A stretch of 45,784 bases of DNA from positions 1-45,784 of the forward strand of contig JBFEUB010000002.1 in NCBI GenBank assembly GCA_041547605.1. The letters run 5' to 3'. Shown piece by piece: positions 1 to 45,784 of this stretch (positions within the stretch are counted from its first letter, which is position 1; each line of letters begins with the position of its first letter). Under the pieces are notes generated by a model. That model did no database searches, was not told where the DNA came from, and saw only the letters and a program-made list of their open reading frames with translations. The DNA comes from Desulfobacteria bacterium. GTDB taxonomy: Bacteria; Desulfobacterota; Desulfobacteria; Desulfobacterales; C00003060. The position numbers and the translations under genes were made by a program.

Positions 1-17
1 GCGATTTAGCCAGGAGA

Positions 18-137
18 ATTGAAGCTCCCTGCAGCAAGCTGCAGGGAATCTTCGACTGTAAGGAAGGGGACCATTTTTAGAGTCGCTCGCTGACCCTGTA
101 GCAAGCTACAGGGAATGCGCTCGCTGTTGCAGGTCAA
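18..137 (+). repeat. MITE/REP-like dispersed repeat, long form (copy 1)
   Basis: Starts ATTGAAGCTCCCTGCAG and ends GGGAATGCGCTCGCTGTTGCAGGTCAA. It contains two hairpins, CCCTGCAG-CAAG-CTGCAGGG and CCCTGTAG-CAAG-CTACAGGG. It is the near reverse complement of the copy at 30419-30572. Confidence 0.8.
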
Positions 138-319
138 AAATCCTAAAATTGCACACCCACAAGTGAGCCAAATAGTATTTTCAATTGTCATCTATTCTTA
201 TCGGAACGTTATTCTGACAACCGCTATATGCCAAATTCCAGATACTGCTATTTTCGGCGGGGATGGTAGCAGAAACGAAAAAAGACATTCTTCCGAATGT
301 CTTAAGTCCCTGATTTCAC

Positions 320-394
320 TGGTAGGCACGACGAGATTTGAACTCGTGACCTCTACCGTGTCAGGGTAGCGCTCTCCCCCTGAGCTACGTGCCT
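320..394 (-). tRNA. tRNA-Val (anticodon GAC)
   Basis: The reverse complement reads AGGCACG-TA-GCTC-AGGGGGA-GAGC-G-CTACC-CTGACAC-GGTAG-AGGTC-ACGAG-TTCAAAT-CTCGT-CGTGCCT-A-CCA. This gives a full cloverleaf, a 7-nt anticodon loop with GAC, and an encoded CCA. Confidence 0.93.
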
Positions 395-482
395 GTGTAC
401 TTGTTGGCTATCAAGTATCGGGGATAGTGTCAAGAAAAATACAGCGTCTACAGCAGGATGTAGGGGGGCTCAAGGGCCGCCG

Positions 483-1040
483 TCAAGATTCTTCTTGCAG
501 AATATTCAGGCCTCTATAGATATATTGAAAGCCAGAAACCATGGTCATGCCAGCCGTAAACCAGAACAGCGGGGACTGAATGTAAGCGTGAGCTACACTG
601 GGTGCATGGTGCCCCACCAGGACAAAAAGCACGCTGGCTACCTGGGCCACCGTTGTGATCTTGCTAAGGATGGATGGCCTGGGCACAAACGTGCGACCAG
701 TGACGGTAAAAAGAGCTACCCCAAACAGGATAATGACATCGCGTGAGATCACAATGACAGCGAGCCAGCTCGGAATCACCTCCTGAATCGCTAAGGTCAC
801 AAACGCAGTGACCAACAGCAGCTTGTCAGCAGCCGGGTCTAGGAAGGCCCCGAGCGTGGTCTTCTGACGAAAAAGACGGGCTACAAGTCCATCTACACCA
901 TCACTAAACGCAGCAATTGCAAAGGCCAACAGGGCGAAATTCCAGAGGTGTTTGATCAGGAAGATCGCAAATAGGGGCGTCAACAGGACACGCAGAAGCG
1001 TCAGTGTATTCGGAACGTTTATGGGAATAGGGTCCCTCAC
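483..1040 (-). CDS. pgsA: CDP-diacylglycerol--glycerol-3-phosphate 3-phosphatidyltransferase (CDP-alcohol phosphatidyltransferase family)
   Basis: 185 aa and multi-TM. It carries the CDP-alcohol transferase motif DGVDGLVAR...GAFLDPAADK. The start codon is GTG. Confidence 0.85.
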   Translation of the reverse strand: MRDPIPINVPNTLTLLRVLLTPLFAIFLIKHLWNFALLAFAIAAFSDGVDGLVARLFRQKTTLGAFLDPAADKLLLVTAFVTLAIQEVIPSWLAVIVISRDVIILFGVALFTVTGRTFVPRPSILSKITTVAQVASVLFVLVGHHAPSVAHAYIQSPLFWFTAGMTMVSGFQYIYRGLNILQEES

Positions 1041-1530
1041 GCTTATTGCACCTTAATGGTAAACACAATGAAGATCTAAGAAGCAAGTGGCGGTTCGCTG
1101 ATAGAGGCGTTGCAAAACTCCAAGTTGTAGTAAAGATGTTGTTTTATCTTCATATGTTTCCATGGGCTTCATTGTATTCACGCACAATTAAGGATACATT
1201 CGGTCGCACGCCTGGTTCCATCGCACCCAGTCATCTGCGTCCACTTGAGGGTCAAAACGAAAGGGTTTTGTGACTGTTTCGTCCGGCAACAACGATCTGC
1301 TGCATAGCCCTAACAATATAAGTCCACTCTTCCATCGTAACAGGGTGTAATCCCGCAACCGGGTGAGAGCCTTCGCTTATTCGTCATTTGTTATCTGTTA
1401 TTTGCCGTCAACGTCTATCATCTGTGGGTTACGCCGTTCGTTGGGTCTTCGCCTGGGAGTCGGGTCATTTTTAAACCCGTTTGACGTCAACTCTTTGACA
1501 GCTGCGATGCACGCAGAGACTCTCTTTGTT

Positions 1531-2844
1531 TTACGAATCGGACATGCCGTCGGGTATCAGCTCAAGCCTCACCCCTTCTTCAGACACTTCTAAAATGTTG
1601 ACCACAAGATTCTCAAAGGGCTGCAACATCAGGTCATCAGCTAAAACCTTAGCACTTCCCATAATATCTACATCCATTATTGCGCCACCAGCACTGATAC
1701 TTCGCAAATACACATTTCTGACGCCCCGAATGTCATTTCTGAGATGTTTTCTAAACCTGACGAAATCAGCATACTCCTTAATGCCGTCTACAACCAATTC
1801 CACCAAAACGGAGTGACTCACCTCCTTGCCCCAGTTGGCCACAATTTGCCTCGTGAGATCCTCAGCAACTGCTGAGGCAGAGAGGATAAGAGCTTTCCCT
1901 CCTCCAGCCCCATCATTCCGACCAACCAAACCCTTGGTCTCGTCAGATGAAGCAATTATGGTTCCTGTGTCGGCGTTGATCGCACGCGTCCACACTGTGG
2001 CCTGAATGGACTTCATGTTGTTGTCAGAGGGGTCTCCAGTATGTCGAGCCACGGCCTTGCCGACGATAACCAGATCAGCACGAAACTTTCGCCCCAGCTT
2101 CAAAGCAGCATCATCGGTCAACTCGGGACCCGCGTATTCTCGCCCGAGCTGAACATCCTGAGCCACCGATGCCCGGTCCACAATGATAAAACCCTTTTTG
2201 CCCATGTACTCTGCAATGACATTTTCGGTCACCGACCTATCTTGACCGAATGGTGTTTTTCCCCACCAATATCGCGGAGAAGGCTCACCAATATTCTGCT
2301 CGGACAAAAAAAAGATGACTTCTGGCATCTCGTCACGCATGGCCAGGATACCGACACTTGAAAGTTTCTCTTCAATAGCATGCATCGAAACGGTGGCCTG
2401 CACTACCACACGATAGTATCTTCCGGACTTAGACTCCGTTAGGACTTTGTAGTCATGAATAAAGGCCTCAGTTTCATTGTAGACCCGATCACTCAAGAGC
2501 TGAAAGTTTTGTACGACCCAGGATGGGGAGACCAGGAGGCCGATCGCTGCTTCCACCACGCCTTGTAAGGCGTCTGCTATAGCATTATCTCTTGCCCTGG
2601 CGACATTATCGCGATAAATCGTGCCTCTACCAATAACGTGTACGGTCCTCGTCTGACTGGTCCCTTGCCCAGCTTCGACCCCGGCTGGAAACCCAGAAGA
2701 TCCCGGATTTGCAGAGAAGGCATCCGCTGGGAGCCTTGACTCTGCGAGTCGGAGAGCCTCTTGGCCCCAGGCCAAGGGGTTGAATGCTCCCGCACAACTC
2801 AGCACGAGTAAGACCAAACCAAAATGTTTCTTGAGACATTTCAT
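1531..2844 (-). CDS. secreted periplasmic protein, FlgT/LPP20-fold-like (function unknown)
   Basis: 437 aa with an N-terminal signal peptide (MKCLKKHFGLVLLVLSCAGA). The N-terminal segment resembles LPP20/FlgT-type folds by eye. It is the last gene of a three-gene minus-strand unit. Confidence 0.45.
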   Translation of the reverse strand: MKCLKKHFGLVLLVLSCAGAFNPLAWGQEALRLAESRLPADAFSANPGSSGFPAGVEAGQGTSQTRTVHVIGRGTIYRDNVARARDNAIADALQGVVEAAIGLLVSPSWVVQNFQLLSDRVYNETEAFIHDYKVLTESKSGRYYRVVVQATVSMHAIEEKLSSVGILAMRDEMPEVIFFLSEQNIGEPSPRYWWGKTPFGQDRSVTENVIAEYMGKKGFIIVDRASVAQDVQLGREYAGPELTDDAALKLGRKFRADLVIVGKAVARHTGDPSDNNMKSIQATVWTRAINADTGTIIASSDETKGLVGRNDGAGGGKALILSASAVAEDLTRQIVANWGKEVSHSVLVELVVDGIKEYADFVRFRKHLRNDIRGVRNVYLRSISAGGAIMDVDIMGSAKVLADDLMLQPFENLVVNILEVSEEGVRLELIPDGMSDS

Positions 2845-2935
2845 CCGATATTAAACGTCGCAAAGCGCCGCGGGCAAAGCATTTTCTATGCTTTGCTCTT
2901 AGCACTCTGCGCCATGCTCTTCGAGATCCACAGTC

Positions 2936-4108
2936 TTACGGATTGATCACAGCTCTTAGTTTGCGTATGATAAGCAAGGCATCAGCCCCTGAAACCGAGC
3001 CCATCGGGTCAAACTCGCCGGTAGTCATATCCTTGGTTTCCATAATGCTTCGGGTCGTGCTGACCATCACAGCATTATAGTAAGGAAGGTCATTCCTTAA
3101 ATCTGGAAAAGGCGATGGGCTGCCGATGAACTTGGTGGCAATTTCTTGGTCTCCCGTTACCTTGATCAGGATATCCTCGATCATCATAGCATACTCGGCC
3201 CGGGCAATCTTCTCGTCGGGCTTAAACGTGTGATCCGGATATGGCCCTAGCCCTTTAATACCCAACTCCATTACAGCTTCGACATCTGTTCTTAACACGT
3301 GGTCTGCAATGTCGAGCGCCGGTGACGTCTTGGCTAACTGTTCCGTTACAAACGGCTTCTCCGGGCTTTTAAAACGCGTGTCAAACACCTTCTTTATTGC
3401 GAAGATCTCATCTATCTTGAGTTCTTGGATAAAAAGCGCTGCAATATCTGCACGGGTGATCTGATCCACGAGGGCAATCTTCTTGCCAATCATGGTGCCA
3501 GGTGCTGCTCTTTGTATCCTCTGGAGCAGCTTCCATGCATCATTCGCCTCGACCACGAACCCGTCATTGATATCCAGGACCACTTTGAAAAGTTGGCTTG
3601 CATGCTCAAAGTCCAAGGCCTCTTTGTAGCATTCTCCCATATAGTAATGGGCAGCAGAAGCTTCAGGTAAAATATCGATCGCCCCTTCATAGGCACCCTT
3701 TGCCTTCTTAAGCCATTTCTTGTGAGCTAACTCCTTCCCCATTAGATACAGCCTTATCAGACCCACGTTGGCATCGACCTTTGCTTCCATGGCCTTTGCC
3801 AGGTCAACGGCCTTGTCCATATCCTCGATTCCCTCTTTGAATTCCCCCTTGTGTGCAAGGACCAATCCGGCGCCGACGTAAGCCCCTGAAAACTCTGGAT
3901 CTATCTCCTTGGCCAATTCAAATTCGCGCATGGCATCATCGTATTTACCCAGCTTGAGAAGTTTCATCCCACTCTGCACATGATGTTCGGGCGTGTCCAG
4001 GAGACTCTCTGGGGCGCGGACTTTAAGAGCACATCCCCGGGAAAAAATGGCGACCAGCCAAACCCCGGTTAGTATTACGACTATCGCTTTAGTCTTGGTC
4101 TTTATCAT
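2936..4108 (-). CDS. TPR-repeat lipoprotein with C-terminal SLH-like domain
   Basis: 390 aa with a signal/lipobox-like N-terminus (IFSRGC). TPR-like repeats are present (GKYDDAMREFELAKEIDPEF...). The C-terminal segment (FPDLRNDLPYYNAV...) resembles S-layer-homology repeats. Confidence 0.5.
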   Translation of the reverse strand: MIKTKTKAIVVILTGVWLVAIFSRGCALKVRAPESLLDTPEHHVQSGMKLLKLGKYDDAMREFELAKEIDPEFSGAYVGAGLVLAHKGEFKEGIEDMDKAVDLAKAMEAKVDANVGLIRLYLMGKELAHKKWLKKAKGAYEGAIDILPEASAAHYYMGECYKEALDFEHASQLFKVVLDINDGFVVEANDAWKLLQRIQRAAPGTMIGKKIALVDQITRADIAALFIQELKIDEIFAIKKVFDTRFKSPEKPFVTEQLAKTSPALDIADHVLRTDVEAVMELGIKGLGPYPDHTFKPDEKIARAEYAMMIEDILIKVTGDQEIATKFIGSPSPFPDLRNDLPYYNAVMVSTTRSIMETKDMTTGEFDPMGSVSGADALLIIRKLRAVINP

Positions 4109-4178
4109 AGCCTACACCCCCTGATTCGTTGCCAGTAAATCGTTATTCGAAGTAAGACACCCATTGTATGATGCCTGC

Positions 4179-5099
4179 TCAGTCCACAACAATCATGACG
4201 CGGCACTTCCTCAAGAAGGACAAGTTCTCGGATGCACCTCGAATCGTATCTGCATCCGCATTGCTGATGACGAAATCGGCCCGACTCGGCCCTTCTGTCT
4301 TCAGACCCTTGACGGTCAACGGCTGATTGGTCACCCGAGGATTGGTTTGGGACGCCGTTAGATCTTTTGCATATCCAGCCATTCCCTGTTGAACAGCGAA
4401 TTCCCGGCTCACATAGGCAGAACCGTAGACTTCCTGTCCTCTCTCGTCAAGAATCTTGGGGGCCATAGCCGGACGGGCGCCTAAACCGCAAGCATCCACC
4501 ACGAGTCCGGTGTAGATGGCTGGTGCCGGAGTCGGGATCGCGGGTTGCGGCGGCGCGGGCACCGCTACTCCCCCCACCGTTTCTTCCCCTGAGTCTGCAG
4601 GAGGCGCTGGAGCAATTGTCTTGATCTCTGGTAACTGTTTGATATCCTGGGGGAGCATGAGCTGGGCAAACCCGCCGCGAAGGCTCATAGCCACGGTCAC
4701 CTCCACCGTCCCGTCTGAAAGATATTCCCTCTGGATGGCTTGGGCCCCTTTAACCATCCCGTCCACCTGTGACCGGATCACGTCGCTGGCAACCATGGAG
4801 TCTTCAACTACAGTCACTGAGTTGATTCTCACCCCCTTGATAACCTCCAGCAGATTGCGGTAAGCGTTAAGCTGAGCTGACCTGAGAGCCATCGCAGGGG
4901 CCTGTGGCTTCCCGTAATACTTTTCAGGCGGCGATCCAATTCCCACAGCAGTTACAATTCCCTCGGACCAGTTAATGCTTCCATAGGTGCCAATATTTTG
5001 AACAACCTCTTGTGATTCTGCTAAAAACCCTTCCGTTGCTGGAAAAACAAGCATAAGTCCAATAAGAGCAATAACGACCAATTTGCTTTTTTCCATCAT
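4179..5099 (-). CDS. LPP20-domain lipoprotein with Pro-rich linker and C-terminal domain
   Basis: The ORF is 4179..5114. The likely start is the ATGATG at 5099/5096, preceded by GGAAGGAGAGGGA. It has a signal peptide and an LPP20-like segment (ALRSAQLNAYRNLLEVIKGVRINS...DGTVEVTVAM), followed by a PAPP-rich linker. Confidence 0.5.
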   Translation of the reverse strand: MMEKSKLVVIALIGLMLVFPATEGFLAESQEVVQNIGTYGSINWSEGIVTAVGIGSPPEKYYGKPQAPAMALRSAQLNAYRNLLEVIKGVRINSVTVVEDSMVASDVIRSQVDGMVKGAQAIQREYLSDGTVEVTVAMSLRGGFAQLMLPQDIKQLPEIKTIAPAPPADSGEETVGGVAVPAPPQPAIPTPAPAIYTGLVVDACGLGARPAMAPKILDERGQEVYGSAYVSREFAVQQGMAGYAKDLTASQTNPRVTNQPLTVKGLKTEGPSRADFVISNADADTIRGASENLSFLRKCRVMIVVD

Positions 5100-5344
5100 T
5101 CCCTCTCCTTCCATCCCTATTTAGAATGCTCACTCCAGCAGGATTTACCGAAAATGCAAAAAAATTGGTGGGTGCCAGTCTAACGCGGGTCAGCTCAATC
5201 ATAGATCCCTACAAAGCCTGCATCAATGAACCAGATCACTTGGTGCGTGTGAAATTGATCAGATTCCAATGAGGCTTCTCGAGGACCCCGCACCCGGCCC
5301 ATATACCCTGATTCACGGAATTTATCAATTGCAAAATGGGACTT

Positions 5345-5395
5345 AAAAAAGGCCGCCAAAAGGGACCTCACAGGCATGAAAGCCCCTTTTGGCGC
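5345..5395 (-). terminator. putative intrinsic terminator downstream of leuA
   Basis: On the minus sense: CGCCAAAAGGG, a 19-nt loop, CCCTTTTGGCG, then GCC and TTTTTT. There is a 3-nt gap between the stem and the T-tract. Confidence 0.45.
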
Positions 5396-5399
5396 AACG

Positions 5400-6992
5400 T
5401 CATGCGGTGGAAGGTATGGAAGACCTGTTTGGAGACGAAACATCGCCGCCCGATTGACGAGCTTCAGAATCACGCTGTATCAACCAATAGAGCCGATTGA
5501 TGGCCTGCACGTAAGCCTTGGCACTTGCCTTGAGGATATCTGTGCTGGATCCCCTGCCCAAGGCACGAAAACCCTCACGAGAGACCCGTACCGTGGCCAC
5601 ACCCATCGCCTCCTTGGTTTCGGTCACGGCCTTGACCTGAAAGTCTTCAAGTTTGTGATAAGCTCCCACAACCTTGTCAATCGCCTTGAAGATAGCGTCG
5701 ATAGGACCGTCACCCTGAGAACTCGCCTCCAGAATCACTTCCTCCCGTTGGATCCTCACCCGGGCCTCAGGAACCTCTCCGTTGCCCGTGGCCACTTTGT
5801 ATGATTCAAGTTCGTATAGTCTGCCGCCATGATCTACTTGGGCAAAAATGACGTCCTGGACAATGACAGCCACGTCCTCATCGTAGACCCGCTTTTTCTT
5901 ATCAGCAACAGACAGGAACTGATCGTAAACCGTCTCAAACTCTTGTTTTCCAAGATCATAGCCCATATCAGAAATTTTCTGTTTGAGTGCGTGCCTCCCC
6001 GATCTTGCCGTCAGGACCATAGCGTGCGCAGTGATCCCCACGTCCTCTGGGCGGATAACCTCATACGTGGAACGATCCTTTAGGATACCGTCCTGGTGAA
6101 TCCCAGAAGAATGGGCAAAGGCATTTGCGCCTACAATGGCCTTGTTGGCCTGAACCGGCATTCCCATCAACCGGCTGACCAACTTACTGGTCTTCATAAT
6201 CTCCGGGGTATTGACCGTGGTGAAGAAGTTGAAGAAGTCTTTCCGGGTCTTAATGGCCATGACCAGCTCCTCTAAGGAGGCATTTCCCGCCCTTTCTCCA
6301 AGGCCGTTCATCGTGCACTCGACTTGCCTTGCTCCATTTTCTATGGCGGCTAAGGTATTGGCCGTAGCCAAGCCTAGGTCATTATGGCAGTGAACACTGA
6401 GAACGATTCTGTCGATCTCTGAAACATTTTCCTTCAGATAAGCGATCAGTTGGCCAAACTGTTCGGGAACCGCATAACCAACCGTGTCTGGGATGTTAAC
6501 CACGGTAGCACCAGCAGCAACGACCTGTTCTACAACATTAACCAGATATTCCGGATCAGTCCTAGAAGCATCCTCAGGAGAGTACTCTATCTCAGGACAG
6601 AGAGATTTGGCGTACTTTAACGCCTCAAGGCCTCGCTCTAACTGCTTTTTTCGATCCGTACCAAACTTCTTCTGGATATGAATGTCTGACGATGGCAGGA
6701 ACACGTGAATTCGTGCTTTTTCAGCACCCTTTATGGCATTCCAGGCTGCATCAATGTCTTCAGGAACCGCGCGCGCCAATGCCACGATGGTAGGGCCCTT
6801 CACCTTCTCGGCAATCGCCTTCACGGCCTCAAAATCACCCGGAGATGAAATCGGAAACCCGGCCTCAATGGCATCCACGCCCAGACGGGCTAATTGCAAG
6901 GCGACTTCCAGCTTCTCTCGGGGGTTAAGGCATGCCCCTGGTATCTGTTCACCATCTCTCAATGTTGTGTCAAAAACAAAGATCTTTTCCAT
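5400..6992 (-). CDS. leuA: 2-isopropylmalate synthase
   Basis: Contains the DRE-TIM/HMGL-like motifs FDTTLRDGEQ and VHCHNDLGLATANTLAAIENGA, plus a C-terminal LeuA-dimer-like region. The start was moved to the ATG at 6992 (MEKIFVFDTT), which is preceded by GGAGGA. The 56-aa ORF extension to 7160 runs through the attenuator. Confidence 0.88.
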   Translation of the reverse strand: MEKIFVFDTTLRDGEQIPGACLNPREKLEVALQLARLGVDAIEAGFPISSPGDFEAVKAIAEKVKGPTIVALARAVPEDIDAAWNAIKGAEKARIHVFLPSSDIHIQKKFGTDRKKQLERGLEALKYAKSLCPEIEYSPEDASRTDPEYLVNVVEQVVAAGATVVNIPDTVGYAVPEQFGQLIAYLKENVSEIDRIVLSVHCHNDLGLATANTLAAIENGARQVECTMNGLGERAGNASLEELVMAIKTRKDFFNFFTTVNTPEIMKTSKLVSRLMGMPVQANKAIVGANAFAHSSGIHQDGILKDRSTYEVIRPEDVGITAHAMVLTARSGRHALKQKISDMGYDLGKQEFETVYDQFLSVADKKKRVYDEDVAVIVQDVIFAQVDHGGRLYELESYKVATGNGEVPEARVRIQREEVILEASSQGDGPIDAIFKAIDKVVGAYHKLEDFQVKAVTETKEAMGVATVRVSREGFRALGRGSSTDILKASAKAYVQAINRLYWLIQRDSEARQSGGDVSSPNRSSIPSTA

Positions 6993-7156
6993 GGGTTCCT
7001 CCGTGTGGTATTCTTTTTTCTTCCAACTATGGTTGTTTGCAAGCTTGCCAAGATCCCCTTCCTCTTCAACAAGATTGAGGCCCATTCGCCTCATCTCTCC
7101 ACTGGATCGCACGGTTATATGGCTTAGAGTTAACCATCCCGACAAGGACCCTGTGA

Positions 7157-7191
7157 CCAAAAAAAAGCCGCAGGTTCTTCTGCCTGCGGCC
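7157..7191 (-). terminator. attenuator terminator of the leuA leader
   Basis: On the minus sense: GCCGCAGG-CAGAAGAA-CCTGCGGC followed by TTTTTTTT. It lies about 165 nt upstream of the leuA ATG. Confidence 0.75.
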
Positions 7192-7216
7192 CGTCATCAT
7201 CTGAAATGTGCGTGAA

Positions 7217-7285
7217 TTACCGCAGGCAGACCCCTCCCTGAAGAAGCCCAAGAAGAAGCAAAAGGCCAGGCAGCAATAAACGCAT
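7217..7285 (-). CDS. Leu-rich leader peptide (22 aa, MRLLLPGLLLLLGLLQGGVCLR)
   Basis: The ATG at 7285 is preceded by GAGGA with a 6-nt spacer. 11 of 22 codons are Leu. The last codons (TCTGCCTGCGG, 7230..7220) are complementary to the 5' half of the downstream terminator (7189..7179). Confidence 0.7.
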   Translation of the reverse strand: MRLLLPGLLLLLGLLQGGVCLR

Positions 7286-7393
7286 GACAGATCCTCACAC
7301 AAAAACTTATTTATACAAATGCCACTACTAAAATCACAATATTCACTGCATGTCAACAAACTTTTTGTTGGGACTTGCCGCTGGCTGCCTATT

Positions 7394-7475
7394 CTGCACT
7401 GCAACAGCGAGCGCATTCCCTGTCCCGATTTATCCCAATTCATCGGGACTTATCGGGACTGCAGAAAGCATCAAT
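7394..7475 (-). repeat. MITE/REP-like dispersed repeat, short form (copy 2, one end degenerate)
   Basis: Reads CTGCAACAGCGAGCGCATTCCCTG, then a CCCGAT...ATCGGG hairpin core, then CTGCAGAAAGCATCAAT. Confidence 0.7.
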
Positions 7476-7723
7476 CCTACAGCCTTGGAGGCTGGGAGGG
7501 AGGCGCGTGCAGGGTATCGACTGGTCAAATGGGTTCGCCTGAAACAAATACCATTGCTTTTCCATACTCCTTTGGGTATATAAGTAACGTTGCACTGCCT
7601 CTTTTCTCTTGCGGGGCTCTTTTTCTACTTGCCTGCGATGGTTGGCTGAATGAAAAATGTTCGCACCATCAGGGACTGGGCAAGTAAGACGAGACATCAG
7701 AGCAAAATAAGGAGAATGGCGTG

Positions 7724-8065
7724 ATGTCCGAGTCTGGGGAAAGAAGATCTGAAACCAGGACCAGAATAGATGAGTATTATAGTGTCGAATTTTCGGTATC
7801 CGGTGCTGAGTACATATACCAGTTCAGAATATGGAACCTATCCCAACAGGGCATGTGTGTTGTGGTTAAAGAGGATTCCGATCTGTTGAAACATTTGAAG
7901 GTCGGTGACGTCATCAATCTAAAATACCATCCGGTTGACCTAAAAAATCCAACAGCAAACCTAAAAACACAAATCATGCATATCACCAATCAGGAACAGG
8001 GGCACTTCATAGGGCATGCCCTCGTTGGTTTGGCAATCCTGGAAGAACGAACTGCTAATGGGTGA
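7724..8065 (+). CDS. stand-alone PilZ-domain protein (predicted c-di-GMP receptor)
   Basis: Carries the RxxxR motif (RSETR) and, about 26 aa later, the D/NxSxxG motif (NLSQQG). The ATG at 7724 is preceded by AAGGAGA. A GTG at 7721 is an alternative start. Confidence 0.75.
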   Translation: MSESGERRSETRTRIDEYYSVEFSVSGAEYIYQFRIWNLSQQGMCVVVKEDSDLLKHLKVGDVINLKYHPVDLKNPTANLKTQIMHITNQEQGHFIGHALVGLAILEERTANG

Positions 8066-8120
8066 CGACCTTCTGGAGATGGGCGAAACGAGCAGGCTGT
8101 CCTCAAACTTAAAGGAGGAA

Positions 8121-9101
8121 CTACATCTGCCGGGTTAATACATAGTCAGCTATCTGCTCCAGGAGCTTTCGGGGTTGTGAAGGGCCAAAGATATCAAGGC
8201 ACGTTTTTGCTTGTTTGATGTGGTCCTGGGCACGCTCTCTGGTATATGCGATACCGCCGTACTTGTTGATAAGCTTCAACACGGTCTCAAAGTCCGCTTT
8301 TGTCATGTCCGTTTCTCGAATGGTAATTTCCAGGCGTCTGTGGTCCTCCCCGGTAGCTTGATTTAACGCGTAGATGACGGGTAAAGTCAGCTTCCCTTCC
8401 CTGAGATCCGTTCCTATAGGCTTTCCGAGTATTCTCGTGTCCGCAGTATAATCAAGTATATCGTCTGCCATTTGAAAGGCTATGCCGAGCTGATATCCAT
8501 AGTCGCGTAGTGCCTCTACGTGTTCCTCTGGCGCCCCGGCAAGCAATGCTCCCACTTGGCACGCTGCCTGAATCAGGCAGGCCGTCTTTCGCCTGATTAC
8601 TTCCATGTAAGCTGCCTCGTCTACAGCGAGATCTCCCCTGTGCAACAACTGGTGTATTTCTCCCTCGGACATTTGGGCTGTTGTGTGGGCGAGGATGTCA
8701 ATAATGGGAACAGAATCTGTTTTTGCTGCAATAGCAATGGAGCGGGCGAGCAGGAAGTCTCCTACTAGAACCGTAGCCGGGCTTCCCCAAATGGAATGGG
8801 CCACAGGGTTGCCGCGTCGCACAGCAGCATCGTCCACCACGTCATCATGAAGCAGCGTGGCAGCATGAAGGTATTCAAACACAACGGACAGGGTCTTATC
8901 ATGGTTTCCCTTGTAGCCGCAAAGTCTTGCTGAAAGTACCATAAGAAGTGGGCGAATCCGTTTCCCACCGCTAAACATAATATATTTGGCTACATGGGAC
9001 ACCATGGAAAGATAGGGCTCAAGGTTCTGGGTCAGGGCCACCTCAATTTCCGCCAGGTCTTGTTGCACCGATTCCAAGATCGTTTCCTTCAGGCCCTTCA
9101 T
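8121..9101 (-). CDS. ispB: long-chain polyprenyl diphosphate synthase (octaprenyl/IspB-like)
   Basis: Has the first DDxxD motif (LLHDDVVDD) with small residues upstream, and the second motif (FQMADDILD). 326 aa. Confidence 0.8.
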   Translation of the reverse strand: MKGLKETILESVQQDLAEIEVALTQNLEPYLSMVSHVAKYIMFSGGKRIRPLLMVLSARLCGYKGNHDKTLSVVFEYLHAATLLHDDVVDDAAVRRGNPVAHSIWGSPATVLVGDFLLARSIAIAAKTDSVPIIDILAHTTAQMSEGEIHQLLHRGDLAVDEAAYMEVIRRKTACLIQAACQVGALLAGAPEEHVEALRDYGYQLGIAFQMADDILDYTADTRILGKPIGTDLREGKLTLPVIYALNQATGEDHRRLEITIRETDMTKADFETVLKLINKYGGIAYTRERAQDHIKQAKTCLDIFGPSQPRKLLEQIADYVLTRQM

Positions 9102-10423
9102 ACAATCGCTCCTCTCAGGTCATATTCGGAGGCCTCAGCGATTCGCACATGGGTGAAAGTTCCGGGTTCGGCGGATCCTTCACAGATATACACAAAACCA
9201 TCAATGTCCGGCGCTTGAAAGTAGGTTCTTCCTTTCAGCAGGGAGTCCGTCCCCTCTGCGGGGCCCTCTACAAGGACCTGGAGAGTTTTGCCAAGGTATT
9301 TCTGGTTGTTTTCCCTGGAAATTTCAGCTTGCCGTGACATAAGCCGATCAAAACGTTCCTGCTTCACTGCATCGGGCACATGGTTTTTCAAGACGTTTGA
9401 TGCAAGGTCTTTTTCATTAGAATAGACAAAAGCACCCAGATGATCAAAGCGGACTCTTTCAACCAGATCGAGCAGGGATTCGAAGTCATGGTCGGACTCC
9501 CCCGGAAAACCAACCATTAATGTGGTGCGCAGGGCAGCGTCAGGTATTGTCCTGCGAATGCCTTCAAAGAGCTCGAATATGGCTGCACTGTTGTTACGCC
9601 TGCCCATCCTTTTTAAGACTGGCTGACTGATGTGCTGGATAGGAACATCAAAATAGGAACAGAGCTCGCCGTGCGAAGCGATTACCTCTATGAGCGATTC
9701 TGTAACATGGTCCGGGTGACCATAGAGGATGCGTACCCACGCCAACCCGGCGATGTGTGTCAGTCTTTCCAAGAGGTGCTCCAGCCCATAACCAAGCCCC
9801 AGGTCCTTGCCATAGGCCGTGGTGTTCTGGGCCACAAGTATGAGTTCCTTAACACCTGACTCCACGAGTAAGGTGGCTTCGGAAAGCACCTGTGCCATAG
9901 GTCGACTTTTGTGGGGGCCTTTCAGTTTTGGAATGATGCAGTACGTACATCGGTTGGAGCACCCCTCGGCAATCTTCAGATAAGCTGTGTGCGGGGCGGT
10001 CGTGTAGAACCTTGGAAGAGATGTATCTTGGATGGGAACTTGACCGGGGTCCGGCAGTAAGATGCGCCTCCCGTTCAATGAGCCCTCAGCTGCTCCAACG
10101 ATTCGTTCAAAGGCCCCCGTTCCGAGGAAGACATCCACCTCCGGCATGGCCTTGGCCAGATCCACGCCGTAACGTTGCGGAAGACAACCCACCACAATAA
10201 GTCTGCGGCCCTCGCATTGTTGTTTCCACGCCCCCATTTCAAGCATGACATCAATTGACTCCCTCACCGCTGGCTCAATGAAGCCGCATGTGTTTATCGC
10301 AACACAGTCTGCTTCTGACTCCCCAGACACAATCGTGTGGCCCGCCTCAAGGAGTCGGCCAAGCATTATTTCGGTGTCCACTAGATTCCTCGGACAACCT
10401 AAACTGATGAAATGTACTTTCAT
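9098..10423 (-). CDS. rimO: ribosomal protein S12 methylthiotransferase
   Basis: The N-terminal UPF0004 region (MKVHFISLGCPRNLVDTE), the radical SAM motif CSNRCTYC and a C-terminal TRAM-like domain are present. The stop overlaps the ispB-like start by 4 nt. Confidence 0.85.
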   Translation of the reverse strand: MKVHFISLGCPRNLVDTEIMLGRLLEAGHTIVSGESEADCVAINTCGFIEPAVRESIDVMLEMGAWKQQCEGRRLIVVGCLPQRYGVDLAKAMPEVDVFLGTGAFERIVGAAEGSLNGRRILLPDPGQVPIQDTSLPRFYTTAPHTAYLKIAEGCSNRCTYCIIPKLKGPHKSRPMAQVLSEATLLVESGVKELILVAQNTTAYGKDLGLGYGLEHLLERLTHIAGLAWVRILYGHPDHVTESLIEVIASHGELCSYFDVPIQHISQPVLKRMGRRNNSAAIFELFEGIRRTIPDAALRTTLMVGFPGESDHDFESLLDLVERVRFDHLGAFVYSNEKDLASNVLKNHVPDAVKQERFDRLMSRQAEISRENNQKYLGKTLQVLVEGPAEGTDSLLKGRTYFQAPDIDGFVYICEGSAEPGTFTHVRIAEASEYDLRGAIV

Positions 10424-10531
10424 GCTTCGTAAATCAGGAACCGGTTAAGCGGCCCGTTGCGGTAACCCTCTCCCGTTGCACCTGACGGGTTGCCATTTAC
10501 CGCTGGTGCCAGGCGAATAGGGAATAACAGG

Positions 10532-10570
10532 CCAAAAATCAAAGAGCAAGGCAATGTTGCTGCCTTGCTC
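10532..10570 (-). terminator. intrinsic terminator downstream of etfA
   Basis: Perfect 10-bp stem GAGCAAGGCA/TGCCTTGCTC with a 7-nt loop, followed on the minus sense by TTTGATTTTT. Confidence 0.7.
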
Positions 10571-10593
10571 CCCATTGCCATTGCCTATTTTTC

Positions 10594-11562
10594 TCAAGAT
10601 TTTAGCTTTTTCAATGCAGCTATGATAGCTGGAACCACCTCAAATAGGTCTCCCACAATACCGTAATCAGCCTTGTTGAAGATTGGTGCTTCTGGATCTT
10701 TGTTAATAGCTACAATATACTTTGAAGCCCCCATCCCAGCCAGGTGCTGGATGGCCCCGGAGATGCCACAAGCAATGTAAAGGTTTGGGGAGACCACCTT
10801 GCCTGTCTGGCCCACCTGATCAGAATGAGGGCGCCACCCTTCGTCTACTGCTGATCTCGACGCTCCCACCGTACCGCCCAGAATGTCGGCCAGTTCCTCA
10901 ACGAGGCTAAAGTCAGGGCCTCCCATCCCGCGGCCGCCTGACACAACGACATCGGCTTCGGTCAGATCTGCCCTTGAGGCGGCCTCCAGTCTCTTTTCTA
11001 CCACCCGCGTGCTGACGGCACCCGGGTTCACTTCAATCCGTTCCACATCCCCTGCCTTTGCTGTCTCCGTGATCTCCATGACGTTGGGACGGATGGCTGA
11101 CATCTGCGGCACACCGTCTATGGCAACCTGGGCAAGGATCTTGCCCCCGTACATAGGTTTGGTGGCAATCAGCTTTTCTTCGTCTATGCCCAACGCGATG
11201 CAATCCATCGCAAGACCAACTCCCAAACGCGCTGCCAGCCGCGCAGACAGGTCTTTCCCTTGACTTGTAGCGCCCAATACCAAGATCCTGGGGTCGCTGT
11301 TCTTGGCAATGTCGAAAAGCACATTGGTGTAAGCATCTGTGGTGTAGTCCTCCAGAGCCGAATCATCCCCCACCAGAATCTTGTCTGCCCCATATTTCCC
11401 GAGTTCTCCGGCCATGCCGTCTACACCATGGCCGAGTACGATTGCCGTAACCGTTTCCCCAAGAGTGTCGGCCAGCCGCCTTCCTTCGCTTACGGCTTCA
11501 AAGGCAACCTTCCGAAAAGTTGCGTCAACCTGTTCTGCAAACACCAAAACGCCGTGTGCCAT
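10594..11562 (-). CDS. etfA: electron transfer flavoprotein alpha subunit
   Basis: 322 aa. The C-terminal FAD-binding signature is present (VVSGGRGMG...VGASR...[27 protein letters not shown]). Confidence 0.9.
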
Positions 11563-11585
11563 AATCTTTTCTCCTCTTTATCGTC

Positions 11586-11657
11586 ATTGAAGCTCCCTGC
11601 AGCCCCGATGAACCGGGATTTATCGGGACTGAGAATGCGCTCGCTGTTCCCGTTGAA
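11586..11657 (+). repeat. MITE/REP-like dispersed repeat, short form (copy 3)
   Basis: Reads ATTGAAGCTCCCTGCAG, then a CCCGAT...ATCGGG core, then GAATGCGCTCGCTGTTCCCGTTGAA. It lies in the etfB-etfA spacer. Confidence 0.8.
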
Positions 11658-11748
11658 GATATGGTTATTCGTTGTAAACCAATGTTGCGCTGATCATGGA
11701 ATGTAGGCGTCCTGGAGTATTGGGGCATACATCAGAAGAGCGCAGGGT

Positions 11749-12537
11749 TCAAATCACTTTAGCCTCTTCAGCAAGCAATCTCACCAGTTCGGTCGCCTTG
11801 GCTTCAACTGTTTCCCCCTCGATGATCCTTCCGGGGGACCTTTCTGGTGGGAAGGCCAGGTTCGTGACGCGGCATTTTGTGTGCCCTGCTCCTACGTCGC
11901 TCGGGTCTACCCCAAGATCACTCAACGTCTTGCTGGCCAAAGGCTTCTTTTTTGCCTTCATAATGCCTGGCAATGAGGCATATCGTGGTTCATTGATACC
12001 TCTTTGTGTGGTAAAAAGGGCAGGCAGGTCAGCCTCGACCACCACAATGCCTCCCTCAACGGTGCGCTCACACCTGATCTTGCCGTCCTTGATTTCTTGC
12101 TTAATGACCATGGAAACCTGGGCGATCCCAAGAAGTTCTGCAACGGCCGCGGGGACCTGGTAGCCATCCACATCTACAGCCCTTTGACCAGCTATAATAA
12201 CATCGTAGTCCATCTGTTTTAAGGCTGCAGCCAGCACCTTAGCCGTACCGAGCGCATCGCTGCCTTGGGTGGCTGGGTCGTCGATCAACACGCCCTCTTC
12301 TGCCCCCATGGCCAACGCCGTCCGGATAGACTGGACGGCTCGTTCGGGTCCCACAGAAAGGATGGTTACCTTTCCACCATGCTTTTCCTTGATCCGGAGC
12401 CCTTCTTCAACAGCGAATTCGTCATACGGATTAATGACCCATTTAACATCTTTTGTCGTGATGGAGGCTTTGTCTTCAGAAATTTGGATCAAAGTCTCAG
12501 TATCAGGCACTTGTTTCAGTAAGACGACAACATCCAC
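11749..12537 (-). CDS. etfB: electron transfer flavoprotein beta subunit
   Basis: 262 aa. The N-terminus is typical of EtfB (VVLLKQVPDTE...INPYDEFAVEEGLRIKE). Confidence 0.9.
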   Translation of the reverse strand: MDVVVLLKQVPDTETLIQISEDKASITTKDVKWVINPYDEFAVEEGLRIKEKHGGKVTILSVGPERAVQSIRTALAMGAEEGVLIDDPATQGSDALGTAKVLAAALKQMDYDVIIAGQRAVDVDGYQVPAAVAELLGIAQVSMVIKQEIKDGKIRCERTVEGGIVVVEADLPALFTTQRGINEPRYASLPGIMKAKKKPLASKTLSDLGVDPSDVGAGHTKCRVTNLAFPPERSPGRIIEGETVEAKATELVRLLAEEAKVI

Positions 12538-12746
12538 CTTGTAACTCCTTTCCTGTTCACCGGTTCGGTCAGTTTATCTTATCCGGATTCGTCAATGCTC
12601 GACTGTCATACCGGGCTTGATGTGCGGTTGTCGTTGGGTGATCTATCACAGGATGCATCCTGTTTTTGTTTCACGCACGTAACACAGAAAACATAGAGGA
12701 GTCAAGATCATCGGCATCAACTACATCTCATCGGGAGCTATCGGGC

Positions 12747-13589
12747 TTATGACTTAAAATCACTTGGCTTCACACGACAATACACAACATCCCCTGCCAC
12801 AATACTGTGAAGGGAGTCGGTTTTGTCGCGAATCAGGAGGGTGCCATCTGGGCCCAATGCTTCGGCTACACCCATGAGTCTTTTTTCCGGGAGGAATACC
12901 TCAACCTCCCTTCCCAGGGTGGCGTCAAATTTGCACCACGTCTCAAGGATGGTTGTAAAGAGCCCCGTTTGAAACGACTCGTACCATTGTTCCATCTGCT
13001 GCAGTAGCGATTGAATGAGATGAATCCGTGAGAGTGGTTCGCCAAGGCCGAGTCTAAGAGATATGGCCAGGTTTCGGATAGAGATGGGGAGCTCATTACG
13101 TTCCATATTCACGTTTACCCCGATGCCAAGGACAGCGAAGTTGATTCGTTTCCTGTCAAATACGGCTTCCGTTAAGATACCCCCCACCTTCCGATCAGCA
13201 ATCAGGATGTCGTTTGGCCATTTGAGCTGAGGCATTAGTCCAGTTTGCCGGATAGCAGAAGCTACAGCAATGCCAGTGGTTAATGTAAGCTTGGGAAGCC
13301 AGTCCGCAGGGCAGTCAGGCCTCAGTATGATGGAAAGATATAGTCCGGTCCCCGGAGGAGAGACCCAGGAGCGCCCCAGACGCCCACGACCCTTGGTTTG
13401 CGCGTCAGCAACTATCAATGTTCCTTCCGGAGCCCCTTCTCGAGCCAGTCGCTTCGCCTCGGTGTTGGTCGATCCGACCACGTCAAAGTAATGGATGACG
13501 TGCTGGCCGAGCCATCGGGTCGTAAGGCTTTTCTCGATGATGTCCACAGAGAGCTTTTCTCTCGATGTTTGATCAAAAGATGTATTCAT
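12747..13589 (-). CDS. birA: biotin--[acetyl-CoA-carboxylase] ligase (no N-terminal HTH)
   Basis: Carries the biotin-ligase motif KGRGRLGRSWVSPPG. 280 aa. Confidence 0.85.
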   Translation of the reverse strand: MNTSFDQTSREKLSVDIIEKSLTTRWLGQHVIHYFDVVGSTNTEAKRLAREGAPEGTLIVADAQTKGRGRLGRSWVSPPGTGLYLSIILRPDCPADWLPKLTLTTGIAVASAIRQTGLMPQLKWPNDILIADRKVGGILTEAVFDRKRINFAVLGIGVNVNMERNELPISIRNLAISLRLGLGEPLSRIHLIQSLLQQMEQWYESFQTGLFTTILETWCKFDATLGREVEVFLPEKRLMGVAEALGPDGTLLIRDKTDSLHSIVAGDVVYCRVKPSDFKS

Positions 13590-13690
13590 GACCTCTCAGT
13601 GCCTTGTGCAGCCTGTTTCGTCATCCATTTCCTATAAGGGCATAACACCCGACATGGGAAGCGGGCAAACCGAAAAAAGTTCAAGTTTCC

Positions 13691-13780
13691 GGCAGCGAGA
13701 CTTCGACGCGCTGAGTCGAGCCGTTGCGAGGAATCCGCTATCTGTTACCGTTCAACAGGGCTAATTGCAGGGAGCTTCAC
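13691..13780 (-). repeat. degenerate or partial copy of the MITE/REP-like repeat
   Basis: Only TGCAGGGAGCTTCA (13766-13779) and GCAGCGAG match well. The interior is scrambled. Confidence 0.35.
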
Positions 13781-13974
13781 CTTTGGATCTCTTTGCCGCA
13801 GGGTTTCGCCCACCAGCTTAAGAAGCAGCATTTCGTGTGGAATTTGCGCCTTGAGAACCGTGTTACATTGGCATTTCGAATAGGTTCAATAGTAAACGTA
13901 TAACCGCGAGCGAAGCGACGAAACCGAGGACCTTTTTGCCTCACCCTCAGAAGGGTTAGAAGACGGTTATTTCC

Positions 13975-14002
13975 TTGACATTGTAAGGCACCAAGTTATA
14001 TT
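13975..14002 (+). promoter_or_regulatory. candidate sigma-70 promoter for the DnaJ-like gene
   Basis: TTGACA (13975-13980), a 16-nt spacer, then TATATT (13997-14002). It lies about 60 nt upstream of the ATG at 14063. Confidence 0.4.
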
Positions 14003-14062
14003 TACCACAGATATCATAACTTATCAGGCAGTTCCAGGCTTCTGTATAAAGAGGATTACTAG

Positions 14063-14995
14063 ATGTCCGACACCGATTACTACAAGATTCTGGGTGTTGA
14101 TAAGAAAGCCGACGACGGTGAGATCAAGAAGGCCTACCGCAAGCTCGCCATGAAATACCATCCTGATCGCACTAAAGGGGATAAGTCTGCAGAGGAAATG
14201 TTCAAGAAGGTCAGCGAGGCCTATGCTGTGTTAAGTGACAAAGAGAAACGGAAGCAGTATGATACGTTTGGTGCTTCCGGTTTCCGGCAGCGTTACTCCC
14301 AAGAGGACATATTCCGGGGCTTCAACTTCGGCGATATCTTCAAGGAGTTTGGTTTCGATAACGGTAGCTTTGCAAATGTATTTATGGGCGGTGGCGGTGC
14401 TGGTCGAAGATTCGGATTTAGTTTTGGGGGAGATCCCTTTGGAACCTATACTGCGGGCCAAAGGGCTCAAGTCAAAGGATCGGACTTGGTGTATGAAATG
14501 CCGCTAACCCTCCAAGATGTGCTACAGGGCACCACCAAGACGATAGCACTGGAGGAAGGGGGCCAGCGGAAAAAGATCAATGTTAAGCTCCCGAAGGGGA
14601 TGGTGAGCGGGAAAAAGCTTCGGTTGGCTGGGAAGGGGCAGCCTGGGCCACTTGGCGGGCCGCCCGGAGACCTTTACATTCAGGCCAAGGTGCTTGATGA
14701 TCCCGTCTTCAGTGTGGTCGGGCATCACGTTTATATTGATAGAGAAGTCAAATTGACTGCAGCTCTCTTGGGGACACAAATCCAGATTCCAACGATAGAT
14801 GGTAAGCACTTGAACCTGAAAATACCTCCCGGGACACAGCATCAAGCGAAATTTCGCATGAAGGGATACGGCCTTCCTGAAATGAAAACGGGCCAAAGGG
14901 GAGATCTATATGCGCGCATCCTGGTCAAGATCCCTAAACGCTTGACGAAGAAACAGAAGAACCTCATTCAGGACCTCTCAGAGGCTGGCGTCTAG
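14063..14995 (+). CDS. cbpA: J-domain co-chaperone, CbpA-like (DnaJ without zinc finger)
   Basis: Has a J domain with HPD (YYKILGV...KYHPDR), a G/F-rich region and DnaJ C-terminal domains. No CxxCxGxG repeats are present. Confidence 0.8.
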
Positions 14996-15004
14996 GTTTA
15001 ATCA

Positions 15005-15526
15005 ATGCCGGAAGAATTAGTCCCCGTAATGTCCAGGGATGAAATCGCACAAAAGGTCAAAAGCCTTGCACGAGAGATATCAGAGGACTATACTGGAAAA
15101 GATCTTTGCATCATCGGCGTCCTAAACGGGGTTTTTGTTTTCTTGGCTGACCTCGTGCGAGAACTAACTGTTTCGGTCCAGATTGATTTTGTGCGTCTGG
15201 CCAGTTATGGCTCTGGAACGGTATCTTCTGGAAACATCCAGACCACGAAGGAGATCGAACTCGACTTGAAGGATCGGGATGTCCTTGTCGTTGAAGACAT
15301 TGTCGACTCTGGTCTGACCGTTGACTTCTTGCTGAAGTATCTGAAGCAATTCCATCCAAAATCCATCAAGGTGTGTGCCTTTATCGACAAAATTGAACGT
15401 CGTCAGGTGCAAGTACCCATAGACTATGTCGGGCATGTGGTTGAGGGTGGATTCTTAGTGGGATACGGTCTTGACTTTGATCAAAAATATCGGGGGTTAC
15501 CGGAAATCTACCGTCTAAAACCGTAA
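15005..15526 (+). CDS. hpt: hypoxanthine phosphoribosyltransferase
   Basis: 173 aa with the PRPP-binding motif VLVVEDIVDSGLT. Confidence 0.85.
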   Translation: MPEELVPVMSRDEIAQKVKSLAREISEDYTGKDLCIIGVLNGVFVFLADLVRELTVSVQIDFVRLASYGSGTVSSGNIQTTKEIELDLKDRDVLVVEDIVDSGLTVDFLLKYLKQFHPKSIKVCAFIDKIERRQVQVPIDYVGHVVEGGFLVGYGLDFDQKYRGLPEIYRLKP

Positions 15527-15542
15527 ACGAAAGGGGCCTGCC

Positions 15543-16766
15543 ATGATCGTAACCTGTGAAAAATGCAATACTGCCTTCGACCTTGACGAGGAGCTGATCC
15601 AGGAATCAGGCTCTGAGGTCAAATGTTCCGAGTGCGAAAACGTATTTACCGTGCATAAGTCCACCCCAGTTGAAGAGTCTGAACCTTCGTTGGAACTGGA
15701 AGAAGATGCTGTCGAAATCTCAGCGACCGAAGAACCGGCTGAAGAAGAATTTGATTTCGAAGCACTAGGCCTTGAAGAGAAACCTGAGGTTGAAGCACCT
15801 ACGGAGACAGAAGAAGAAACGGTTGCAGAAGAGACCCCCGAGTCTGAGGAGGAAGCCCCTTCAGAAGAACTTGACCTCGAAGCAATCAGCCGTGCTGTAG
15901 AGGAGGCCGCTGAAGAACCTGAGCCGGTTTCAGAAGAAGCCTCTGGGGAAGAAGTTCTTGATTTTGACCTCCTGGAGGCTGAAGAACCAGCTGCTGAGAA
16001 ACCGGCTGAAGAAGCCATGGAGTTTGAAGAGCTCAGCGTTGACGAAGAGCCTGGTGCTGAAGAACCCGCCGTGGTTGACGAAGTGCCTGCTGTTGAGGAG
16101 GCACCTGAGCCGGTGTGGGAAGAAGAAATGGTTGAGGAAGCTGAGGCCGAGGAAGAGACCGAGGTGGGGCTAGTCGAGGAAGAACCCATGCCCCCTCCGG
16201 TGGCCGAGCAAGCGCCACCAGAAAAAAAGCGCCTAAGCGCGTCGGTCATGATTCTTTTAGTATTCGGCCTTCTGGCTGGAGGGGCTTTTGGCGCCTACGT
16301 TCTTCTAAAGGAAAAGGTTCCGTTTCTCCAATCTCTCACGGGTGTGCCGCAGCCCGAGGCCATTGATCCTGGCAACCTCCACATAACTATTATGGACGAG
16401 CAAATCACGACTGAATTTCTTGAAAACAGCAAGGCCGGTCGTGTGTTTGTCATAAGAGGAATGGTCAGGAACGACTATCCTGAATCCCGGAACTTCATCA
16501 GAGTAAAAGGAATTCTCTATTCACAGGATGGAAAGGCTATTGCCGAGAAGCTTTCCTACTGTGGCAATATCTTGTCCGATAAAGGGCTACAAACTCTACA
16601 CATGGCTACCATGGACGGTAAGTTTCAGAACAGAATGGGCGATGACAGGTCTAACTTCGAGATCCCGGCGGGCAAAATAGTTCCTTTTATGGTTCTATTT
16701 TCTGATCTGGCTCCGGATTTTGCAGAATACAGCGTTCAAGTGGTGGGTTCTGCTCAGGCAAAATAA
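15543..16766 (+). CDS. zinc-ribbon (MJ0042-type) / acidic linker / TM / DUF3426-like protein
   Basis: The N-terminus has CEKC...CSEC, followed by about 190 aa of E/P/A-rich low complexity, one TM helix (VMILLVFGLLAGGAFGAYVLL) and a C-terminal beta-rich domain. Confidence 0.6.
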   Translation: MIVTCEKCNTAFDLDEELIQESGSEVKCSECENVFTVHKSTPVEESEPSLELEEDAVEISATEEPAEEEFDFEALGLEEKPEVEAPTETEEETVAEETPESEEEAPSEELDLEAISRAVEEAAEEPEPVSEEASGEEVLDFDLLEAEEPAAEKPAEEAMEFEELSVDEEPGAEEPAVVDEVPAVEEAPEPVWEEEMVEEAEAEEETEVGLVEEEPMPPPVAEQAPPEKKRLSASVMILLVFGLLAGGAFGAYVLLKEKVPFLQSLTGVPQPEAIDPGNLHITIMDEQITTEFLENSKAGRVFVIRGMVRNDYPESRNFIRVKGILYSQDGKAIAEKLSYCGNILSDKGLQTLHMATMDGKFQNRMGDDRSNFEIPAGKIVPFMVLFSDLAPDFAEYSVQVVGSAQAK

Positions 16767-17082
16767 AATCGAGAAAGATTGAACCCTGAAAGCGATCGCA
16801 TTGCCGGCCCCGATCGATAGGGACGCGAGGGCGTTTCAACTCCGCGTAACCGACCTCTGCAGGAGGCGTGAAGCCTCCCCGCCCCAAAGGACGGAGGTTC
16901 TGCCGTGCGGCAGCACTGCGTGTCCGGGGAGCAAGCCGGTCAAGAAGGCAAGCCGTATCGTTAGTGCTTTGCAGTGCAATAGCTGAAGGCCCCGTCTATA
17001 TATCCAGTCCCCGTCAAACGCATCACCCTGATACGCTATTACTTATTCGAATTGGGACGCCCCCCCCAACCCTTCTTGTCAA

Positions 17083-17163
17083 TGAAGTGCAACCGCGAGC
17101 GCATTCCCTGTCCCGATTTATCGTGACCCATCTGGATTTATCGGAACTGCAGGGAGCTTCAAT
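17083..17163 (-). repeat. MITE/REP-like dispersed repeat, short form (copy 5)
   Basis: Reads TGAAGTGCAACCGCGAGCGCATTCCCTG, then a core carrying GATTTATCG twice, then CTGCAGGGAGCTTCAAT. Confidence 0.8.
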
Positions 17164-17242
17164 TTCATAGCGGGTTCGACGGTGAAAAATGTATTGAATT
17201 TTACGAAGCATCCCTATATTCTCGCGTAAATGGAGGTAGATC

Positions 17243-18256
17243 TTGGACCGAACCACCTACCTTGTCATCGGTATCCTGGTTTTTGTCTTCATGCTCCTGG
17301 GTGGCGCTATCGGATACATGACCATAGAGGGCTGGCCATTCGGAGATTCCCTCTACATGACCGTTATTACCTTGAGCACCGTCGGATACGGTGAGGTTCA
17401 AAGACTTTCCCCGGCTGGCCGCACCTTTACCATGGCCCTCATTGCCGTGGGGGTCGCTTTTGTGTTTTATCTTGGAGGAAGCATCATCCGCTTCATGGTG
17501 GAGGGTCGCATCAGAGAAATATTGGGGAGGCGTAAATTGGAAAAGAAGATCAGTGCTCAGAGAGATCATTACATTGTTTGTGGCTATGGGCGTGTGGGTA
17601 GCGCGGTGTGCGATACCCTTCTCTCGAGCAACATGGATATTGTTGTGATAGAGCGCGACGAGGTGAGGGTTTCCAAATTGGATGAGCAAAACATTCTGCA
17701 CATTGCAGGTGAAGCCACGGAAGAAGAGAATCTGATCAGAGCGGGAATTGAACGCGCTCGAGGATTAGTCGCTGCGTTGAAGACGGACAGCGACAACGTG
17801 TACGTGACGCTGAGTGCCAGGCAGCTTAATCGTGAACTGTTTATTCTGGCCCGGGCAGGAGAAGAGCAGGCCGAAAGGAAGATGCTCGCAGCCGGTGCCA
17901 GCAAGGTCGTTTGTCCATATCGGATGGGAGCTCACCGAATGGCCCAAACCATTCTAAGTCCCACGGTTACTGACTTTCTCGAGCTGACCGTGATGGATAC
18001 CAGCCGCGACATTCACATGGAGGAAATGCCTGTTGATCGTTCGTCAAAGCTGACTGATGTTGCTTTACAGGACTCTGGAATTCGTCAAGAACTCGATCTG
18101 ATTATTGTGGCAGTGAAAAAAGCCGCTGGAGATATGCTGTTCAACCCTTCCTCGCAAACAAAACTTCAGGCGGGCGACACAATTATCAGCATTGGGGAAA
18201 CGGAGAACTTAGAGCGACTCAGACGACTGCTGAATCCACACAAGCTAATACCCTGA
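17243..18256 (+). CDS. potassium channel with RCK/TrkA-N and TrkA-C domains (MthK-like)
   Basis: Has the selectivity filter TVGYGE and a Rossmann-like segment (HYIVCGYGRVG). The TTG start at 17243 is preceded by GGAGG and is needed to include TM1. Confidence 0.8.
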   Translation: MDRTTYLVIGILVFVFMLLGGAIGYMTIEGWPFGDSLYMTVITLSTVGYGEVQRLSPAGRTFTMALIAVGVAFVFYLGGSIIRFMVEGRIREILGRRKLEKKISAQRDHYIVCGYGRVGSAVCDTLLSSNMDIVVIERDEVRVSKLDEQNILHIAGEATEEENLIRAGIERARGLVAALKTDSDNVYVTLSARQLNRELFILARAGEEQAERKMLAAGASKVVCPYRMGAHRMAQTILSPTVTDFLELTVMDTSRDIHMEEMPVDRSSKLTDVALQDSGIRQELDLIIVAVKKAAGDMLFNPSSQTKLQAGDTIISIGETENLERLRRLLNPHKLIP

Positions 18257-18398
18257 TTTACTTGACGAGAAACGGGACCCTCCGAGCCATTTGGGACACA
18301 GAAAACCGCCTATTGTGTGCCCGCAATACCTTTCACCCAAGGCCTTGACGGCTCGCCTTGAAGGGCAAACAGGCAGTTGTTTAGGAAACACCCTACGA

Positions 18399-18986
18399 TC
18401 AGATCTTATATATAATGCGCTTTTCTGTGATGATGATGTCCGTATACCGGTCGTGGGGTTCCATGGGGATCTGGGGGACTATTTGACATTCAAAGGCGAG
18501 GGCTACTTTTCTTGTCGTGATATCAAGCTGGGGTATGAGCCTGTCATAGAAGCCCGTGCCGTAGCCAATACGGCCACCTCGTTCGTCAAAGGCTATGCCC
18601 GGGATGATAGCCAGATTGATATGTTTCACGGGAACCTGCTTGCATCGCTGGCGGATTGGTTCACGGATTCCCTGATAACCGGGTCCGGTGTCTCTATCGA
18701 GGTTGTCAACCTTGAAAGGTACGATTTTTCTTTTTTCTACATCAATTAGAGGCAGCACGATAATCTTCTCGAGGGCTAATGCCCTGTGGATCATGGGTAC
18801 AGTATCTACCTCGCTCTTGTAGCTTACGTAAAAGAGAACTATCCTGGATTCCAGAAAGTTGGCAAATTCCAACAACCGGCCCATGATAGCCCGACTTTTC
18901 TCAGCGTGTTGTTTCTTGGAGAGGGCATCGCGCCGAGCCAAGGTACTTCGTCTAATTTCGGACTTTTTTGCTTTTACGTCTTCCAT
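18399..18986 (-). CDS. 5-formyltetrahydrofolate cyclo-ligase
   Basis: 195 aa. The MTHFS-like pattern is present (KSEIRRSTLARRDAL...GYGTGFYDR). Confidence 0.75.
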   Translation of the reverse strand: MEDVKAKKSEIRRSTLARRDALSKKQHAEKSRAIMGRLLEFANFLESRIVLFYVSYKSEVDTVPMIHRALALEKIIVLPLIDVEKRKIVPFKVDNLDRDTGPGYQGIREPIRQRCKQVPVKHINLAIIPGIAFDERGGRIGYGTGFYDRLIPQLDITTRKVALAFECQIVPQIPMEPHDRYTDIIITEKRIIYKI

Positions 18987-19108
18987 GAGACATCTCCAGG
19001 TACCGAAGATTCTTTCCCACGAAGTGTGGCCTTATAACAGAAACATAGAATAAAGTCAAGTAATAATAATCATTGACTAAATCAAAGGTTCATGTTAGTC
19101 GATTCTGT

Positions 19109-20383
19109 ATGCTGGGGACCAAGTTCATTAGACAAAACATAGAACTCGTGCAGGCATCGCTCCGCAAGCGTGGGCAAGCGTACGATCTTAGTCTGTTTAT
19201 GGACTGTGATGCAAAACGCCGGTCCATCCTGCTTGAAGTTGAAGAACTGAAACGCGCGCGCAACAAAGTCTCCGGGCAAATCGCCCAAATGAACAGGGAA
19301 AAACAAGACCCCGCAAACTTAATCGTCCAGATGCAGGAGGTTTCCCGGAAAATCAAAACATTAGACGAGGAGTTGTTTAAGCACGAGCAAACTCTCCACA
19401 AGATTTTGATGGAACTGCCCAATCTTCCGCATCCGTCTGTCCCGATAGGCAAAGATGCTGAGGACAATGTGGTGATCAGGACGTTCGGTGAACGTCGTTC
19501 TTTTGACTTTGAACCTTTGCCGCACTGGGAGATCGGAGAAAGGCTGGGAATTCTTGATTTTGAGCGCGCGGCCAAGATTGCCGGGGCACGTTTTGCCCTC
19601 TATCTTGGATTGGGGGCGCGGCTAGAGCGTGCCCTGATCAACTTCATGTTGGATGTGCAAACCAGGGAAAACGGATACCTGGAAGTCCTGCCTCCGTTCA
19701 TGACAAATCGCACCAGCACAACGGCCACAGGCCAACTTCCCAAGTTCGAGGAGGACCTTTTTAAGCTGGAAGGGTGGGACTATTACCTGGTGCCCACGGC
19801 CGAGGTGCCGGTGACCAATATCCACCAAAACGAAATCCTGGATGAAGAGAATCTTCCCAAGTTTTACACGGCCTACACACCGTGCTTCAGGTCTGAGGCG
19901 GGTTCTTACGGAAAGGACACCCGCGGACTGATTAGACAGCATCAGTTCAACAAGGTAGAGCTCGTAAAATTCACGACCCCGGAGAGTTCCTATGATGAGC
20001 TTGAAACGCTCTTGAACGATGCCGAAATGATCCTTCAGCGCCTGGGGCTCCATTATCAAGTTGTGGTGCTGTGCACAGGCGATATGGGCTTTTCCGCGGC
20101 CAAGACCTATGATATCGAGGTCTGGATGGCCGGGCAGCAGAAATACAGGGAGATCTCTTCATGCAGTAACTTCGAGGATTTTCAGGCCAGACGGGGCAAC
20201 ATTCGCTTTCGGAGAAAAGGAAGAAAGGGAACTGAACTGGTTCACACCCTGAACGGGTCTGGGTTGGCCGTGGGCCGGACCGTGGTGGCGATTCTGGAAA
20301 ACTTACAGCAAGAAGACGGGTCCGTCGTCATCCCAGAAGCGCTCAGGCCGTATATGGACGGCATTGACAGAATTGGCCCCTGA
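19109..20383 (+). CDS. serS: seryl-tRNA synthetase
   Basis: Has the N-terminal coiled-coil arm and class II core (TAEVPV..., [29 protein letters not shown]). The start was set to the ATG at 19109 ([10 protein letters not shown]). Confidence 0.9.
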
Positions 20384-20424
20384 AGTGGAACCGGCCGGAA
20401 CCAGCCAGCCACGGCAAGAGGTAT

Positions 20425-20572
20425 AAATACGAAATAAGAATATCGAAATCCGAAACAATTTTCGAATCGCAAAAATTCGAATGACCAAAAGCTAAGGTCT
20501 AACTTACTTGAAGTAACCATGCCCAAAGTCAGATGTTTTGGTAATTCGTATTTTGGATTTGTTTCGGATTTC
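20425..20572. repeat. CGAAAT/TTCGAAT-rich intergenic repeat block
   Basis: AAATACGAA (20425-33) is complementary to TTCGTATTT (20545-53). GAAATCCGAAACAA (20445-58) is complementary to TTGTTTCGGATTTC (20559-72). There is also a palindrome TTCGAAT-N7-ATTCGAA (20461-81). Confidence 0.6.
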
Positions 20573-20622
20573 TCTGCTCGGGTGGGATAGGCAAGATAGT
20601 ATAAACTAAATTCTTCTTTCTT

Positions 20623-22131
20623 ATGATCTTCGAAGATTTCCCTCAACACATCCGGCCCTACTTGTTCCCTGAGGTCAGCGGTCAAGTGGTCTACCGGTGC
20701 CTGGACTGTGAGACAGAGTATGACATCCATCGCCTCCTCTATACCTGTCCTGCCTGCAAGAGCGTGCTTCTTCTGACTGACCTTGCCTTTGACCGATTGA
20801 AGCAGATCCCCTCGGACACCTGGCACCAGATCTTTGATTATCGGAAGATGCTCAATATCCCGGCACTCCAGGGAATATACCGATACCACGAGTTTATAGG
20901 ACCGATGATGCCCCTGGATGCAATCATCTACCTGGGCGAGGGGCACACCCCCATGGTGGAGGCGAACGCATACCTCCAGGACCTTGTGGGTGCCCGGTTC
21001 TACTTTAAGAACGAAGGCCAGAACCCGAGCGCGTCTTTTAAGGATCGGGGCATGGCAAGCGCCCTGAGCTATATCAAGTTTCTTGTCAACACCGGCAAGC
21101 TGGGTGATGTGCTCGCCGTGTGTGCATCGACTGGCGACACCTCTGCTTCTGCTGCCCTTTATGCCGCTTATCTTCAGCCAGCGGTGAAGTCCGCCGTATT
21201 ACTTCCCCATAAAAAGGTCACATCCCAGCAACTGGCCCAGCCACTGGGAAGTGGCGCCGTGGTCTTTGAGATCCCTGGCGTGTTTGACGATTCCATGAAG
21301 GTCGTGGAAGCCCTCTCTGAACAATACAACGTGGCACTTATGAACTCCAAGAACGCCTGGCGTATATGGGGCCAGGAGTCTTATTCCTACGAGATTGCCC
21401 AGGATTTTGACTACGACATGGACCGCAAGGTCATGGTGGTGCCAATTGGAAACGCTGGAAATATCACAGCCATCATCAGCGGTTTCTTGAAGTTTTTTGA
21501 GGCTGGCATCATAGACGGGCTTCCCAAGATCATTGGGGTGCAATCGACCCACGCCAACCCTGTGTATCGGTATTACCTGGAACCAGACCCTGCAAAGCGA
21601 CACTTCGCGCCTGTGAAGGTCCGGCCCAGTGTAGCCCAAGCGGCCATGATCGGAAACCCGGTCTCCATGCCTCGCGTGATTCAGCTGGTGGAGACCTACA
21701 ATCATAAAGCAGGCAACCAGGCCATCTTCTTTGCAGAAGTGGAGGAGCAGGCGATCATGGACTGGCAGCTCACCGCCAACCGCAACGGACACATTGCCTG
21801 TACCCAAGGCGGTGAGACCTTGGCCGGCCTGGTCGAGGCGAAAGGGCTCGGTATTGTGGGCAAAGACGATGTGGTGGTCCTCAATGCCACGGCCCATGCC
21901 CTGAAGTTTGCCGGTTTTCAGGCCATGTATTTTGAGAACCGCTTTCCCCCGGAATTCGAGATTGCGCCAAAAGCGTCCCTTCAGAATGCCCCGCGGCTTG
22001 TGCACCCTGAAGACCTGGATGCGGTCCCTACGCCGGATAAGCCCCTTAAAGGGAAAGACTTTGATCGTTTTGTCCAGCGGACGGCCGAGGCCATAGCCGA
22101 GGCACTGGGCTTGCCAGCGAAAGAGCCGTGA
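20623..22131 (+). CDS. thrC: threonine synthase (long form with N-terminal zinc ribbon)
   Basis: Has the PLP-lysine motif SFKDRG and an N-terminal CLDC...CPAC motif. 502 aa. Confidence 0.85.
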   Translation: MIFEDFPQHIRPYLFPEVSGQVVYRCLDCETEYDIHRLLYTCPACKSVLLLTDLAFDRLKQIPSDTWHQIFDYRKMLNIPALQGIYRYHEFIGPMMPLDAIIYLGEGHTPMVEANAYLQDLVGARFYFKNEGQNPSASFKDRGMASALSYIKFLVNTGKLGDVLAVCASTGDTSASAALYAAYLQPAVKSAVLLPHKKVTSQQLAQPLGSGAVVFEIPGVFDDSMKVVEALSEQYNVALMNSKNAWRIWGQESYSYEIAQDFDYDMDRKVMVVPIGNAGNITAIISGFLKFFEAGIIDGLPKIIGVQSTHANPVYRYYLEPDPAKRHFAPVKVRPSVAQAAMIGNPVSMPRVIQLVETYNHKAGNQAIFFAEVEEQAIMDWQLTANRNGHIACTQGGETLAGLVEAKGLGIVGKDDVVVLNATAHALKFAGFQAMYFENRFPPEFEIAPKASLQNAPRLVHPEDLDAVPTPDKPLKGKDFDRFVQRTAEAIAEALGLPAKEP

Positions 22132-22333
22132 TATGATATACCTTTGACCGGTATGCTCCCCGCAAGCCCCGCCCGGAAGGGTGGGGGGACTGCACCCTTA
22201 AATTATTTAATAGTTATTAAAAAGCTTAATAGATAGAGGATATCAGCATTCTGTGACAAAATCCGGCCCATTTATTACATAATGTGATGATATCTTTATC
22301 AAAAATGGCAAGAAAAACATGTTTTGTGCGTGA

Positions 22334-22349
22334 TGGCATAAAACTTGCT
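22334..22349 (+). promoter_or_regulatory. sigma-54 (-24/-12) promoter of the minor-pilin operon
   Basis: TGGCAT-AAAAC-TTGCT has canonical GG/GC spacing. It lies 25 nt upstream of the ATG at 22374, with the GAGGTGGA RBS in between. Confidence 0.75.
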
Positions 22350-22373
22350 GTTTCGATTACCCGAGGTGGAGTG

Positions 22374-22925
22374 ATGAAGAGACACGAAAAAGGGTTCACC
22401 CTGGTAGAACTCATGATCGCCGTGGCTGTCCTGGCTATCATCGCGGCCATTGCGGTTCCCAACTACAGAGAATATATCCCCAAAGCGAGGGCTACCGGCG
22501 CTGCCAGGGAACTCTTCACTGAAATGCAGTTGGCCAGGCAGAAGGCCATATCTCGCAACAACGACTATGTGATCACATTCAATACCGGTAATGACAGCTA
22601 TACGATCTACAATGATGTGGACAACGATGGTCCAGAAGTGGGTGAAGTGGTAAAAACGATTTACATAGAAGATCATTACAAGGGGATCGGGTTCGGGTAT
22701 ATTGCAGGAAACAATCCGAGCGGCAGCCCGATCACGGGCAAGGTAACCTTTACGGACGACAAGTTTGCATTCGAGGCGACAGGTTTGGCCAACAAAGCCG
22801 GTGCTGTGTATCTCATTCCAAAGGAGGATATCGGTGCCTCCAGGAAAGACCGGCAAAGGGCTCTCACCGTGTTAGTGAGCGGGCGGGTGCGGTTATATGC
22901 TCACAACGGGACGGGTTGGCAGTAA
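22374..22925 (+). CDS. GspH/FimT-family minor (pseudo)pilin
   Basis: Has the prepilin signal KG|FTLVELMIAVAVLAIIAAIAVP. The start was set to the ATG at 22374. The body resembles the GspH/FimT domain. Confidence 0.75.
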   Translation: MKRHEKGFTLVELMIAVAVLAIIAAIAVPNYREYIPKARATGAARELFTEMQLARQKAISRNNDYVITFNTGNDSYTIYNDVDNDGPEVGEVVKTIYIEDHYKGIGFGYIAGNNPSGSPITGKVTFTDDKFAFEATGLANKAGAVYLIPKEDIGASRKDRQRALTVLVSGRVRLYAHNGTGWQ

Positions 22926-22999
22926 GGACTGTTCCCGTTTGATGGCTAGGCGCGGCGAATCTTGAAGGGAAGGGAAATCATATCATTGTGAGTACACAA

Positions 23000-23374
23000 A
23001 TGAAGAAAAAAAAGAGATATTCCACCACAGGGTTTACCCTACTGGAAGTCTTAATTGCGATCATCGTCTTGTCGTTCGCTCTACTGGCCATGGCCACCCT
23101 GGCTGGCTCTATCATGGGTTACAACAAGTTCGCGGATCATATGACCAAGGCCACCACCCTGTGTGAGGACAAAATTGAAGAATTTCAGAATGCTGATTAT
23201 TATGCCATTACAGGTTCAGCTTCTGATGAAACCGTTGAAACCCACTACACACGATCCTGGAGGGTTTACAGTGACGAACCACATACTGACATGAAGACCG
23301 TTGATGTGAGGGTGACATTTCAGTGGCAGAACAGATCCCATGATGTGGAACTTGCCACAATCATTATCAAATAA
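23000..23374 (+). CDS. pilV: PilV-like minor pilin
   Basis: Has the prepilin signal TG|FTLLEVLIAIIVLSFALLA. About 124 aa counted from the ATG at 23000; the ORF track starts at the GTG at 22988. Confidence 0.7.
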   Translation: MKKKKRYSTTGFTLLEVLIAIIVLSFALLAMATLAGSIMGYNKFADHMTKATTLCEDKIEEFQNADYYAITGSASDETVETHYTRSWRVYSDEPHTDMKTVDVRVTFQWQNRSHDVELATIIIK

Positions 23375-23418
23375 GACTGTTTTCCTTGTGCCAGGGACCA
23401 TGAAAGGAGATTCCGGTC

Positions 23419-24504
23419 ATGTCTGACAAAGGATTCACACTCGTTGAGATCTTGGTGGCCATCTTTGCCTCCCTGATTGTGCTCGGAGCCATTGCTGCTA
23501 CGTTTATTATACAAAACAAGAGCTACGACCGAGAGGACCAGATTGTTGATATGCAGGAAAATGTAAGGGCTGCCATGCAGATATTGACTGCCAAGCTTCG
23601 CATGACAGGCTATGATCCCACCGGTTTAACCGGGGCGGGGCTCGTTGCAGCAGATTCTGACAGCATTCAGTTCACCATGGACCTCAACGGGGATGGCGAT
23701 ATACTCGACACCAATCCAGATGAGGACATCACCTTTGCCTTGGACACCACCGACCTGCAACTGACCATGGACGGTCAGCCTGTGGCTGAGAATATTCCAA
23801 CCAATGGCCTTGTGCTGACGTATTTTGACAGCAATGATAACCAATTAACCACCCCCCTTTCCGCGGGAGACCTTGCCCGGGTTACGCGGATTACGATCCA
23901 GTTAACAGCCAGAACCAAGAAACCCGACCCTGATTATCCGGGGGGGTACCGGACACGGACACTCACCTCTGATGTGGTCGTGCCGAATTTGGCCCTGAGC
24001 AGCGCAACCACGACAGCCACGACAACCGTGGGGACTACGACCGAAGGGACGACAACAGTGGGGACGACAACAGAAGAGACCACGACGTCCGAGACCACAA
24101 CATCGGAGACCACGACATCGGAGACAACGACGTCCGCGACGACCACCGCGGAAACAACGACGACTGAACCCGGAACCACGGCAACGACGACTACAGAGCC
24201 TGTAGATTTGGAAGGCCCTACGATTGCGAATATCGTGCAGGCTCCTCCCGGGGGGCAGATCATGAACAATCGGGATGTAGCTGTTTGCGCCGATATCACA
24301 GACCCTTCTGGCCTACAAAGCTTGGTCTTATGGACGGATAGAGATGGAGCCCTTGGGATGACGCCAGAAGGTGGCAATACTTACTGTGGAGTGATTCCAA
24401 GCCACAACAACAAGTTTACGACGTACTACATCCTGGCACAGGATATCCTGGGCAATGAGACGCAGAGTGCCTCATTCACGTATGAGCAGGGTCCGCTTTA
24501 CTAG
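23419..24504 (+). CDS. PilW-like minor pilin with Thr-rich linker and C-terminal 2-Cys domain
   Basis: Has the prepilin signal KG|FTLVEILVAIFASLIVL and a PilW-like core. A Thr-rich linker spans about aa 195-260, followed by a ~100-aa C-terminal domain that is conserved in the 27018-28139 paralog. Confidence 0.7.
   Translation: MSDKGFTLVEILVAIFASLIVLGAIAATFIIQNKSYDREDQIVDMQENVRAAMQILTAKLRMTGYDPTGLTGAGLVAADSDSIQFTMDLNGDGDILDTNPDEDITFALDTTDLQLTMDGQPVAENIPTNGLVLTYFDSNDNQLTTPLSAGDLARVTRITIQLTARTKKPDPDYPGGYRTRTLTSDVVVPNLALSSATTTATTTVGTTTEGTTTVGTTTEETTTSETTTSETTTSETTTSATTTAETTTTEPGTTATTTTEPVDLEGPTIANIVQAPPGGQIMNNRDVAVCADITDPSGLQSLVLWTDRDGALGMTPEGGNTYCGVIPSHNNKFTTYYILAQDILGNETQSASFTYEQGPLY
24001..24198 (+). 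repeat. in-frame tandem coding repeats (Thr-rich linker)
   Basis: Four imperfect 15-bp units GAGACCACGACGTCC (ETTTS) at 24076-24135 are preceded by VGTTTE(G/E)TTT duplications. Confidence 0.8.
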
Positions 24505-24542
24505 AATCCGTTGCGTGCATAGAAAGGCCTTAGGAGGATATT

Positions 24543-25943
24543 ATGCAGGTCCTAAAACCATATAACAACGAACGTGGCTCGGTCTTGGTCACGAGTCTGC
24601 TATTTATGGCAATCTTGGCTATCATGGGGACGGCAGCGTATTTGAGTTCCTCCAACGATCTGAAGATCAGCAAGAATTACAAGATAGCCAAAGAGGCGTT
24701 CTATGCGGCCGAAGCCGGGCTGGAAGAGGCAAGGGGGCGGCTCAGGGGCTCAACTGGGGAGACGTATTGGGCAGGTGATCCCAACGGGGGAACCCCGGAC
24801 CCAAATTGGTCGGCTTATATCTTGACGCCTTTCACCGCCGCAGACTTTGTCTCCAATCCGGACCCCGAGTACGACTCCAACCAAACGAATTATTTTCCGG
24901 TTGCGGGAAGTTACACGTGGATGATCCCTACGACCAATAATATTTGGAGCCTAAAGGGGAAAACCACGTTTGTGCAGTTCGGGGTGAAGATCAGACACAA
25001 GAGAGAATACGACGCCGAGCAGGACGGACACACCACAGCCGCGCCCCACTACATTGATGGTGATGGCAGCACGTCTGGCGGTCATACCACTTCGTCGCGC
25101 GGCAGCATTATTTATTATGGGTATGAAGACCCAGCCCGCCCGTATCAGCTGGTTCAATTCACCACGTCGGGCGGCACAAACTATGAGCCGGTTGAAATCA
25201 TGAGGGCCTACGGATTCGGTGGGAATTTCGCCGGAGATGACTATAGTATGAGGGTCATTGAGATCGAGGTGGTGCGTCACCCGGGCCCGGCAATAAACTC
25301 TACCCTATATTCAGAGCAAAATATAAGTTTCAACGGAGGTGCTGCCAACATCAACGGAATAGATCAAGGCAGTGGAACAAATTGCGGGGGGGATGACCTG
25401 CCGCCGGTCTATACAAAGACGCCAGCCGTGACAGATCCGAGCGGGGCTTCTTCGAGCACCTTTAACGGGTCTCCGCCAGTCCCGGTGCAGGGACCGGCGG
25501 ATTATGACGTCCCGACCCTGGTCAGGAGCTACACGGCTGCGAGAGATATCACGCTTACGAGCGCTGATGGTTGCCTTCAAACAGGCATCCCGAACCACGA
25601 CACTTACGGGTCTTCTTCCGACTTTGTTACCGTGTATGTAGATCCCTCAGGATGTCCCGGGGGTGTCATGGGATTCAATAATATTACTGGTTGGGGCCTC
25701 CTTTTGGTGGACGGGGATGTGGCCTTTGGAGGCATCAGCAAGTGGAACGGGCTGGTCCTGGTTGGGGGCACGACCACTGCTTCGGGTGGCGGCGGTGCAG
25801 GACTGAACGTTGAAGGGGCGCTGATGTCAGAATCGACAGTGACTATTAACGGTTCCATCAATGCCCAATATAACAGTTGTTATATATTGGCTGCCTTTCA
25901 GACCCAATCGCCCGATATCATCAGCTGGAGAGAGATTCATTGA
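24543..25943 (+). CDS. pilX: PilX-N-domain protein, oversized (466 aa)
   Basis: The N-terminus (ERGSVLVTSLLFMAILAIMGTAAYLSSSNDLKISKN...AFYAAEAGLEEA) is PilX_N-like, and AGGAGGA lies upstream. A large G/T/S-rich C-terminal extension follows. Confidence 0.65.
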   Translation: MQVLKPYNNERGSVLVTSLLFMAILAIMGTAAYLSSSNDLKISKNYKIAKEAFYAAEAGLEEARGRLRGSTGETYWAGDPNGGTPDPNWSAYILTPFTAADFVSNPDPEYDSNQTNYFPVAGSYTWMIPTTNNIWSLKGKTTFVQFGVKIRHKREYDAEQDGHTTAAPHYIDGDGSTSGGHTTSSRGSIIYYGYEDPARPYQLVQFTTSGGTNYEPVEIMRAYGFGGNFAGDDYSMRVIEIEVVRHPGPAINSTLYSEQNISFNGGAANINGIDQGSGTNCGGDDLPPVYTKTPAVTDPSGASSSTFNGSPPVPVQGPADYDVPTLVRSYTAARDITLTSADGCLQTGIPNHDTYGSSSDFVTVYVDPSGCPGGVMGFNNITGWGLLLVDGDVAFGGISKWNGLVLVGGTTTASGGGGAGLNVEGALMSESTVTINGSINAQYNSCYILAAFQTQSPDIISWREIH

Positions 25944-26494
25944 CGCCGTTTGTCAAGTGTAACCCGTATCTCATCTTGCATGGCGAGTATTTCATCCACC
26001 TGATGCCGGTAAACACGGTAGAACCCGCCGCGGATGATTTTTTCCCTAAGGCCTTTCAATGCCTCTGAGAACTTGAAAAGCTCGTCGTTTGTCATGATGT
26101 AGCGAAACGCTCCGAAACGTTCCTTGGCCGCCTTGAACTCTTCCAGCAGTTTCTTTGCTTCCTCTGTTTCTTCCTTGGGGGCTGTTGCCGTCTCTTTTTC
26201 CGTCTCTGGCTTGGCTTGTGCCGGGGCTGGTTCAGGCTCAGGCACAGGTTCTTCCACAGGCACTGGCTGCACCTCTATGTAGGGGACGTCTGATTCCTGG
26301 ATGGTGCGGATGTGATCCTTTTGAATGGCCACAACGCCTCCGTAGTAGGGAAACTTCACCTGGTTGCCCTCGTCCCAATACTCGGAAACGAAAAACTTCT
26401 TCCTGTTTTTCAGCTCAATGAGATAGGAACCGATACAGATGGAAGGATAGATAAGAAGAGCGATGGCGATCCACACGGCGAGTATTCTTTTCAT
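25937..26494 (-). CDS. hypothetical secreted or membrane-anchored protein
   Basis: 185 aa with an N-terminal hydrophobic signal, a PVPVEEPVPEPEPAP linker and a helical C-terminus. It is convergent with pilX and overlaps it by 7 nt. Confidence 0.5.
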   Translation of the reverse strand: MKRILAVWIAIALLIYPSICIGSYLIELKNRKKFFVSEYWDEGNQVKFPYYGGVVAIQKDHIRTIQESDVPYIEVQPVPVEEPVPEPEPAPAQAKPETEKETATAPKEETEEAKKLLEEFKAAKERFGAFRYIMTNDELFKFSEALKGLREKIIRGGFYRVYRHQVDEILAMQDEIRVTLDKRRQ

Positions 26495-26772
26495 GACGGT
26501 CTCCCGAGTCGTATCTGTTTGGTGGTACGGAACCGAATAGAGTCCACGAATTAACCCTCACGGCCGAAATCGAAACCTAGCAAAGTGAAGGCGTGAAAAA
26601 ACCCATGGGTTATGTTAAAGTTTAGCCATGCCTTAACCCAAAGTCAAGAGTGTGTCGATCAACGCGCATCTCCTGTCTTCTTAGCGTTTCAGGAGTCTGC
26701 CCCGACGCATCGGCAGGAAAAGCCTCGATCACTGGTCATCGCCGTTGCTGTTTGATCTACCGTGGGTCCATG

Positions 26773-26833
26773 TTGAACTACAACAGCGAGCGGATTCCCT
26801 GTTTCGATTGATTGGGACTGCAGGGAGCTTCAA
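26773..26833 (-). repeat. MITE/REP-like dispersed repeat, short form (copy 6)
   Basis: Reads TTGAACTACAACAGCGAGCGGATTCCCTG, then a core, then CTGCAGGGAGCTTCAA. Confidence 0.8.
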
Positions 26834-27017
26834 ACGTGCATTCGGCTTTATGATTAATGTTGAAAATGACCCATCAATGTGCCATGGTACAAACCGCTGG
26901 ATGATTGCGTGCATTCCGTTTTTATCCCCCTGGACACCTGAGCCTCTGAGGGGGAAGGCGCTTCCTTGACCGGAGTCTTCCACAGAATAAGAGATGAATA
27001 GAGAAGAGATTGTAAAG

Positions 27018-28139
27018 ATGTCTGAAAAAGGATTTACACTCGTTGAGTTCCTGATTGCCATCGCGGCTTCACTGGTTGTGTTGGGCGCGATTGCCGCTGC
27101 CTTTATTTTTCTAGAAAGGGGTTACAACCAAAAGACAAAACTTGTTGAGATGCCAGAAAATTTTAGAGCCGGCCTGCGGTTCATGACCGAAGAGCTTTCA
27201 AAGGCAGGGTATGATCCTACCGGAACGGCTGGAGCCGGTCTCGTCGTGGCAGGTCCCGACACGATCCAGTTCACTATGGACTTGAATGGAGACGGTGATG
27301 TCGTCGACACCAACCCGGATGAAGATGTGACGTTTGCTGTGAACCGGACCCAGCTTCGGCTGACCAGGAACGGCCAGCCGCTGGCTATGGACATGCCAGC
27401 CGATGAACTTGTCTTCACGTATTTCGATCGCTATGACAACCAATTGATTGGTGCCCCCCTGTCGCTTGCGCAGAGTGCCAGGGTGGCGCGGATTAGCGTC
27501 AAATTGACTGCTAGAGCCGACAAATCTGACTCTGGATACCCAGAAGACGGCTACCGGACATGGACGCTGACGTCCGATGTGCTTGCGCCCCATTTGGCCA
27601 GCGCTGGCAGGAGGATGACGACACCAACAACAACCGAAACAACAACGACCGGCCCAACGACAACCGCAGCTCCAACAACGATCCCGACCACGACGACCAC
27701 AGAACCACCGCAAACCACGACCACGACGACAACTGCAGCTCCAACAACGGTCCCGACCACGACGACGACCACGACGACAAAAGGAACAACAACAACGACG
27801 GCTACGACCACGACAACAACTACCACCACAACCACGACGACCACGCAAGACATGGAAGGACCCAAGATTTCAGAGGTCAGTCAGGTTCCCGCTGGGTCAC
27901 CCGTACCAGGGAATAAGACGGTCATTGTGTGTGCGGCGCTTGCTGACCCTGCCGGTGTAGCGAGCGTCACCTTGCACAGCGATCAACATGGAGACGTTGC
28001 GATGTCCCTTTACGCTGGCGACATGTACTGTGGGAATCTTTCAAGGAAGAATAACCAGATGGTTACCTATTATATGATTGCAGTGGACCGCTTGGGAAAT
28101 CGAACGACGAGCGATACGTATTCTTACTATCAGAAATAG
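27018..28139 (+). CDS. PilW-like minor pilin paralog with poly-Thr linker and C-terminal 2-Cys domain
   Basis: Has the prepilin signal KG|FTLVEFLIAIAASLVVL. The ATG at 27018 is the likely start; the ORF track starts at 26994. The Thr/Pro-rich linker is at nt 27615-27842. The core and C-terminal domain align with the 23419-24504 product. Confidence 0.7.
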   Translation: MSEKGFTLVEFLIAIAASLVVLGAIAAAFIFLERGYNQKTKLVEMPENFRAGLRFMTEELSKAGYDPTGTAGAGLVVAGPDTIQFTMDLNGDGDVVDTNPDEDVTFAVNRTQLRLTRNGQPLAMDMPADELVFTYFDRYDNQLIGAPLSLAQSARVARISVKLTARADKSDSGYPEDGYRTWTLTSDVLAPHLASAGRRMTTPTTTETTTTGPTTTAAPTTIPTTTTTEPPQTTTTTTTAAPTTVPTTTTTTTTKGTTTTTATTTTTTTTTTTTTTQDMEGPKISEVSQVPAGSPVPGNKTVIVCAALADPAGVASVTLHSDQHGDVAMSLYAGDMYCGNLSRKNNQMVTYYMIAVDRLGNRTTSDTYSYYQK

Positions 28140-28882
28140 CCCGGGACAGGACACCTCCTCAGACCCCACCAGAGCCGCAGGAGATGTGCATAGCGATAGA
28201 CGCCTTCATGCACGATATTGAACTTGCTTGCTCTGAAGTCCTCACACCATACAGGTATTTCGATAATCCTGCCACCGTCTCGATGCACCAGGGCGATCAT
28301 GTCAATCACGTACGACGTGCCATGATTGATTCTGTCCAAATGCCCGAGAAGGACTGATCTTCGGTATGCCTTGGCGCCGATGGAGTAGTCTTCAAAGGCA
28401 AGATCAAGGAGACGCCTGGAACAAAAAATGAAAAGCCCGCTTCCCAGAATTCTAAAGCCCGATCTCCTTTGTTGGCCCATCTTTTTTGAACCGACTACAA
28501 TTTCATAGCCCTCATCCAGCAGGTTGAGGGCCTGCTCAATGAAGCCAAGGTCAACGGAAAGATCCATGTCAAGGGAAACAATGAAGCCATGTCGCGCCAT
28601 ACGAACACCTTGTCTGAACGCGTGCCCAACGCCCCTTTGCGACACGTGAAAAAACCGGACCGTGGGATACTGGTCGGCCAGACTCTCTCCCAGCAGTGGG
28701 GTTTTGTCCCTTGAGCCATTGCTTCCGATGATAATCTCAAACGATTCATAAAGCCCGTTCAGATGGGCTATGAGGCTCTCCGTATTCTGAACCATGATAT
28801 CTTGCTCATTGTAGACTGGAATAATGATGCTAAACGGCTTCAAGCAACGAATCCTCCAAACAGACGCAATTGGCGTATCCAT
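28130..28882 (-). CDS. family 2 glycosyltransferase (DPM1/ArnC/GtrB-like size)
   Basis: Has the GT2 N-terminus FSIIIPVYNEQD. A TTG at 28843 is an alternative start that would give MKPFSIIIPVYNE. It overlaps the upstream TGA as TTGA and has GGAGGA 8 nt upstream. Confidence 0.75.
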   Translation of the reverse strand: MDTPIASVWRIRCLKPFSIIIPVYNEQDIMVQNTESLIAHLNGLYESFEIIIGSNGSRDKTPLLGESLADQYPTVRFFHVSQRGVGHAFRQGVRMARHGFIVSLDMDLSVDLGFIEQALNLLDEGYEIVVGSKKMGQQRRSGFRILGSGLFIFCSRRLLDLAFEDYSIGAKAYRRSVLLGHLDRINHGTSYVIDMIALVHRDGGRIIEIPVWCEDFRASKFNIVHEGVYRYAHLLRLWWGLRRCPVPGYF

Positions 28883-30192
28883 GAGTGTATATTTCCCCGG
28901 GTGATGCGGGATAGAATATATTGGGGTCTCAAGTAAAAGCGTTTAAAGGCCTCTCGTGACATTTTAGTGAGCAGGAGCGGATTGTGCTCGGCGCAATACA
29001 CGGGGAAGTCTGGCGTTGTCTTCACGTCGGATGAGGCAGACAAGGCATTTTTGTAAAGGGGGGTGCCGGGGTAAGGGGTGACGACGTGAAACGAGGCATA
29101 GGTCGGATTAAGCGTTTTGGCAAATGAGATGGTCTTTTGCATATCGGCTGGTGTTTCTCCGGGTAGTCCAAACAAGAAAAAGCAGGCAGTGTCGATTCCT
29201 GCCTCCTGTGTCAGCCGTACCCCTGTGTGGATGGTGGCAAGACCGACCCTTTTCTGCGTATCACGCAAAACATCTTCTGAGCCGGACTCCACGCCAAAGT
29301 GGATCAGGCGGCATCCCGCTTGCTTCATCTTGGATAAGAGCGCAGCATCCACAGCATCCGCCCTTGTCTGGCAGCACCAGATAAAAGGATGCTTTTGTTC
29401 AGACAACCGGTCACAGATCTTGACTGTGCGATCTCGGTTCAGTGTAAACTCTAAATCAATAAAATATCCTGTGCGCACGCCGAATTTGGTGACCGCTATA
29501 TCTATCTCGTTGATCAACCGACCCACCGGCTTGAACCGGACACCCTCTCCGAACATGACTTTCAAACAGAAGCGACACGGATATGGGCAACCCCGAGAAC
29601 TCTCAAATAAGGCAAAGCGTTTCCCCAAGAGTTCATAATAGTACCTGCTAAAATCGATCAGATCAAAGGCGGGCACAGGAGTCTGTGCCATATCCAGTGG
29701 CTCTGCTGGGCCGTTTGATGTGAACGTATTTTTTCGTTTGAAAACGACCCCGGGGGTGGCACCCCAGTCGCCTTCCGAGACGAGCCTGACCACTGCCGGC
29801 TCGGGCTCACCCACCACAACGGCTGCGGCACCTGTTTGCTCCAGCATGGCCTGTGGAAAAAGCGAGCCGTGAGCCCCAACAATGATCAGCTTTTCCGAAG
29901 GGCATGACTGTGCAATGGCTATAAAGTGGTCAACCTCCAGGTTGGGGCACTGCCAGCGGTCTATGGGAGATGAGGTCAAAACGATCCAGTCATATTGGTG
30001 GCTGATTCTATTGACTTGTCGGCGCCAGCCTGGCTGCACCCGGCCGTCGATGATCTGAACCGCACATCCTGCCTCTCGCAGCATGGCAGCGCATACCATC
30101 AGGCTGAGGGGTGGCCAAGCTCGATTGAACCGCTTACCCTGCCGGCTGACTTGCCCCGGCCAGTTTGGATTAATCAACAGTACTTTTTTCAA
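28840..30192 (-). CDS. B12-binding-domain radical SAM protein
   Basis: The N-terminal KKVLLINPNW... region resembles a cobalamin-binding domain. The radical SAM motif is CPYPCRFC. The start codon is TTG. Confidence 0.75.
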   Translation of the reverse strand: MKKVLLINPNWPGQVSRQGKRFNRAWPPLSLMVCAAMLREAGCAVQIIDGRVQPGWRRQVNRISHQYDWIVLTSSPIDRWQCPNLEVDHFIAIAQSCPSEKLIIVGAHGSLFPQAMLEQTGAAAVVVGEPEPAVVRLVSEGDWGATPGVVFKRKNTFTSNGPAEPLDMAQTPVPAFDLIDFSRYYYELLGKRFALFESSRGCPYPCRFCLKVMFGEGVRFKPVGRLINEIDIAVTKFGVRTGYFIDLEFTLNRDRTVKICDRLSEQKHPFIWCCQTRADAVDAALLSKMKQAGCRLIHFGVESGSEDVLRDTQKRVGLATIHTGVRLTQEAGIDTACFFLFGLPGETPADMQKTISFAKTLNPTYASFHVVTPYPGTPLYKNALSASSDVKTTPDFPVYCAEHNPLLLTKMSREAFKRFYLRPQYILSRITRGNIHSWIRQLRLFGGFVA

Positions 30193-30197
30193 CTTGG

Positions 30198-30269
30198 TTC
30201 ACCGCAGAGACGCAGAGTGCGCGGAGTAAGACAATTTTTTGTTTTTTCCTCCAGGAAAAAAACAAAAAA
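30198..30269 (+). repeat. left inverted repeat of the GxxExxY cassette
   Basis: TTCACCGCAGAGACGCAGAGTGCGCGGAG (30198-30226) plus the A/T hairpin TTTTTTGTTTTTTCC...GGAAAAAAACAAAAAA (30235-30269). It matches the reverse complement of 30865-30937. Confidence 0.8.
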
Positions 30270-30295
30270 CGACTCGGACCAAAGGCCATAGGTTT

Positions 30296-30830
30296 TCAAA
30301 GCTTTTTCACAATTCTTTTAATACCATTTTTGAGTACTGAAACATTAAAGTTTATGATCAGCCCCACCTTGATGTTTGATAACTTCAAGTATGTGAGAAG
30401 CTGAGCTTCATGGATGGCTTGAACTGCAACAGCGAGCGCATTCCCTGTAGCTTGCTACAGGGTTAGGAGCGACTCTGAAAATGGTACCCTTCCTTACAGT
30501 CGCTGCGAAGCACTGCCGTCAGGCAGAACATTCCCTGCAGATTATATGAAACGGGCTGCAGGGAGCTTCAATAGTGTCGCAGGATTTCAATTCCAGAACC
30601 AAAACATTCTTGATTATGAGATCGATACGATAGCCGCAATCTAGCTTTACCCCTTTGTATTCAAGTGGGAGTTCCTCCTGACGGACAAAGCTTATTTTTC
30701 TTAAAGACAATTCCGTGAAAAGACACTGTTCATACGCAGATTCTAAGAGCCCAGGCCCGAGGGCCTTGCGGACCTCGGTAGCAGCTCCTATCTCCTTTTG
30801 TGTCAGTTTGTTTATTTCTTCCATGGACAA
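30296..30830 (-). pseudogene. GxxExxY-family (PD-(D/E)XK-like) gene interrupted by a repeat element
   Basis: The 5' part (30830..30573) encodes ...LGPGLLESAYEQCL...VLELKSCDTI. The 3' part (30418..30296) is in another frame and encodes [40 protein letters not shown]. The two parts are separated by the 154-bp repeat. Confidence 0.85.
30419..30572 (-). mobile_element. MITE/REP-like repeat, long form (copy 7), inserted into the GxxExxY gene
   Basis: Both conserved ends are present (TTGAACTGCAACAGCGAGCGCATTCCCTG ... CTGCAGGGAGCTTCAAT). The interior is homologous to copy 1. The flanks reconstitute one ORF. Confidence 0.85.
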
Positions 30831-30864
30831 GGTCTATTATGTGACTTAGCCGTTAGGCTGGAGG

Positions 30865-30937
30865 GTTTTTCTCGGTTTTTTGAACAAAAAACGAGAAAAC
30901 AATTTACTCTCTGCGCACTCTGCGCCTCTGCGGTGAA
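30865..30937 (-). repeat. right inverted repeat of the GxxExxY cassette
   Basis: The reverse complement reads TTCACCGCAGAGGCGCAGAGTGCGCAGAG plus the A/T hairpin GTTTTCTCGTTTTTTG...CAAAAAACCGAGAAAAAC. The GC box encodes the last 11 codons of the 944-aa ORF. Confidence 0.8.
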
Positions 30938-33738
30938 ATCTTCCTTACCTCTTTCAGGCGTTCCTTGGCATATCCGGCCCAGCGGTCGTCTGGAAATTCG
31001 TCTATAAGCCGGTTATACGCCGACACGGCCTCATCTGCCCGATGTAGCCTCATCTTGCATATGCCAATATGATAAAGAACCTCAGAGAGCTTTCGGGTTT
31101 CTGGATAATCTGCTGCCATCTGTTCAAAGGCTTCGAGGGCATCCTGCCACTTTTCTTCCCTGAAATAGGCCGCGGCATAGTGAAAAGCGGTCTGGTCAAT
31201 AATTGGCGAATAGGGGAATAGCTTCATAGCCTCTTCGAAGATCTTTCGAGCCGTTTGATAGTTCTTCTTGGTGTAATGGGCCAGCCCCTTATTGTATAGG
31301 ACCGTGGCATCATTTTGTTGGCCCAGCAATATGAACCCCGTCATTGCTCCCATGATGGTGATGACCATTGCCCACAACAACCTTTTCTTCCAGACCAAAT
31401 CGTGCAATCGGCGGGGCAGGAGTCCTTGCACCCGATCCAGCATTCGACATTCGCGTTTAGAAATTTGAAACCTATGTTCCAATAACGCACAACCAATCGC
31501 CAGCATGACTCCCAGGAGGCTCAAGGCGTATCCGAGATAATTGGGCAATGATGGGTAAAAATAGAGCCGAACATGCTGTTGCGTCGGATAGATCAACATG
31601 AAGGAGGGTGAGACAAGATAGATGCGATCGGCTCCCTCAACACGCCAGTTTGGATGATACGAGATCCGCACCAGATGCGGTAATCCAATGTTCTGGGTCT
31701 CTATCACAATTTCTTCGGGCCGGATGATCTCCTTGACAAGGCCTTTGCCTCGATTTGCTTGCCCTGCCGTGTATGCATCTTGGAATCCCAAGTTTGCTCC
31801 CTTTCCGGAAAGTGCCGGGCTGTTCCTACCTAACGGGTTTGGATGACTCGCTTCGTAGGACATAGGGCGTGGGGACAACTTGTGGGGCAGCCTACCGTGA
31901 ATAATTCTGTTGAAGCGATCCGTATCTCCGGGCTCGAGCCGTTCCTTAAAGGCCACAAAGGTTTTAAGGTCGCTCTTTCTGAACCACTGAAATGCTTCCT
32001 GCTGCCATTTTTTGGTCACGAGCAGCACAGGTTCGTAGTCGAGTAAAGACACATACCGGTCACCATTATTGGGCAGCCGGTAGATGGTGTAGGGCGGAAA
32101 ATCGGCTTCGCGAACCACTTCAGCCGATTTTGAAAGCGCCTTGCGGACCTTGTCTGTTACTACGACCAGGTGGCTCACATTAAATAGCTTCAGATGCTTG
32201 AGGCCCTTCTCAAGGTTCAGCCTTGAATAGTTATAGTCTGGCAAGGGGCAGGAAGGCTTGTCTGAAATCTCAGATTGTACATAAAAGACGAAAGGGGAGG
32301 TGATCGTAGACTGGATATAGAGCCCTTCGAGCGTGGAGCGCCCTGAAAAATAGGGAAGCATCTCAAAGGCTCGAACGGATCCGGCGCCCCGGTGTTTCAG
32401 GTCGTGCTCATAGGCTACCCTTGGATCGTGACAGGTCCCTTTGAGCTTTTCGTGAAGCGTCCAAAAAGCTGGCCATACACGCTTTTTCTCAAAGCCTGAA
32501 TAGTTCCACGCGATCCAGCTAGAAACAGAGCGGACTTGGGTGTTGACTATCAAGACGGTTACGACAGCCAAAAAAAGCGGAAAGAGTGAGAGCGCCTTTA
32601 GGCGAGATGTGAGGTGGTATATACCCACTGCCCCCAAGAGCATTAATGAACATTGCATGAAAGGGATGAAGCGGGTATCGACGACATTCATCTTAAAGGC
32701 CATAAAGTAAAAGGCTGCTGCCAAGAGGCATATAAACCATAGAAAGGCGACCGGGCTTATTGCACGTGTTGGGTTCTTCGCCGCTGAAGCACTGTAAAGG
32801 TTTTGTGTTGTTGCGACCGACTCTTCAACGGTCGTCTTCTGGTTTCGTATCTTCTGGATAAGGGTCCAGACAGTACCGCCGATGGCAAGCGCCATCACCG
32901 GTAAAAGTATGGGGGGGAAGACTTGCCAGATACCATCAATAATCCACACAAAGCTGAAGCGGGTCGTGTAAGGTATGAACCACAGGAGCTGCACAATCCA
33001 GAACCCGAGCAAGAAAAAGGCAAGGGCGTGCACCTTGAAGTAATACCATGTCTTTTCAAGAAAGCGGTTCGTAGTGAAAAGGAAAAAGGTAGCCGCAAAG
33101 ACACCAAAGATAAGGGTGCAGGCATGGGAAAGGCCGATGAGGGTCAATAGGGCCCCATTCGCGATGGTATACTTGTTTTCCATGACGCCTTTATAAAATA
33201 ACCCCAAGTACAGAAAAAGGAGGGCAAACCCGATTCCGTATGCAAACTCGCCAGCCAAGGTGCTGGGAATGTTGCCGCCCCAAGCGGAATTGGCTTCCAT
33301 GAAGAGGAAGGGGACTGTAAATATCGCCCCGGTGATAGGGACTGGAAACCGAAAGCCGAGTAGCCGTAAGCAGCAGAATGCACAGACAGGCAACAGGAAT
33401 ATCCCAAGGACCGAGACCAGCTTGAAAGCGATCTGAAGCGGCATCAAGAGGTTCAGTCCGGCCGTGATCAGAAAGGGAAGCGGAAAATAGAACTGGAACA
33501 TCGGGAATCCACCATAGTTTCCGGGCATCCATCCGATGATCTTGCCCTTGGGCAAAAGGGTATGGATCAGGTAGTGGGCTGTCAGGTAGTGTGAGGGGGT
33601 GTCTCCACCTGTGATGGTGGTCTTGGACAGGAGATGCGAAGGTGTAAAGTATCCCAGAAGATAACCGTAGATCAGGGAAAAGACCGCAAGCCGAACAAGA
33701 AGTCTTTTTAGGCCTTGTGCATTCATCAGAGTGGTCAT
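30904..33738 (-). CDS. large polytopic membrane protein, GT-C-like (YfhO/PTPS-related-like) with C-terminal TPR domain
   Basis: 944 aa with about 12 or more TM segments. The first extracytoplasmic loop has GGDTPSHY. It continues with a soluble middle domain, a late TM helix and C-terminal TPR repeats (YNKGLAHYTKKNYQTARKIFEE...). The GT-C assignment is inference. Confidence 0.5.
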   Translation of the reverse strand: MTTLMNAQGLKRLLVRLAVFSLIYGYLLGYFTPSHLLSKTTITGGDTPSHYLTAHYLIHTLLPKGKIIGWMPGNYGGFPMFQFYFPLPFLITAGLNLLMPLQIAFKLVSVLGIFLLPVCAFCCLRLLGFRFPVPITGAIFTVPFLFMEANSAWGGNIPSTLAGEFAYGIGFALLFLYLGLFYKGVMENKYTIANGALLTLIGLSHACTLIFGVFAATFFLFTTNRFLEKTWYYFKVHALAFFLLGFWIVQLLWFIPYTTRFSFVWIIDGIWQVFPPILLPVMALAIGGTVWTLIQKIRNQKTTVEESVATTQNLYSASAAKNPTRAISPVAFLWFICLLAAAFYFMAFKMNVVDTRFIPFMQCSLMLLGAVGIYHLTSRLKALSLFPLFLAVVTVLIVNTQVRSVSSWIAWNYSGFEKKRVWPAFWTLHEKLKGTCHDPRVAYEHDLKHRGAGSVRAFEMLPYFSGRSTLEGLYIQSTITSPFVFYVQSEISDKPSCPLPDYNYSRLNLEKGLKHLKLFNVSHLVVVTDKVRKALSKSAEVVREADFPPYTIYRLPNNGDRYVSLLDYEPVLLVTKKWQQEAFQWFRKSDLKTFVAFKERLEPGDTDRFNRIIHGRLPHKLSPRPMSYEASHPNPLGRNSPALSGKGANLGFQDAYTAGQANRGKGLVKEIIRPEEIVIETQNIGLPHLVRISYHPNWRVEGADRIYLVSPSFMLIYPTQQHVRLYFYPSLPNYLGYALSLLGVMLAIGCALLEHRFQISKRECRMLDRVQGLLPRRLHDLVWKKRLLWAMVITIMGAMTGFILLGQQNDATVLYNKGLAHYTKKNYQTARKIFEEAMKLFPYSPIIDQTAFHYAAAYFREEKWQDALEAFEQMAADYPETRKLSEVLYHIGICKMRLHRADEAVSAYNRLIDEFPDDRWAGYAKERLKEVRKISPQRRRVRRE

Positions 33739-33756
33739 GTCCTGCGAAAAAATATA

Positions 33757-34635
33757 CTACTTGCTTTTGAACTGATGGATTACAATGGCTACCGCAAGCA
33801 TGATTGCCAACCCTATCCAGAGCCACTGGGTGCGTTGCAGCCAGTGGCTCTGCCCTGCAATCTTTACCACCCCTTTGGCAACAGCCGTATAGTGGGTGTC
33901 CTCCACATCGTATTCCAGATAGAAGAAGACGGGATAGGTGGCGCCTGGCAAGGCCGAAGCATTTATGATTTCAAAGGGGAGGGTTTTCTCAGCCCCCGGT
34001 TCGATCTGGAAGTCGATCTGGGGCTGTGGAGCAGACAATTCCCTGGGAAGAAGAGCGGTTGCCTGGATATGCTTTGCATGTGCCTCCTTGTTTTGTATCT
34101 CAAGCCGAAGCGCACCGCCTTTTTCCATCTCGAGTTCTTGAGCCACACACCGCAGATTGGGGTCCACATCTTTTTTGTAATGGAATGTCGTGCCGACGAG
34201 GGCAGAAAAAGGATACTCGTTGGCATCGTGGAAATCGACCATGACGGTTAGTGGATACCTTCCTTGCCTAATCCCGGAAATCACTTTTTCAACCTGTAAG
34301 ATCTCAGAGTGATTCACTCCGAGCACCCTTCTGACGGGACCTTTTACATGTTCTCCCAGGAGCATCATATTGATTTGTACATTATGAGCCGCTTCATCCC
34401 CGTCGTTGAAAGCTTTTGCCGTGAGATGCAGCCGGTTTTTTTCTACATTGACCGTGGCCTGTGCCTTGATATTCAGGGTTCCGGCCGTCGCAGGAGGCAC
34501 GGGTCGACAGGCAAATGTTAGGACCCAAAGTATCAAGCAAACCCTTGAAGCAGCAAAAAGCCGGTGAAGCATCCATCCCCGATAAGTGGTGGTGAAGAAA
34601 GTAGGCCATTCTGAGGGATGTTTGTTGTTCTTCAT
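33757..34635 (-). CDS. membrane-anchored protein with two beta-sandwich (CARDB-like) domains
   Basis: 292 aa with an N-terminal signal/TM, the motif FNDGDEAAHNVQI and a C-terminal TM helix (WLWIGLAIMLAVAIVI). It lies 19 nt upstream of the 944-aa gene. Confidence 0.45.
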   Translation of the reverse strand: MKNNKHPSEWPTFFTTTYRGWMLHRLFAASRVCLILWVLTFACRPVPPATAGTLNIKAQATVNVEKNRLHLTAKAFNDGDEAAHNVQINMMLLGEHVKGPVRRVLGVNHSEILQVEKVISGIRQGRYPLTVMVDFHDANEYPFSALVGTTFHYKKDVDPNLRCVAQELEMEKGGALRLEIQNKEAHAKHIQATALLPRELSAPQPQIDFQIEPGAEKTLPFEIINASALPGATYPVFFYLEYDVEDTHYTAVAKGVVKIAGQSHWLQRTQWLWIGLAIMLAVAIVIHQFKSK

Positions 34636-34984
34636 GTGTTCACTTGTTGGCGCTGTTTACGAGGCCAGGAACTATGTCTGTGTTTGTTCAAAAGATGACT
34701 TCTAATACCTCAAAATCTTAATGTTCAAAAGATCTATTTTGTCACACCTGCTGAGGCCACGTGTCTTTTCTCTGCATTTCTTAGAAAGCAAATATCATGT
34801 TTGTTCACGTGCAATCCTTGCCACGGCGGGCTTTCTTTTCTTGACCAGAATGTGCCAGTGTGAAATAGAATGCCCATCAATGCCATAGACAAACTCATTA
34901 CCCGTGGTAACCCTATCTATTGCCAGAACAGCTACTGGACAATTTACAGGCGAGATGGAAAAGGGATGGGGAGATTCTTTTAAG

Positions 34985-36697
34985 ATGAAAATGCGTTCAT
35001 CAGCGTGGCCGACCATATCCTTCCTCATCGTTTTATCATGCTCGTGGTGCTATCCTGCGTTCGGGGCAACCCCGTATAAGACTTACGTGATCAAGAAGTA
35101 CAAGACTTGGGACATCTTGTGCGATACGTACACCGTTCGCAGAGGTGACCACATCTGGGAACTATTGCGTCGCCGGGGCTGCATGGCCGAACGTGACCTT
35201 GCCAATTTTACTGCCATTTTAAGACGCCTAAACCCCCACATCAGAAACGTCAATCGCATCTATCCTGGCCAAAAAATCCTGATTCCGTTGAAGCAAATGA
35301 AGTCTCAGGACATTACATCTGGCGCAGTGGATCGCTTCGTAACCATTCCGTTCATACCGGACATCCTCTATACGGATTATACTATCCATCCGGGTGATCA
35401 CGTGTTGAAGGTCGCTGCAGAACTCCACGGTCTCCACGTACACCAGCTTCCTGAAGGGTATCTTGAGACCCTGAAACGCCTTAATCCAGGCATTAAGAAC
35501 CTGGACTGGGTCTATCCCGGCCAAAAAGTTCGCATCCCCGAGATTACTTCGGCGGACCCCTCGTCAGAAATCGGGTTGGTTGCACCCTCGTCTGCCAAAA
35601 GGAGCACCGGCATACCCTCGTTAGAACGTCGCGGGCAGGCATCGCCTTGGTCGAGACTCTCCGCAGGCGTGAAGCCATTGGGCGGCACACTGATTGAATC
35701 GGGACACTATTTCTTTCCTGCAAAGGACAAGGGTGATCTCAAGCTGGACCTTTCGGCCTTCCCGGTCATAGAGCTTGCGGGTGGCCATCGGCTCCTTTTG
35801 GACACCGGGAGGAAGCTTTCGGAGGACACCGAAAATGTGATACGCGCTTTCTGGAAGCCCCTGACCATTGTCCCGAAAGAGCCGGGGGAGTCGAGGCAAT
35901 CTTTTTTGGACAAAGTATTCCGGACCATTCACGGTGGAGAAGTTCGGCAAACGGTGGATATGGCGATGTCGGACATCGGCATTCATGTGACACTGAGGGG
36001 CGACTGGATTCTGGTTGAAAAGGGAGATGAACACGGCCCCTCTGGCTATCACTGTATTACATTGATTACTGACCCGCACGAGCGGACCTCAGCGGCACTC
36101 CGAGATTATCTGGCTGGAAAGAATATTCGGCTCTCTGATCTTGTGCCCGGGAGGGGTGATGAAAATACCAATCCCGAGGCCCAAGAGAGCGACCCGGCAA
36201 AGCCTGGGGCGGTGACCATAGATACCTCCAATCCAGAGATATTCGTGGTCGAATTTGTCACGGCCATCGGCTGTTCCTATAACTGGAATGTTCCGCTTTC
36301 TTTTCAATGTGCTGGTTCTCAGGTGCAGACCGTTGCGGATCTGATACACGATGAGGATGGTCTGGATGTCATCGTTGACTTTGGGGACTTTTTAGGCGAT
36401 ACGAAGTCGGCCGCTGAGGCGGCCGGACTGAAGGTCCTGTCAGTCCGGCCCGAGGACGAAGTCTCAAGCATTGCACGAGACTTCTTCAGGACAGCCGGTA
36501 TGTCCTGGACCGAAGATCCTATTTTCTTTGGCGCAAACCGGAACGTTTTTAAGACTACTTCCGTGACCATTCCGGGTTTTCTGGCGTCCCAAGGGGCTCG
36601 AGGAAAGATCTTATTGACCTCGGCACCGTTACCGCCAAAAGTATGCGATTTCTTGAGAGAAAGGAAAATCAGAGTCTTGAAGATGAAACCTCGTTAA
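34985..36697 (+). CDS. secreted protein with two LysM domains
   Basis: The start was set to the ATG at 34985 (MKMRSSAWPTISFLIVLSCSW...). LysM repeats are YTVRRGDHIWELL...IYPGQKILIP and YTIHPGDHVLKVA...VYPGQKVRIP. Confidence 0.65.
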   Translation: MKMRSSAWPTISFLIVLSCSWCYPAFGATPYKTYVIKKYKTWDILCDTYTVRRGDHIWELLRRRGCMAERDLANFTAILRRLNPHIRNVNRIYPGQKILIPLKQMKSQDITSGAVDRFVTIPFIPDILYTDYTIHPGDHVLKVAAELHGLHVHQLPEGYLETLKRLNPGIKNLDWVYPGQKVRIPEITSADPSSEIGLVAPSSAKRSTGIPSLERRGQASPWSRLSAGVKPLGGTLIESGHYFFPAKDKGDLKLDLSAFPVIELAGGHRLLLDTGRKLSEDTENVIRAFWKPLTIVPKEPGESRQSFLDKVFRTIHGGEVRQTVDMAMSDIGIHVTLRGDWILVEKGDEHGPSGYHCITLITDPHERTSAALRDYLAGKNIRLSDLVPGRGDENTNPEAQESDPAKPGAVTIDTSNPEIFVVEFVTAIGCSYNWNVPLSFQCAGSQVQTVADLIHDEDGLDVIVDFGDFLGDTKSAAEAAGLKVLSVRPEDEVSSIARDFFRTAGMSWTEDPIFFGANRNVFKTTSVTIPGFLASQGARGKILLTSAPLPPKVCDFLRERKIRVLKMKPR

Positions 36698-36801
36698 GCA
36701 GCCCGATGCAACGTTTAACCAAACCAGCTGATTTCATCGTTTTGCGGCGAAACACGGAGAATCAACAACACAAACATCATCTGAGAATTGAGGAGGCTGT
36801 T

Positions 36802-37560
36802 ATGCGGAAGCGATCACCTTGGTTTATACTCTCTTTGTGTTGCGCCTTATGCTTCGTCTCCTGCGCCACGAATATGGCTGAGCGGAAACTAAAGGCAGAA
36901 GCATTCAGGCATCTCGGCGAAAGATACCTCGCACAGCGGAATGTTAGAGGGGCACTAAAAGAATTCTTGAAAGCAGAGGCACTCTATGATGAGAACTACC
37001 TTCTGCAAAATGATCTGGGGTTGGCCTATTCTGAAATGGGGAAATTGGATCTGGCACTCAAACACTTCGAGAAGGCTTTAGACCTCAATCCCGATTATGC
37101 GGGGGCCTGGAACAATATAGGAACCGTCTATATTAAGTTGGAAGAATGGGACAAGGCCATCGGCAGTTTCAATCGCGCTCTTGACCAATTGCTCTATGCC
37201 ACGCCTCATTTCGCCCTGAACAATCTAGGCGAGGCATACCGTGGGAAAAAAGATTACGAGCGTTCGGTTTTGTACTACAGAAAAGCCCTCCACGCAGAAC
37301 CCCGCTTTGTTAGGGCGCACCGGGGATTGGCGCTGACCTACATGGAGATGGGAGACTATGACAGGGCTGTTTCTTCGCTCGAGAAGGCGGTTGAATATGC
37401 TCCAGACTATGCCCTTGCCTACTATGATCTGGGCCGTGCTTACATTGGCAGGTATAACAGGGAGAAAGCCCTTTCCGCCTTCAAAAAGGTCATCGCGCTG
37501 GTCCCGAATTCGCCGCTAGCGGATGCAGCTTCGGCTGAAATGAACAAACTTGAAAGATAA
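36802..37560 (+). CDS. pilF: TPR lipoprotein, type IV pilus biogenesis/stability PilF(PilW)-type
   Basis: The ATG at 36802 is preceded by AGGAGG. A lipobox is present (LCFVSC), followed by about six TPR repeats (GLAYSEMGKLDLALKHFEKALDLNPDYAGAWNNIG...). Confidence 0.6.
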   Translation: MRKRSPWFILSLCCALCFVSCATNMAERKLKAEAFRHLGERYLAQRNVRGALKEFLKAEALYDENYLLQNDLGLAYSEMGKLDLALKHFEKALDLNPDYAGAWNNIGTVYIKLEEWDKAIGSFNRALDQLLYATPHFALNNLGEAYRGKKDYERSVLYYRKALHAEPRFVRAHRGLALTYMEMGDYDRAVSSLEKAVEYAPDYALAYYDLGRAYIGRYNREKALSAFKKVIALVPNSPLADAASAEMNKLER

Positions 37561-37666
37561 CGGAAGAGATTGTAAAATTCGGCGGTTCAGGATTTGGTGT
37601 TGCCGGGCTTTGGGGCTGATCAATGGGAGATTGCTGACAACAAATCAAGGGACAAATGACCCGTAA

Positions 37667-38704
37667 CTAGGGAAATGTGGCGTGAATTGTGGCCCCTGGT
37701 ACAATCGACTTCTCGGAGTAAATTACAAGGGCTGTGGCCGTGGTCTCCTCGGTGAGAAGAATGAGGATTTTGGCATAATCGACCGGCGTGAGGAGGACAT
37801 CTTCTTTCGCCTTGGGATCGATACGTTCTTTTTCCTGATAATATACAGAGTAAGACTGACCGACCTGGACGCCGTCTTCGCGACCCTTGTTGATAAAAGC
37901 AATGGCATGTTCGGCAAAGATTGTTTGACCTTCCTCCGCAGAAAAGATGCTGCCCCGCAGACCTTCTTTGCTTTCGGTCAGTAGAATGTTGGGTGATCGA
38001 GGCTCGTAGGGCATCAAGAGGTCACCCCGTTTAATACTTCTGTACGATGCTACAATCCTTCCCAAAGAGAATTTCGGCTGCACATCCGTGATTTCAACCA
38101 CGCCCAGCAAATAGTGCTGGGTGCCGATCAGCTTCTTGGTTTCTTTGTCCGTCAGGGGCTTCAGAGTCCTAAACACCGTAAAACGATCTCCAGGCTTGAA
38201 GATGACGTCTCCGATCGGCCGGACATAAACCACATCCCGCTGACTCATCATCTCCTTGTCTTCCTTGACCTTGAAGATGGTGCCAGAAGGATGTACAGGC
38301 TCATTCCTGATAAAGCCCACGCTGTCAATGGCGGGATAGTAATAGTACTCCGGTTCTGGAGGCGGTGGCCCTATTCTTGGTTCTGGTGGTGGTTTGGACC
38401 CAAACATCCTTTCCAGTTCCTCACGGCTATAGATGCGAACCTGCTCGCCCGGATAAATCCAGTGGGGATTGGCAACCGCCTGATTCTTTTCCCACAGATC
38501 GGGCCAAATGCACGGCGAATCATAGAAATGCTCAGACAGGTCCCACAGGGTATCACCCTTCTGCACGGTATAGTAGAGGCCCGACTCCAGTTTAATGGTT
38601 TTTTCTCCGGGTTCCTCTGAACAGGCGCTCATGGGGCTGAGCCATCCGACTGCGACCCCCACACAAAGGCATGTGATGATTTGGAAAACCTTTTTGGAAA
38701 ACAT
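37667..38704 (-). CDS. LysM-domain periplasmic protein, TsaP-like candidate
   Basis: 345 aa with a signal peptide and an N-terminal LysM domain (YYTVQKGDTLWDLSEHFY...IYPGEQVRI). It lies immediately downstream of pilQ on the same strand. Confidence 0.55.
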   Translation of the reverse strand: MFSKKVFQIITCLCVGVAVGWLSPMSACSEEPGEKTIKLESGLYYTVQKGDTLWDLSEHFYDSPCIWPDLWEKNQAVANPHWIYPGEQVRIYSREELERMFGSKPPPEPRIGPPPPEPEYYYYPAIDSVGFIRNEPVHPSGTIFKVKEDKEMMSQRDVVYVRPIGDVIFKPGDRFTVFRTLKPLTDKETKKLIGTQHYLLGVVEITDVQPKFSLGRIVASYRSIKRGDLLMPYEPRSPNILLTESKEGLRGSIFSAEEGQTIFAEHAIAFINKGREDGVQVGQSYSVYYQEKERIDPKAKEDVLLTPVDYAKILILLTEETTATALVIYSEKSIVPGATIHATFP

Positions 38705-38847
38705 AACAAGCCCCTTGTTAATTCAATGCCCAAGCCTGTTGTCGCCGCACGCTCACGTTTCCCGGCAAAAGAGCAGCAACTCCATTGGCTGATGTCATTA
38801 TCTTGGCCCTCCGCGTGTCACTATCCTGACACCTATACAAGGAGGGG

Positions 38848-41151
38848 CTATCTCACCTCTTCGAGTTGGACGATCGTTGGCGTCATAAAGATTAGCAACT
38901 CGGTTTTGTTATGGGTTTTGAGCCTTGACTTGAATAGCCATCCCAGTACAGGTATTTTTGAAAGCCCTGGTACCCTCGCCTCCCCGGTTGACCTGTCCTC
39001 CGTAATGATTCCCCCGATCACGATGGTGTCACCGTTGTTGACCAGAAGTTCTGTGGTGGTTTGTTTTGTATCAATGGGAGGCTGGCCTAAGACTGCATTT
39101 CCAAAGTCGGGTGAGTCCTTTGTGGCGGTGACCCTCATGGAAACACGATTGTCCATGGTTATGTGAGGGATGACCGTCAAGCTCAAAACAGCGTCAACGA
39201 ATTCGACACTGATGGTTCCTTCTTCCTCCTTCTGATACGGGATCTGCTGGCCCTGCTTGATATTTGCTTCTTTGTTATCCAAAGTGAGGACCTTTGGAGC
39301 CGATATGATCTTCAGCGTGCCTTCTTGCTCTGCGGCCGTGAGTGCTGCGTCGATGTCAAGTGACGTCAAACCACCCGGAAATCTGCTGAAAGTAAAACCG
39401 ATGCCGCTTGTTGGCGCCCCCGGGGGTAAATTGACAGCGTAGTTGGCCGGACCACCCACGGCACCGGAGAACCCCCACGGGCCTCCTAAATCGTCTGCCC
39501 CCCGGAGTGTTTGGTGTGTGAATCCCCACTGAATACCAATTTCTCTCGAGAAGTTAGTCTCCGCTTCCACAATCCGTGCCTCGATCATTACCTGGCGAGT
39601 AACCACATCTAGCTTCCTGACGACCTCCTTGGCACGCTCTATTCCATCCCGGATGTCTGTCATAATGACCATATTGGTCCGTTCATCAACAGTGACCTTT
39701 CCACGCTCCGTCTTAACCTCCTTTATGTGCCCCTGCATGGCAGTAGCGTCGCTGTAGTTGACGGGTATATATTCTGTAACCAAGGGCGCTGCTTCTTCTG
39801 CTGCTTCCTGGACCCTCTTTTCGGCCGCCTTTTCTGCTTCAATAGTGGCAAGTGGCGCAATGCGTATGATATTTCCCTCCTCAGAGACTCCCAGTCTGTT
39901 CATCTTCGTGACCAGGTCCAGGGCCTGATCCCAGGGGACCTTGTCAAGCTTTAGCGTGACCCTGCCTCTCACATCTTCCCCTATGACAAAGTTCTTTCCG
40001 CTTATTTCGTGGAGGATACGAAAGACATTACGAACATCGGCATTCTGGAAATCGAGTGATATCTCTTGTCCTGTATAGACCTGTCCCGTGTCGGGCGATA
40101 CGACCTTGACGGAAGGCGCTTCAGGCATGCCTGTGACTACCGTCTCGGTCTCTTTCATCACCTGTTGCCATTTTGGCATCTCCACATCTGCCAGGGGCCT
40201 GGGTGGCACGGTGGAAGGCTCAAAATCAACAAAAAAGACATTATCTTTCTGCTCAACTCTGTAAGGGACGGCCTCCCGGAGCTCAATGGCTATGAGGGCT
40301 GTTTCTCCCATCTGAGGCGTTTGTACTGGTACGACGCGATCAACGGCGCTCTTAAACCGTGTCGTTATGAGAGGGCGCTTTTCGAATTTTGGGATCCTTG
40401 TATTAAATAGCTTCAAGAGGACCCGCGTGGGCGAAGGTCGCTCCGTCTCGTATCGGACTTGCTCGGTAGTTCGCACGATAACCCGGGACTTACCCTCGTC
40501 CATCATGAGGAAGTTTATCCGGTTCACCCAGGCTGGCTTTCCGACTGCCTCAGCTTCTGCTGGAACCGGTGCCGGCTCTTGTTCTGGCTCTGCTGTATCT
40601 GGAATAGTTGCCTCTGTGGTCTCTGGCGGTCCTTCAGCGGTTGGCCCTGCAGTCTCTGAGGGCTCTTCAGCGGCTATTGCTTCGGGTGCTGGCTGCTCTG
40701 CTGGTTTTTTGAAGTTGACCAGAACGTCTGTCTCTTCCTGGATGACTTCGTATTCAACATCCTCGTTCAAGTTGATCTGAATCCTGGAGGGCCCTTGTTT
40801 TCCCGTCGGTTGAGAGGCAACAACGCTCTCAATGAGTGTACTCTCCGGGGTATAGGTTTCTGGGACCCCTTCCAACGATGTGTTCGGGAAATAAAGGACT
40901 ACGCCAAGTGGGGAGAGGTGTTTGATTGCGGAGTAGTCCACGGGCTGGTTGCTCTTGATGGTGACGACAACCGCGGTTTGTTCCTCGCTGACCGAGACTT
41001 CGTGGATAACGCTCTCGGAGGCAGCAGGTTCGGCTTCAACCTCCCCAGGCTTGGTTGTTGCCTTGGTGGCACATCCTGTTACCATGAATAGGAGTACCAA
41101 CGGCAATATGAGCCAATAATTACTCCAACATCTTCTCAGCAAGCAGTTCAT
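38848..41151 (-). CDS. pilQ: type IV pilus secretin PilQ with N-terminal AMIN domains
   Basis: Has the secretin C-terminal domain (...PVLGWLFKSRLKTHNKTELLIFMTPTIV), two AMIN-like segments and a lipobox (MVTGC). The ATG at 41151 is preferred over the TTG at 41166. Confidence 0.88.
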   Translation of the reverse strand: MNCLLRRCWSNYWLILPLVLLFMVTGCATKATTKPGEVEAEPAASESVIHEVSVSEEQTAVVVTIKSNQPVDYSAIKHLSPLGVVLYFPNTSLEGVPETYTPESTLIESVVASQPTGKQGPSRIQINLNEDVEYEVIQEETDVLVNFKKPAEQPAPEAIAAEEPSETAGPTAEGPPETTEATIPDTAEPEQEPAPVPAEAEAVGKPAWVNRINFLMMDEGKSRVIVRTTEQVRYETERPSPTRVLLKLFNTRIPKFEKRPLITTRFKSAVDRVVPVQTPQMGETALIAIELREAVPYRVEQKDNVFFVDFEPSTVPPRPLADVEMPKWQQVMKETETVVTGMPEAPSVKVVSPDTGQVYTGQEISLDFQNADVRNVFRILHEISGKNFVIGEDVRGRVTLKLDKVPWDQALDLVTKMNRLGVSEEGNIIRIAPLATIEAEKAAEKRVQEAAEEAAPLVTEYIPVNYSDATAMQGHIKEVKTERGKVTVDERTNMVIMTDIRDGIERAKEVVRKLDVVTRQVMIEARIVEAETNFSREIGIQWGFTHQTLRGADDLGGPWGFSGAVGGPANYAVNLPPGAPTSGIGFTFSRFPGGLTSLDIDAALTAAEQEGTLKIISAPKVLTLDNKEANIKQGQQIPYQKEEEGTISVEFVDAVLSLTVIPHITMDNRVSMRVTATKDSPDFGNAVLGQPPIDTKQTTTELLVNNGDTIVIGGIITEDRSTGEARVPGLSKIPVLGWLFKSRLKTHNKTELLIFMTPTIVQLEEVR

Positions 41152-41152
41152 T

Positions 41153-41857
41153 TTATAATTCCCCAAGTTTTTTCTGTAGTATTAAATCCACTGTTTGCAG
41201 TTTCATCTGACCAGTAAAAAAATCTTCAACCTCTTCCTCAACAATGACTCTATCCCTCAGTATTCTTTTCACTTGGCCAAAATTCGCGCCAAGGTATGTC
41301 CCCTTTGTGACCACATACCCCTTGCCGGATGGTTCCTCTATCAAGGCCTTGTTTCCTGTGGCAGAGATAATGATTCCTACCACTTTGAGTTGACTCAAGT
41401 CTATCTTCTGAAGCGGCGTGAGGGGAAGCTTTCTTTCACGGGCACTTATCTGGACCTTAGTTCCTCTGCGTGCGCTTGGCTGCGTTACGAAAAGGGATTG
41501 AAAGGGATCTATCTTCCCCTTGGGATCATAGACGTATGCCGCCTTTTTCAGAGTCTCTTCGGGCCCTTCTGGGCTCGGTTCCGGCTCTAACTCAGCTTCA
41601 AGGGGCTCTAGTTCCGCCTCAGGGGGAGCCGGTTCTACTTTGGCCTCTTCCACGGGAGGTTTCTCCGGAGCCTTTGGGGCTTCCTCCTGATCACTCGGTT
41701 TCACTGCTTGGGCAGCAGGCGGTTGGGGTGCCTCAACCTTTTTTCGAATGACCACGGGGCTGGCGGGAGGTGTCGGCTCTTGCTGCTCTCCGCATCCTCC
41801 TGCAACAAGGAGCATCAGCCCCAGAACAAGGAGAAGCTTACAAGGAGTCCGTGGCAT
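41153..41857 (-). CDS. pilP: pilus assembly lipoprotein PilP
   Basis: The start was set at MPRTPCKLLLVLGLMLLVAGGCG (lipobox). It has a P/A/E-rich linker and a C-terminal PilP-like beta domain. It sits between pilO and pilQ. Confidence 0.7.
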   Translation of the reverse strand: MPRTPCKLLLVLGLMLLVAGGCGEQQEPTPPASPVVIRKKVEAPQPPAAQAVKPSDQEEAPKAPEKPPVEEAKVEPAPPEAELEPLEAELEPEPSPEGPEETLKKAAYVYDPKGKIDPFQSLFVTQPSARRGTKVQISARERKLPLTPLQKIDLSQLKVVGIIISATGNKALIEEPSGKGYVVTKGTYLGANFGQVKRILRDRVIVEEEVEDFFTGQMKLQTVDLILQKKLGEL

Positions 41858-41883
41858 TGTCATGTCGCCTTTGTTCCTCCATC

Positions 41884-42492
41884 TCATTGCGATCCGGCCG
41901 GTGAGGGCTGTGCGGCCTCCAAAAACCTGTAAGTCATGGCCACACATGAGGCATTCAAGACTCCCGGGGTCAGCGCGGGCGCCTGTATATTAATATTCAG
42001 TATATTGACGATGCGGGAGAGCCTTGCGACTCTGTCAAAAAACATGGCCAGGTTGTGATATCCACCCGATACCTGAACATTGACGGGAATCTCGGCGTAA
42101 AAATCTCTTGGCGCCTCTGGGCCGGGCTGGAACAGCAGAAATTCAAGACCGGAATCTTTGCCTGACTTTGAAACCCCTTCCAGGAGACCTGGAATTTCCC
42201 GCTTGTCCGGCAAAAGCTGAAGAGCCAATTTGAACTTTCCCTGTGCCTCCTCAAAATTTTTCTGAAACCTTTCGAGGTTTTCTGCGGCATTTCTGGCCGT
42301 GAAAAGCTTACTTTGAAGTGTTTCGTATTCATCCCTCAAGTCAGTGAGTTCCTGGGATTTTGGCGCGTAGATAAGATAATAAAAACCGCCGCCTAAGATC
42401 AAAAAAAGTCCCACACAAATCAAAATCCTTTGCGTGCGGCCTATGGCTGCGATCTTTTCAAACGGAAAGGACGGAAGTGCAATCTTTGCCAT
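41884..42492 (-). CDS. pilO: pilus assembly protein PilO
   Basis: 202 aa with a single TM followed by a coiled coil. Its position between pilN and pilP is conserved. Confidence 0.75.
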   Translation of the reverse strand: MAKIALPSFPFEKIAAIGRTQRILICVGLFLILGGGFYYLIYAPKSQELTDLRDEYETLQSKLFTARNAAENLERFQKNFEEAQGKFKLALQLLPDKREIPGLLEGVSKSGKDSGLEFLLFQPGPEAPRDFYAEIPVNVQVSGGYHNLAMFFDRVARLSRIVNILNINIQAPALTPGVLNASCVAMTYRFLEAAQPSPAGSQ

Positions 42493-42513
42493 CTGTCTCT
42501 ACTGCATTTTGGG

Positions 42514-43074
42514 TTATTGTGGAAGTTGTAAGATTAAGGCCTGACAAGTGACGCTGAACTCTTTGAATTTTCTGCCCTCGGCCATTGCCACCTGTTTAGC
42601 AGCAACGAGATTGACCCCATCAAAATATGGTGACTCTTCAAGACGCCTCATGAAGTCAGCCACGGTCTTGTTGTCCACGGCTACCCCGTTGAGGGTTATC
42701 TGACCAGCGGCCTCGTTCAGGCTTGTTAGCCACATCTTTTGGGCTACCACCAGGCTCGTAAGGGCATCCATGATCCGAACCGATCCAATGCGGTTTGCAT
42801 CCAACCGCTGGATGATATCCATCTTTGCTTGAAGCCTGTTTAGATTGTCCTGGATTTCTTTGACCTGTTTGTTGATGGCCTCAAGTTCCGCGAGTTCATT
42901 CTGAGCATCTCCTATGTCGGCTTCCATATTATTTATTTTGCTGCTTACGTCATACGCCAGGTAACCCATGAAAGCGAGACCCATCAGGACAGTGAGGAAA
43001 AAGATGGATACCTGCCGTCTAATGTCTTCCTTTTTTCGTGCAGCTCGAACCGGCAAAAGATTGACACGGATCAT
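42514..43074 (-). CDS. pilN: pilus assembly protein PilN
   Basis: Has the canonical N-terminus MIRVNLLPVR, a single TM and a coiled coil. It overlaps pilM through an ATGA junction. Confidence 0.85.
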   Translation of the reverse strand: MIRVNLLPVRAARKKEDIRRQVSIFFLTVLMGLAFMGYLAYDVSSKINNMEADIGDAQNELAELEAINKQVKEIQDNLNRLQAKMDIIQRLDANRIGSVRIMDALTSLVVAQKMWLTSLNEAAGQITLNGVAVDNKTVADFMRRLEESPYFDGVNLVAAKQVAMAEGRKFKEFSVTCQALILQLPQ

Positions 43075-44126
43075 TTCTCGTCCACCCTCCTCGATGCCAG
43101 GCCCATACAGATCGCAGCTTGAGGAGCAATCCTTTGAAGGTAGTCCACATCATTATTTTTTTCGTTAACCTTGACGTTCATGAAAGGGTTACACATTTGT
43201 ACATCGATGGAGGTTTCAGCCGAAAGGAGTTCGGAAAATCCCTCGGTCTGGGCTGCGCCACCACTCAGCATGATTCGGCCAATGTCTTCGTCCGAACCCG
43301 TAGAGTAGTAAAAATCAATGGCCCGTCTGATCTCCGCACCCCAGCTGGAGATGACGGAATAGACAATTTCACGGACATCTTCCTCAGGCACCCTGTCCTT
43401 GTCTTGCCCCAGCTTAACAGCTTCGGCCTCCTCAAAGGCACAATCAAACCGAGAGGCAATCTCGCGGCTAATCTGCTCGCCTCCAATGTTCACATCCCGC
43501 GTAAAGGCAGACATATAACCCTTTACGATGTTGATATTCATCTTGTTAGCCCCGATATCAATCAGGCCAACGGTTCCTTCTTCGTTCAAGTAATTTTCTT
43601 CAAACACCCTTTCCAGGGCAAAGACATCAATATCGATCACGCAGGGATTCAGGCCCGCCATGTCCAGAAGGTCTACATACTCATTAATGATCTCGGTCTT
43701 GGCCGCGACCAGCATCACATTCATTTGATTTGGGTTTAGTTCACTTTCTCCAATGATGTGAAAGTCGATGTTAACATCGTCCAAATCGAAGGGGATATAC
43801 TGCTCGGCTTCATATTGAATGTTCTCGTGGAGCTCCTCGTCTGTCATTTTCCCCACAGTGATTCTCTTGATAATGACAGAATAACCAGCAACCGAGGTGG
43901 CTACATTCTGCTCACTGACTCTTAGGTCTGATGTGAGGCCCTTGATCACATCAGCCACCCCAGCGGGATCTTTGATACGACCCTCCACTATGGCATTCTG
44001 AGGCAAGTTGGCCATGCCGAACTTTTCCAAGGTACGGCCCTTCTTTGTCTGCTGGACCTCACACAACTTAATCGTTCGAGAGCCGATGTCTATGCCTATA
44101 AGGTGGTCCTTTTTGGCAAAAACCAT
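43071..44126 (-). CDS. pilM: pilus assembly ATPase-like protein PilM
   Basis: Shows the actin/FtsA-like fold pattern (LIGIDIGSRTIKL...GLIDIGANKMNI...MLSGGAAQ). 351 aa. Confidence 0.88.
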   Translation of the reverse strand: MVFAKKDHLIGIDIGSRTIKLCEVQQTKKGRTLEKFGMANLPQNAIVEGRIKDPAGVADVIKGLTSDLRVSEQNVATSVAGYSVIIKRITVGKMTDEELHENIQYEAEQYIPFDLDDVNIDFHIIGESELNPNQMNVMLVAAKTEIINEYVDLLDMAGLNPCVIDIDVFALERVFEENYLNEEGTVGLIDIGANKMNINIVKGYMSAFTRDVNIGGEQISREIASRFDCAFEEAEAVKLGQDKDRVPEEDVREIVYSVISSWGAEIRRAIDFYYSTGSDEDIGRIMLSGGAAQTEGFSELLSAETSIDVQMCNPFMNVKVNEKNNDVDYLQRIAPQAAICMGLASRRVDEK

Positions 44127-44135
44127 CTCATTTCC

Positions 44136-44333
44136 TTAACTGTGGAATACTTTGTCTTTTTCCGAAAGCTCGTAACCAAGGGCCAAAAGGATCTTCCGCT
44201 TGGTCTCCATACGGCAATCCATACCCTTTTCTATCCTGTCAATGGTAATAGGAGAGACACCGGCCTTTCTTGCTAGTTCGGCTTTGCTCATCAAAAACGA
44301 TTCGCGAATCTCTCTTAACCTGTTCTTATGCAT
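44136..44333 (-). CDS. XRE-family helix-turn-helix protein
   Basis: 65 aa with the HTH segment MSKAELARKAGVSPITIDRIEKG. It lies 9 nt upstream of pilM on the same strand. Confidence 0.7.
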   Translation of the reverse strand: MHKNRLREIRESFLMSKAELARKAGVSPITIDRIEKGMDCRMETKRKILLALGYELSEKDKVFHS

Positions 44334-44391
44334 TTAGATTTTAGTCCCGTCGAGCAAAAAATGAAGTCTTTAGTCACGTCCGCTTTCTGTA

Positions 44392-44407
44392 TGCAAAAGG
44401 GGTGCCA
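44392..44407 (-). promoter_or_regulatory. sigma-54 (-24/-12) promoter of the XRE-pilMNOPQ operon
   Basis: The minus sense reads TGGCAC-CCCTT-TTGCA, a perfect consensus. It lies about 58 nt upstream of the ATG at 44333. Confidence 0.8.
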
Positions 44408-44585
44408 AACTTCTTGCACGCCATTCATTGGGGCAGCCTGCGGATTTCTCGTCCCTATCTATTCGGACTGGGCGTTTTCGAGTAAATCTCATGATGGCAC
44501 AATTTTTGACAGTGGAAGCTGCCTCGCAACTCGCTGCAGCGGGTCTGTCAAGTGGTTTTTTATCTCATATTACTAAATTTGTCAA

Positions 44586-44624
44586 GTAAATTATGATAAA
44601 TTATCTATAAATTATAATAAATTA
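44586..44624. repeat. four helically phased direct repeats TAAATTAT
   Basis: Copies start at 44586, 44596, 44607 and 44617 (spacing 10, 11, 10 bp), 180-220 bp upstream of the sigma-54 promoter. TGTCAAGT direct repeats lie at 44545 and 44579. Confidence 0.7.
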
Positions 44625-44751
44625 TCCTATATAGTTCCTGTTAGGACGAGAGGCCACCATATATGTAAGTTGTAAGGCGTTTCAGATCAGATCGGCTAGG
44701 CCATGTTGGAAGGTCAAAAGCTGAGAAAAAGGTCTGGTATCCCTTCTTGGG

Positions 44752-45784
44752 CTAAACGATTGTATACCCGGGTCCGTCACCCCCTTCCGGGCAGGTCCAG
44801 GTGATATTCCCGAACGGATCCTTGATTTCGCAGGTTTTGCAATGAAGACAATTTGCAGGGTTAAGTTTTAGTTTCCTCTCCTGGCTCTTTTCGTCAATAT
44901 CTAATTCATAGACATTTGCGGGGCAAAACCTTGTGCACGGACATTGATAGGTTTCAAAACAGGTATTCATACATAGATCTAGGTCGTGGACAATCAAATG
45001 GCAGGGCTGGTCTTCCTGGTGGCGGGTTTTTGACAGATAGACGCCGGTGAGTTTATCGACATAGAGAATACCGTCATAAGCCTGCTTTTCGTACAACCCA
45101 TGGGGCGAGTAAACCTCTGTTAATGGGCTTAAGCTCTTGGCGTCTTCCCTCATAGGCATTTTATCAAAAATGCCCCGTCCACCCGTGAGATATTGCGCGC
45201 CGATGTGAAAAAACTTGGCAAGACCTTTTTTGGAAACGGCCTGGGCAAAATTTCTTCCAATATACAGCTCTTTTTTAAGCCAACTCGCCTCAAGTCGATG
45301 ACCATAGTTTAACGTCTCTTGAGTAAACCTGCCCTTTGCGAAGGCCTCCATGATGGTTTCTGTTGCAAGCATGCCTGACTTCATAGAGGTATGGATACCC
45401 TTGAGCGCTGGCGCATTGAGCATTGAGGCACTGCTCCCTATAAAAAGACCGCCACCAACGGCCAGCTTCGGCATTGTGTAATAACCTCCCGAGACGATGG
45501 TCCTGGCACCCTGCTCCATCACCCGGCCGCCTTTGATGACTTCACTGATGAATGGATGCCGTTTGAATTTCATGAATTCTTCATACAGATCGAGCATGGG
45601 GTCCTCATAGCTCAATCCCACGATAAGCCCAAGGGAGGCCCTGTTGTCCTTCATCTCGTAGATGAAACCACCGCCATGGGTATTTAAGCCGAGCGGGTAG
45701 CCAAAAGTATGAATGTCATTGCCCAGGCTGTCCGAAAAATAGTTGGTGTCCGGCAGTTGGATCACTTCCTTGATTCCGGTTTCA
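44752..45784 (-). CDS. electron-transfer flavoprotein:quinone oxidoreductase-like (FixC/ETF-QO), N-terminus outside the window
   Basis: Has the C-terminal 4Fe-4S signature (CPANVYE...NCLHCKTCEIKDP...ITWTCPEGGDGPGY). The reading frame stays open to the window edge. Confidence 0.8.
   Translation of the reverse strand, partial: ETGIKEVIQLPDTNYFSDSLGNDIHTFGYPLGLNTHGGGFIYEMKDNRASLGLIVGLSYEDPMLDLYEEFMKFKRHPFISEVIKGGRVMEQGARTIVSGGYYTMPKLAVGGGLFIGSSASMLNAPALKGIHTSMKSGMLATETIMEAFAKGRFTQETLNYGHRLEASWLKKELYIGRNFAQAVSKKGLAKFFHIGAQYLTGGRGIFDKMPMREDAKSLSPLTEVYSPHGLYEKQAYDGILYVDKLTGVYLSKTRHQEDQPCHLIVHDLDLCMNTCFETYQCPCTRFCPANVYELDIDEKSQERKLKLNPANCLHCKTCEIKDPFGNITWTCPEGGDGPGYTIV

Follow-up and report, generated by a model that had tools for sequence, protein, structure and literature searches.

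Among the closest described counterparts of the enzymes considered here is TfpW, a GT-C enzyme whose C-terminal TPR domain is periplasmic; it O-arabinosylates the group IV pilins of P. aeruginosa/paraeruginosa, drawing on a polyprenyl-phosphate sugar donor and modifying several pilin Ser/Thr residues (bioRxiv 10.1101/2020.04.19.049825). In both cases, a GT-C membrane enzyme with a TPR domain is encoded beside a pilin gene. However, TfpW is a 646-aa protein whose substrate is the major pilin PilA and whose gene lies directly downstream of pilA, whereas the enzyme described here has 944 aa, belongs to PF10131, and possesses a further soluble domain together with a CARDB-like partner; its candidate substrates are the poly-Thr linkers of minor (PilW-type) pilins, and its cassette mostly occurs away from pilin genes.

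A comparable two-enzyme logic, in which a GT2 makes a polyprenyl- or dolichyl-phosphate sugar that a GT-C enzyme transfers, is seen in the actinobacterial Ppm1/Pmt pair and in PMT, TMTC1-4 and TMEM260. The GT-C enzymes of O-mannosylation target Ser/Thr-rich regions, or else beta-sandwich domains, in exported proteins; PMTs are described as acting on S/T-rich substrates. TMTCs combine GT-C and TPR domains, and HHpred ties them to PF10131, a member of the Pfam GT-C clan (PMC7801869). In contrast to these systems, the present cassette has a PF10131 GT-C enzyme, not PMT/PMT_2, adds a B12-radical SAM enzyme and a CARDB-like partner, and occurs in diderm bacteria and archaea.

Modular type IV pilins are widespread and architecturally diverse: S. 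sanguinis PilB-vWA, PilC-lectin, CofB, ComZ and GspK resemble the pilins described here in joining a pilin to a functional module expected at the filament tip (PMC8179133). While the described modular pilins have a short loop, every PilW member that we retrieved has a poly-S/T stalk of 50-110 residues; further, the pilin module here is the PilW of the diderm T4aP priming complex and the addition is a single Ig-like repeat. The remaining genes belong to the same families as those of the P. aeruginosa fimU-pilVWXY1E and pilMNOPQ clusters and of the M. xanthus minor-pilin/PilY1 clusters, Tgl and TsaP, with a shared pilM-N-O-P-Q order, PilF/Tgl-type TPR lipoprotein, TsaP-type LysM protein and fimT/U-pilV-pilW-pilX operon. 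The departures from the canonical arrangement are the lack of pilY1 or pilE after pilX, a small XRE gene and sigma-54 consensus before pilM, a conserved 185-aa exported protein converging on pilX, and an orphan pilW and a double-LysM gene within the cluster.

A composite type IVa pilus locus

The 22-kb region lies in a stretch of 45,784 nucleotides from a relative of sulfate reducers that was analysed as a whole (the window), and is a composite of three parts, not one co-inherited system (Table 1): a T4aP minor-pilin operon, fimT/U-pilV-pilW-pilX, at a conserved SerRS-ThrC position and followed by an orphan pilW paralogue; an XRE-pilMNOPQ/tsaP/pilF(tgl)/LysM cluster of standard type; and, between them, a 6.7-kb cassette encoding a CARDB-like membrane protein, a PF10131 GT-C+TPR enzyme, a B12-radical-SAM enzyme and a polyprenyl-P-type GT2. 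ORF, Pfam and NCBIfam analysis recovered every gene of an earlier, sequence-only reading where it had been placed. We read the region as a type IVa pilus locus carrying an inserted, independent glycosylation cassette, with the PilW stalks as its likely substrates, and give this reading a probability of about 0.5.

Table 1. Features of the region, in window coordinates.
Feature	Position	Strand	Evidence or remark
Sigma-54-like -24/-12 element TGGCATAAAACTTGC, 1 mismatch	22334..22348	+	26 nt upstream of fimT ATG
FimT/FimU(GspH)-like minor pilin	22374..22925	+	Pfam N_methyl 3.7e-10, GspH 5e-7; prepilin motif GFTLVELM
PilV-like minor pilin	22988..23374	+	N_methyl; TIGR02523 PilV 35 bits, below cut-off of 52; operon position
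PilW-like modular minor pilin A	23419..24504	+	Pilin domain 1-190, poly-Thr linker ~194-261, Ig-like C-terminal domain 269-358
Large PilX	24543..25943	+	PilX_N
185-aa exported/lipoprotein-like protein (p185), convergent partner of pilX	25937..26494	-	
Orphan PilW-like modular pilin B	26994..28139	+	Poly-Thr linker ~203-285, Ig-like domain 286-381
GT2, polyprenyl-phosphate glycosyltransferase type (ArnC/DPMS/GtrB-like)	28130..28882	-	Pfam Glycos_transf_2 2e-22
B12-binding radical SAM enzyme	28840..30192	-	Pfam B12-binding and Radical_SAM
Small GxxExxY/PDDEXK_3 gene	30519..30830	-	Not named in the sequence-only reading
GT-C fold membrane glycosyltransferase, PF10131 PTPS_related, 944 aa	30904..33738	-	Pfam 1.2e-40; soluble domain, two extra TM helices, C-terminal TPR
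292-aa bitopic exported protein (CARDB-like; p292), fixed GT-C partner	33757..34635	-	
Double-LysM periplasmic protein	34904..36697	+	Two LysM stretches; comes after orphan pilW in L087, L093
PilF/Tgl-like TPR lipoprotein (pilotin-type)	36643..37560	+	TIGR02521 107 bits (cut-off 154), Tgl 90 bits; TPR matches; lipobox in translation
TsaP-like LysM protein	37667..38704	-	LysM 4.5e-7; FlgT_C 1.8e-5, below cut-off
pilQ-pilP-pilO-pilN-pilM, transcribed pilM to pilQ	38848..44126	-	Pfam Secretin/AMIN, PilP, PilO, PilN, PilM_2
65-aa XRE-type HTH gene, first in pilM operon	44136..44333	-	HTH_3 4e-9
Perfect sigma-54 -24/-12 consensus TGGCACCCCTTTTGC (TGGCAC-N5-TTGC)	44393..44407	-	60 nt upstream of XRE start

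PilQ and PilM score above the cut-offs of the T4aP-specific models TIGR02515 (419 bits against 284) and TIGR01175 (265 against 133), which argues against the pseudopilus entertained earlier. Nor does the description 'not textbook T4aP' suit the pilMNOPQ/tsaP/pilF part, which is a textbook T4aP set: the tsaP-like gene adjoins pilQ also in L087, L090 and L093, the XRE-type HTH gene upstream of pilM is conserved in L090-L092, and the double-LysM protein is a conserved member of the T4P cluster. The PilF/Tgl-like lipoprotein likely starts near 36799. By analogy with established T4aP biology, these components (XRE-pilMNOPQ, tsaP, pilF/tgl and the LysM protein) would supply the envelope-spanning machine, and the fimT/U-pilV-pilW-pilX products would form the priming/tip complex. 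PilX homologues also carry DUF7305, and a p185 homologue, for which Pfam and NCBIfam gave no family, follows pilX in L001, L077, L088, L093, L095-L099, L101, L108 and L109.

Only four window ORFs possess a prepilin motif and, in agreement with the earlier account, neither a major pilin nor PilY1 nor PilB/T/C is encoded in the window or just to its right. The absence of PilY1 is, however, local: the corresponding locus of a relative holds a second set of minor-pilin genes, and this set includes a PilY1-like gene. As for the two sigma-54 operons proposed earlier, the site preceding XRE-pilM is the sole zero-mismatch one in the window, where eight sites with at most one mismatch are observed against 3.6 expected; the element before fimT is identical in the same-genus locus L001 and absent in L088 and L077, making the pair plausible only.

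Modular PilW proteins

The claim that minor pilins here bear extra displayed domains is borne out by both PilW paralogues of the window: their pilin domains, 60% identical to each other, are followed by poly-Thr linkers of 70-90 residues and then by an Ig-like domain, a single repeat without a Pfam match that has diverged in PilW B. In the AF2 model of PilW A, the linker, encoded by tandemly repeated DNA, has a pLDDT of ~30 (disordered) and the C-terminal beta domain, of Ig/FN3-like fold, one of 71-89. A profile search found the same Ig-like domain repeated 5-21 times within proteins of 1,000-4,000 aa, which we infer to be adhesin-type, and recovered PilW-polyS/T-Ig pilins of 345-400 aa in at least nine clusters, all of which keep the S/T linker. 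In most relatives, PilW is a plain protein of ~195 aa; in L093 and L087, the LysM gene is immediately preceded by an orphan pilW orthologous to that of the window. PilW in this lineage has become modular, running from the pilin domain through the disordered poly-Thr stalk to one Ig-like domain, and these proteins would use the flexible stalk to present an adhesin-like domain at what is presumably the pilus tip.

The inserted cassette and its predicted chemistry

The cassette lies on the minus strand in the operon order p292, GT-C/TPR, (GxxExxY), B12-rSAM, GT2, and converges on the PilW B gene, with which it shares overlapping stop codons. The GxxExxY gene is probably a 3'-truncated passenger; a 23S_rRNA_IVP gene occupies its slot in L001. 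The best full-length matches of the GT2 are ArnC, DPMS and PpgS, all below the equivalog cut-offs, and the nearest NCBIfam models of the radical SAM enzyme, namely AprD4, HpnJ and BchE, all score far below theirs. The GT-C enzyme, modelled by AF2 with a pLDDT of 76.8, retrieves AftD, STT3, AglB, Pmt4 and ArnT as top Foldseek matches, and the GGD (44-46) of its first loop, including Asp46, is invariant; the periplasmic placement of its TPR domain follows from helix counting only. The 'beta-sandwich' label given to p292 has its sole basis in weak or faint CARDB matches on homologues.

With an ArnC/DPMS-like GT2 and a GT-C enzyme bearing a TPR domain, the unit has the make-up of a polyprenyl-phosphate-sugar glycosylation module, in line with the glycosylation role suggested earlier, and most likely serves protein O-glycosylation; its chemistry and substrate are inferred. 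On the cytoplasmic side, the GT2 would charge polyprenyl phosphate with a sugar, the lipid-linked sugar would be flipped (no flippase gene is present), and the GT-C enzyme would move it to Thr of poly-Thr tracts in the periplasm, where the TPR domain and CARDB-like partner would handle the protein substrate; the radical SAM enzyme would tailor the sugar or its donor.

The cassette is an insertion into the T4P locus, because L093 and L087, the nearest relatives with this T4P arrangement, share the layout of the window (p185, orphan pilW, LysM, pilF, tsaP and pilQPONM are colinear) but have no counterpart of 28.14-34.9 kb. It is an independent, widespread and uncharacterised module, present in Desulfobacterota, anammox Planctomycetota, Nitrospirota, Acidobacteriota and archaea, and most of the 80 sampled species loci have it in unrelated genomic contexts. 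p292 is upstream of the GT-C gene in 57 of 86 loci (and fused to it in L078), the GT2 gene is next to it in 56 and that of the B12-rSAM in 34. Pilin genes come within 10 kb in three of the 80 species loci (L077, L078 and L036); this proximity is convincing only in L077, the single species locus with direct adjacency beyond the window's own genus. The order in L077 is pilX, pilW (poly-S/T linker), p185, GT2, GT-C, p292, its GT-C enzyme is only 36% identical, and a GDP-mannose pyrophosphorylase gene lies beside its fimT. None of ~20 metagenome PilW loci of at least 5 kb carries the cassette.

Threonine-rich neighbours and competing readings

Defining poly-S/T ORFs as those with at least 70% S/T over 30 aa, we found that 17 of 80 species have them no more than 5 kb from the GT-C gene. 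Their density there is 3.3 per 100 kb, as against 0.4-1.0 at a distance of 5-10 kb and 0.5 in control loci totalling 391 kb (p = 0.002-0.01). Poly-Thr exported proteins are thus about six-fold enriched in this interval (p of about 0.002-0.007, the species loci being phylogenetically non-independent) and are spread over roughly a dozen exported families that are unrelated to one another, among them FecR-type, S74-chaperone-type, Ala-rich, VCBS and pilin; about three-quarters of the cassette loci have no such neighbour within 10 kb. An additional Nitrospirota locus that we inspected later likewise has poly-S/T proteins beside the cassette. A functional link between the cassette and poly-Thr proteins remains plausible. 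Prepilins await use in the inner membrane, where their C-terminal portions project into the periplasm; with PilW adjoining the cassette, the stalks would hence be accessible and likely substrates, as PilA is for TfpW in Pseudomonas. On our preferred reading, an inserted glycosylation module of general use for Thr tracts, comparable to TfpW, probably adds O-linked sugars to the PilW stalks.

The sequence-only reading, taken to its full extent, would make the whole 22 kb one dedicated, co-evolved system for a specialised decorated pilus or pseudopilus with its own modification enzymes and peptidoglycan-binding accessories, dispensing with PilY1. The modular PilWs and the glycosylation-type make-up speak for this, the full block is syntenic in the same-genus L001 (89-100% identity for most proteins), and pilin and modification genes are adjacent in the distant relative L077. 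However, L093 and L087 already contradict it, the cassette being missing from these T4P-syntenic relatives and widespread without pilins; the LysM/TsaP/PilF/PilMNOPQ genes are an ordinary T4aP set kept with or without it, PilQ and PilM fit T4aP and not T2SS models, and the second minor-pilin set of a relative includes a PilY1-like gene. We regard this reading as very improbable.

Alternatively, the adjacency might be coincidental, the cassette modifying a non-protein envelope part, be it lipid A, some other glycolipid, EPS, peptidoglycan or an intermediate linked to polyprenol, or else nothing but its CARDB-like partner, with the PilW linkers being unmodified spacers or modified otherwise. The unrelated housekeeping or EPS surroundings of most cassettes (in L004, an EPS locus with Wzy, Wza and Wzc, compatible with a glycan or lipid acceptor), the rarity of pilins near them and the similarity of the GT2 to ArnC, an enzyme of lipid A modification, are all consistent with this. 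Moreover, no cassette separates pilW from the LysM gene in L093 and L087, whose orphan PilW is T-rich, and so the linker needs no adjacent cassette, though these genomes could carry one elsewhere; cross-tabulating poly-T PilW and cassette adjacency (2x2, only a handful of lineages) gave no significant association. Against coincidence stand the distance-dependent enrichment across many unrelated families, the TPR domain and fixed protein partner, which suggest a protein substrate, the independent recurrence of the arrangement in L077 and the overlapping stop codons; on balance, we hold it to be unlikely, if a serious competitor. By analogy with HpnJ-type or AprD4-type sugar chemistry, the rSAM/GT2/GT-C unit might also make a modified lipid or small-molecule glycoconjugate, as hinted by AprD4 (a sugar diol-dehydratase) and HpnJ being the nearest models. 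To this we give little credence: every score falls well short of its family cut-off (164 versus 500; 146 versus 578), over half of the cassettes, that of L077 among them, lack the rSAM gene, and no hopanoid or aminoglycoside genes lie nearby.

Gene content and affiliation of the pilus locus

ORF and Pfam analysis recovered every gene that the sequence-only reading had listed between 22.3 and 44.4 kb of the window (G+C ~50%), beyond a housekeeping stretch whose last genes encode SerRS and threonine synthase, and added one small gene, GxxExxY/PDDEXK_3, that was absent from that list (see the table at the end of this section). The pilMNOPQ/tsaP/pilF part, with gene order M-N-O-P-Q, Pfam matches to PilM_2 (2.6e-80), PilN (1.9e-20), PilO (8.9e-43) and PilP (4.2e-17), and a PilQ composed of two AMIN domains, STN/N0 and Secretin, belongs to the T4aP family. 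The region had also been proposed to encode a pseudopilus. Because PilQ passes TIGR02515 (419.5 bits, cut-off 284) and PilM passes TIGR01175 (265 bits, cut-off 133), whereas PilQ scores below the cut-offs of the GspD, YscC and MshL models, we reject the reading as a T2SS pseudopilus. A PilM identical to that of the window occurs in assembly GCA_041563195.1. The TsaP-like protein exceeds the LysM cut-off and falls slightly short of that for FlgT_C (25.5 bits against 27), and its gene adjoins pilQ, a position conserved in relatives. Neither the window nor the adjoining 8 kb on the right encodes a major pilin, PilB/PilT or PilC; the genes found in that flank are those for ETF-QO, RimP, NusA and IF2.

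A prepilin motif (the G-F-T-L-x-E class III signal) followed by a hydrophobic helix occurs in only four ORFs of the whole window. The N-terminus of PilX corresponds to PilX_N, and PilV reaches 35 bits with TIGR02523, under the cut-off of 52. The PilW proteins are not matched by PF16074; homologs sharing 30-60% identity with them match PF27121 (PpdB) and/or PF16074 (PilW), and JGI names them PilW.

Relatives recovered via PilW and PilM reveal a conserved backbone. The order SerRS-ThrC-fimT-pilV-pilW-pilX-<p185 (reverse orientation marked by <) is found in the loci L088/L089, L097 and L098 and, but only from ThrC onward, in L094; the order orphan pilW, LysM gene, pilF, <tsaP, <pilQPONM, XRE is kept in L087, L090 and L093. 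Because of this conservation, p185 and the double-LysM protein are stable, uncharacterised members of the T4P locus of this clade. p185, for which no family assignment was obtained, combines a small beta-rich domain at the N-terminus with a helical, charged tail, and its gene converges on pilX in many relatives; the gene seems to be a member of T4P loci that has not been described before. A Pfam search for a PilY1 domain in the window found none. In L088/L089, the place of the window's orphan pilW and cassette, after p185, is occupied by a second minor-pilin set, fimT2-pilV2-pilW2-pilX2, and then a PilY1-like giant protein of at least 1,077 aa (1,589 aa in L089), in which matches to the start of the PilY1 beta-propeller lie at the contig-truncated end. 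Since this second set ends in a PilY1-like protein, the absence of PilY1 from the window is a local feature and no evidence for a PilY1-less pilus.

The window's only perfect TGGCAC-N5-TTGC site precedes XRE-pilM by 60 nt. The site that precedes the fimT ATG by 26 nt has one mismatch and is not conserved beyond the genus, being identical in the same-genus locus L001 and absent from L088 and from L077, a distant locus with both pilins and cassette. The window holds 8 sites with at most one mismatch against 3.6 expected, and no gene for an enhancer-binding protein (EBP). From these motifs, the proposed two sigma-54 operons are plausible. A sigma-70 promoter/terminator scan of 22-41.9 kb gave no excess over shuffles.

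Coordinates of the features discussed, in the window and in comparison loci
Locus	Position	Strand	Feature
Window	1-22131		Housekeeping genes
Window	1531-5114	-	Trio of exported/lipoprotein genes (FlgT_N-like, TPR, LPP20) in the housekeeping part
Window	7721-8065	+	Stand-alone PilZ-domain gene in the housekeeping part
Window		+	FimT/GspH-type pilin
Window		+	PilV-like pilin
Window	23419-24504	+	PilWa, PilW-like pilin, 361 aa
Window	24019-24161		PilWa linker, 15/30/45-nt repeats
Window		+	PilX, 466 aa
Window	25937-26494	-	p185, 185-aa exported protein, convergent on pilX
Window	26994-28139	+	PilWb, orphan PilW-like protein, 381 aa
Window	27625-27845		PilWb linker, 9-69-nt repeats
Window	28.14-34.9 kb	-	Cassette, in plus-strand order: GT2; B12-binding radical SAM enzyme (rSAM); GxxExxY/PDDEXK_3 gene; 944-aa PF10131 (PTPS_related) protein; 292-aa protein (p292)
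Window	30454-30572		120-bp piece shared with L093
Window	30519-30830	-	Probably truncated GxxExxY/PDDEXK_3 gene
Window			Machinery cluster, in order: double-LysM protein; PilF/Tgl-like TPR lipoprotein; LysM/FlgT_C-like (TsaP-like) protein; pilQ-P-O-N-M; 65-aa XRE gene
L093	5467-5575		120-bp piece in the cassette-less intergenic region
L001	10604-11038		23S_rRNA_IVP four-helix-bundle gene
L005	8593-8868		23S_rRNA_IVP four-helix-bundle gene
L005	14655-16472		MshEN/T2SSE-type ATPase
L143	365-2278		MshEN/T2SSE-type ATPase
L143	7588-8829		Cupredoxin-like/VCBS-like protein with poly-Thr tail
L078	8957-12667		CARDB-like partner fused to GT-C/TPR enzyme
L088	10752-16258		Second minor-pilin set and PilY1-like protein
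L089	6078-13120		Second minor-pilin set and PilY1-like protein
L101	10001-11089		PilW with poly-Asp linkers
L002	15816-16778		FecR poly-Thr protein
L031	6621-7835		FecR poly-Thr protein
L039	3-881		FecR poly-Thr protein
L041	6487-7827		FecR poly-Thr protein

The cassette and its place in the locus

Two relatives with the same T4P layout, L093 (whose PilW is 74% identical) and L087, are colinear with both flanks of the cassette in the window and, except for 120 bp close to the GxxExxY gene, lack any counterpart of 28.14-34.9 kb. The cassette is therefore best described as having been inserted after the orphan pilW and ahead of the LysM gene. We regard this composite description of the region as very probable. 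The view of the whole 22 kb as a single specialized system is not supported, given that the cassette lacks a counterpart in L093/L087 and stands in unrelated contexts elsewhere; in practice, a single-system annotation of the block should be avoided. GC content is not clearly anomalous across the cassette, so that the composition profile lends no independent support to a recent transfer. In L001, most block proteins are 84-100% identical to those of the window.

We analyzed 86 loci with the GT-C gene, comprising 80 GTDB species representatives and 6 metagenomic loci, archaea included. The gene is accompanied by a p292 homolog in 57 of these, by a GT2 in 56 and by an rSAM in 34, and its wider surroundings differ by locus (ClpXP/Lon, DinB, ValRS/NadC, HemL/PBP1A, an EPS locus). 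Pilin genes lie within 10 kb of it only in L001, L077, L078 and L036. Two of these cases were set aside as probable chance: in L078 the pilins, with a plain PilW, are 6 kb away beyond purL/purQ, and in L036 a lone pilin-like gene, flagged by a prepilin-regex scan of the GT-C loci, is 8 kb away beyond unrelated genes. The scan also flagged L081, where the match is false and falls inside PBP1A. The occurrence of an MshEN/T2SSE-type ATPase near the cassette, seen among ~90 loci only in two distant ones, the metagenomic L005 and the Nitrospiria locus L143, is probably chance as well. L077, however distant, repeats the window's arrangement in the order p292, GT-C, GT2, p185, <pilX, <pilW (with a poly-S/T linker), <pilV, <fimT and then a GDP-mannose pyrophosphorylase gene, although its GT-C protein shares just 36% identity and an rSAM gene is missing; the synteny of pilin and modification genes noted in the window is thereby found in a relative. 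A metagenome scan based on a 7-sequence PilW alignment yielded ~20 loci with a length of 5 kb or more around PilW, and not one contains a cassette gene.

As a GT-C system the cassette is uncharacterised, and our literature search found no paper that describes it. Its 944-aa membrane protein, with TPRs at the C-terminus and >1,700 homologs, matches PF10131 (1.2e-40), a family of the Pfam GT-C clan CL0111 whose function is listed as unknown (PMC7801869). It is predicted to adopt a GT-C fold because its model (pLDDT 76.8) matches AftD (4e-7), STT3 (3e-5), AglB, Pmt4 and ArnT in Foldseek searches of the PDB. The C-terminus is structurally similar to the TPRs of the YbgF/BamD type and is probably periplasmic. 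Residues G44-G45-D46, directly after TM1 in the first extracytoplasmic loop, are invariant in 21 homologs (42-91% identity). A Pfam search with p292, a CARDB-like membrane protein, returned no match; in L078, the CARDB-like partner and the GT-C/TPR enzyme form one continuous 1,236-aa ORF, which suggests that the two proteins act together. The GT2 is nearest, in alignments along its full length, to the polyprenyl-phosphate glycosyltransferases (ArnC, DPMS, GtrB, PpgS), with its best alignments, over residues 10-224, to ArnC (2.5e-12), DPMS (9e-8), PpgS and a halophilic Dol-P-hexose transferase; all its equivalog scores are far under the cut-offs, making it an equivalog of none of these, and it is without the C-terminal TM helices of ArnC/GtrB. 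The models nearest to the rSAM are AprD4, HpnJ and BchE, again with scores far under the cut-offs, and from this comparison a hopanoid or aminoglycoside-type role is considered unlikely.

PilW as a modular pilin

Homologs of the window's PilW pilin domain (40-62% identity) are mostly plain proteins of 190-210 aa. The two paralogs, PilWa and the orphan PilWb, whose pilin domains are 60% identical, both have in addition a Thr-rich linker of 70-90 residues and a domain of ~95 residues with two conserved Cys, 41% identical between them. An AlphaFold (AF2) model of PilWa comprises a pilin head (residues 75-187, pLDDT 80-94), a disordered linker (194-261, ~30) and an all-beta domain (269-358, 71-89), for which Foldseek returned generic Ig/FN3-like modules such as the SiiE BIg repeats, enzyme-appended FN3 modules and CopC. 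A word-index homolog search with the C-terminal domain alone gave 1 match. With a HMMER profile run over 1.84 billion representatives, which also spanned the pilin part of P0131 and whose matches were read by profile position, the domain was found as tandem arrays of 5-21 copies in proteins 1,000-4,000 residues long, and as a single copy in at least 9 clusters of PilW-linker-Ig pilins of 345-400 aa. All these clusters keep an S/T-rich linker of 50-110 residues despite strong sequence drift of the pilin domain. The AF2 model and the presence of the module in non-pilin giant proteins bear out the suggestion that the PilW paralogs are pilins with an independent extra domain.

The linker DNA consists of imperfect tandem repeats, which may allow variation in linker length and probably break short-read assemblies; many PilW homologs are on contigs of 1-2 kb that end within the linker. 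In this clade, PilW seems to have been elaborated at its C-terminus more than once. In L077 it bears a poly-S/T linker together with an unrelated Cys-rich domain. In L101, poly-Asp linkers and a duplicated terminal module replace the poly-Thr linker and Ig-like domain of a related PilW. Modular pilins have been described as widespread (PMC8179133). The window's PilW proteins share that concept and are a new variant of it, unusual in the long S/T stalk and in having PilW as the carrier.

Poly-Thr tracts and a proposed role in glycosylation

All GT-C loci were scanned for poly-S/T ORFs at a threshold preset before the results (at least 70% Ser+Thr per 30-residue window). Their density per 100 kb is 3.3 at distances of up to 5 kb from the GT-C gene, 0.4-1.0 at 5-10 kb and 0.5 in 391 kb of non-cassette control loci, where both matches are antisense artefacts. 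Such ORFs lie within 10 kb in 20 of the 80 species (17 within 5 kb, 3 only at 5-10 kb); the corresponding probabilities, binomial p ~0.01 and p = 0.002-0.007 for cassette against control, were calculated over phylogenetically non-independent species loci. The encoded proteins carry signal peptides or lipoboxes and come from about a dozen unrelated families, among them FecR-domain proteins, Peptidase_S74-chaperone proteins, tandemly encoded small Ala-rich proteins, VCBS/FG-GAP proteins and a PilW pilin. The FecR-domain proteins are a recurrent exported family with very long poly-Thr tails ending in LPGPPGPP, and neighbor the cassette in several Desulfobacterota. L143, a Nitrospiria locus (GCA_036397255.1) fetched after the scan, encodes an exported cupredoxin-like/VCBS-like protein that ends in ~100 residues of poly-Thr; its gene immediately precedes the p292-like/GT-C/GT2 set, which is followed by GMC-oxidoreductase-like and epimerase genes. 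In the window, the cassette adjoins PilWb, with overlapping stop codons. Judged from these sequences, what the cassette's neighbors have in common is the poly-Thr tract. About three quarters of the cassettes have no poly-S/T neighbor within 10 kb, one is in an EPS locus, and two lineages with a T-rich orphan PilW have no adjacent cassette.

A functional link between cassette and PilW is the best reading of these observations, and we give a probability of about 0.5 to the proposal that the cassette glycosylates the PilW stalks. As established GT-C biology leads one to expect, the GT2 would charge polyprenyl phosphate with a sugar, and the GT-C enzyme, together with its TPR domain and CARDB-like partner, would then, on the periplasmic side, move that sugar onto the Thr tracts. 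Among precedents, TfpW comes closest: this enzyme, too, is of the GT-C+TPR type, and it O-glycosylates the pilin encoded beside its gene. The window and L077 combine a GT-C/TPR architecture with adjacency to pilW; most members of the PF10131 family are encoded away from pilins. The O-mannosylation of S/T-rich or beta-sandwich substrates by TMTC/PMT enzymes is a more distant precedent. No DprE1/DprE2-type genes, of the D-Araf donor pathway, are among the Pfam matches in the window. We propose more tentatively, and with less than even confidence, that the PF10131 GT-C/TPR enzyme, the CARDB-like protein and the polyprenyl-P GT2, with or without the B12 rSAM, constitute an undescribed protein O-glycosylation system dedicated to the poly-Thr ('mucin-like') tracts of exported proteins, which is spread across several phyla in both prokaryotic domains and has been recruited to the stalks of tip PilW proteins.

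The finding as a whole is no new kind of pilus. To our knowledge, pilin glycosylation has so far been described for major pilins (TfpO/PglL, TfpW). If the proposal is true, it would be extended to tip-located minor pilins, with the first dedicated glycosylation of such a pilin, and the modular-pilin idea would be extended to the PilW of the T4aP priming complex. Further, PF10131, with its many homologs in bacteria and archaea, would gain a testable function in the O-glycosylation of poly-Thr tracts, and this would account for the stabilization of long poly-Thr linkers and tails in the surface proteins of many environmental diderms.

The cassette also has a slot for small passenger genes, filled in the window by the probably truncated GxxExxY/PDDEXK_3 gene and in L001 by a gene for a 23S_rRNA_IVP four-helix bundle, which is present in the cassette of L005 too.

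What the first reader, a model, noticed from the sequence alone, without database searches (positions are those of the whole stretch)
23419..28139. Two PilW-like pilins with mucin-like Thr-rich linkers and a shared 2-Cys C-terminal domain
Both proteins have a class III prepilin signal (KG|FTLVE) and a homologous PilW-like core, for example AGYDPTG..AGAGLV...IQFTMDLNGDGD..DTNPDED.TF and R.TLTSDV..P.LA. Each core is followed by a 65-75-aa linker that is almost pure Thr (with E/S/G or P/A). A ~100-aa C-terminal domain follows and is also conserved between the two: EGP.I....Q.P.G......V.VCA...DP.G......D..G...M..G..YCG.....NN...TYY..A.D.LGN.T. By eye it is about 40% identical, with two invariant Cys. 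Typical PilW proteins end after the core. A flexible, probably O-glycosylated stalk carrying an Ig-like module suggests a displayed adhesin or receptor-binding tip domain built onto a priming-complex pilin.
Basis: partly seen in the sequence, partly recalled or inferred. Interest (0 to 1): 0.7.

Follow-up and report, generated by a model that had tools for sequence, protein, structure and literature searches.

The report
PilW pilins carrying tethered Ig-like domains
Two genes in a type IV pilus locus of a Desulfobacterales bacterium encode PilW-type minor pilins that carry a small Ig-like domain on a long threonine-rich tether, a recurrent but apparently undescribed form of "modular pilin" that probably puts a binding module at the pilus tip.

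Summary
ORFs 23419-24504 and 26994-28139 (likely start 27018) encode prepilins (KG|FTLVE). Their cores are 60% identical. Each has a 71- or 84-residue linker that is 56-65% Thr, then a 95-98-residue C-terminal domain that is 40% identical between the two, ungapped, with a shared Cys pair.

The core belongs to the PilW family. The first gene sits in a GspH/FimT-PilV-PilW-PilX operon, with pilMNOPQ in the same window and no PilY1.

AlphaFold2 models the linker as disordered and the C-domain as a β-sandwich. The domain has no Pfam hit. A full HMM search places it in a large family of Ig-like repeats that overlap Big_7, CBM_56 and GlgE_N_S models and occur mostly in giant surface proteins.

The same three-part architecture recurs in at least seven 50%-identity clusters and in ten independent metagenome loci (several near-identical to one another). 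A syntenic genome about 90% identical has both genes intact, under purifying selection.

This is a new variant of the known "modular pilin" class. The adhesin role and O-glycosylation of the tether remain inferences. A GT2 plus GT-C-like/TPR gene module near the pilin genes in two lineages is only circumstantial support.

The parts
22284..22925 (+). GspH/FimT(FimU)-like minor pilin, first gene of the minor-pilin operon. The probable start is Met31 at 22374, giving MKRHEKG|FTLVE.
   Evidence: Pfam N_methyl 3.9e-10 and GspH 8e-07. NCBIfam GspH/ComGD-type hits below cut-off. Motif scan.
22988..23374 (+). PilV/GspI-like minor pilin (TTG|FTLLE).
   Evidence: N_methyl. TIGR02523 PilV 1.4e-08 and GspI 7e-07, both below cut-off.
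23419..24504 (+). p1: modular PilW-type minor pilin, 361 aa, made of leader plus core, Thr-rich tether and Ig-like domain.
   Evidence: An SD-like AAAGGAGA lies 8 nt upstream of the start.
23419..23997 (+). p1 PilW module (aa 1-193): leader MSDKG, α1 helix at residues 8-60, then a β-sheet head. It contains no Cys.
   Evidence: pLDDT above 90 over residues 10-190. Homologues carry PF16074 or are named PilW. dN/dS 0.10 against L003.
23998..24207 (+). p1 Thr-rich tether (aa 194-263), built of TTTxx pentapeptide repeats.
   Evidence: 40 Thr in 71 aa. 15-, 30- and 45-nt tandem periodicity. Mixed Thr codons. pLDDT below 50. dN/dS 0.12.
24208..24501 (+). p1 C-terminal Ig-like β-sandwich domain (aa 264-361) with the Cys290/Cys323 pair.
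   Evidence: AF2 pLDDT 81.7, nine strands. Foldseek returns Ig/Fn3/E-set modules. The family HMM finds 685 clusters. dN/dS 0.37.
24543..25943 (+). Large PilX-type cap pilin (466 aa) lacking Glu5 (G|SVLVT).
   Evidence: Pfam PilX_N 9e-12. Sequence read directly. Conserved immediately after the fused PilW in L002, L003, L005, L006, L010 and L015.
25937..26494 (-). orf185: a small protein with an N-terminal hydrophobic, signal-peptide-like segment (by eye) and a P/E-rich segment, convergent with pilX. It may be associated with the system but its role is unknown.
   Evidence: Homologues sit convergent just after a pilX gene in L003, L005, L006 and L010. Only a sub-threshold DUF3391 hit.
26994..28139 (+). 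p2: second, stand-alone modular PilW-type pilin. It is 381 aa from 26994, or 373 aa from the conserved Met at 27018.
26994..27599 (+). p2 PilW module (aa 1-202).
   Evidence: 60% identical to the p1 core. dN/dS 0.30 against L003.
27600..27851 (+). p2 Thr/Pro/Ala-rich tether (aa 203-286).
   Evidence: 55 Thr in 84 aa. Tandem periodicity. The orthologue's open reading frame is 13 aa longer than p2 counted from Met9 (386 vs 373 aa), the extra length lying in the linker. dN/dS 0.20.
27852..28136 (+). p2 C-terminal Ig-like domain (aa 287-381) with the Cys pair.
   Evidence: 40% identical to the p1 domain. dN/dS 0.46.
28130..33738 (-). GT2 (28130-28882), B12-binding radical SAM (28840-30192) and PTPS_related (GT-C-like) membrane protein with TPR repeats (30904-33738). 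This is a candidate glycosylation module for the tether, but it is not shown to belong to the system.
   Evidence: Pfam. GT2 and GT-C/TPR homologues also lie 4-8 kb from the minor-pilin operon in L005, but not within 10 kb in L006, L009, L010, L015 or L016.
38848..44126 (-). pilQ (38848-41166), pilP (41153-41947), pilO (41884-42492), pilN (42514-43074) and pilM (43071-44126): the type IVa pilus machine that would assemble these pilins.
   Evidence: Pfam Secretin with AMIN, PilP and PilM_2. PilO and PilN.

Best explanation
p1 and p2 are modular core minor pilins of a type IVa pilus. The N-terminal PilW module (class III signal peptide, Glu5, α1 helix plus β-sheet head) would enter the priming and tip complex formed with the GspH/FimT-like, PilV-like and large Glu5-less PilX proteins of the same operon. 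That complex is assembled by the PilMNOPQ machine encoded 11 kb away.

The C-terminus of PilW continues into a 70-85-residue Thr-rich, intrinsically disordered tether. The tether ends in a single roughly 10-kDa Ig-like β-sandwich, stabilised by a disulfide specific to this subfamily. When the pilus extends, this module would hang from the tip on a flexible stalk roughly 10-25 nm long and act as a ligand-binding (adhesin) head. A glycan ligand is possible. The operon encodes no PilY1.

The two paralogues have PilW modules 60% identical and heads only 40% identical, so they would give tips with different specificity.

Shown here: the gene structure, homology, fold class, disorder of the linker, conservation and purifying selection, recurrence of the architecture, and the operon context.

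Inferred: tip location, which rests on what is known of PilW/GspJ in priming complexes (PMC7541494), the binding function, the disulfide, and any glycosylation.
For: Prepilin motif and N_methyl hits.

Core family: 204 homologues. JGI names many of them PilW, and PF16074 is found in 19 of 113 aligned members.

Operon order GspH-PilV-PilW-PilX, with PilX lacking Glu5. pilMNOPQ lies in the window. No ORF in the window matches or is large enough for PilY1.

Full-length AF2 model: core pLDDT above 90, linker below 50, C-domain 80-95. C-domain alone: pLDDT 81.7, β-sandwich. Foldseek best hits are Ig-like modules of the adhesins SiiE and SrpA and accessory modules of glycoside hydrolases.

HMM search: 685 clusters, mostly multi-copy repeats in giant surface proteins. 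Those repeats overlap Pfam Big_7, CBM_56 (8 copies in P0139, E 8e-71), GlgE_dom_N_S and DUF7743.

The same PilW-tether-Ig architecture occurs in P0135, P0161, P0174, P0183, P0185, P0214 and P0248 and in ten of the 12 metagenome loci (seven read through from the prepilin motif; three begin inside the linker at a contig end; L014 and L015 could not be read). It has the same operon context in L005, L006 and L010.

Both genes are intact in a syntenic genome about 90% identical (CP070769.1), with dN/dS 0.10-0.46 in every segment.

The Cys pair is present in 15 of 19 pilin-type copies but in only 5 of 472 repeat copies. It is lost on both sides together in 3 pilin-type copies.

Core and C-domain identities correlate, r = 0.86 over 78 pairs, so the fusion is inherited as a unit.

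Modular pilins with grafted adhesin modules are an established class (PMC8179133).
Against: No experiment or direct computation here shows binding, tip location or incorporation into pili.

The core's GspJ/PilW fold was not confirmed by fold search. Foldseek on the full model returned only hits to the Ig domain, and p1 itself does not reach Pfam PilW.

Ig-like modules of this family often serve as spacers rather than binders.

In M. xanthus a C-terminal sfGFP on PilW3 is incorporated but jams the machine (PMC7541494). A C-terminal addition to PilW is therefore not automatically tolerated.

Overall dN/dS of the C-domain is below 1, so there is no sign of diversifying selection.

A related lineage (P0012/L016) keeps a Thr/Pro-rich tail without the Ig domain. 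In CP070668.1 the p2 orthologue carries an in-frame stop. p2 at least may therefore be dispensable.
Confidence: 0.6

Rival explanations
1. Structural or assembly role rather than adhesion. The tethered Ig domain folds back onto the tip complex, for example onto the large PilX. Alternatively it acts as a plug or cork at the secretin, or as a periplasmic docking element, substituting for the plug function of PilY1 in a PilY1-less system. It would have no external ligand.
For: There is no PilY1 in the operon or the window. Large PilX proteins are proposed to replace the PilY1 plug in cyanobacteria (bioRxiv 10.64898/2026.02.12.705559), and the tip complex acts as a cork in M. xanthus (PMC7541494). 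Many members of this Ig-like family are spacer repeats. The C-domain is under purifying, not diversifying, selection.
Against: A disordered tether of 70-85 residues is unnecessary for an intramolecular docking partner. The tether is kept long (45-95 aa) across the family. The C-domain evolves about 3.5 times faster than the p1 core (dN/dS 0.37 vs 0.10), which is unlike a conserved assembly interface. Close core-only PilW homologues (62-65% identical, 192-202 aa) evidently function without the domain.
Confidence: 0.2
2. Adapter for a secreted partner, as with CofB-CofJ. The Ig domain recruits another secreted protein, or a substrate of the machine, to the tip rather than binding an environmental ligand itself.
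For: CofB and TcpB are minor pilins with a flexible linker and β-sandwich domains that dock a secreted protein (summarised in PMC8179133). A small protein with a signal-peptide-like N-terminus (orf185) is conserved immediately after pilX in four lineages.
Against: No link between orf185 and the Ig domain has been shown. CofB/TcpB belong to type IVb systems and act as trimers, and they are not PilW homologues. p2 sits away from any such partner gene.
Confidence: 0.12
3. Artefact or decaying genes. The long ORFs arise from mis-assembly across low-complexity Thr repeats or from fusion of neighbouring genes, or they are pseudogenes with no function.
For: Thr-linker DNA often breaks assemblies: many database entries are fragments that begin or end in the linker. 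The p2 orthologue in CP070668.1 has an in-frame stop next to a run of N.
Against: The uninterrupted fusion reads through from the prepilin motif in seven independent metagenome contigs and at least seven cluster representatives. It also reads through for both genes in CP070769.1. All three segments show dN/dS of 0.10-0.46. Thr codons are mixed, which does not fit slippage.
Confidence: 0.02

Closest known systems
Modular type IV pilins (S. sanguinis PilB with a vWA module and PilC with a lectin module; Raynaud et al. 2021, PMC8179133; PMC9934059)
   Same: An N-terminal pilin module with a class III signal peptide carries a C-terminal, non-pilin functional module for display by the filament. Both are minor pilins, probably exposed at the tip. 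Two modular pilins with different heads occur in one organism.
   Different: Here the carrier is the conserved core minor pilin PilW of a diderm T4aP priming complex. The connector is a 70-85-residue mucin-like Thr-rich disordered tether rather than a short loop. The head is a roughly 95-aa Ig-like domain without any Pfam signature, so the InterPro-based survey in that paper would not have detected it.
CofB (ETEC) and TcpB (V. cholerae) type IVb minor pilins
   Same: A pilin domain joined by a flexible linker to β-rich domains, including a β-sandwich. They are located at the tip and initiate assembly.
   Different: They belong to type IVb systems and are not homologous to PilW. Their linker is much shorter and not Thr-rich, they carry two extra domains, and they function as trimers docking CofJ. 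None of these points was tested here; this description is taken from PMC8179133.
PilY1/PilC tip adhesins with the FimU-PilVWX priming complex (M. xanthus, P. aeruginosa; PMC7541494)
   Same: The proposed function is analogous: a variable binding module displayed at the tip through the minor-pilin complex. Multiple variants would give tips of different specificity.
   Different: PilY1 is a separate non-pilin protein of about 1000 aa with a β-propeller. Here there is no PilY1 gene in the operon or window, and the module is covalently fused to PilW. In M. xanthus an artificial C-terminal sfGFP on PilW3 jams the machine.
Big_7 / CBM_56 / GlgE_dom_N_S / DUF7743-type Ig-like (E-set) repeats of giant surface proteins and glycoside hydrolases
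   Same: The C-domain profile retrieves these repeats at E down to 1e-84, with up to 20 copies per protein. The matched stretches coincide with those Pfam models. The β-sandwich fold is shared.
   Different: c1 and c2 themselves hit no Pfam model even at E of 10 or less. The pilin-borne copies are single and C-terminal, and they carry a Cys pair that is almost absent from the repeat copies (5 of 472).
TfpW-type pilin O-glycosylation (P. aeruginosa group IV pilins; bioRxiv 10.1101/2020.04.19.049825) and three-component GT2 / flippase / GT-C systems (PMC11127046)
   Same: A GT-C-class membrane glycosyltransferase encoded beside a pilin gene modifies Ser/Thr of the pilin in the periplasm. Here a GT2 and a GT-C-like (PTPS_related) plus TPR protein lie next to p2, and near the operon in L005.
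   Different: The neighbouring enzymes are not homologous to TfpW as far as tested. No flippase was identified, and no glycosylation has been shown. The linkage holds in only 2 of about 6 lineages examined.

Membership tests
Type IV pilin / class III signal peptide proteins | Short leader ending in Gly, followed by a hydrophobic α1 helix with Glu at position 5 of the mature protein (N_methyl motif). | tested here: met
   MSDKG|FTLVE in p1 and MSEKG|FTLVE in p2. Pfam N_methyl scores 23.6 and 23.8 bits against a 21.2 cut-off. TIGR02532 is above cut-off. The model has a helix over residues 8-60.
PilW (T4aP core minor pilin; GspJ equivalent) | Sequence homology to the PilW family (Pfam PF16074 / COG4966). 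| tested here: met
   Met by transitive homology. A profile of the two cores finds 204 proteins, and JGI names many of them 'type IV pilus assembly protein PilW'. 19 of 113 aligned members hit local Pfam PilW, best E 4e-12. p1 and p2 themselves do not reach PF16074. They give sub-threshold hits to NF007848 over residues 2-121.
PilW (T4aP core minor pilin; GspJ equivalent) | Position in a fimU/fimT-pilV-pilW-pilX minor-pilin operon of a T4aP system. | tested here: met
   p1 sits in the order GspH-like, PilV-like, p1, PilX_N, with pilMNOPQ in the window. L003, L005, L006 and L010 show the same order. p2 is a stand-alone copy.
PilW (T4aP core minor pilin; GspJ equivalent) | GspJ/PilW-like three-dimensional fold of the globular head. 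| tested here: inconclusive
   The head is modelled with pLDDT above 90 as α1 plus β-sheets. However, Foldseek on the full-length model listed only matches to the Ig domain, and a profile search of PDB sequences matched only the α1 helix of pilins.
PilW (T4aP core minor pilin; GspJ equivalent) | Incorporation into the priming/tip complex and requirement for piliation. | not testable with these tools
   This needs genetics or proteomics of pili.
Modular pilins (sensu Raynaud et al. 2021) | An N-terminal pilin module fused to an independently folding, non-pilin C-terminal module. | tested here: met
   There are two confidently modelled domains separated by a low-confidence linker. The C-domain occurs independently in hundreds of non-pilin proteins.
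Modular pilins (sensu Raynaud et al. 2021) | The grafted module has a direct role in a pilus-mediated function such as adhesion. | not testable with these tools
   This is inferred only, from the fold class and from analogy.
Big_7 / CBM_56-type Ig-like domains | A match to the Pfam model above the gathering threshold. | tested here: not met
   No Pfam family is reported for either C-domain at E of 10 or less. The relationship is only transitive, through repeat proteins that hit both profiles. One family member hits Big_7 at E 0.0027.
Mucin-like O-glycosylated linkers | Dense Ser/Thr(/Pro) low-complexity segment, predicted to be disordered. | tested here: met
   56-65% Thr. pLDDT below 50. Linkers across the family are 35-71% Thr plus 0-45% Ser.
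Mucin-like O-glycosylated linkers | Actual O-glycans on the Ser/Thr residues. | not testable with these tools
   Only circumstantial: GT2 and GT-C-like/TPR genes lie nearby in two lineages.

The most novel reading that the evidence does not exclude
The Thr-rich tether is a true bacterial mucin-like stalk. It would be densely O-glycosylated in the periplasm by the linked GT2 plus GT-C-like/TPR (PMT/TMTC-like) module. That would make these the first type IV pili with a glycosylated, extended 'fishing line' at the tip carrying a lectin-like (CBM56-related) head. The two paralogous PilW cassettes would be swapped into the priming complex to change what the pilus grabs, for example partner cells or polysaccharide matrices in anaerobic sediments.
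Probability: 0.15. Interest if true: 0.7.

Novelty: new variant of a known kind. Interest (0 to 1): 0.45.

Why it matters
How type IV pili gain binding specificity is mostly understood through PilY1 and a few modular pilins from pathogens.

This finding shows a different solution in environmental Desulfobacterales-type bacteria. The conserved priming-complex subunit PilW itself carries a small Ig-like head on a long mucin-like tether, and the operon has no PilY1.

The design recurs in many uncultured lineages but is hidden from databases for two reasons. The head has no Pfam model. The Thr-coding repeats also break assemblies and gene calls; one orthologue is annotated only as a 95-aa hypothetical protein.

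It offers a natural counter-example to the observation that a bulky C-terminal tag on PilW jams the machine. It also gives a defined domain family (with a profile built here) for finding more such pilins, and a testable candidate for pilus-tip glycoproteins.

Tried and rejected
(1) Pfam on the isolated C-domains at E of 10 or less gave nothing.

(2) phmmer and profile searches of PDB sequences were uninformative. The full protein gave only a meaningless hit at E 0.55. The core profile matched only pilin α1 helices. The C-domain profile's best match was the Ig-like domain of P. gingivalis peptidylarginine deiminase at E 0.04. PilX gave nothing.

(3) The word-indexed protein search with the C-domain returned only short fragmentary gene calls and missed all full-length fusions. 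The exhaustive HMM search was needed.

(4) Foldseek of the full-length model was swamped by Ig-like hits, so the PilW/GspJ fold of the core could not be verified. The viral library gave only generic phage Ig/Fn3 modules.

With four sequences it found one genome, CP070769.1.

(6) I looked for a riboswitch or other RNA element in the 500-bp leader upstream of p2 and across the window. Only one tRNA turned up, at 323-394.

(7) The promoter and terminator scan around the two genes was not above shuffle expectation.

(8) A slippage-type simple repeat origin for the linkers is rejected, because Thr codons are mixed and dN/dS is 0.12-0.20.

(9) Mis-assembly or pseudogene status is rejected, given the independent intact copies and purifying selection.

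(10) Positive selection on the head is not supported at whole-domain level (ω 0.37-0.46). Site-level tests were not possible with two sequences.

Full report
**Observation**

The two ORFs are present as described. p1 is 23419-24504 (+), 361 aa. p2 is 26994-28139 (+), 381 aa. The p2 orthologue in a related genome starts at the second Met (MSEKGF), so 27018 is the likelier start.

Both begin with a class III signal peptide, MS(D/E)KG|FTLVE, with Glu5. Both pass the Pfam N_methyl threshold. The N-terminal 194 residues are 60% identical, E 5e-79.

The linkers are 71 aa with 40 Thr in p1, and 84 aa with 55 Thr in p2. The C-terminal 98 and 95 residues align without gaps at 40% identity (E 2e-28), with both Cys in register.

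The p1 linker is a TTTxx pentapeptide array with 15-, 30- and 45-nt periodicity. In both linkers Thr is encoded by a mixture of ACG, ACA and ACC. The composition is therefore maintained at the protein level, not by triplet slippage.

No other Thr-rich run and no other copy of the C-domain exists in the window.

**Genomic setting**

p1 is the third gene of a minor-pilin operon:
- a GspH/FimT-like pilin at 22284-22925
- a PilV/GspI-like pilin at 22988-23374
- p1
- a 466-aa PilX_N protein at 24543-25943, whose mature N-terminus lacks Glu5 (G|SVLVT) as expected for the capping subunit

pilQ (with AMIN domains), pilP, pilO, pilN and pilM lie at 38848-44126 on the minus strand. This is therefore a type IVa pilus system.

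No ORF in the window matches PilY1, and none of the ORFs without a family assignment (at most 292 aa) is large enough to be one.

p2 stands alone. It lies after a convergent 185-aa ORF and a roughly 500-bp leader. It ends tail-to-tail against a GT2 gene (28130-28882), a B12-binding radical SAM gene, and a 944-aa PTPS_related membrane protein with C-terminal TPR repeats. From memory, PTPS_related belongs to the GT-C clan.

The window is about 90% identical and syntenic to CP070769.1, a Desulfobacterales MAG. It is also syntenic, downstream of p2, to CP070668.1.

**The PilW module**

A profile of the two cores retrieves 204 proteins. Many are called 'type IV pilus assembly protein PilW' by JGI and carry precomputed PF16074. 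On rescanning, 19 of 113 aligned members hit Pfam PilW, best E 4e-12.

p1 and p2 themselves stay below that model. They give only sub-threshold NCBIfam hits that extend past the α1 helix.

Of the 120 listed homologues, 99 are 235 aa or shorter, median 205 aa. A normal family member therefore ends where the p1 and p2 linkers begin.

AlphaFold2 with this alignment models residues 10-190 at pLDDT above 90, as a long α1 helix plus β-sheets.

I could not confirm the GspJ/PilW fold by structure comparison.

**The tether**

Residues 197-257 of p1 have pLDDT below 50.

Across 13 full-length family members the connector is 45-84 aa by my delimitation. In P0161 the same rule cut it to 28 aa; the full low-complexity connector there is nearer 95 aa and K/A/P/T-rich. 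It is always rich in hydroxy-amino acids, but the partner residues differ: E/S, P/A, poly-Ser, or TA repeats.

Against the CP070769.1 orthologues the linkers have dN/dS of 0.12 and 0.20.

**The C-terminal domain**

There is no Pfam hit, even at E of 10 or less.

AlphaFold2 gives a nine-strand β-sandwich with pLDDT 81.7 and pTM 0.72. In the full-length model the domain reaches pLDDT 80-95.

Foldseek against the PDB returns only generic Ig/Fn3/E-set modules at E of about 4e-4. These include a xanthanase accessory module, the SrpA and SiiE adhesins, the CelAly B1 domain, CbhA Fn3-like modules and GlgE domain N/S. Phage Ig-like modules are equally weak.

An exhaustive HMM search of 1.84 billion cluster representatives finds 685 proteins at E of 1e-3 or less, and 207 at E of 1e-10 or less. 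Most are proteins of 1000-6600 aa with up to 20 tandem copies.

In those proteins the matched stretches coincide with Pfam Big_7, CBM_56 (eight copies in P0139), GlgE_dom_N_S, DUF7743 and Big_3 models. They sit beside β-helix, PKD and T9SS sorting domains.

The domain is thus a divergent member of a very large family of Ig-like surface-protein repeats. Some of those repeats are classified as carbohydrate-binding modules.

The Cys pair marks the pilin-borne subfamily. Both Cys are present in 15 of 19 pilin-type copies, against 5 of 472 repeat copies. They are lost on both sides together in three pilin-type copies. That pattern fits a disulfide. The disulfide is not verified, because no model coordinates were available to me.

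**Recurrence**

Seven cluster representatives have the same three-part architecture: P0135, P0161, P0174, P0183, P0185, P0214 and P0248. Several truncated entries show it too (P0029, P0148, P0247).

A metagenome scan with one conserved peptide gave 12 loci. Seven encode a prepilin PilW core, a Thr/Ser/Ala-rich linker and a single C-terminal domain in one frame. Three more (L004, L008, L012) are cut by a contig end within the linker or at the start of the gene and show the rest of the architecture. L014 and L015 are fragments with no readable pilin core.

In L005, L006 and L010 the gene again sits between a PilV-like and a PilX_N gene, next to a GspH-like gene. A PilB-type ATPase or a secretin lies nearby.

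Core and C-domain identities correlate across 78 pairs (r = 0.86), so the fusion is inherited as a unit. In a crude NJ tree of cores the fused proteins fall into three or four groups interleaved with core-only PilWs. That implies losses or transfers, but I do not lean on this tree.

Many database entries are fragments starting or ending in the linker. In CP070668.1 NCBI annotates only the 95-aa head as a hypothetical protein. There the orthologue has an in-frame stop beside a run of N. The architecture is therefore systematically under-called.

**Selection**

Both genes are intact in CP070769.1, at 361 and 386 aa. Nei-Gojobori dN/dS values are:

| Gene | Core | Linker | Head |
|---|---|---|---|
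| p1 | 0.10 | 0.12 | 0.37 |
| p2 | 0.30 | 0.20 | 0.46 |

For comparison, PilV is 0.25 and PilX is 0.31.

Every segment is constrained. The head evolves faster than the p1 core, but there is no whole-domain signal of positive selection.

**Mechanism**

Established knowledge places PilW/GspJ in the priming complex, which stays at the pilus tip (PMC7541494). Modular pilins with grafted adhesin modules are a recognised and widespread class (PMC8179133).

The most likely reading is therefore that p1 and p2 are modular PilW subunits. Each would present a roughly 10-kDa Ig-like head on a flexible stalk of tens of nanometres at most, at the tip of a pilus that has no operon-encoded PilY1. The two paralogues would offer alternative heads.

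What the head binds is unknown. The CBM_56 and glycoside-hydrolase affinities of the wider family make a glycan ligand a reasonable guess, nothing more.

Three rivals remain:
- a structural or plug role in a PilY1-less tip (compare the cyanobacterial PilX β-solenoid proposal, bioRxiv 10.64898/2026.02.12.705559)
- an adapter role for a secreted partner, as with CofB-CofJ
- artefact, now effectively excluded

One caution applies. A C-terminal sfGFP on M. xanthus PilW3 is incorporated but blocks function (PMC7541494). The small head and long tether may be what makes the natural fusion tolerable. That remains to be shown.

**O-glycosylation**

This was not tested.

Circumstantial support comes from gene linkage. 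GT2, a GT-C-like/TPR protein and a 292-aa ORF lie next to p2. Homologues of all three (24-41% identical) lie 4-8 kb upstream of the minor-pilin operon in the divergent L005. A GT-C enzyme encoded next to a pilin gene is known to glycosylate pilin Ser/Thr (TfpW, bioRxiv 10.1101/2020.04.19.049825). GT2 plus GT-C periplasmic systems are common (PMC11127046).

Against this, the module is absent within 10 kb in L006, L009, L010, L015 and L016. p2 and the GT2 gene are also convergent, so they are not co-transcribed.

**Novelty**

The literature search found modular pilins and minor-pilin tip complexes. It found nothing describing PilW fused to a Thr-rich tether and an Ig-like head.

Because the head has no Pfam signature, the published InterPro-based census of modular pilins would likely have missed it.

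I rate this a new variant of a known kind. It is moderately interesting for pilus biology, and the proposed function is untested.

Noticed in passing
window 25937-26494 (-): A 185-aa ORF with a hydrophobic, signal-peptide-like N-terminus (by eye), a small conserved N-terminal domain, a P/E-rich linker and a C-terminal part. It overlaps the pilX stop by 7 nt on the opposite strand. Homologues sit convergent right after a pilX gene in L003, L005 (11969-12139), L006 (15010-15177) and L010 (14564-15046). It may be a conserved partner of this PilX type.
   Followed up: partly
window 28130-34635 (-); L005 57-4958 (+): GT2, B12-binding radical SAM, a PTPS_related (GT-C-like) membrane protein with TPR repeats (944 aa) and an unannotated 292-aa ORF. 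Homologues of the GT2, the GT-C/TPR protein and orf292 are again clustered near the minor-pilin operon in the divergent locus L005, but not in four other lineages. This is a candidate periplasmic glycosylation system and has not been tested.
   Followed up: partly
L001 9456-10288 (CP070668.1): The p2 orthologue in this Desulfobacterales MAG has an in-frame stop in the PilW core (MTV*LTAR) and a run of N just upstream. NCBI annotates only the 95-aa Ig-like head as hypothetical protein JSV60_01280. This is either a pseudogene or a sequencing or assembly error.
   Followed up: partly
L016 2385-3221: A p2-like PilW (P0012) carries a Thr/Pro/Ala-rich tail that stops without any Ig-like domain. The next gene is a LysM protein. 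The tether can therefore exist without the head, or the head was lost.
   Followed up: partly
window 24543-25943 (+): PilX is unusually large (466 aa). Only its first 51-residue PilX_N region is annotated, and the rest has no Pfam or PDB sequence match. It may hold a β-solenoid-type plug, like the cyanobacterial PilX proteins and ComZ, but I did not model it.
   Followed up: no
window 34904-38704: Two LysM-domain proteins (34904-36697 +, 37667-38704 -) and a TPR protein (36643-37560 +) lie between the pilin genes and pilQ. LysM genes are also beside the pilin or pilQ genes in L005 and L016. They may be peptidoglycan-binding accessory factors of the pilus machine.
   Followed up: no
P0196 (814 aa), P0197 (727 aa), P0239 (922 aa): Other, larger proteins carry one to five copies of the same Ig-like domain; P0197 and P0239 pass Pfam N_methyl, P0196 has only a prepilin-like motif at residue 44. 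P0239 also has Big_7, and P0197 another Ig-like module. The domain has therefore been grafted onto pilins in more than one architecture.
   Followed up: partly
L006 11723-14645; L010 11970-14561: In these loci a second minor-pilin set (GspH-like, a second PilV-like stretch by tblastn, then, in L006, a 243-aa N_methyl protein, and PilX_N) follows directly after the set that contains the fused PilW. These organisms seem to encode one 'plain' and one 'head-bearing' priming complex side by side.
   Followed up: no
window 323-394 (-): This is the only Rfam match in the window: one tRNA gene. It is unrelated to the finding.
   Followed up: no
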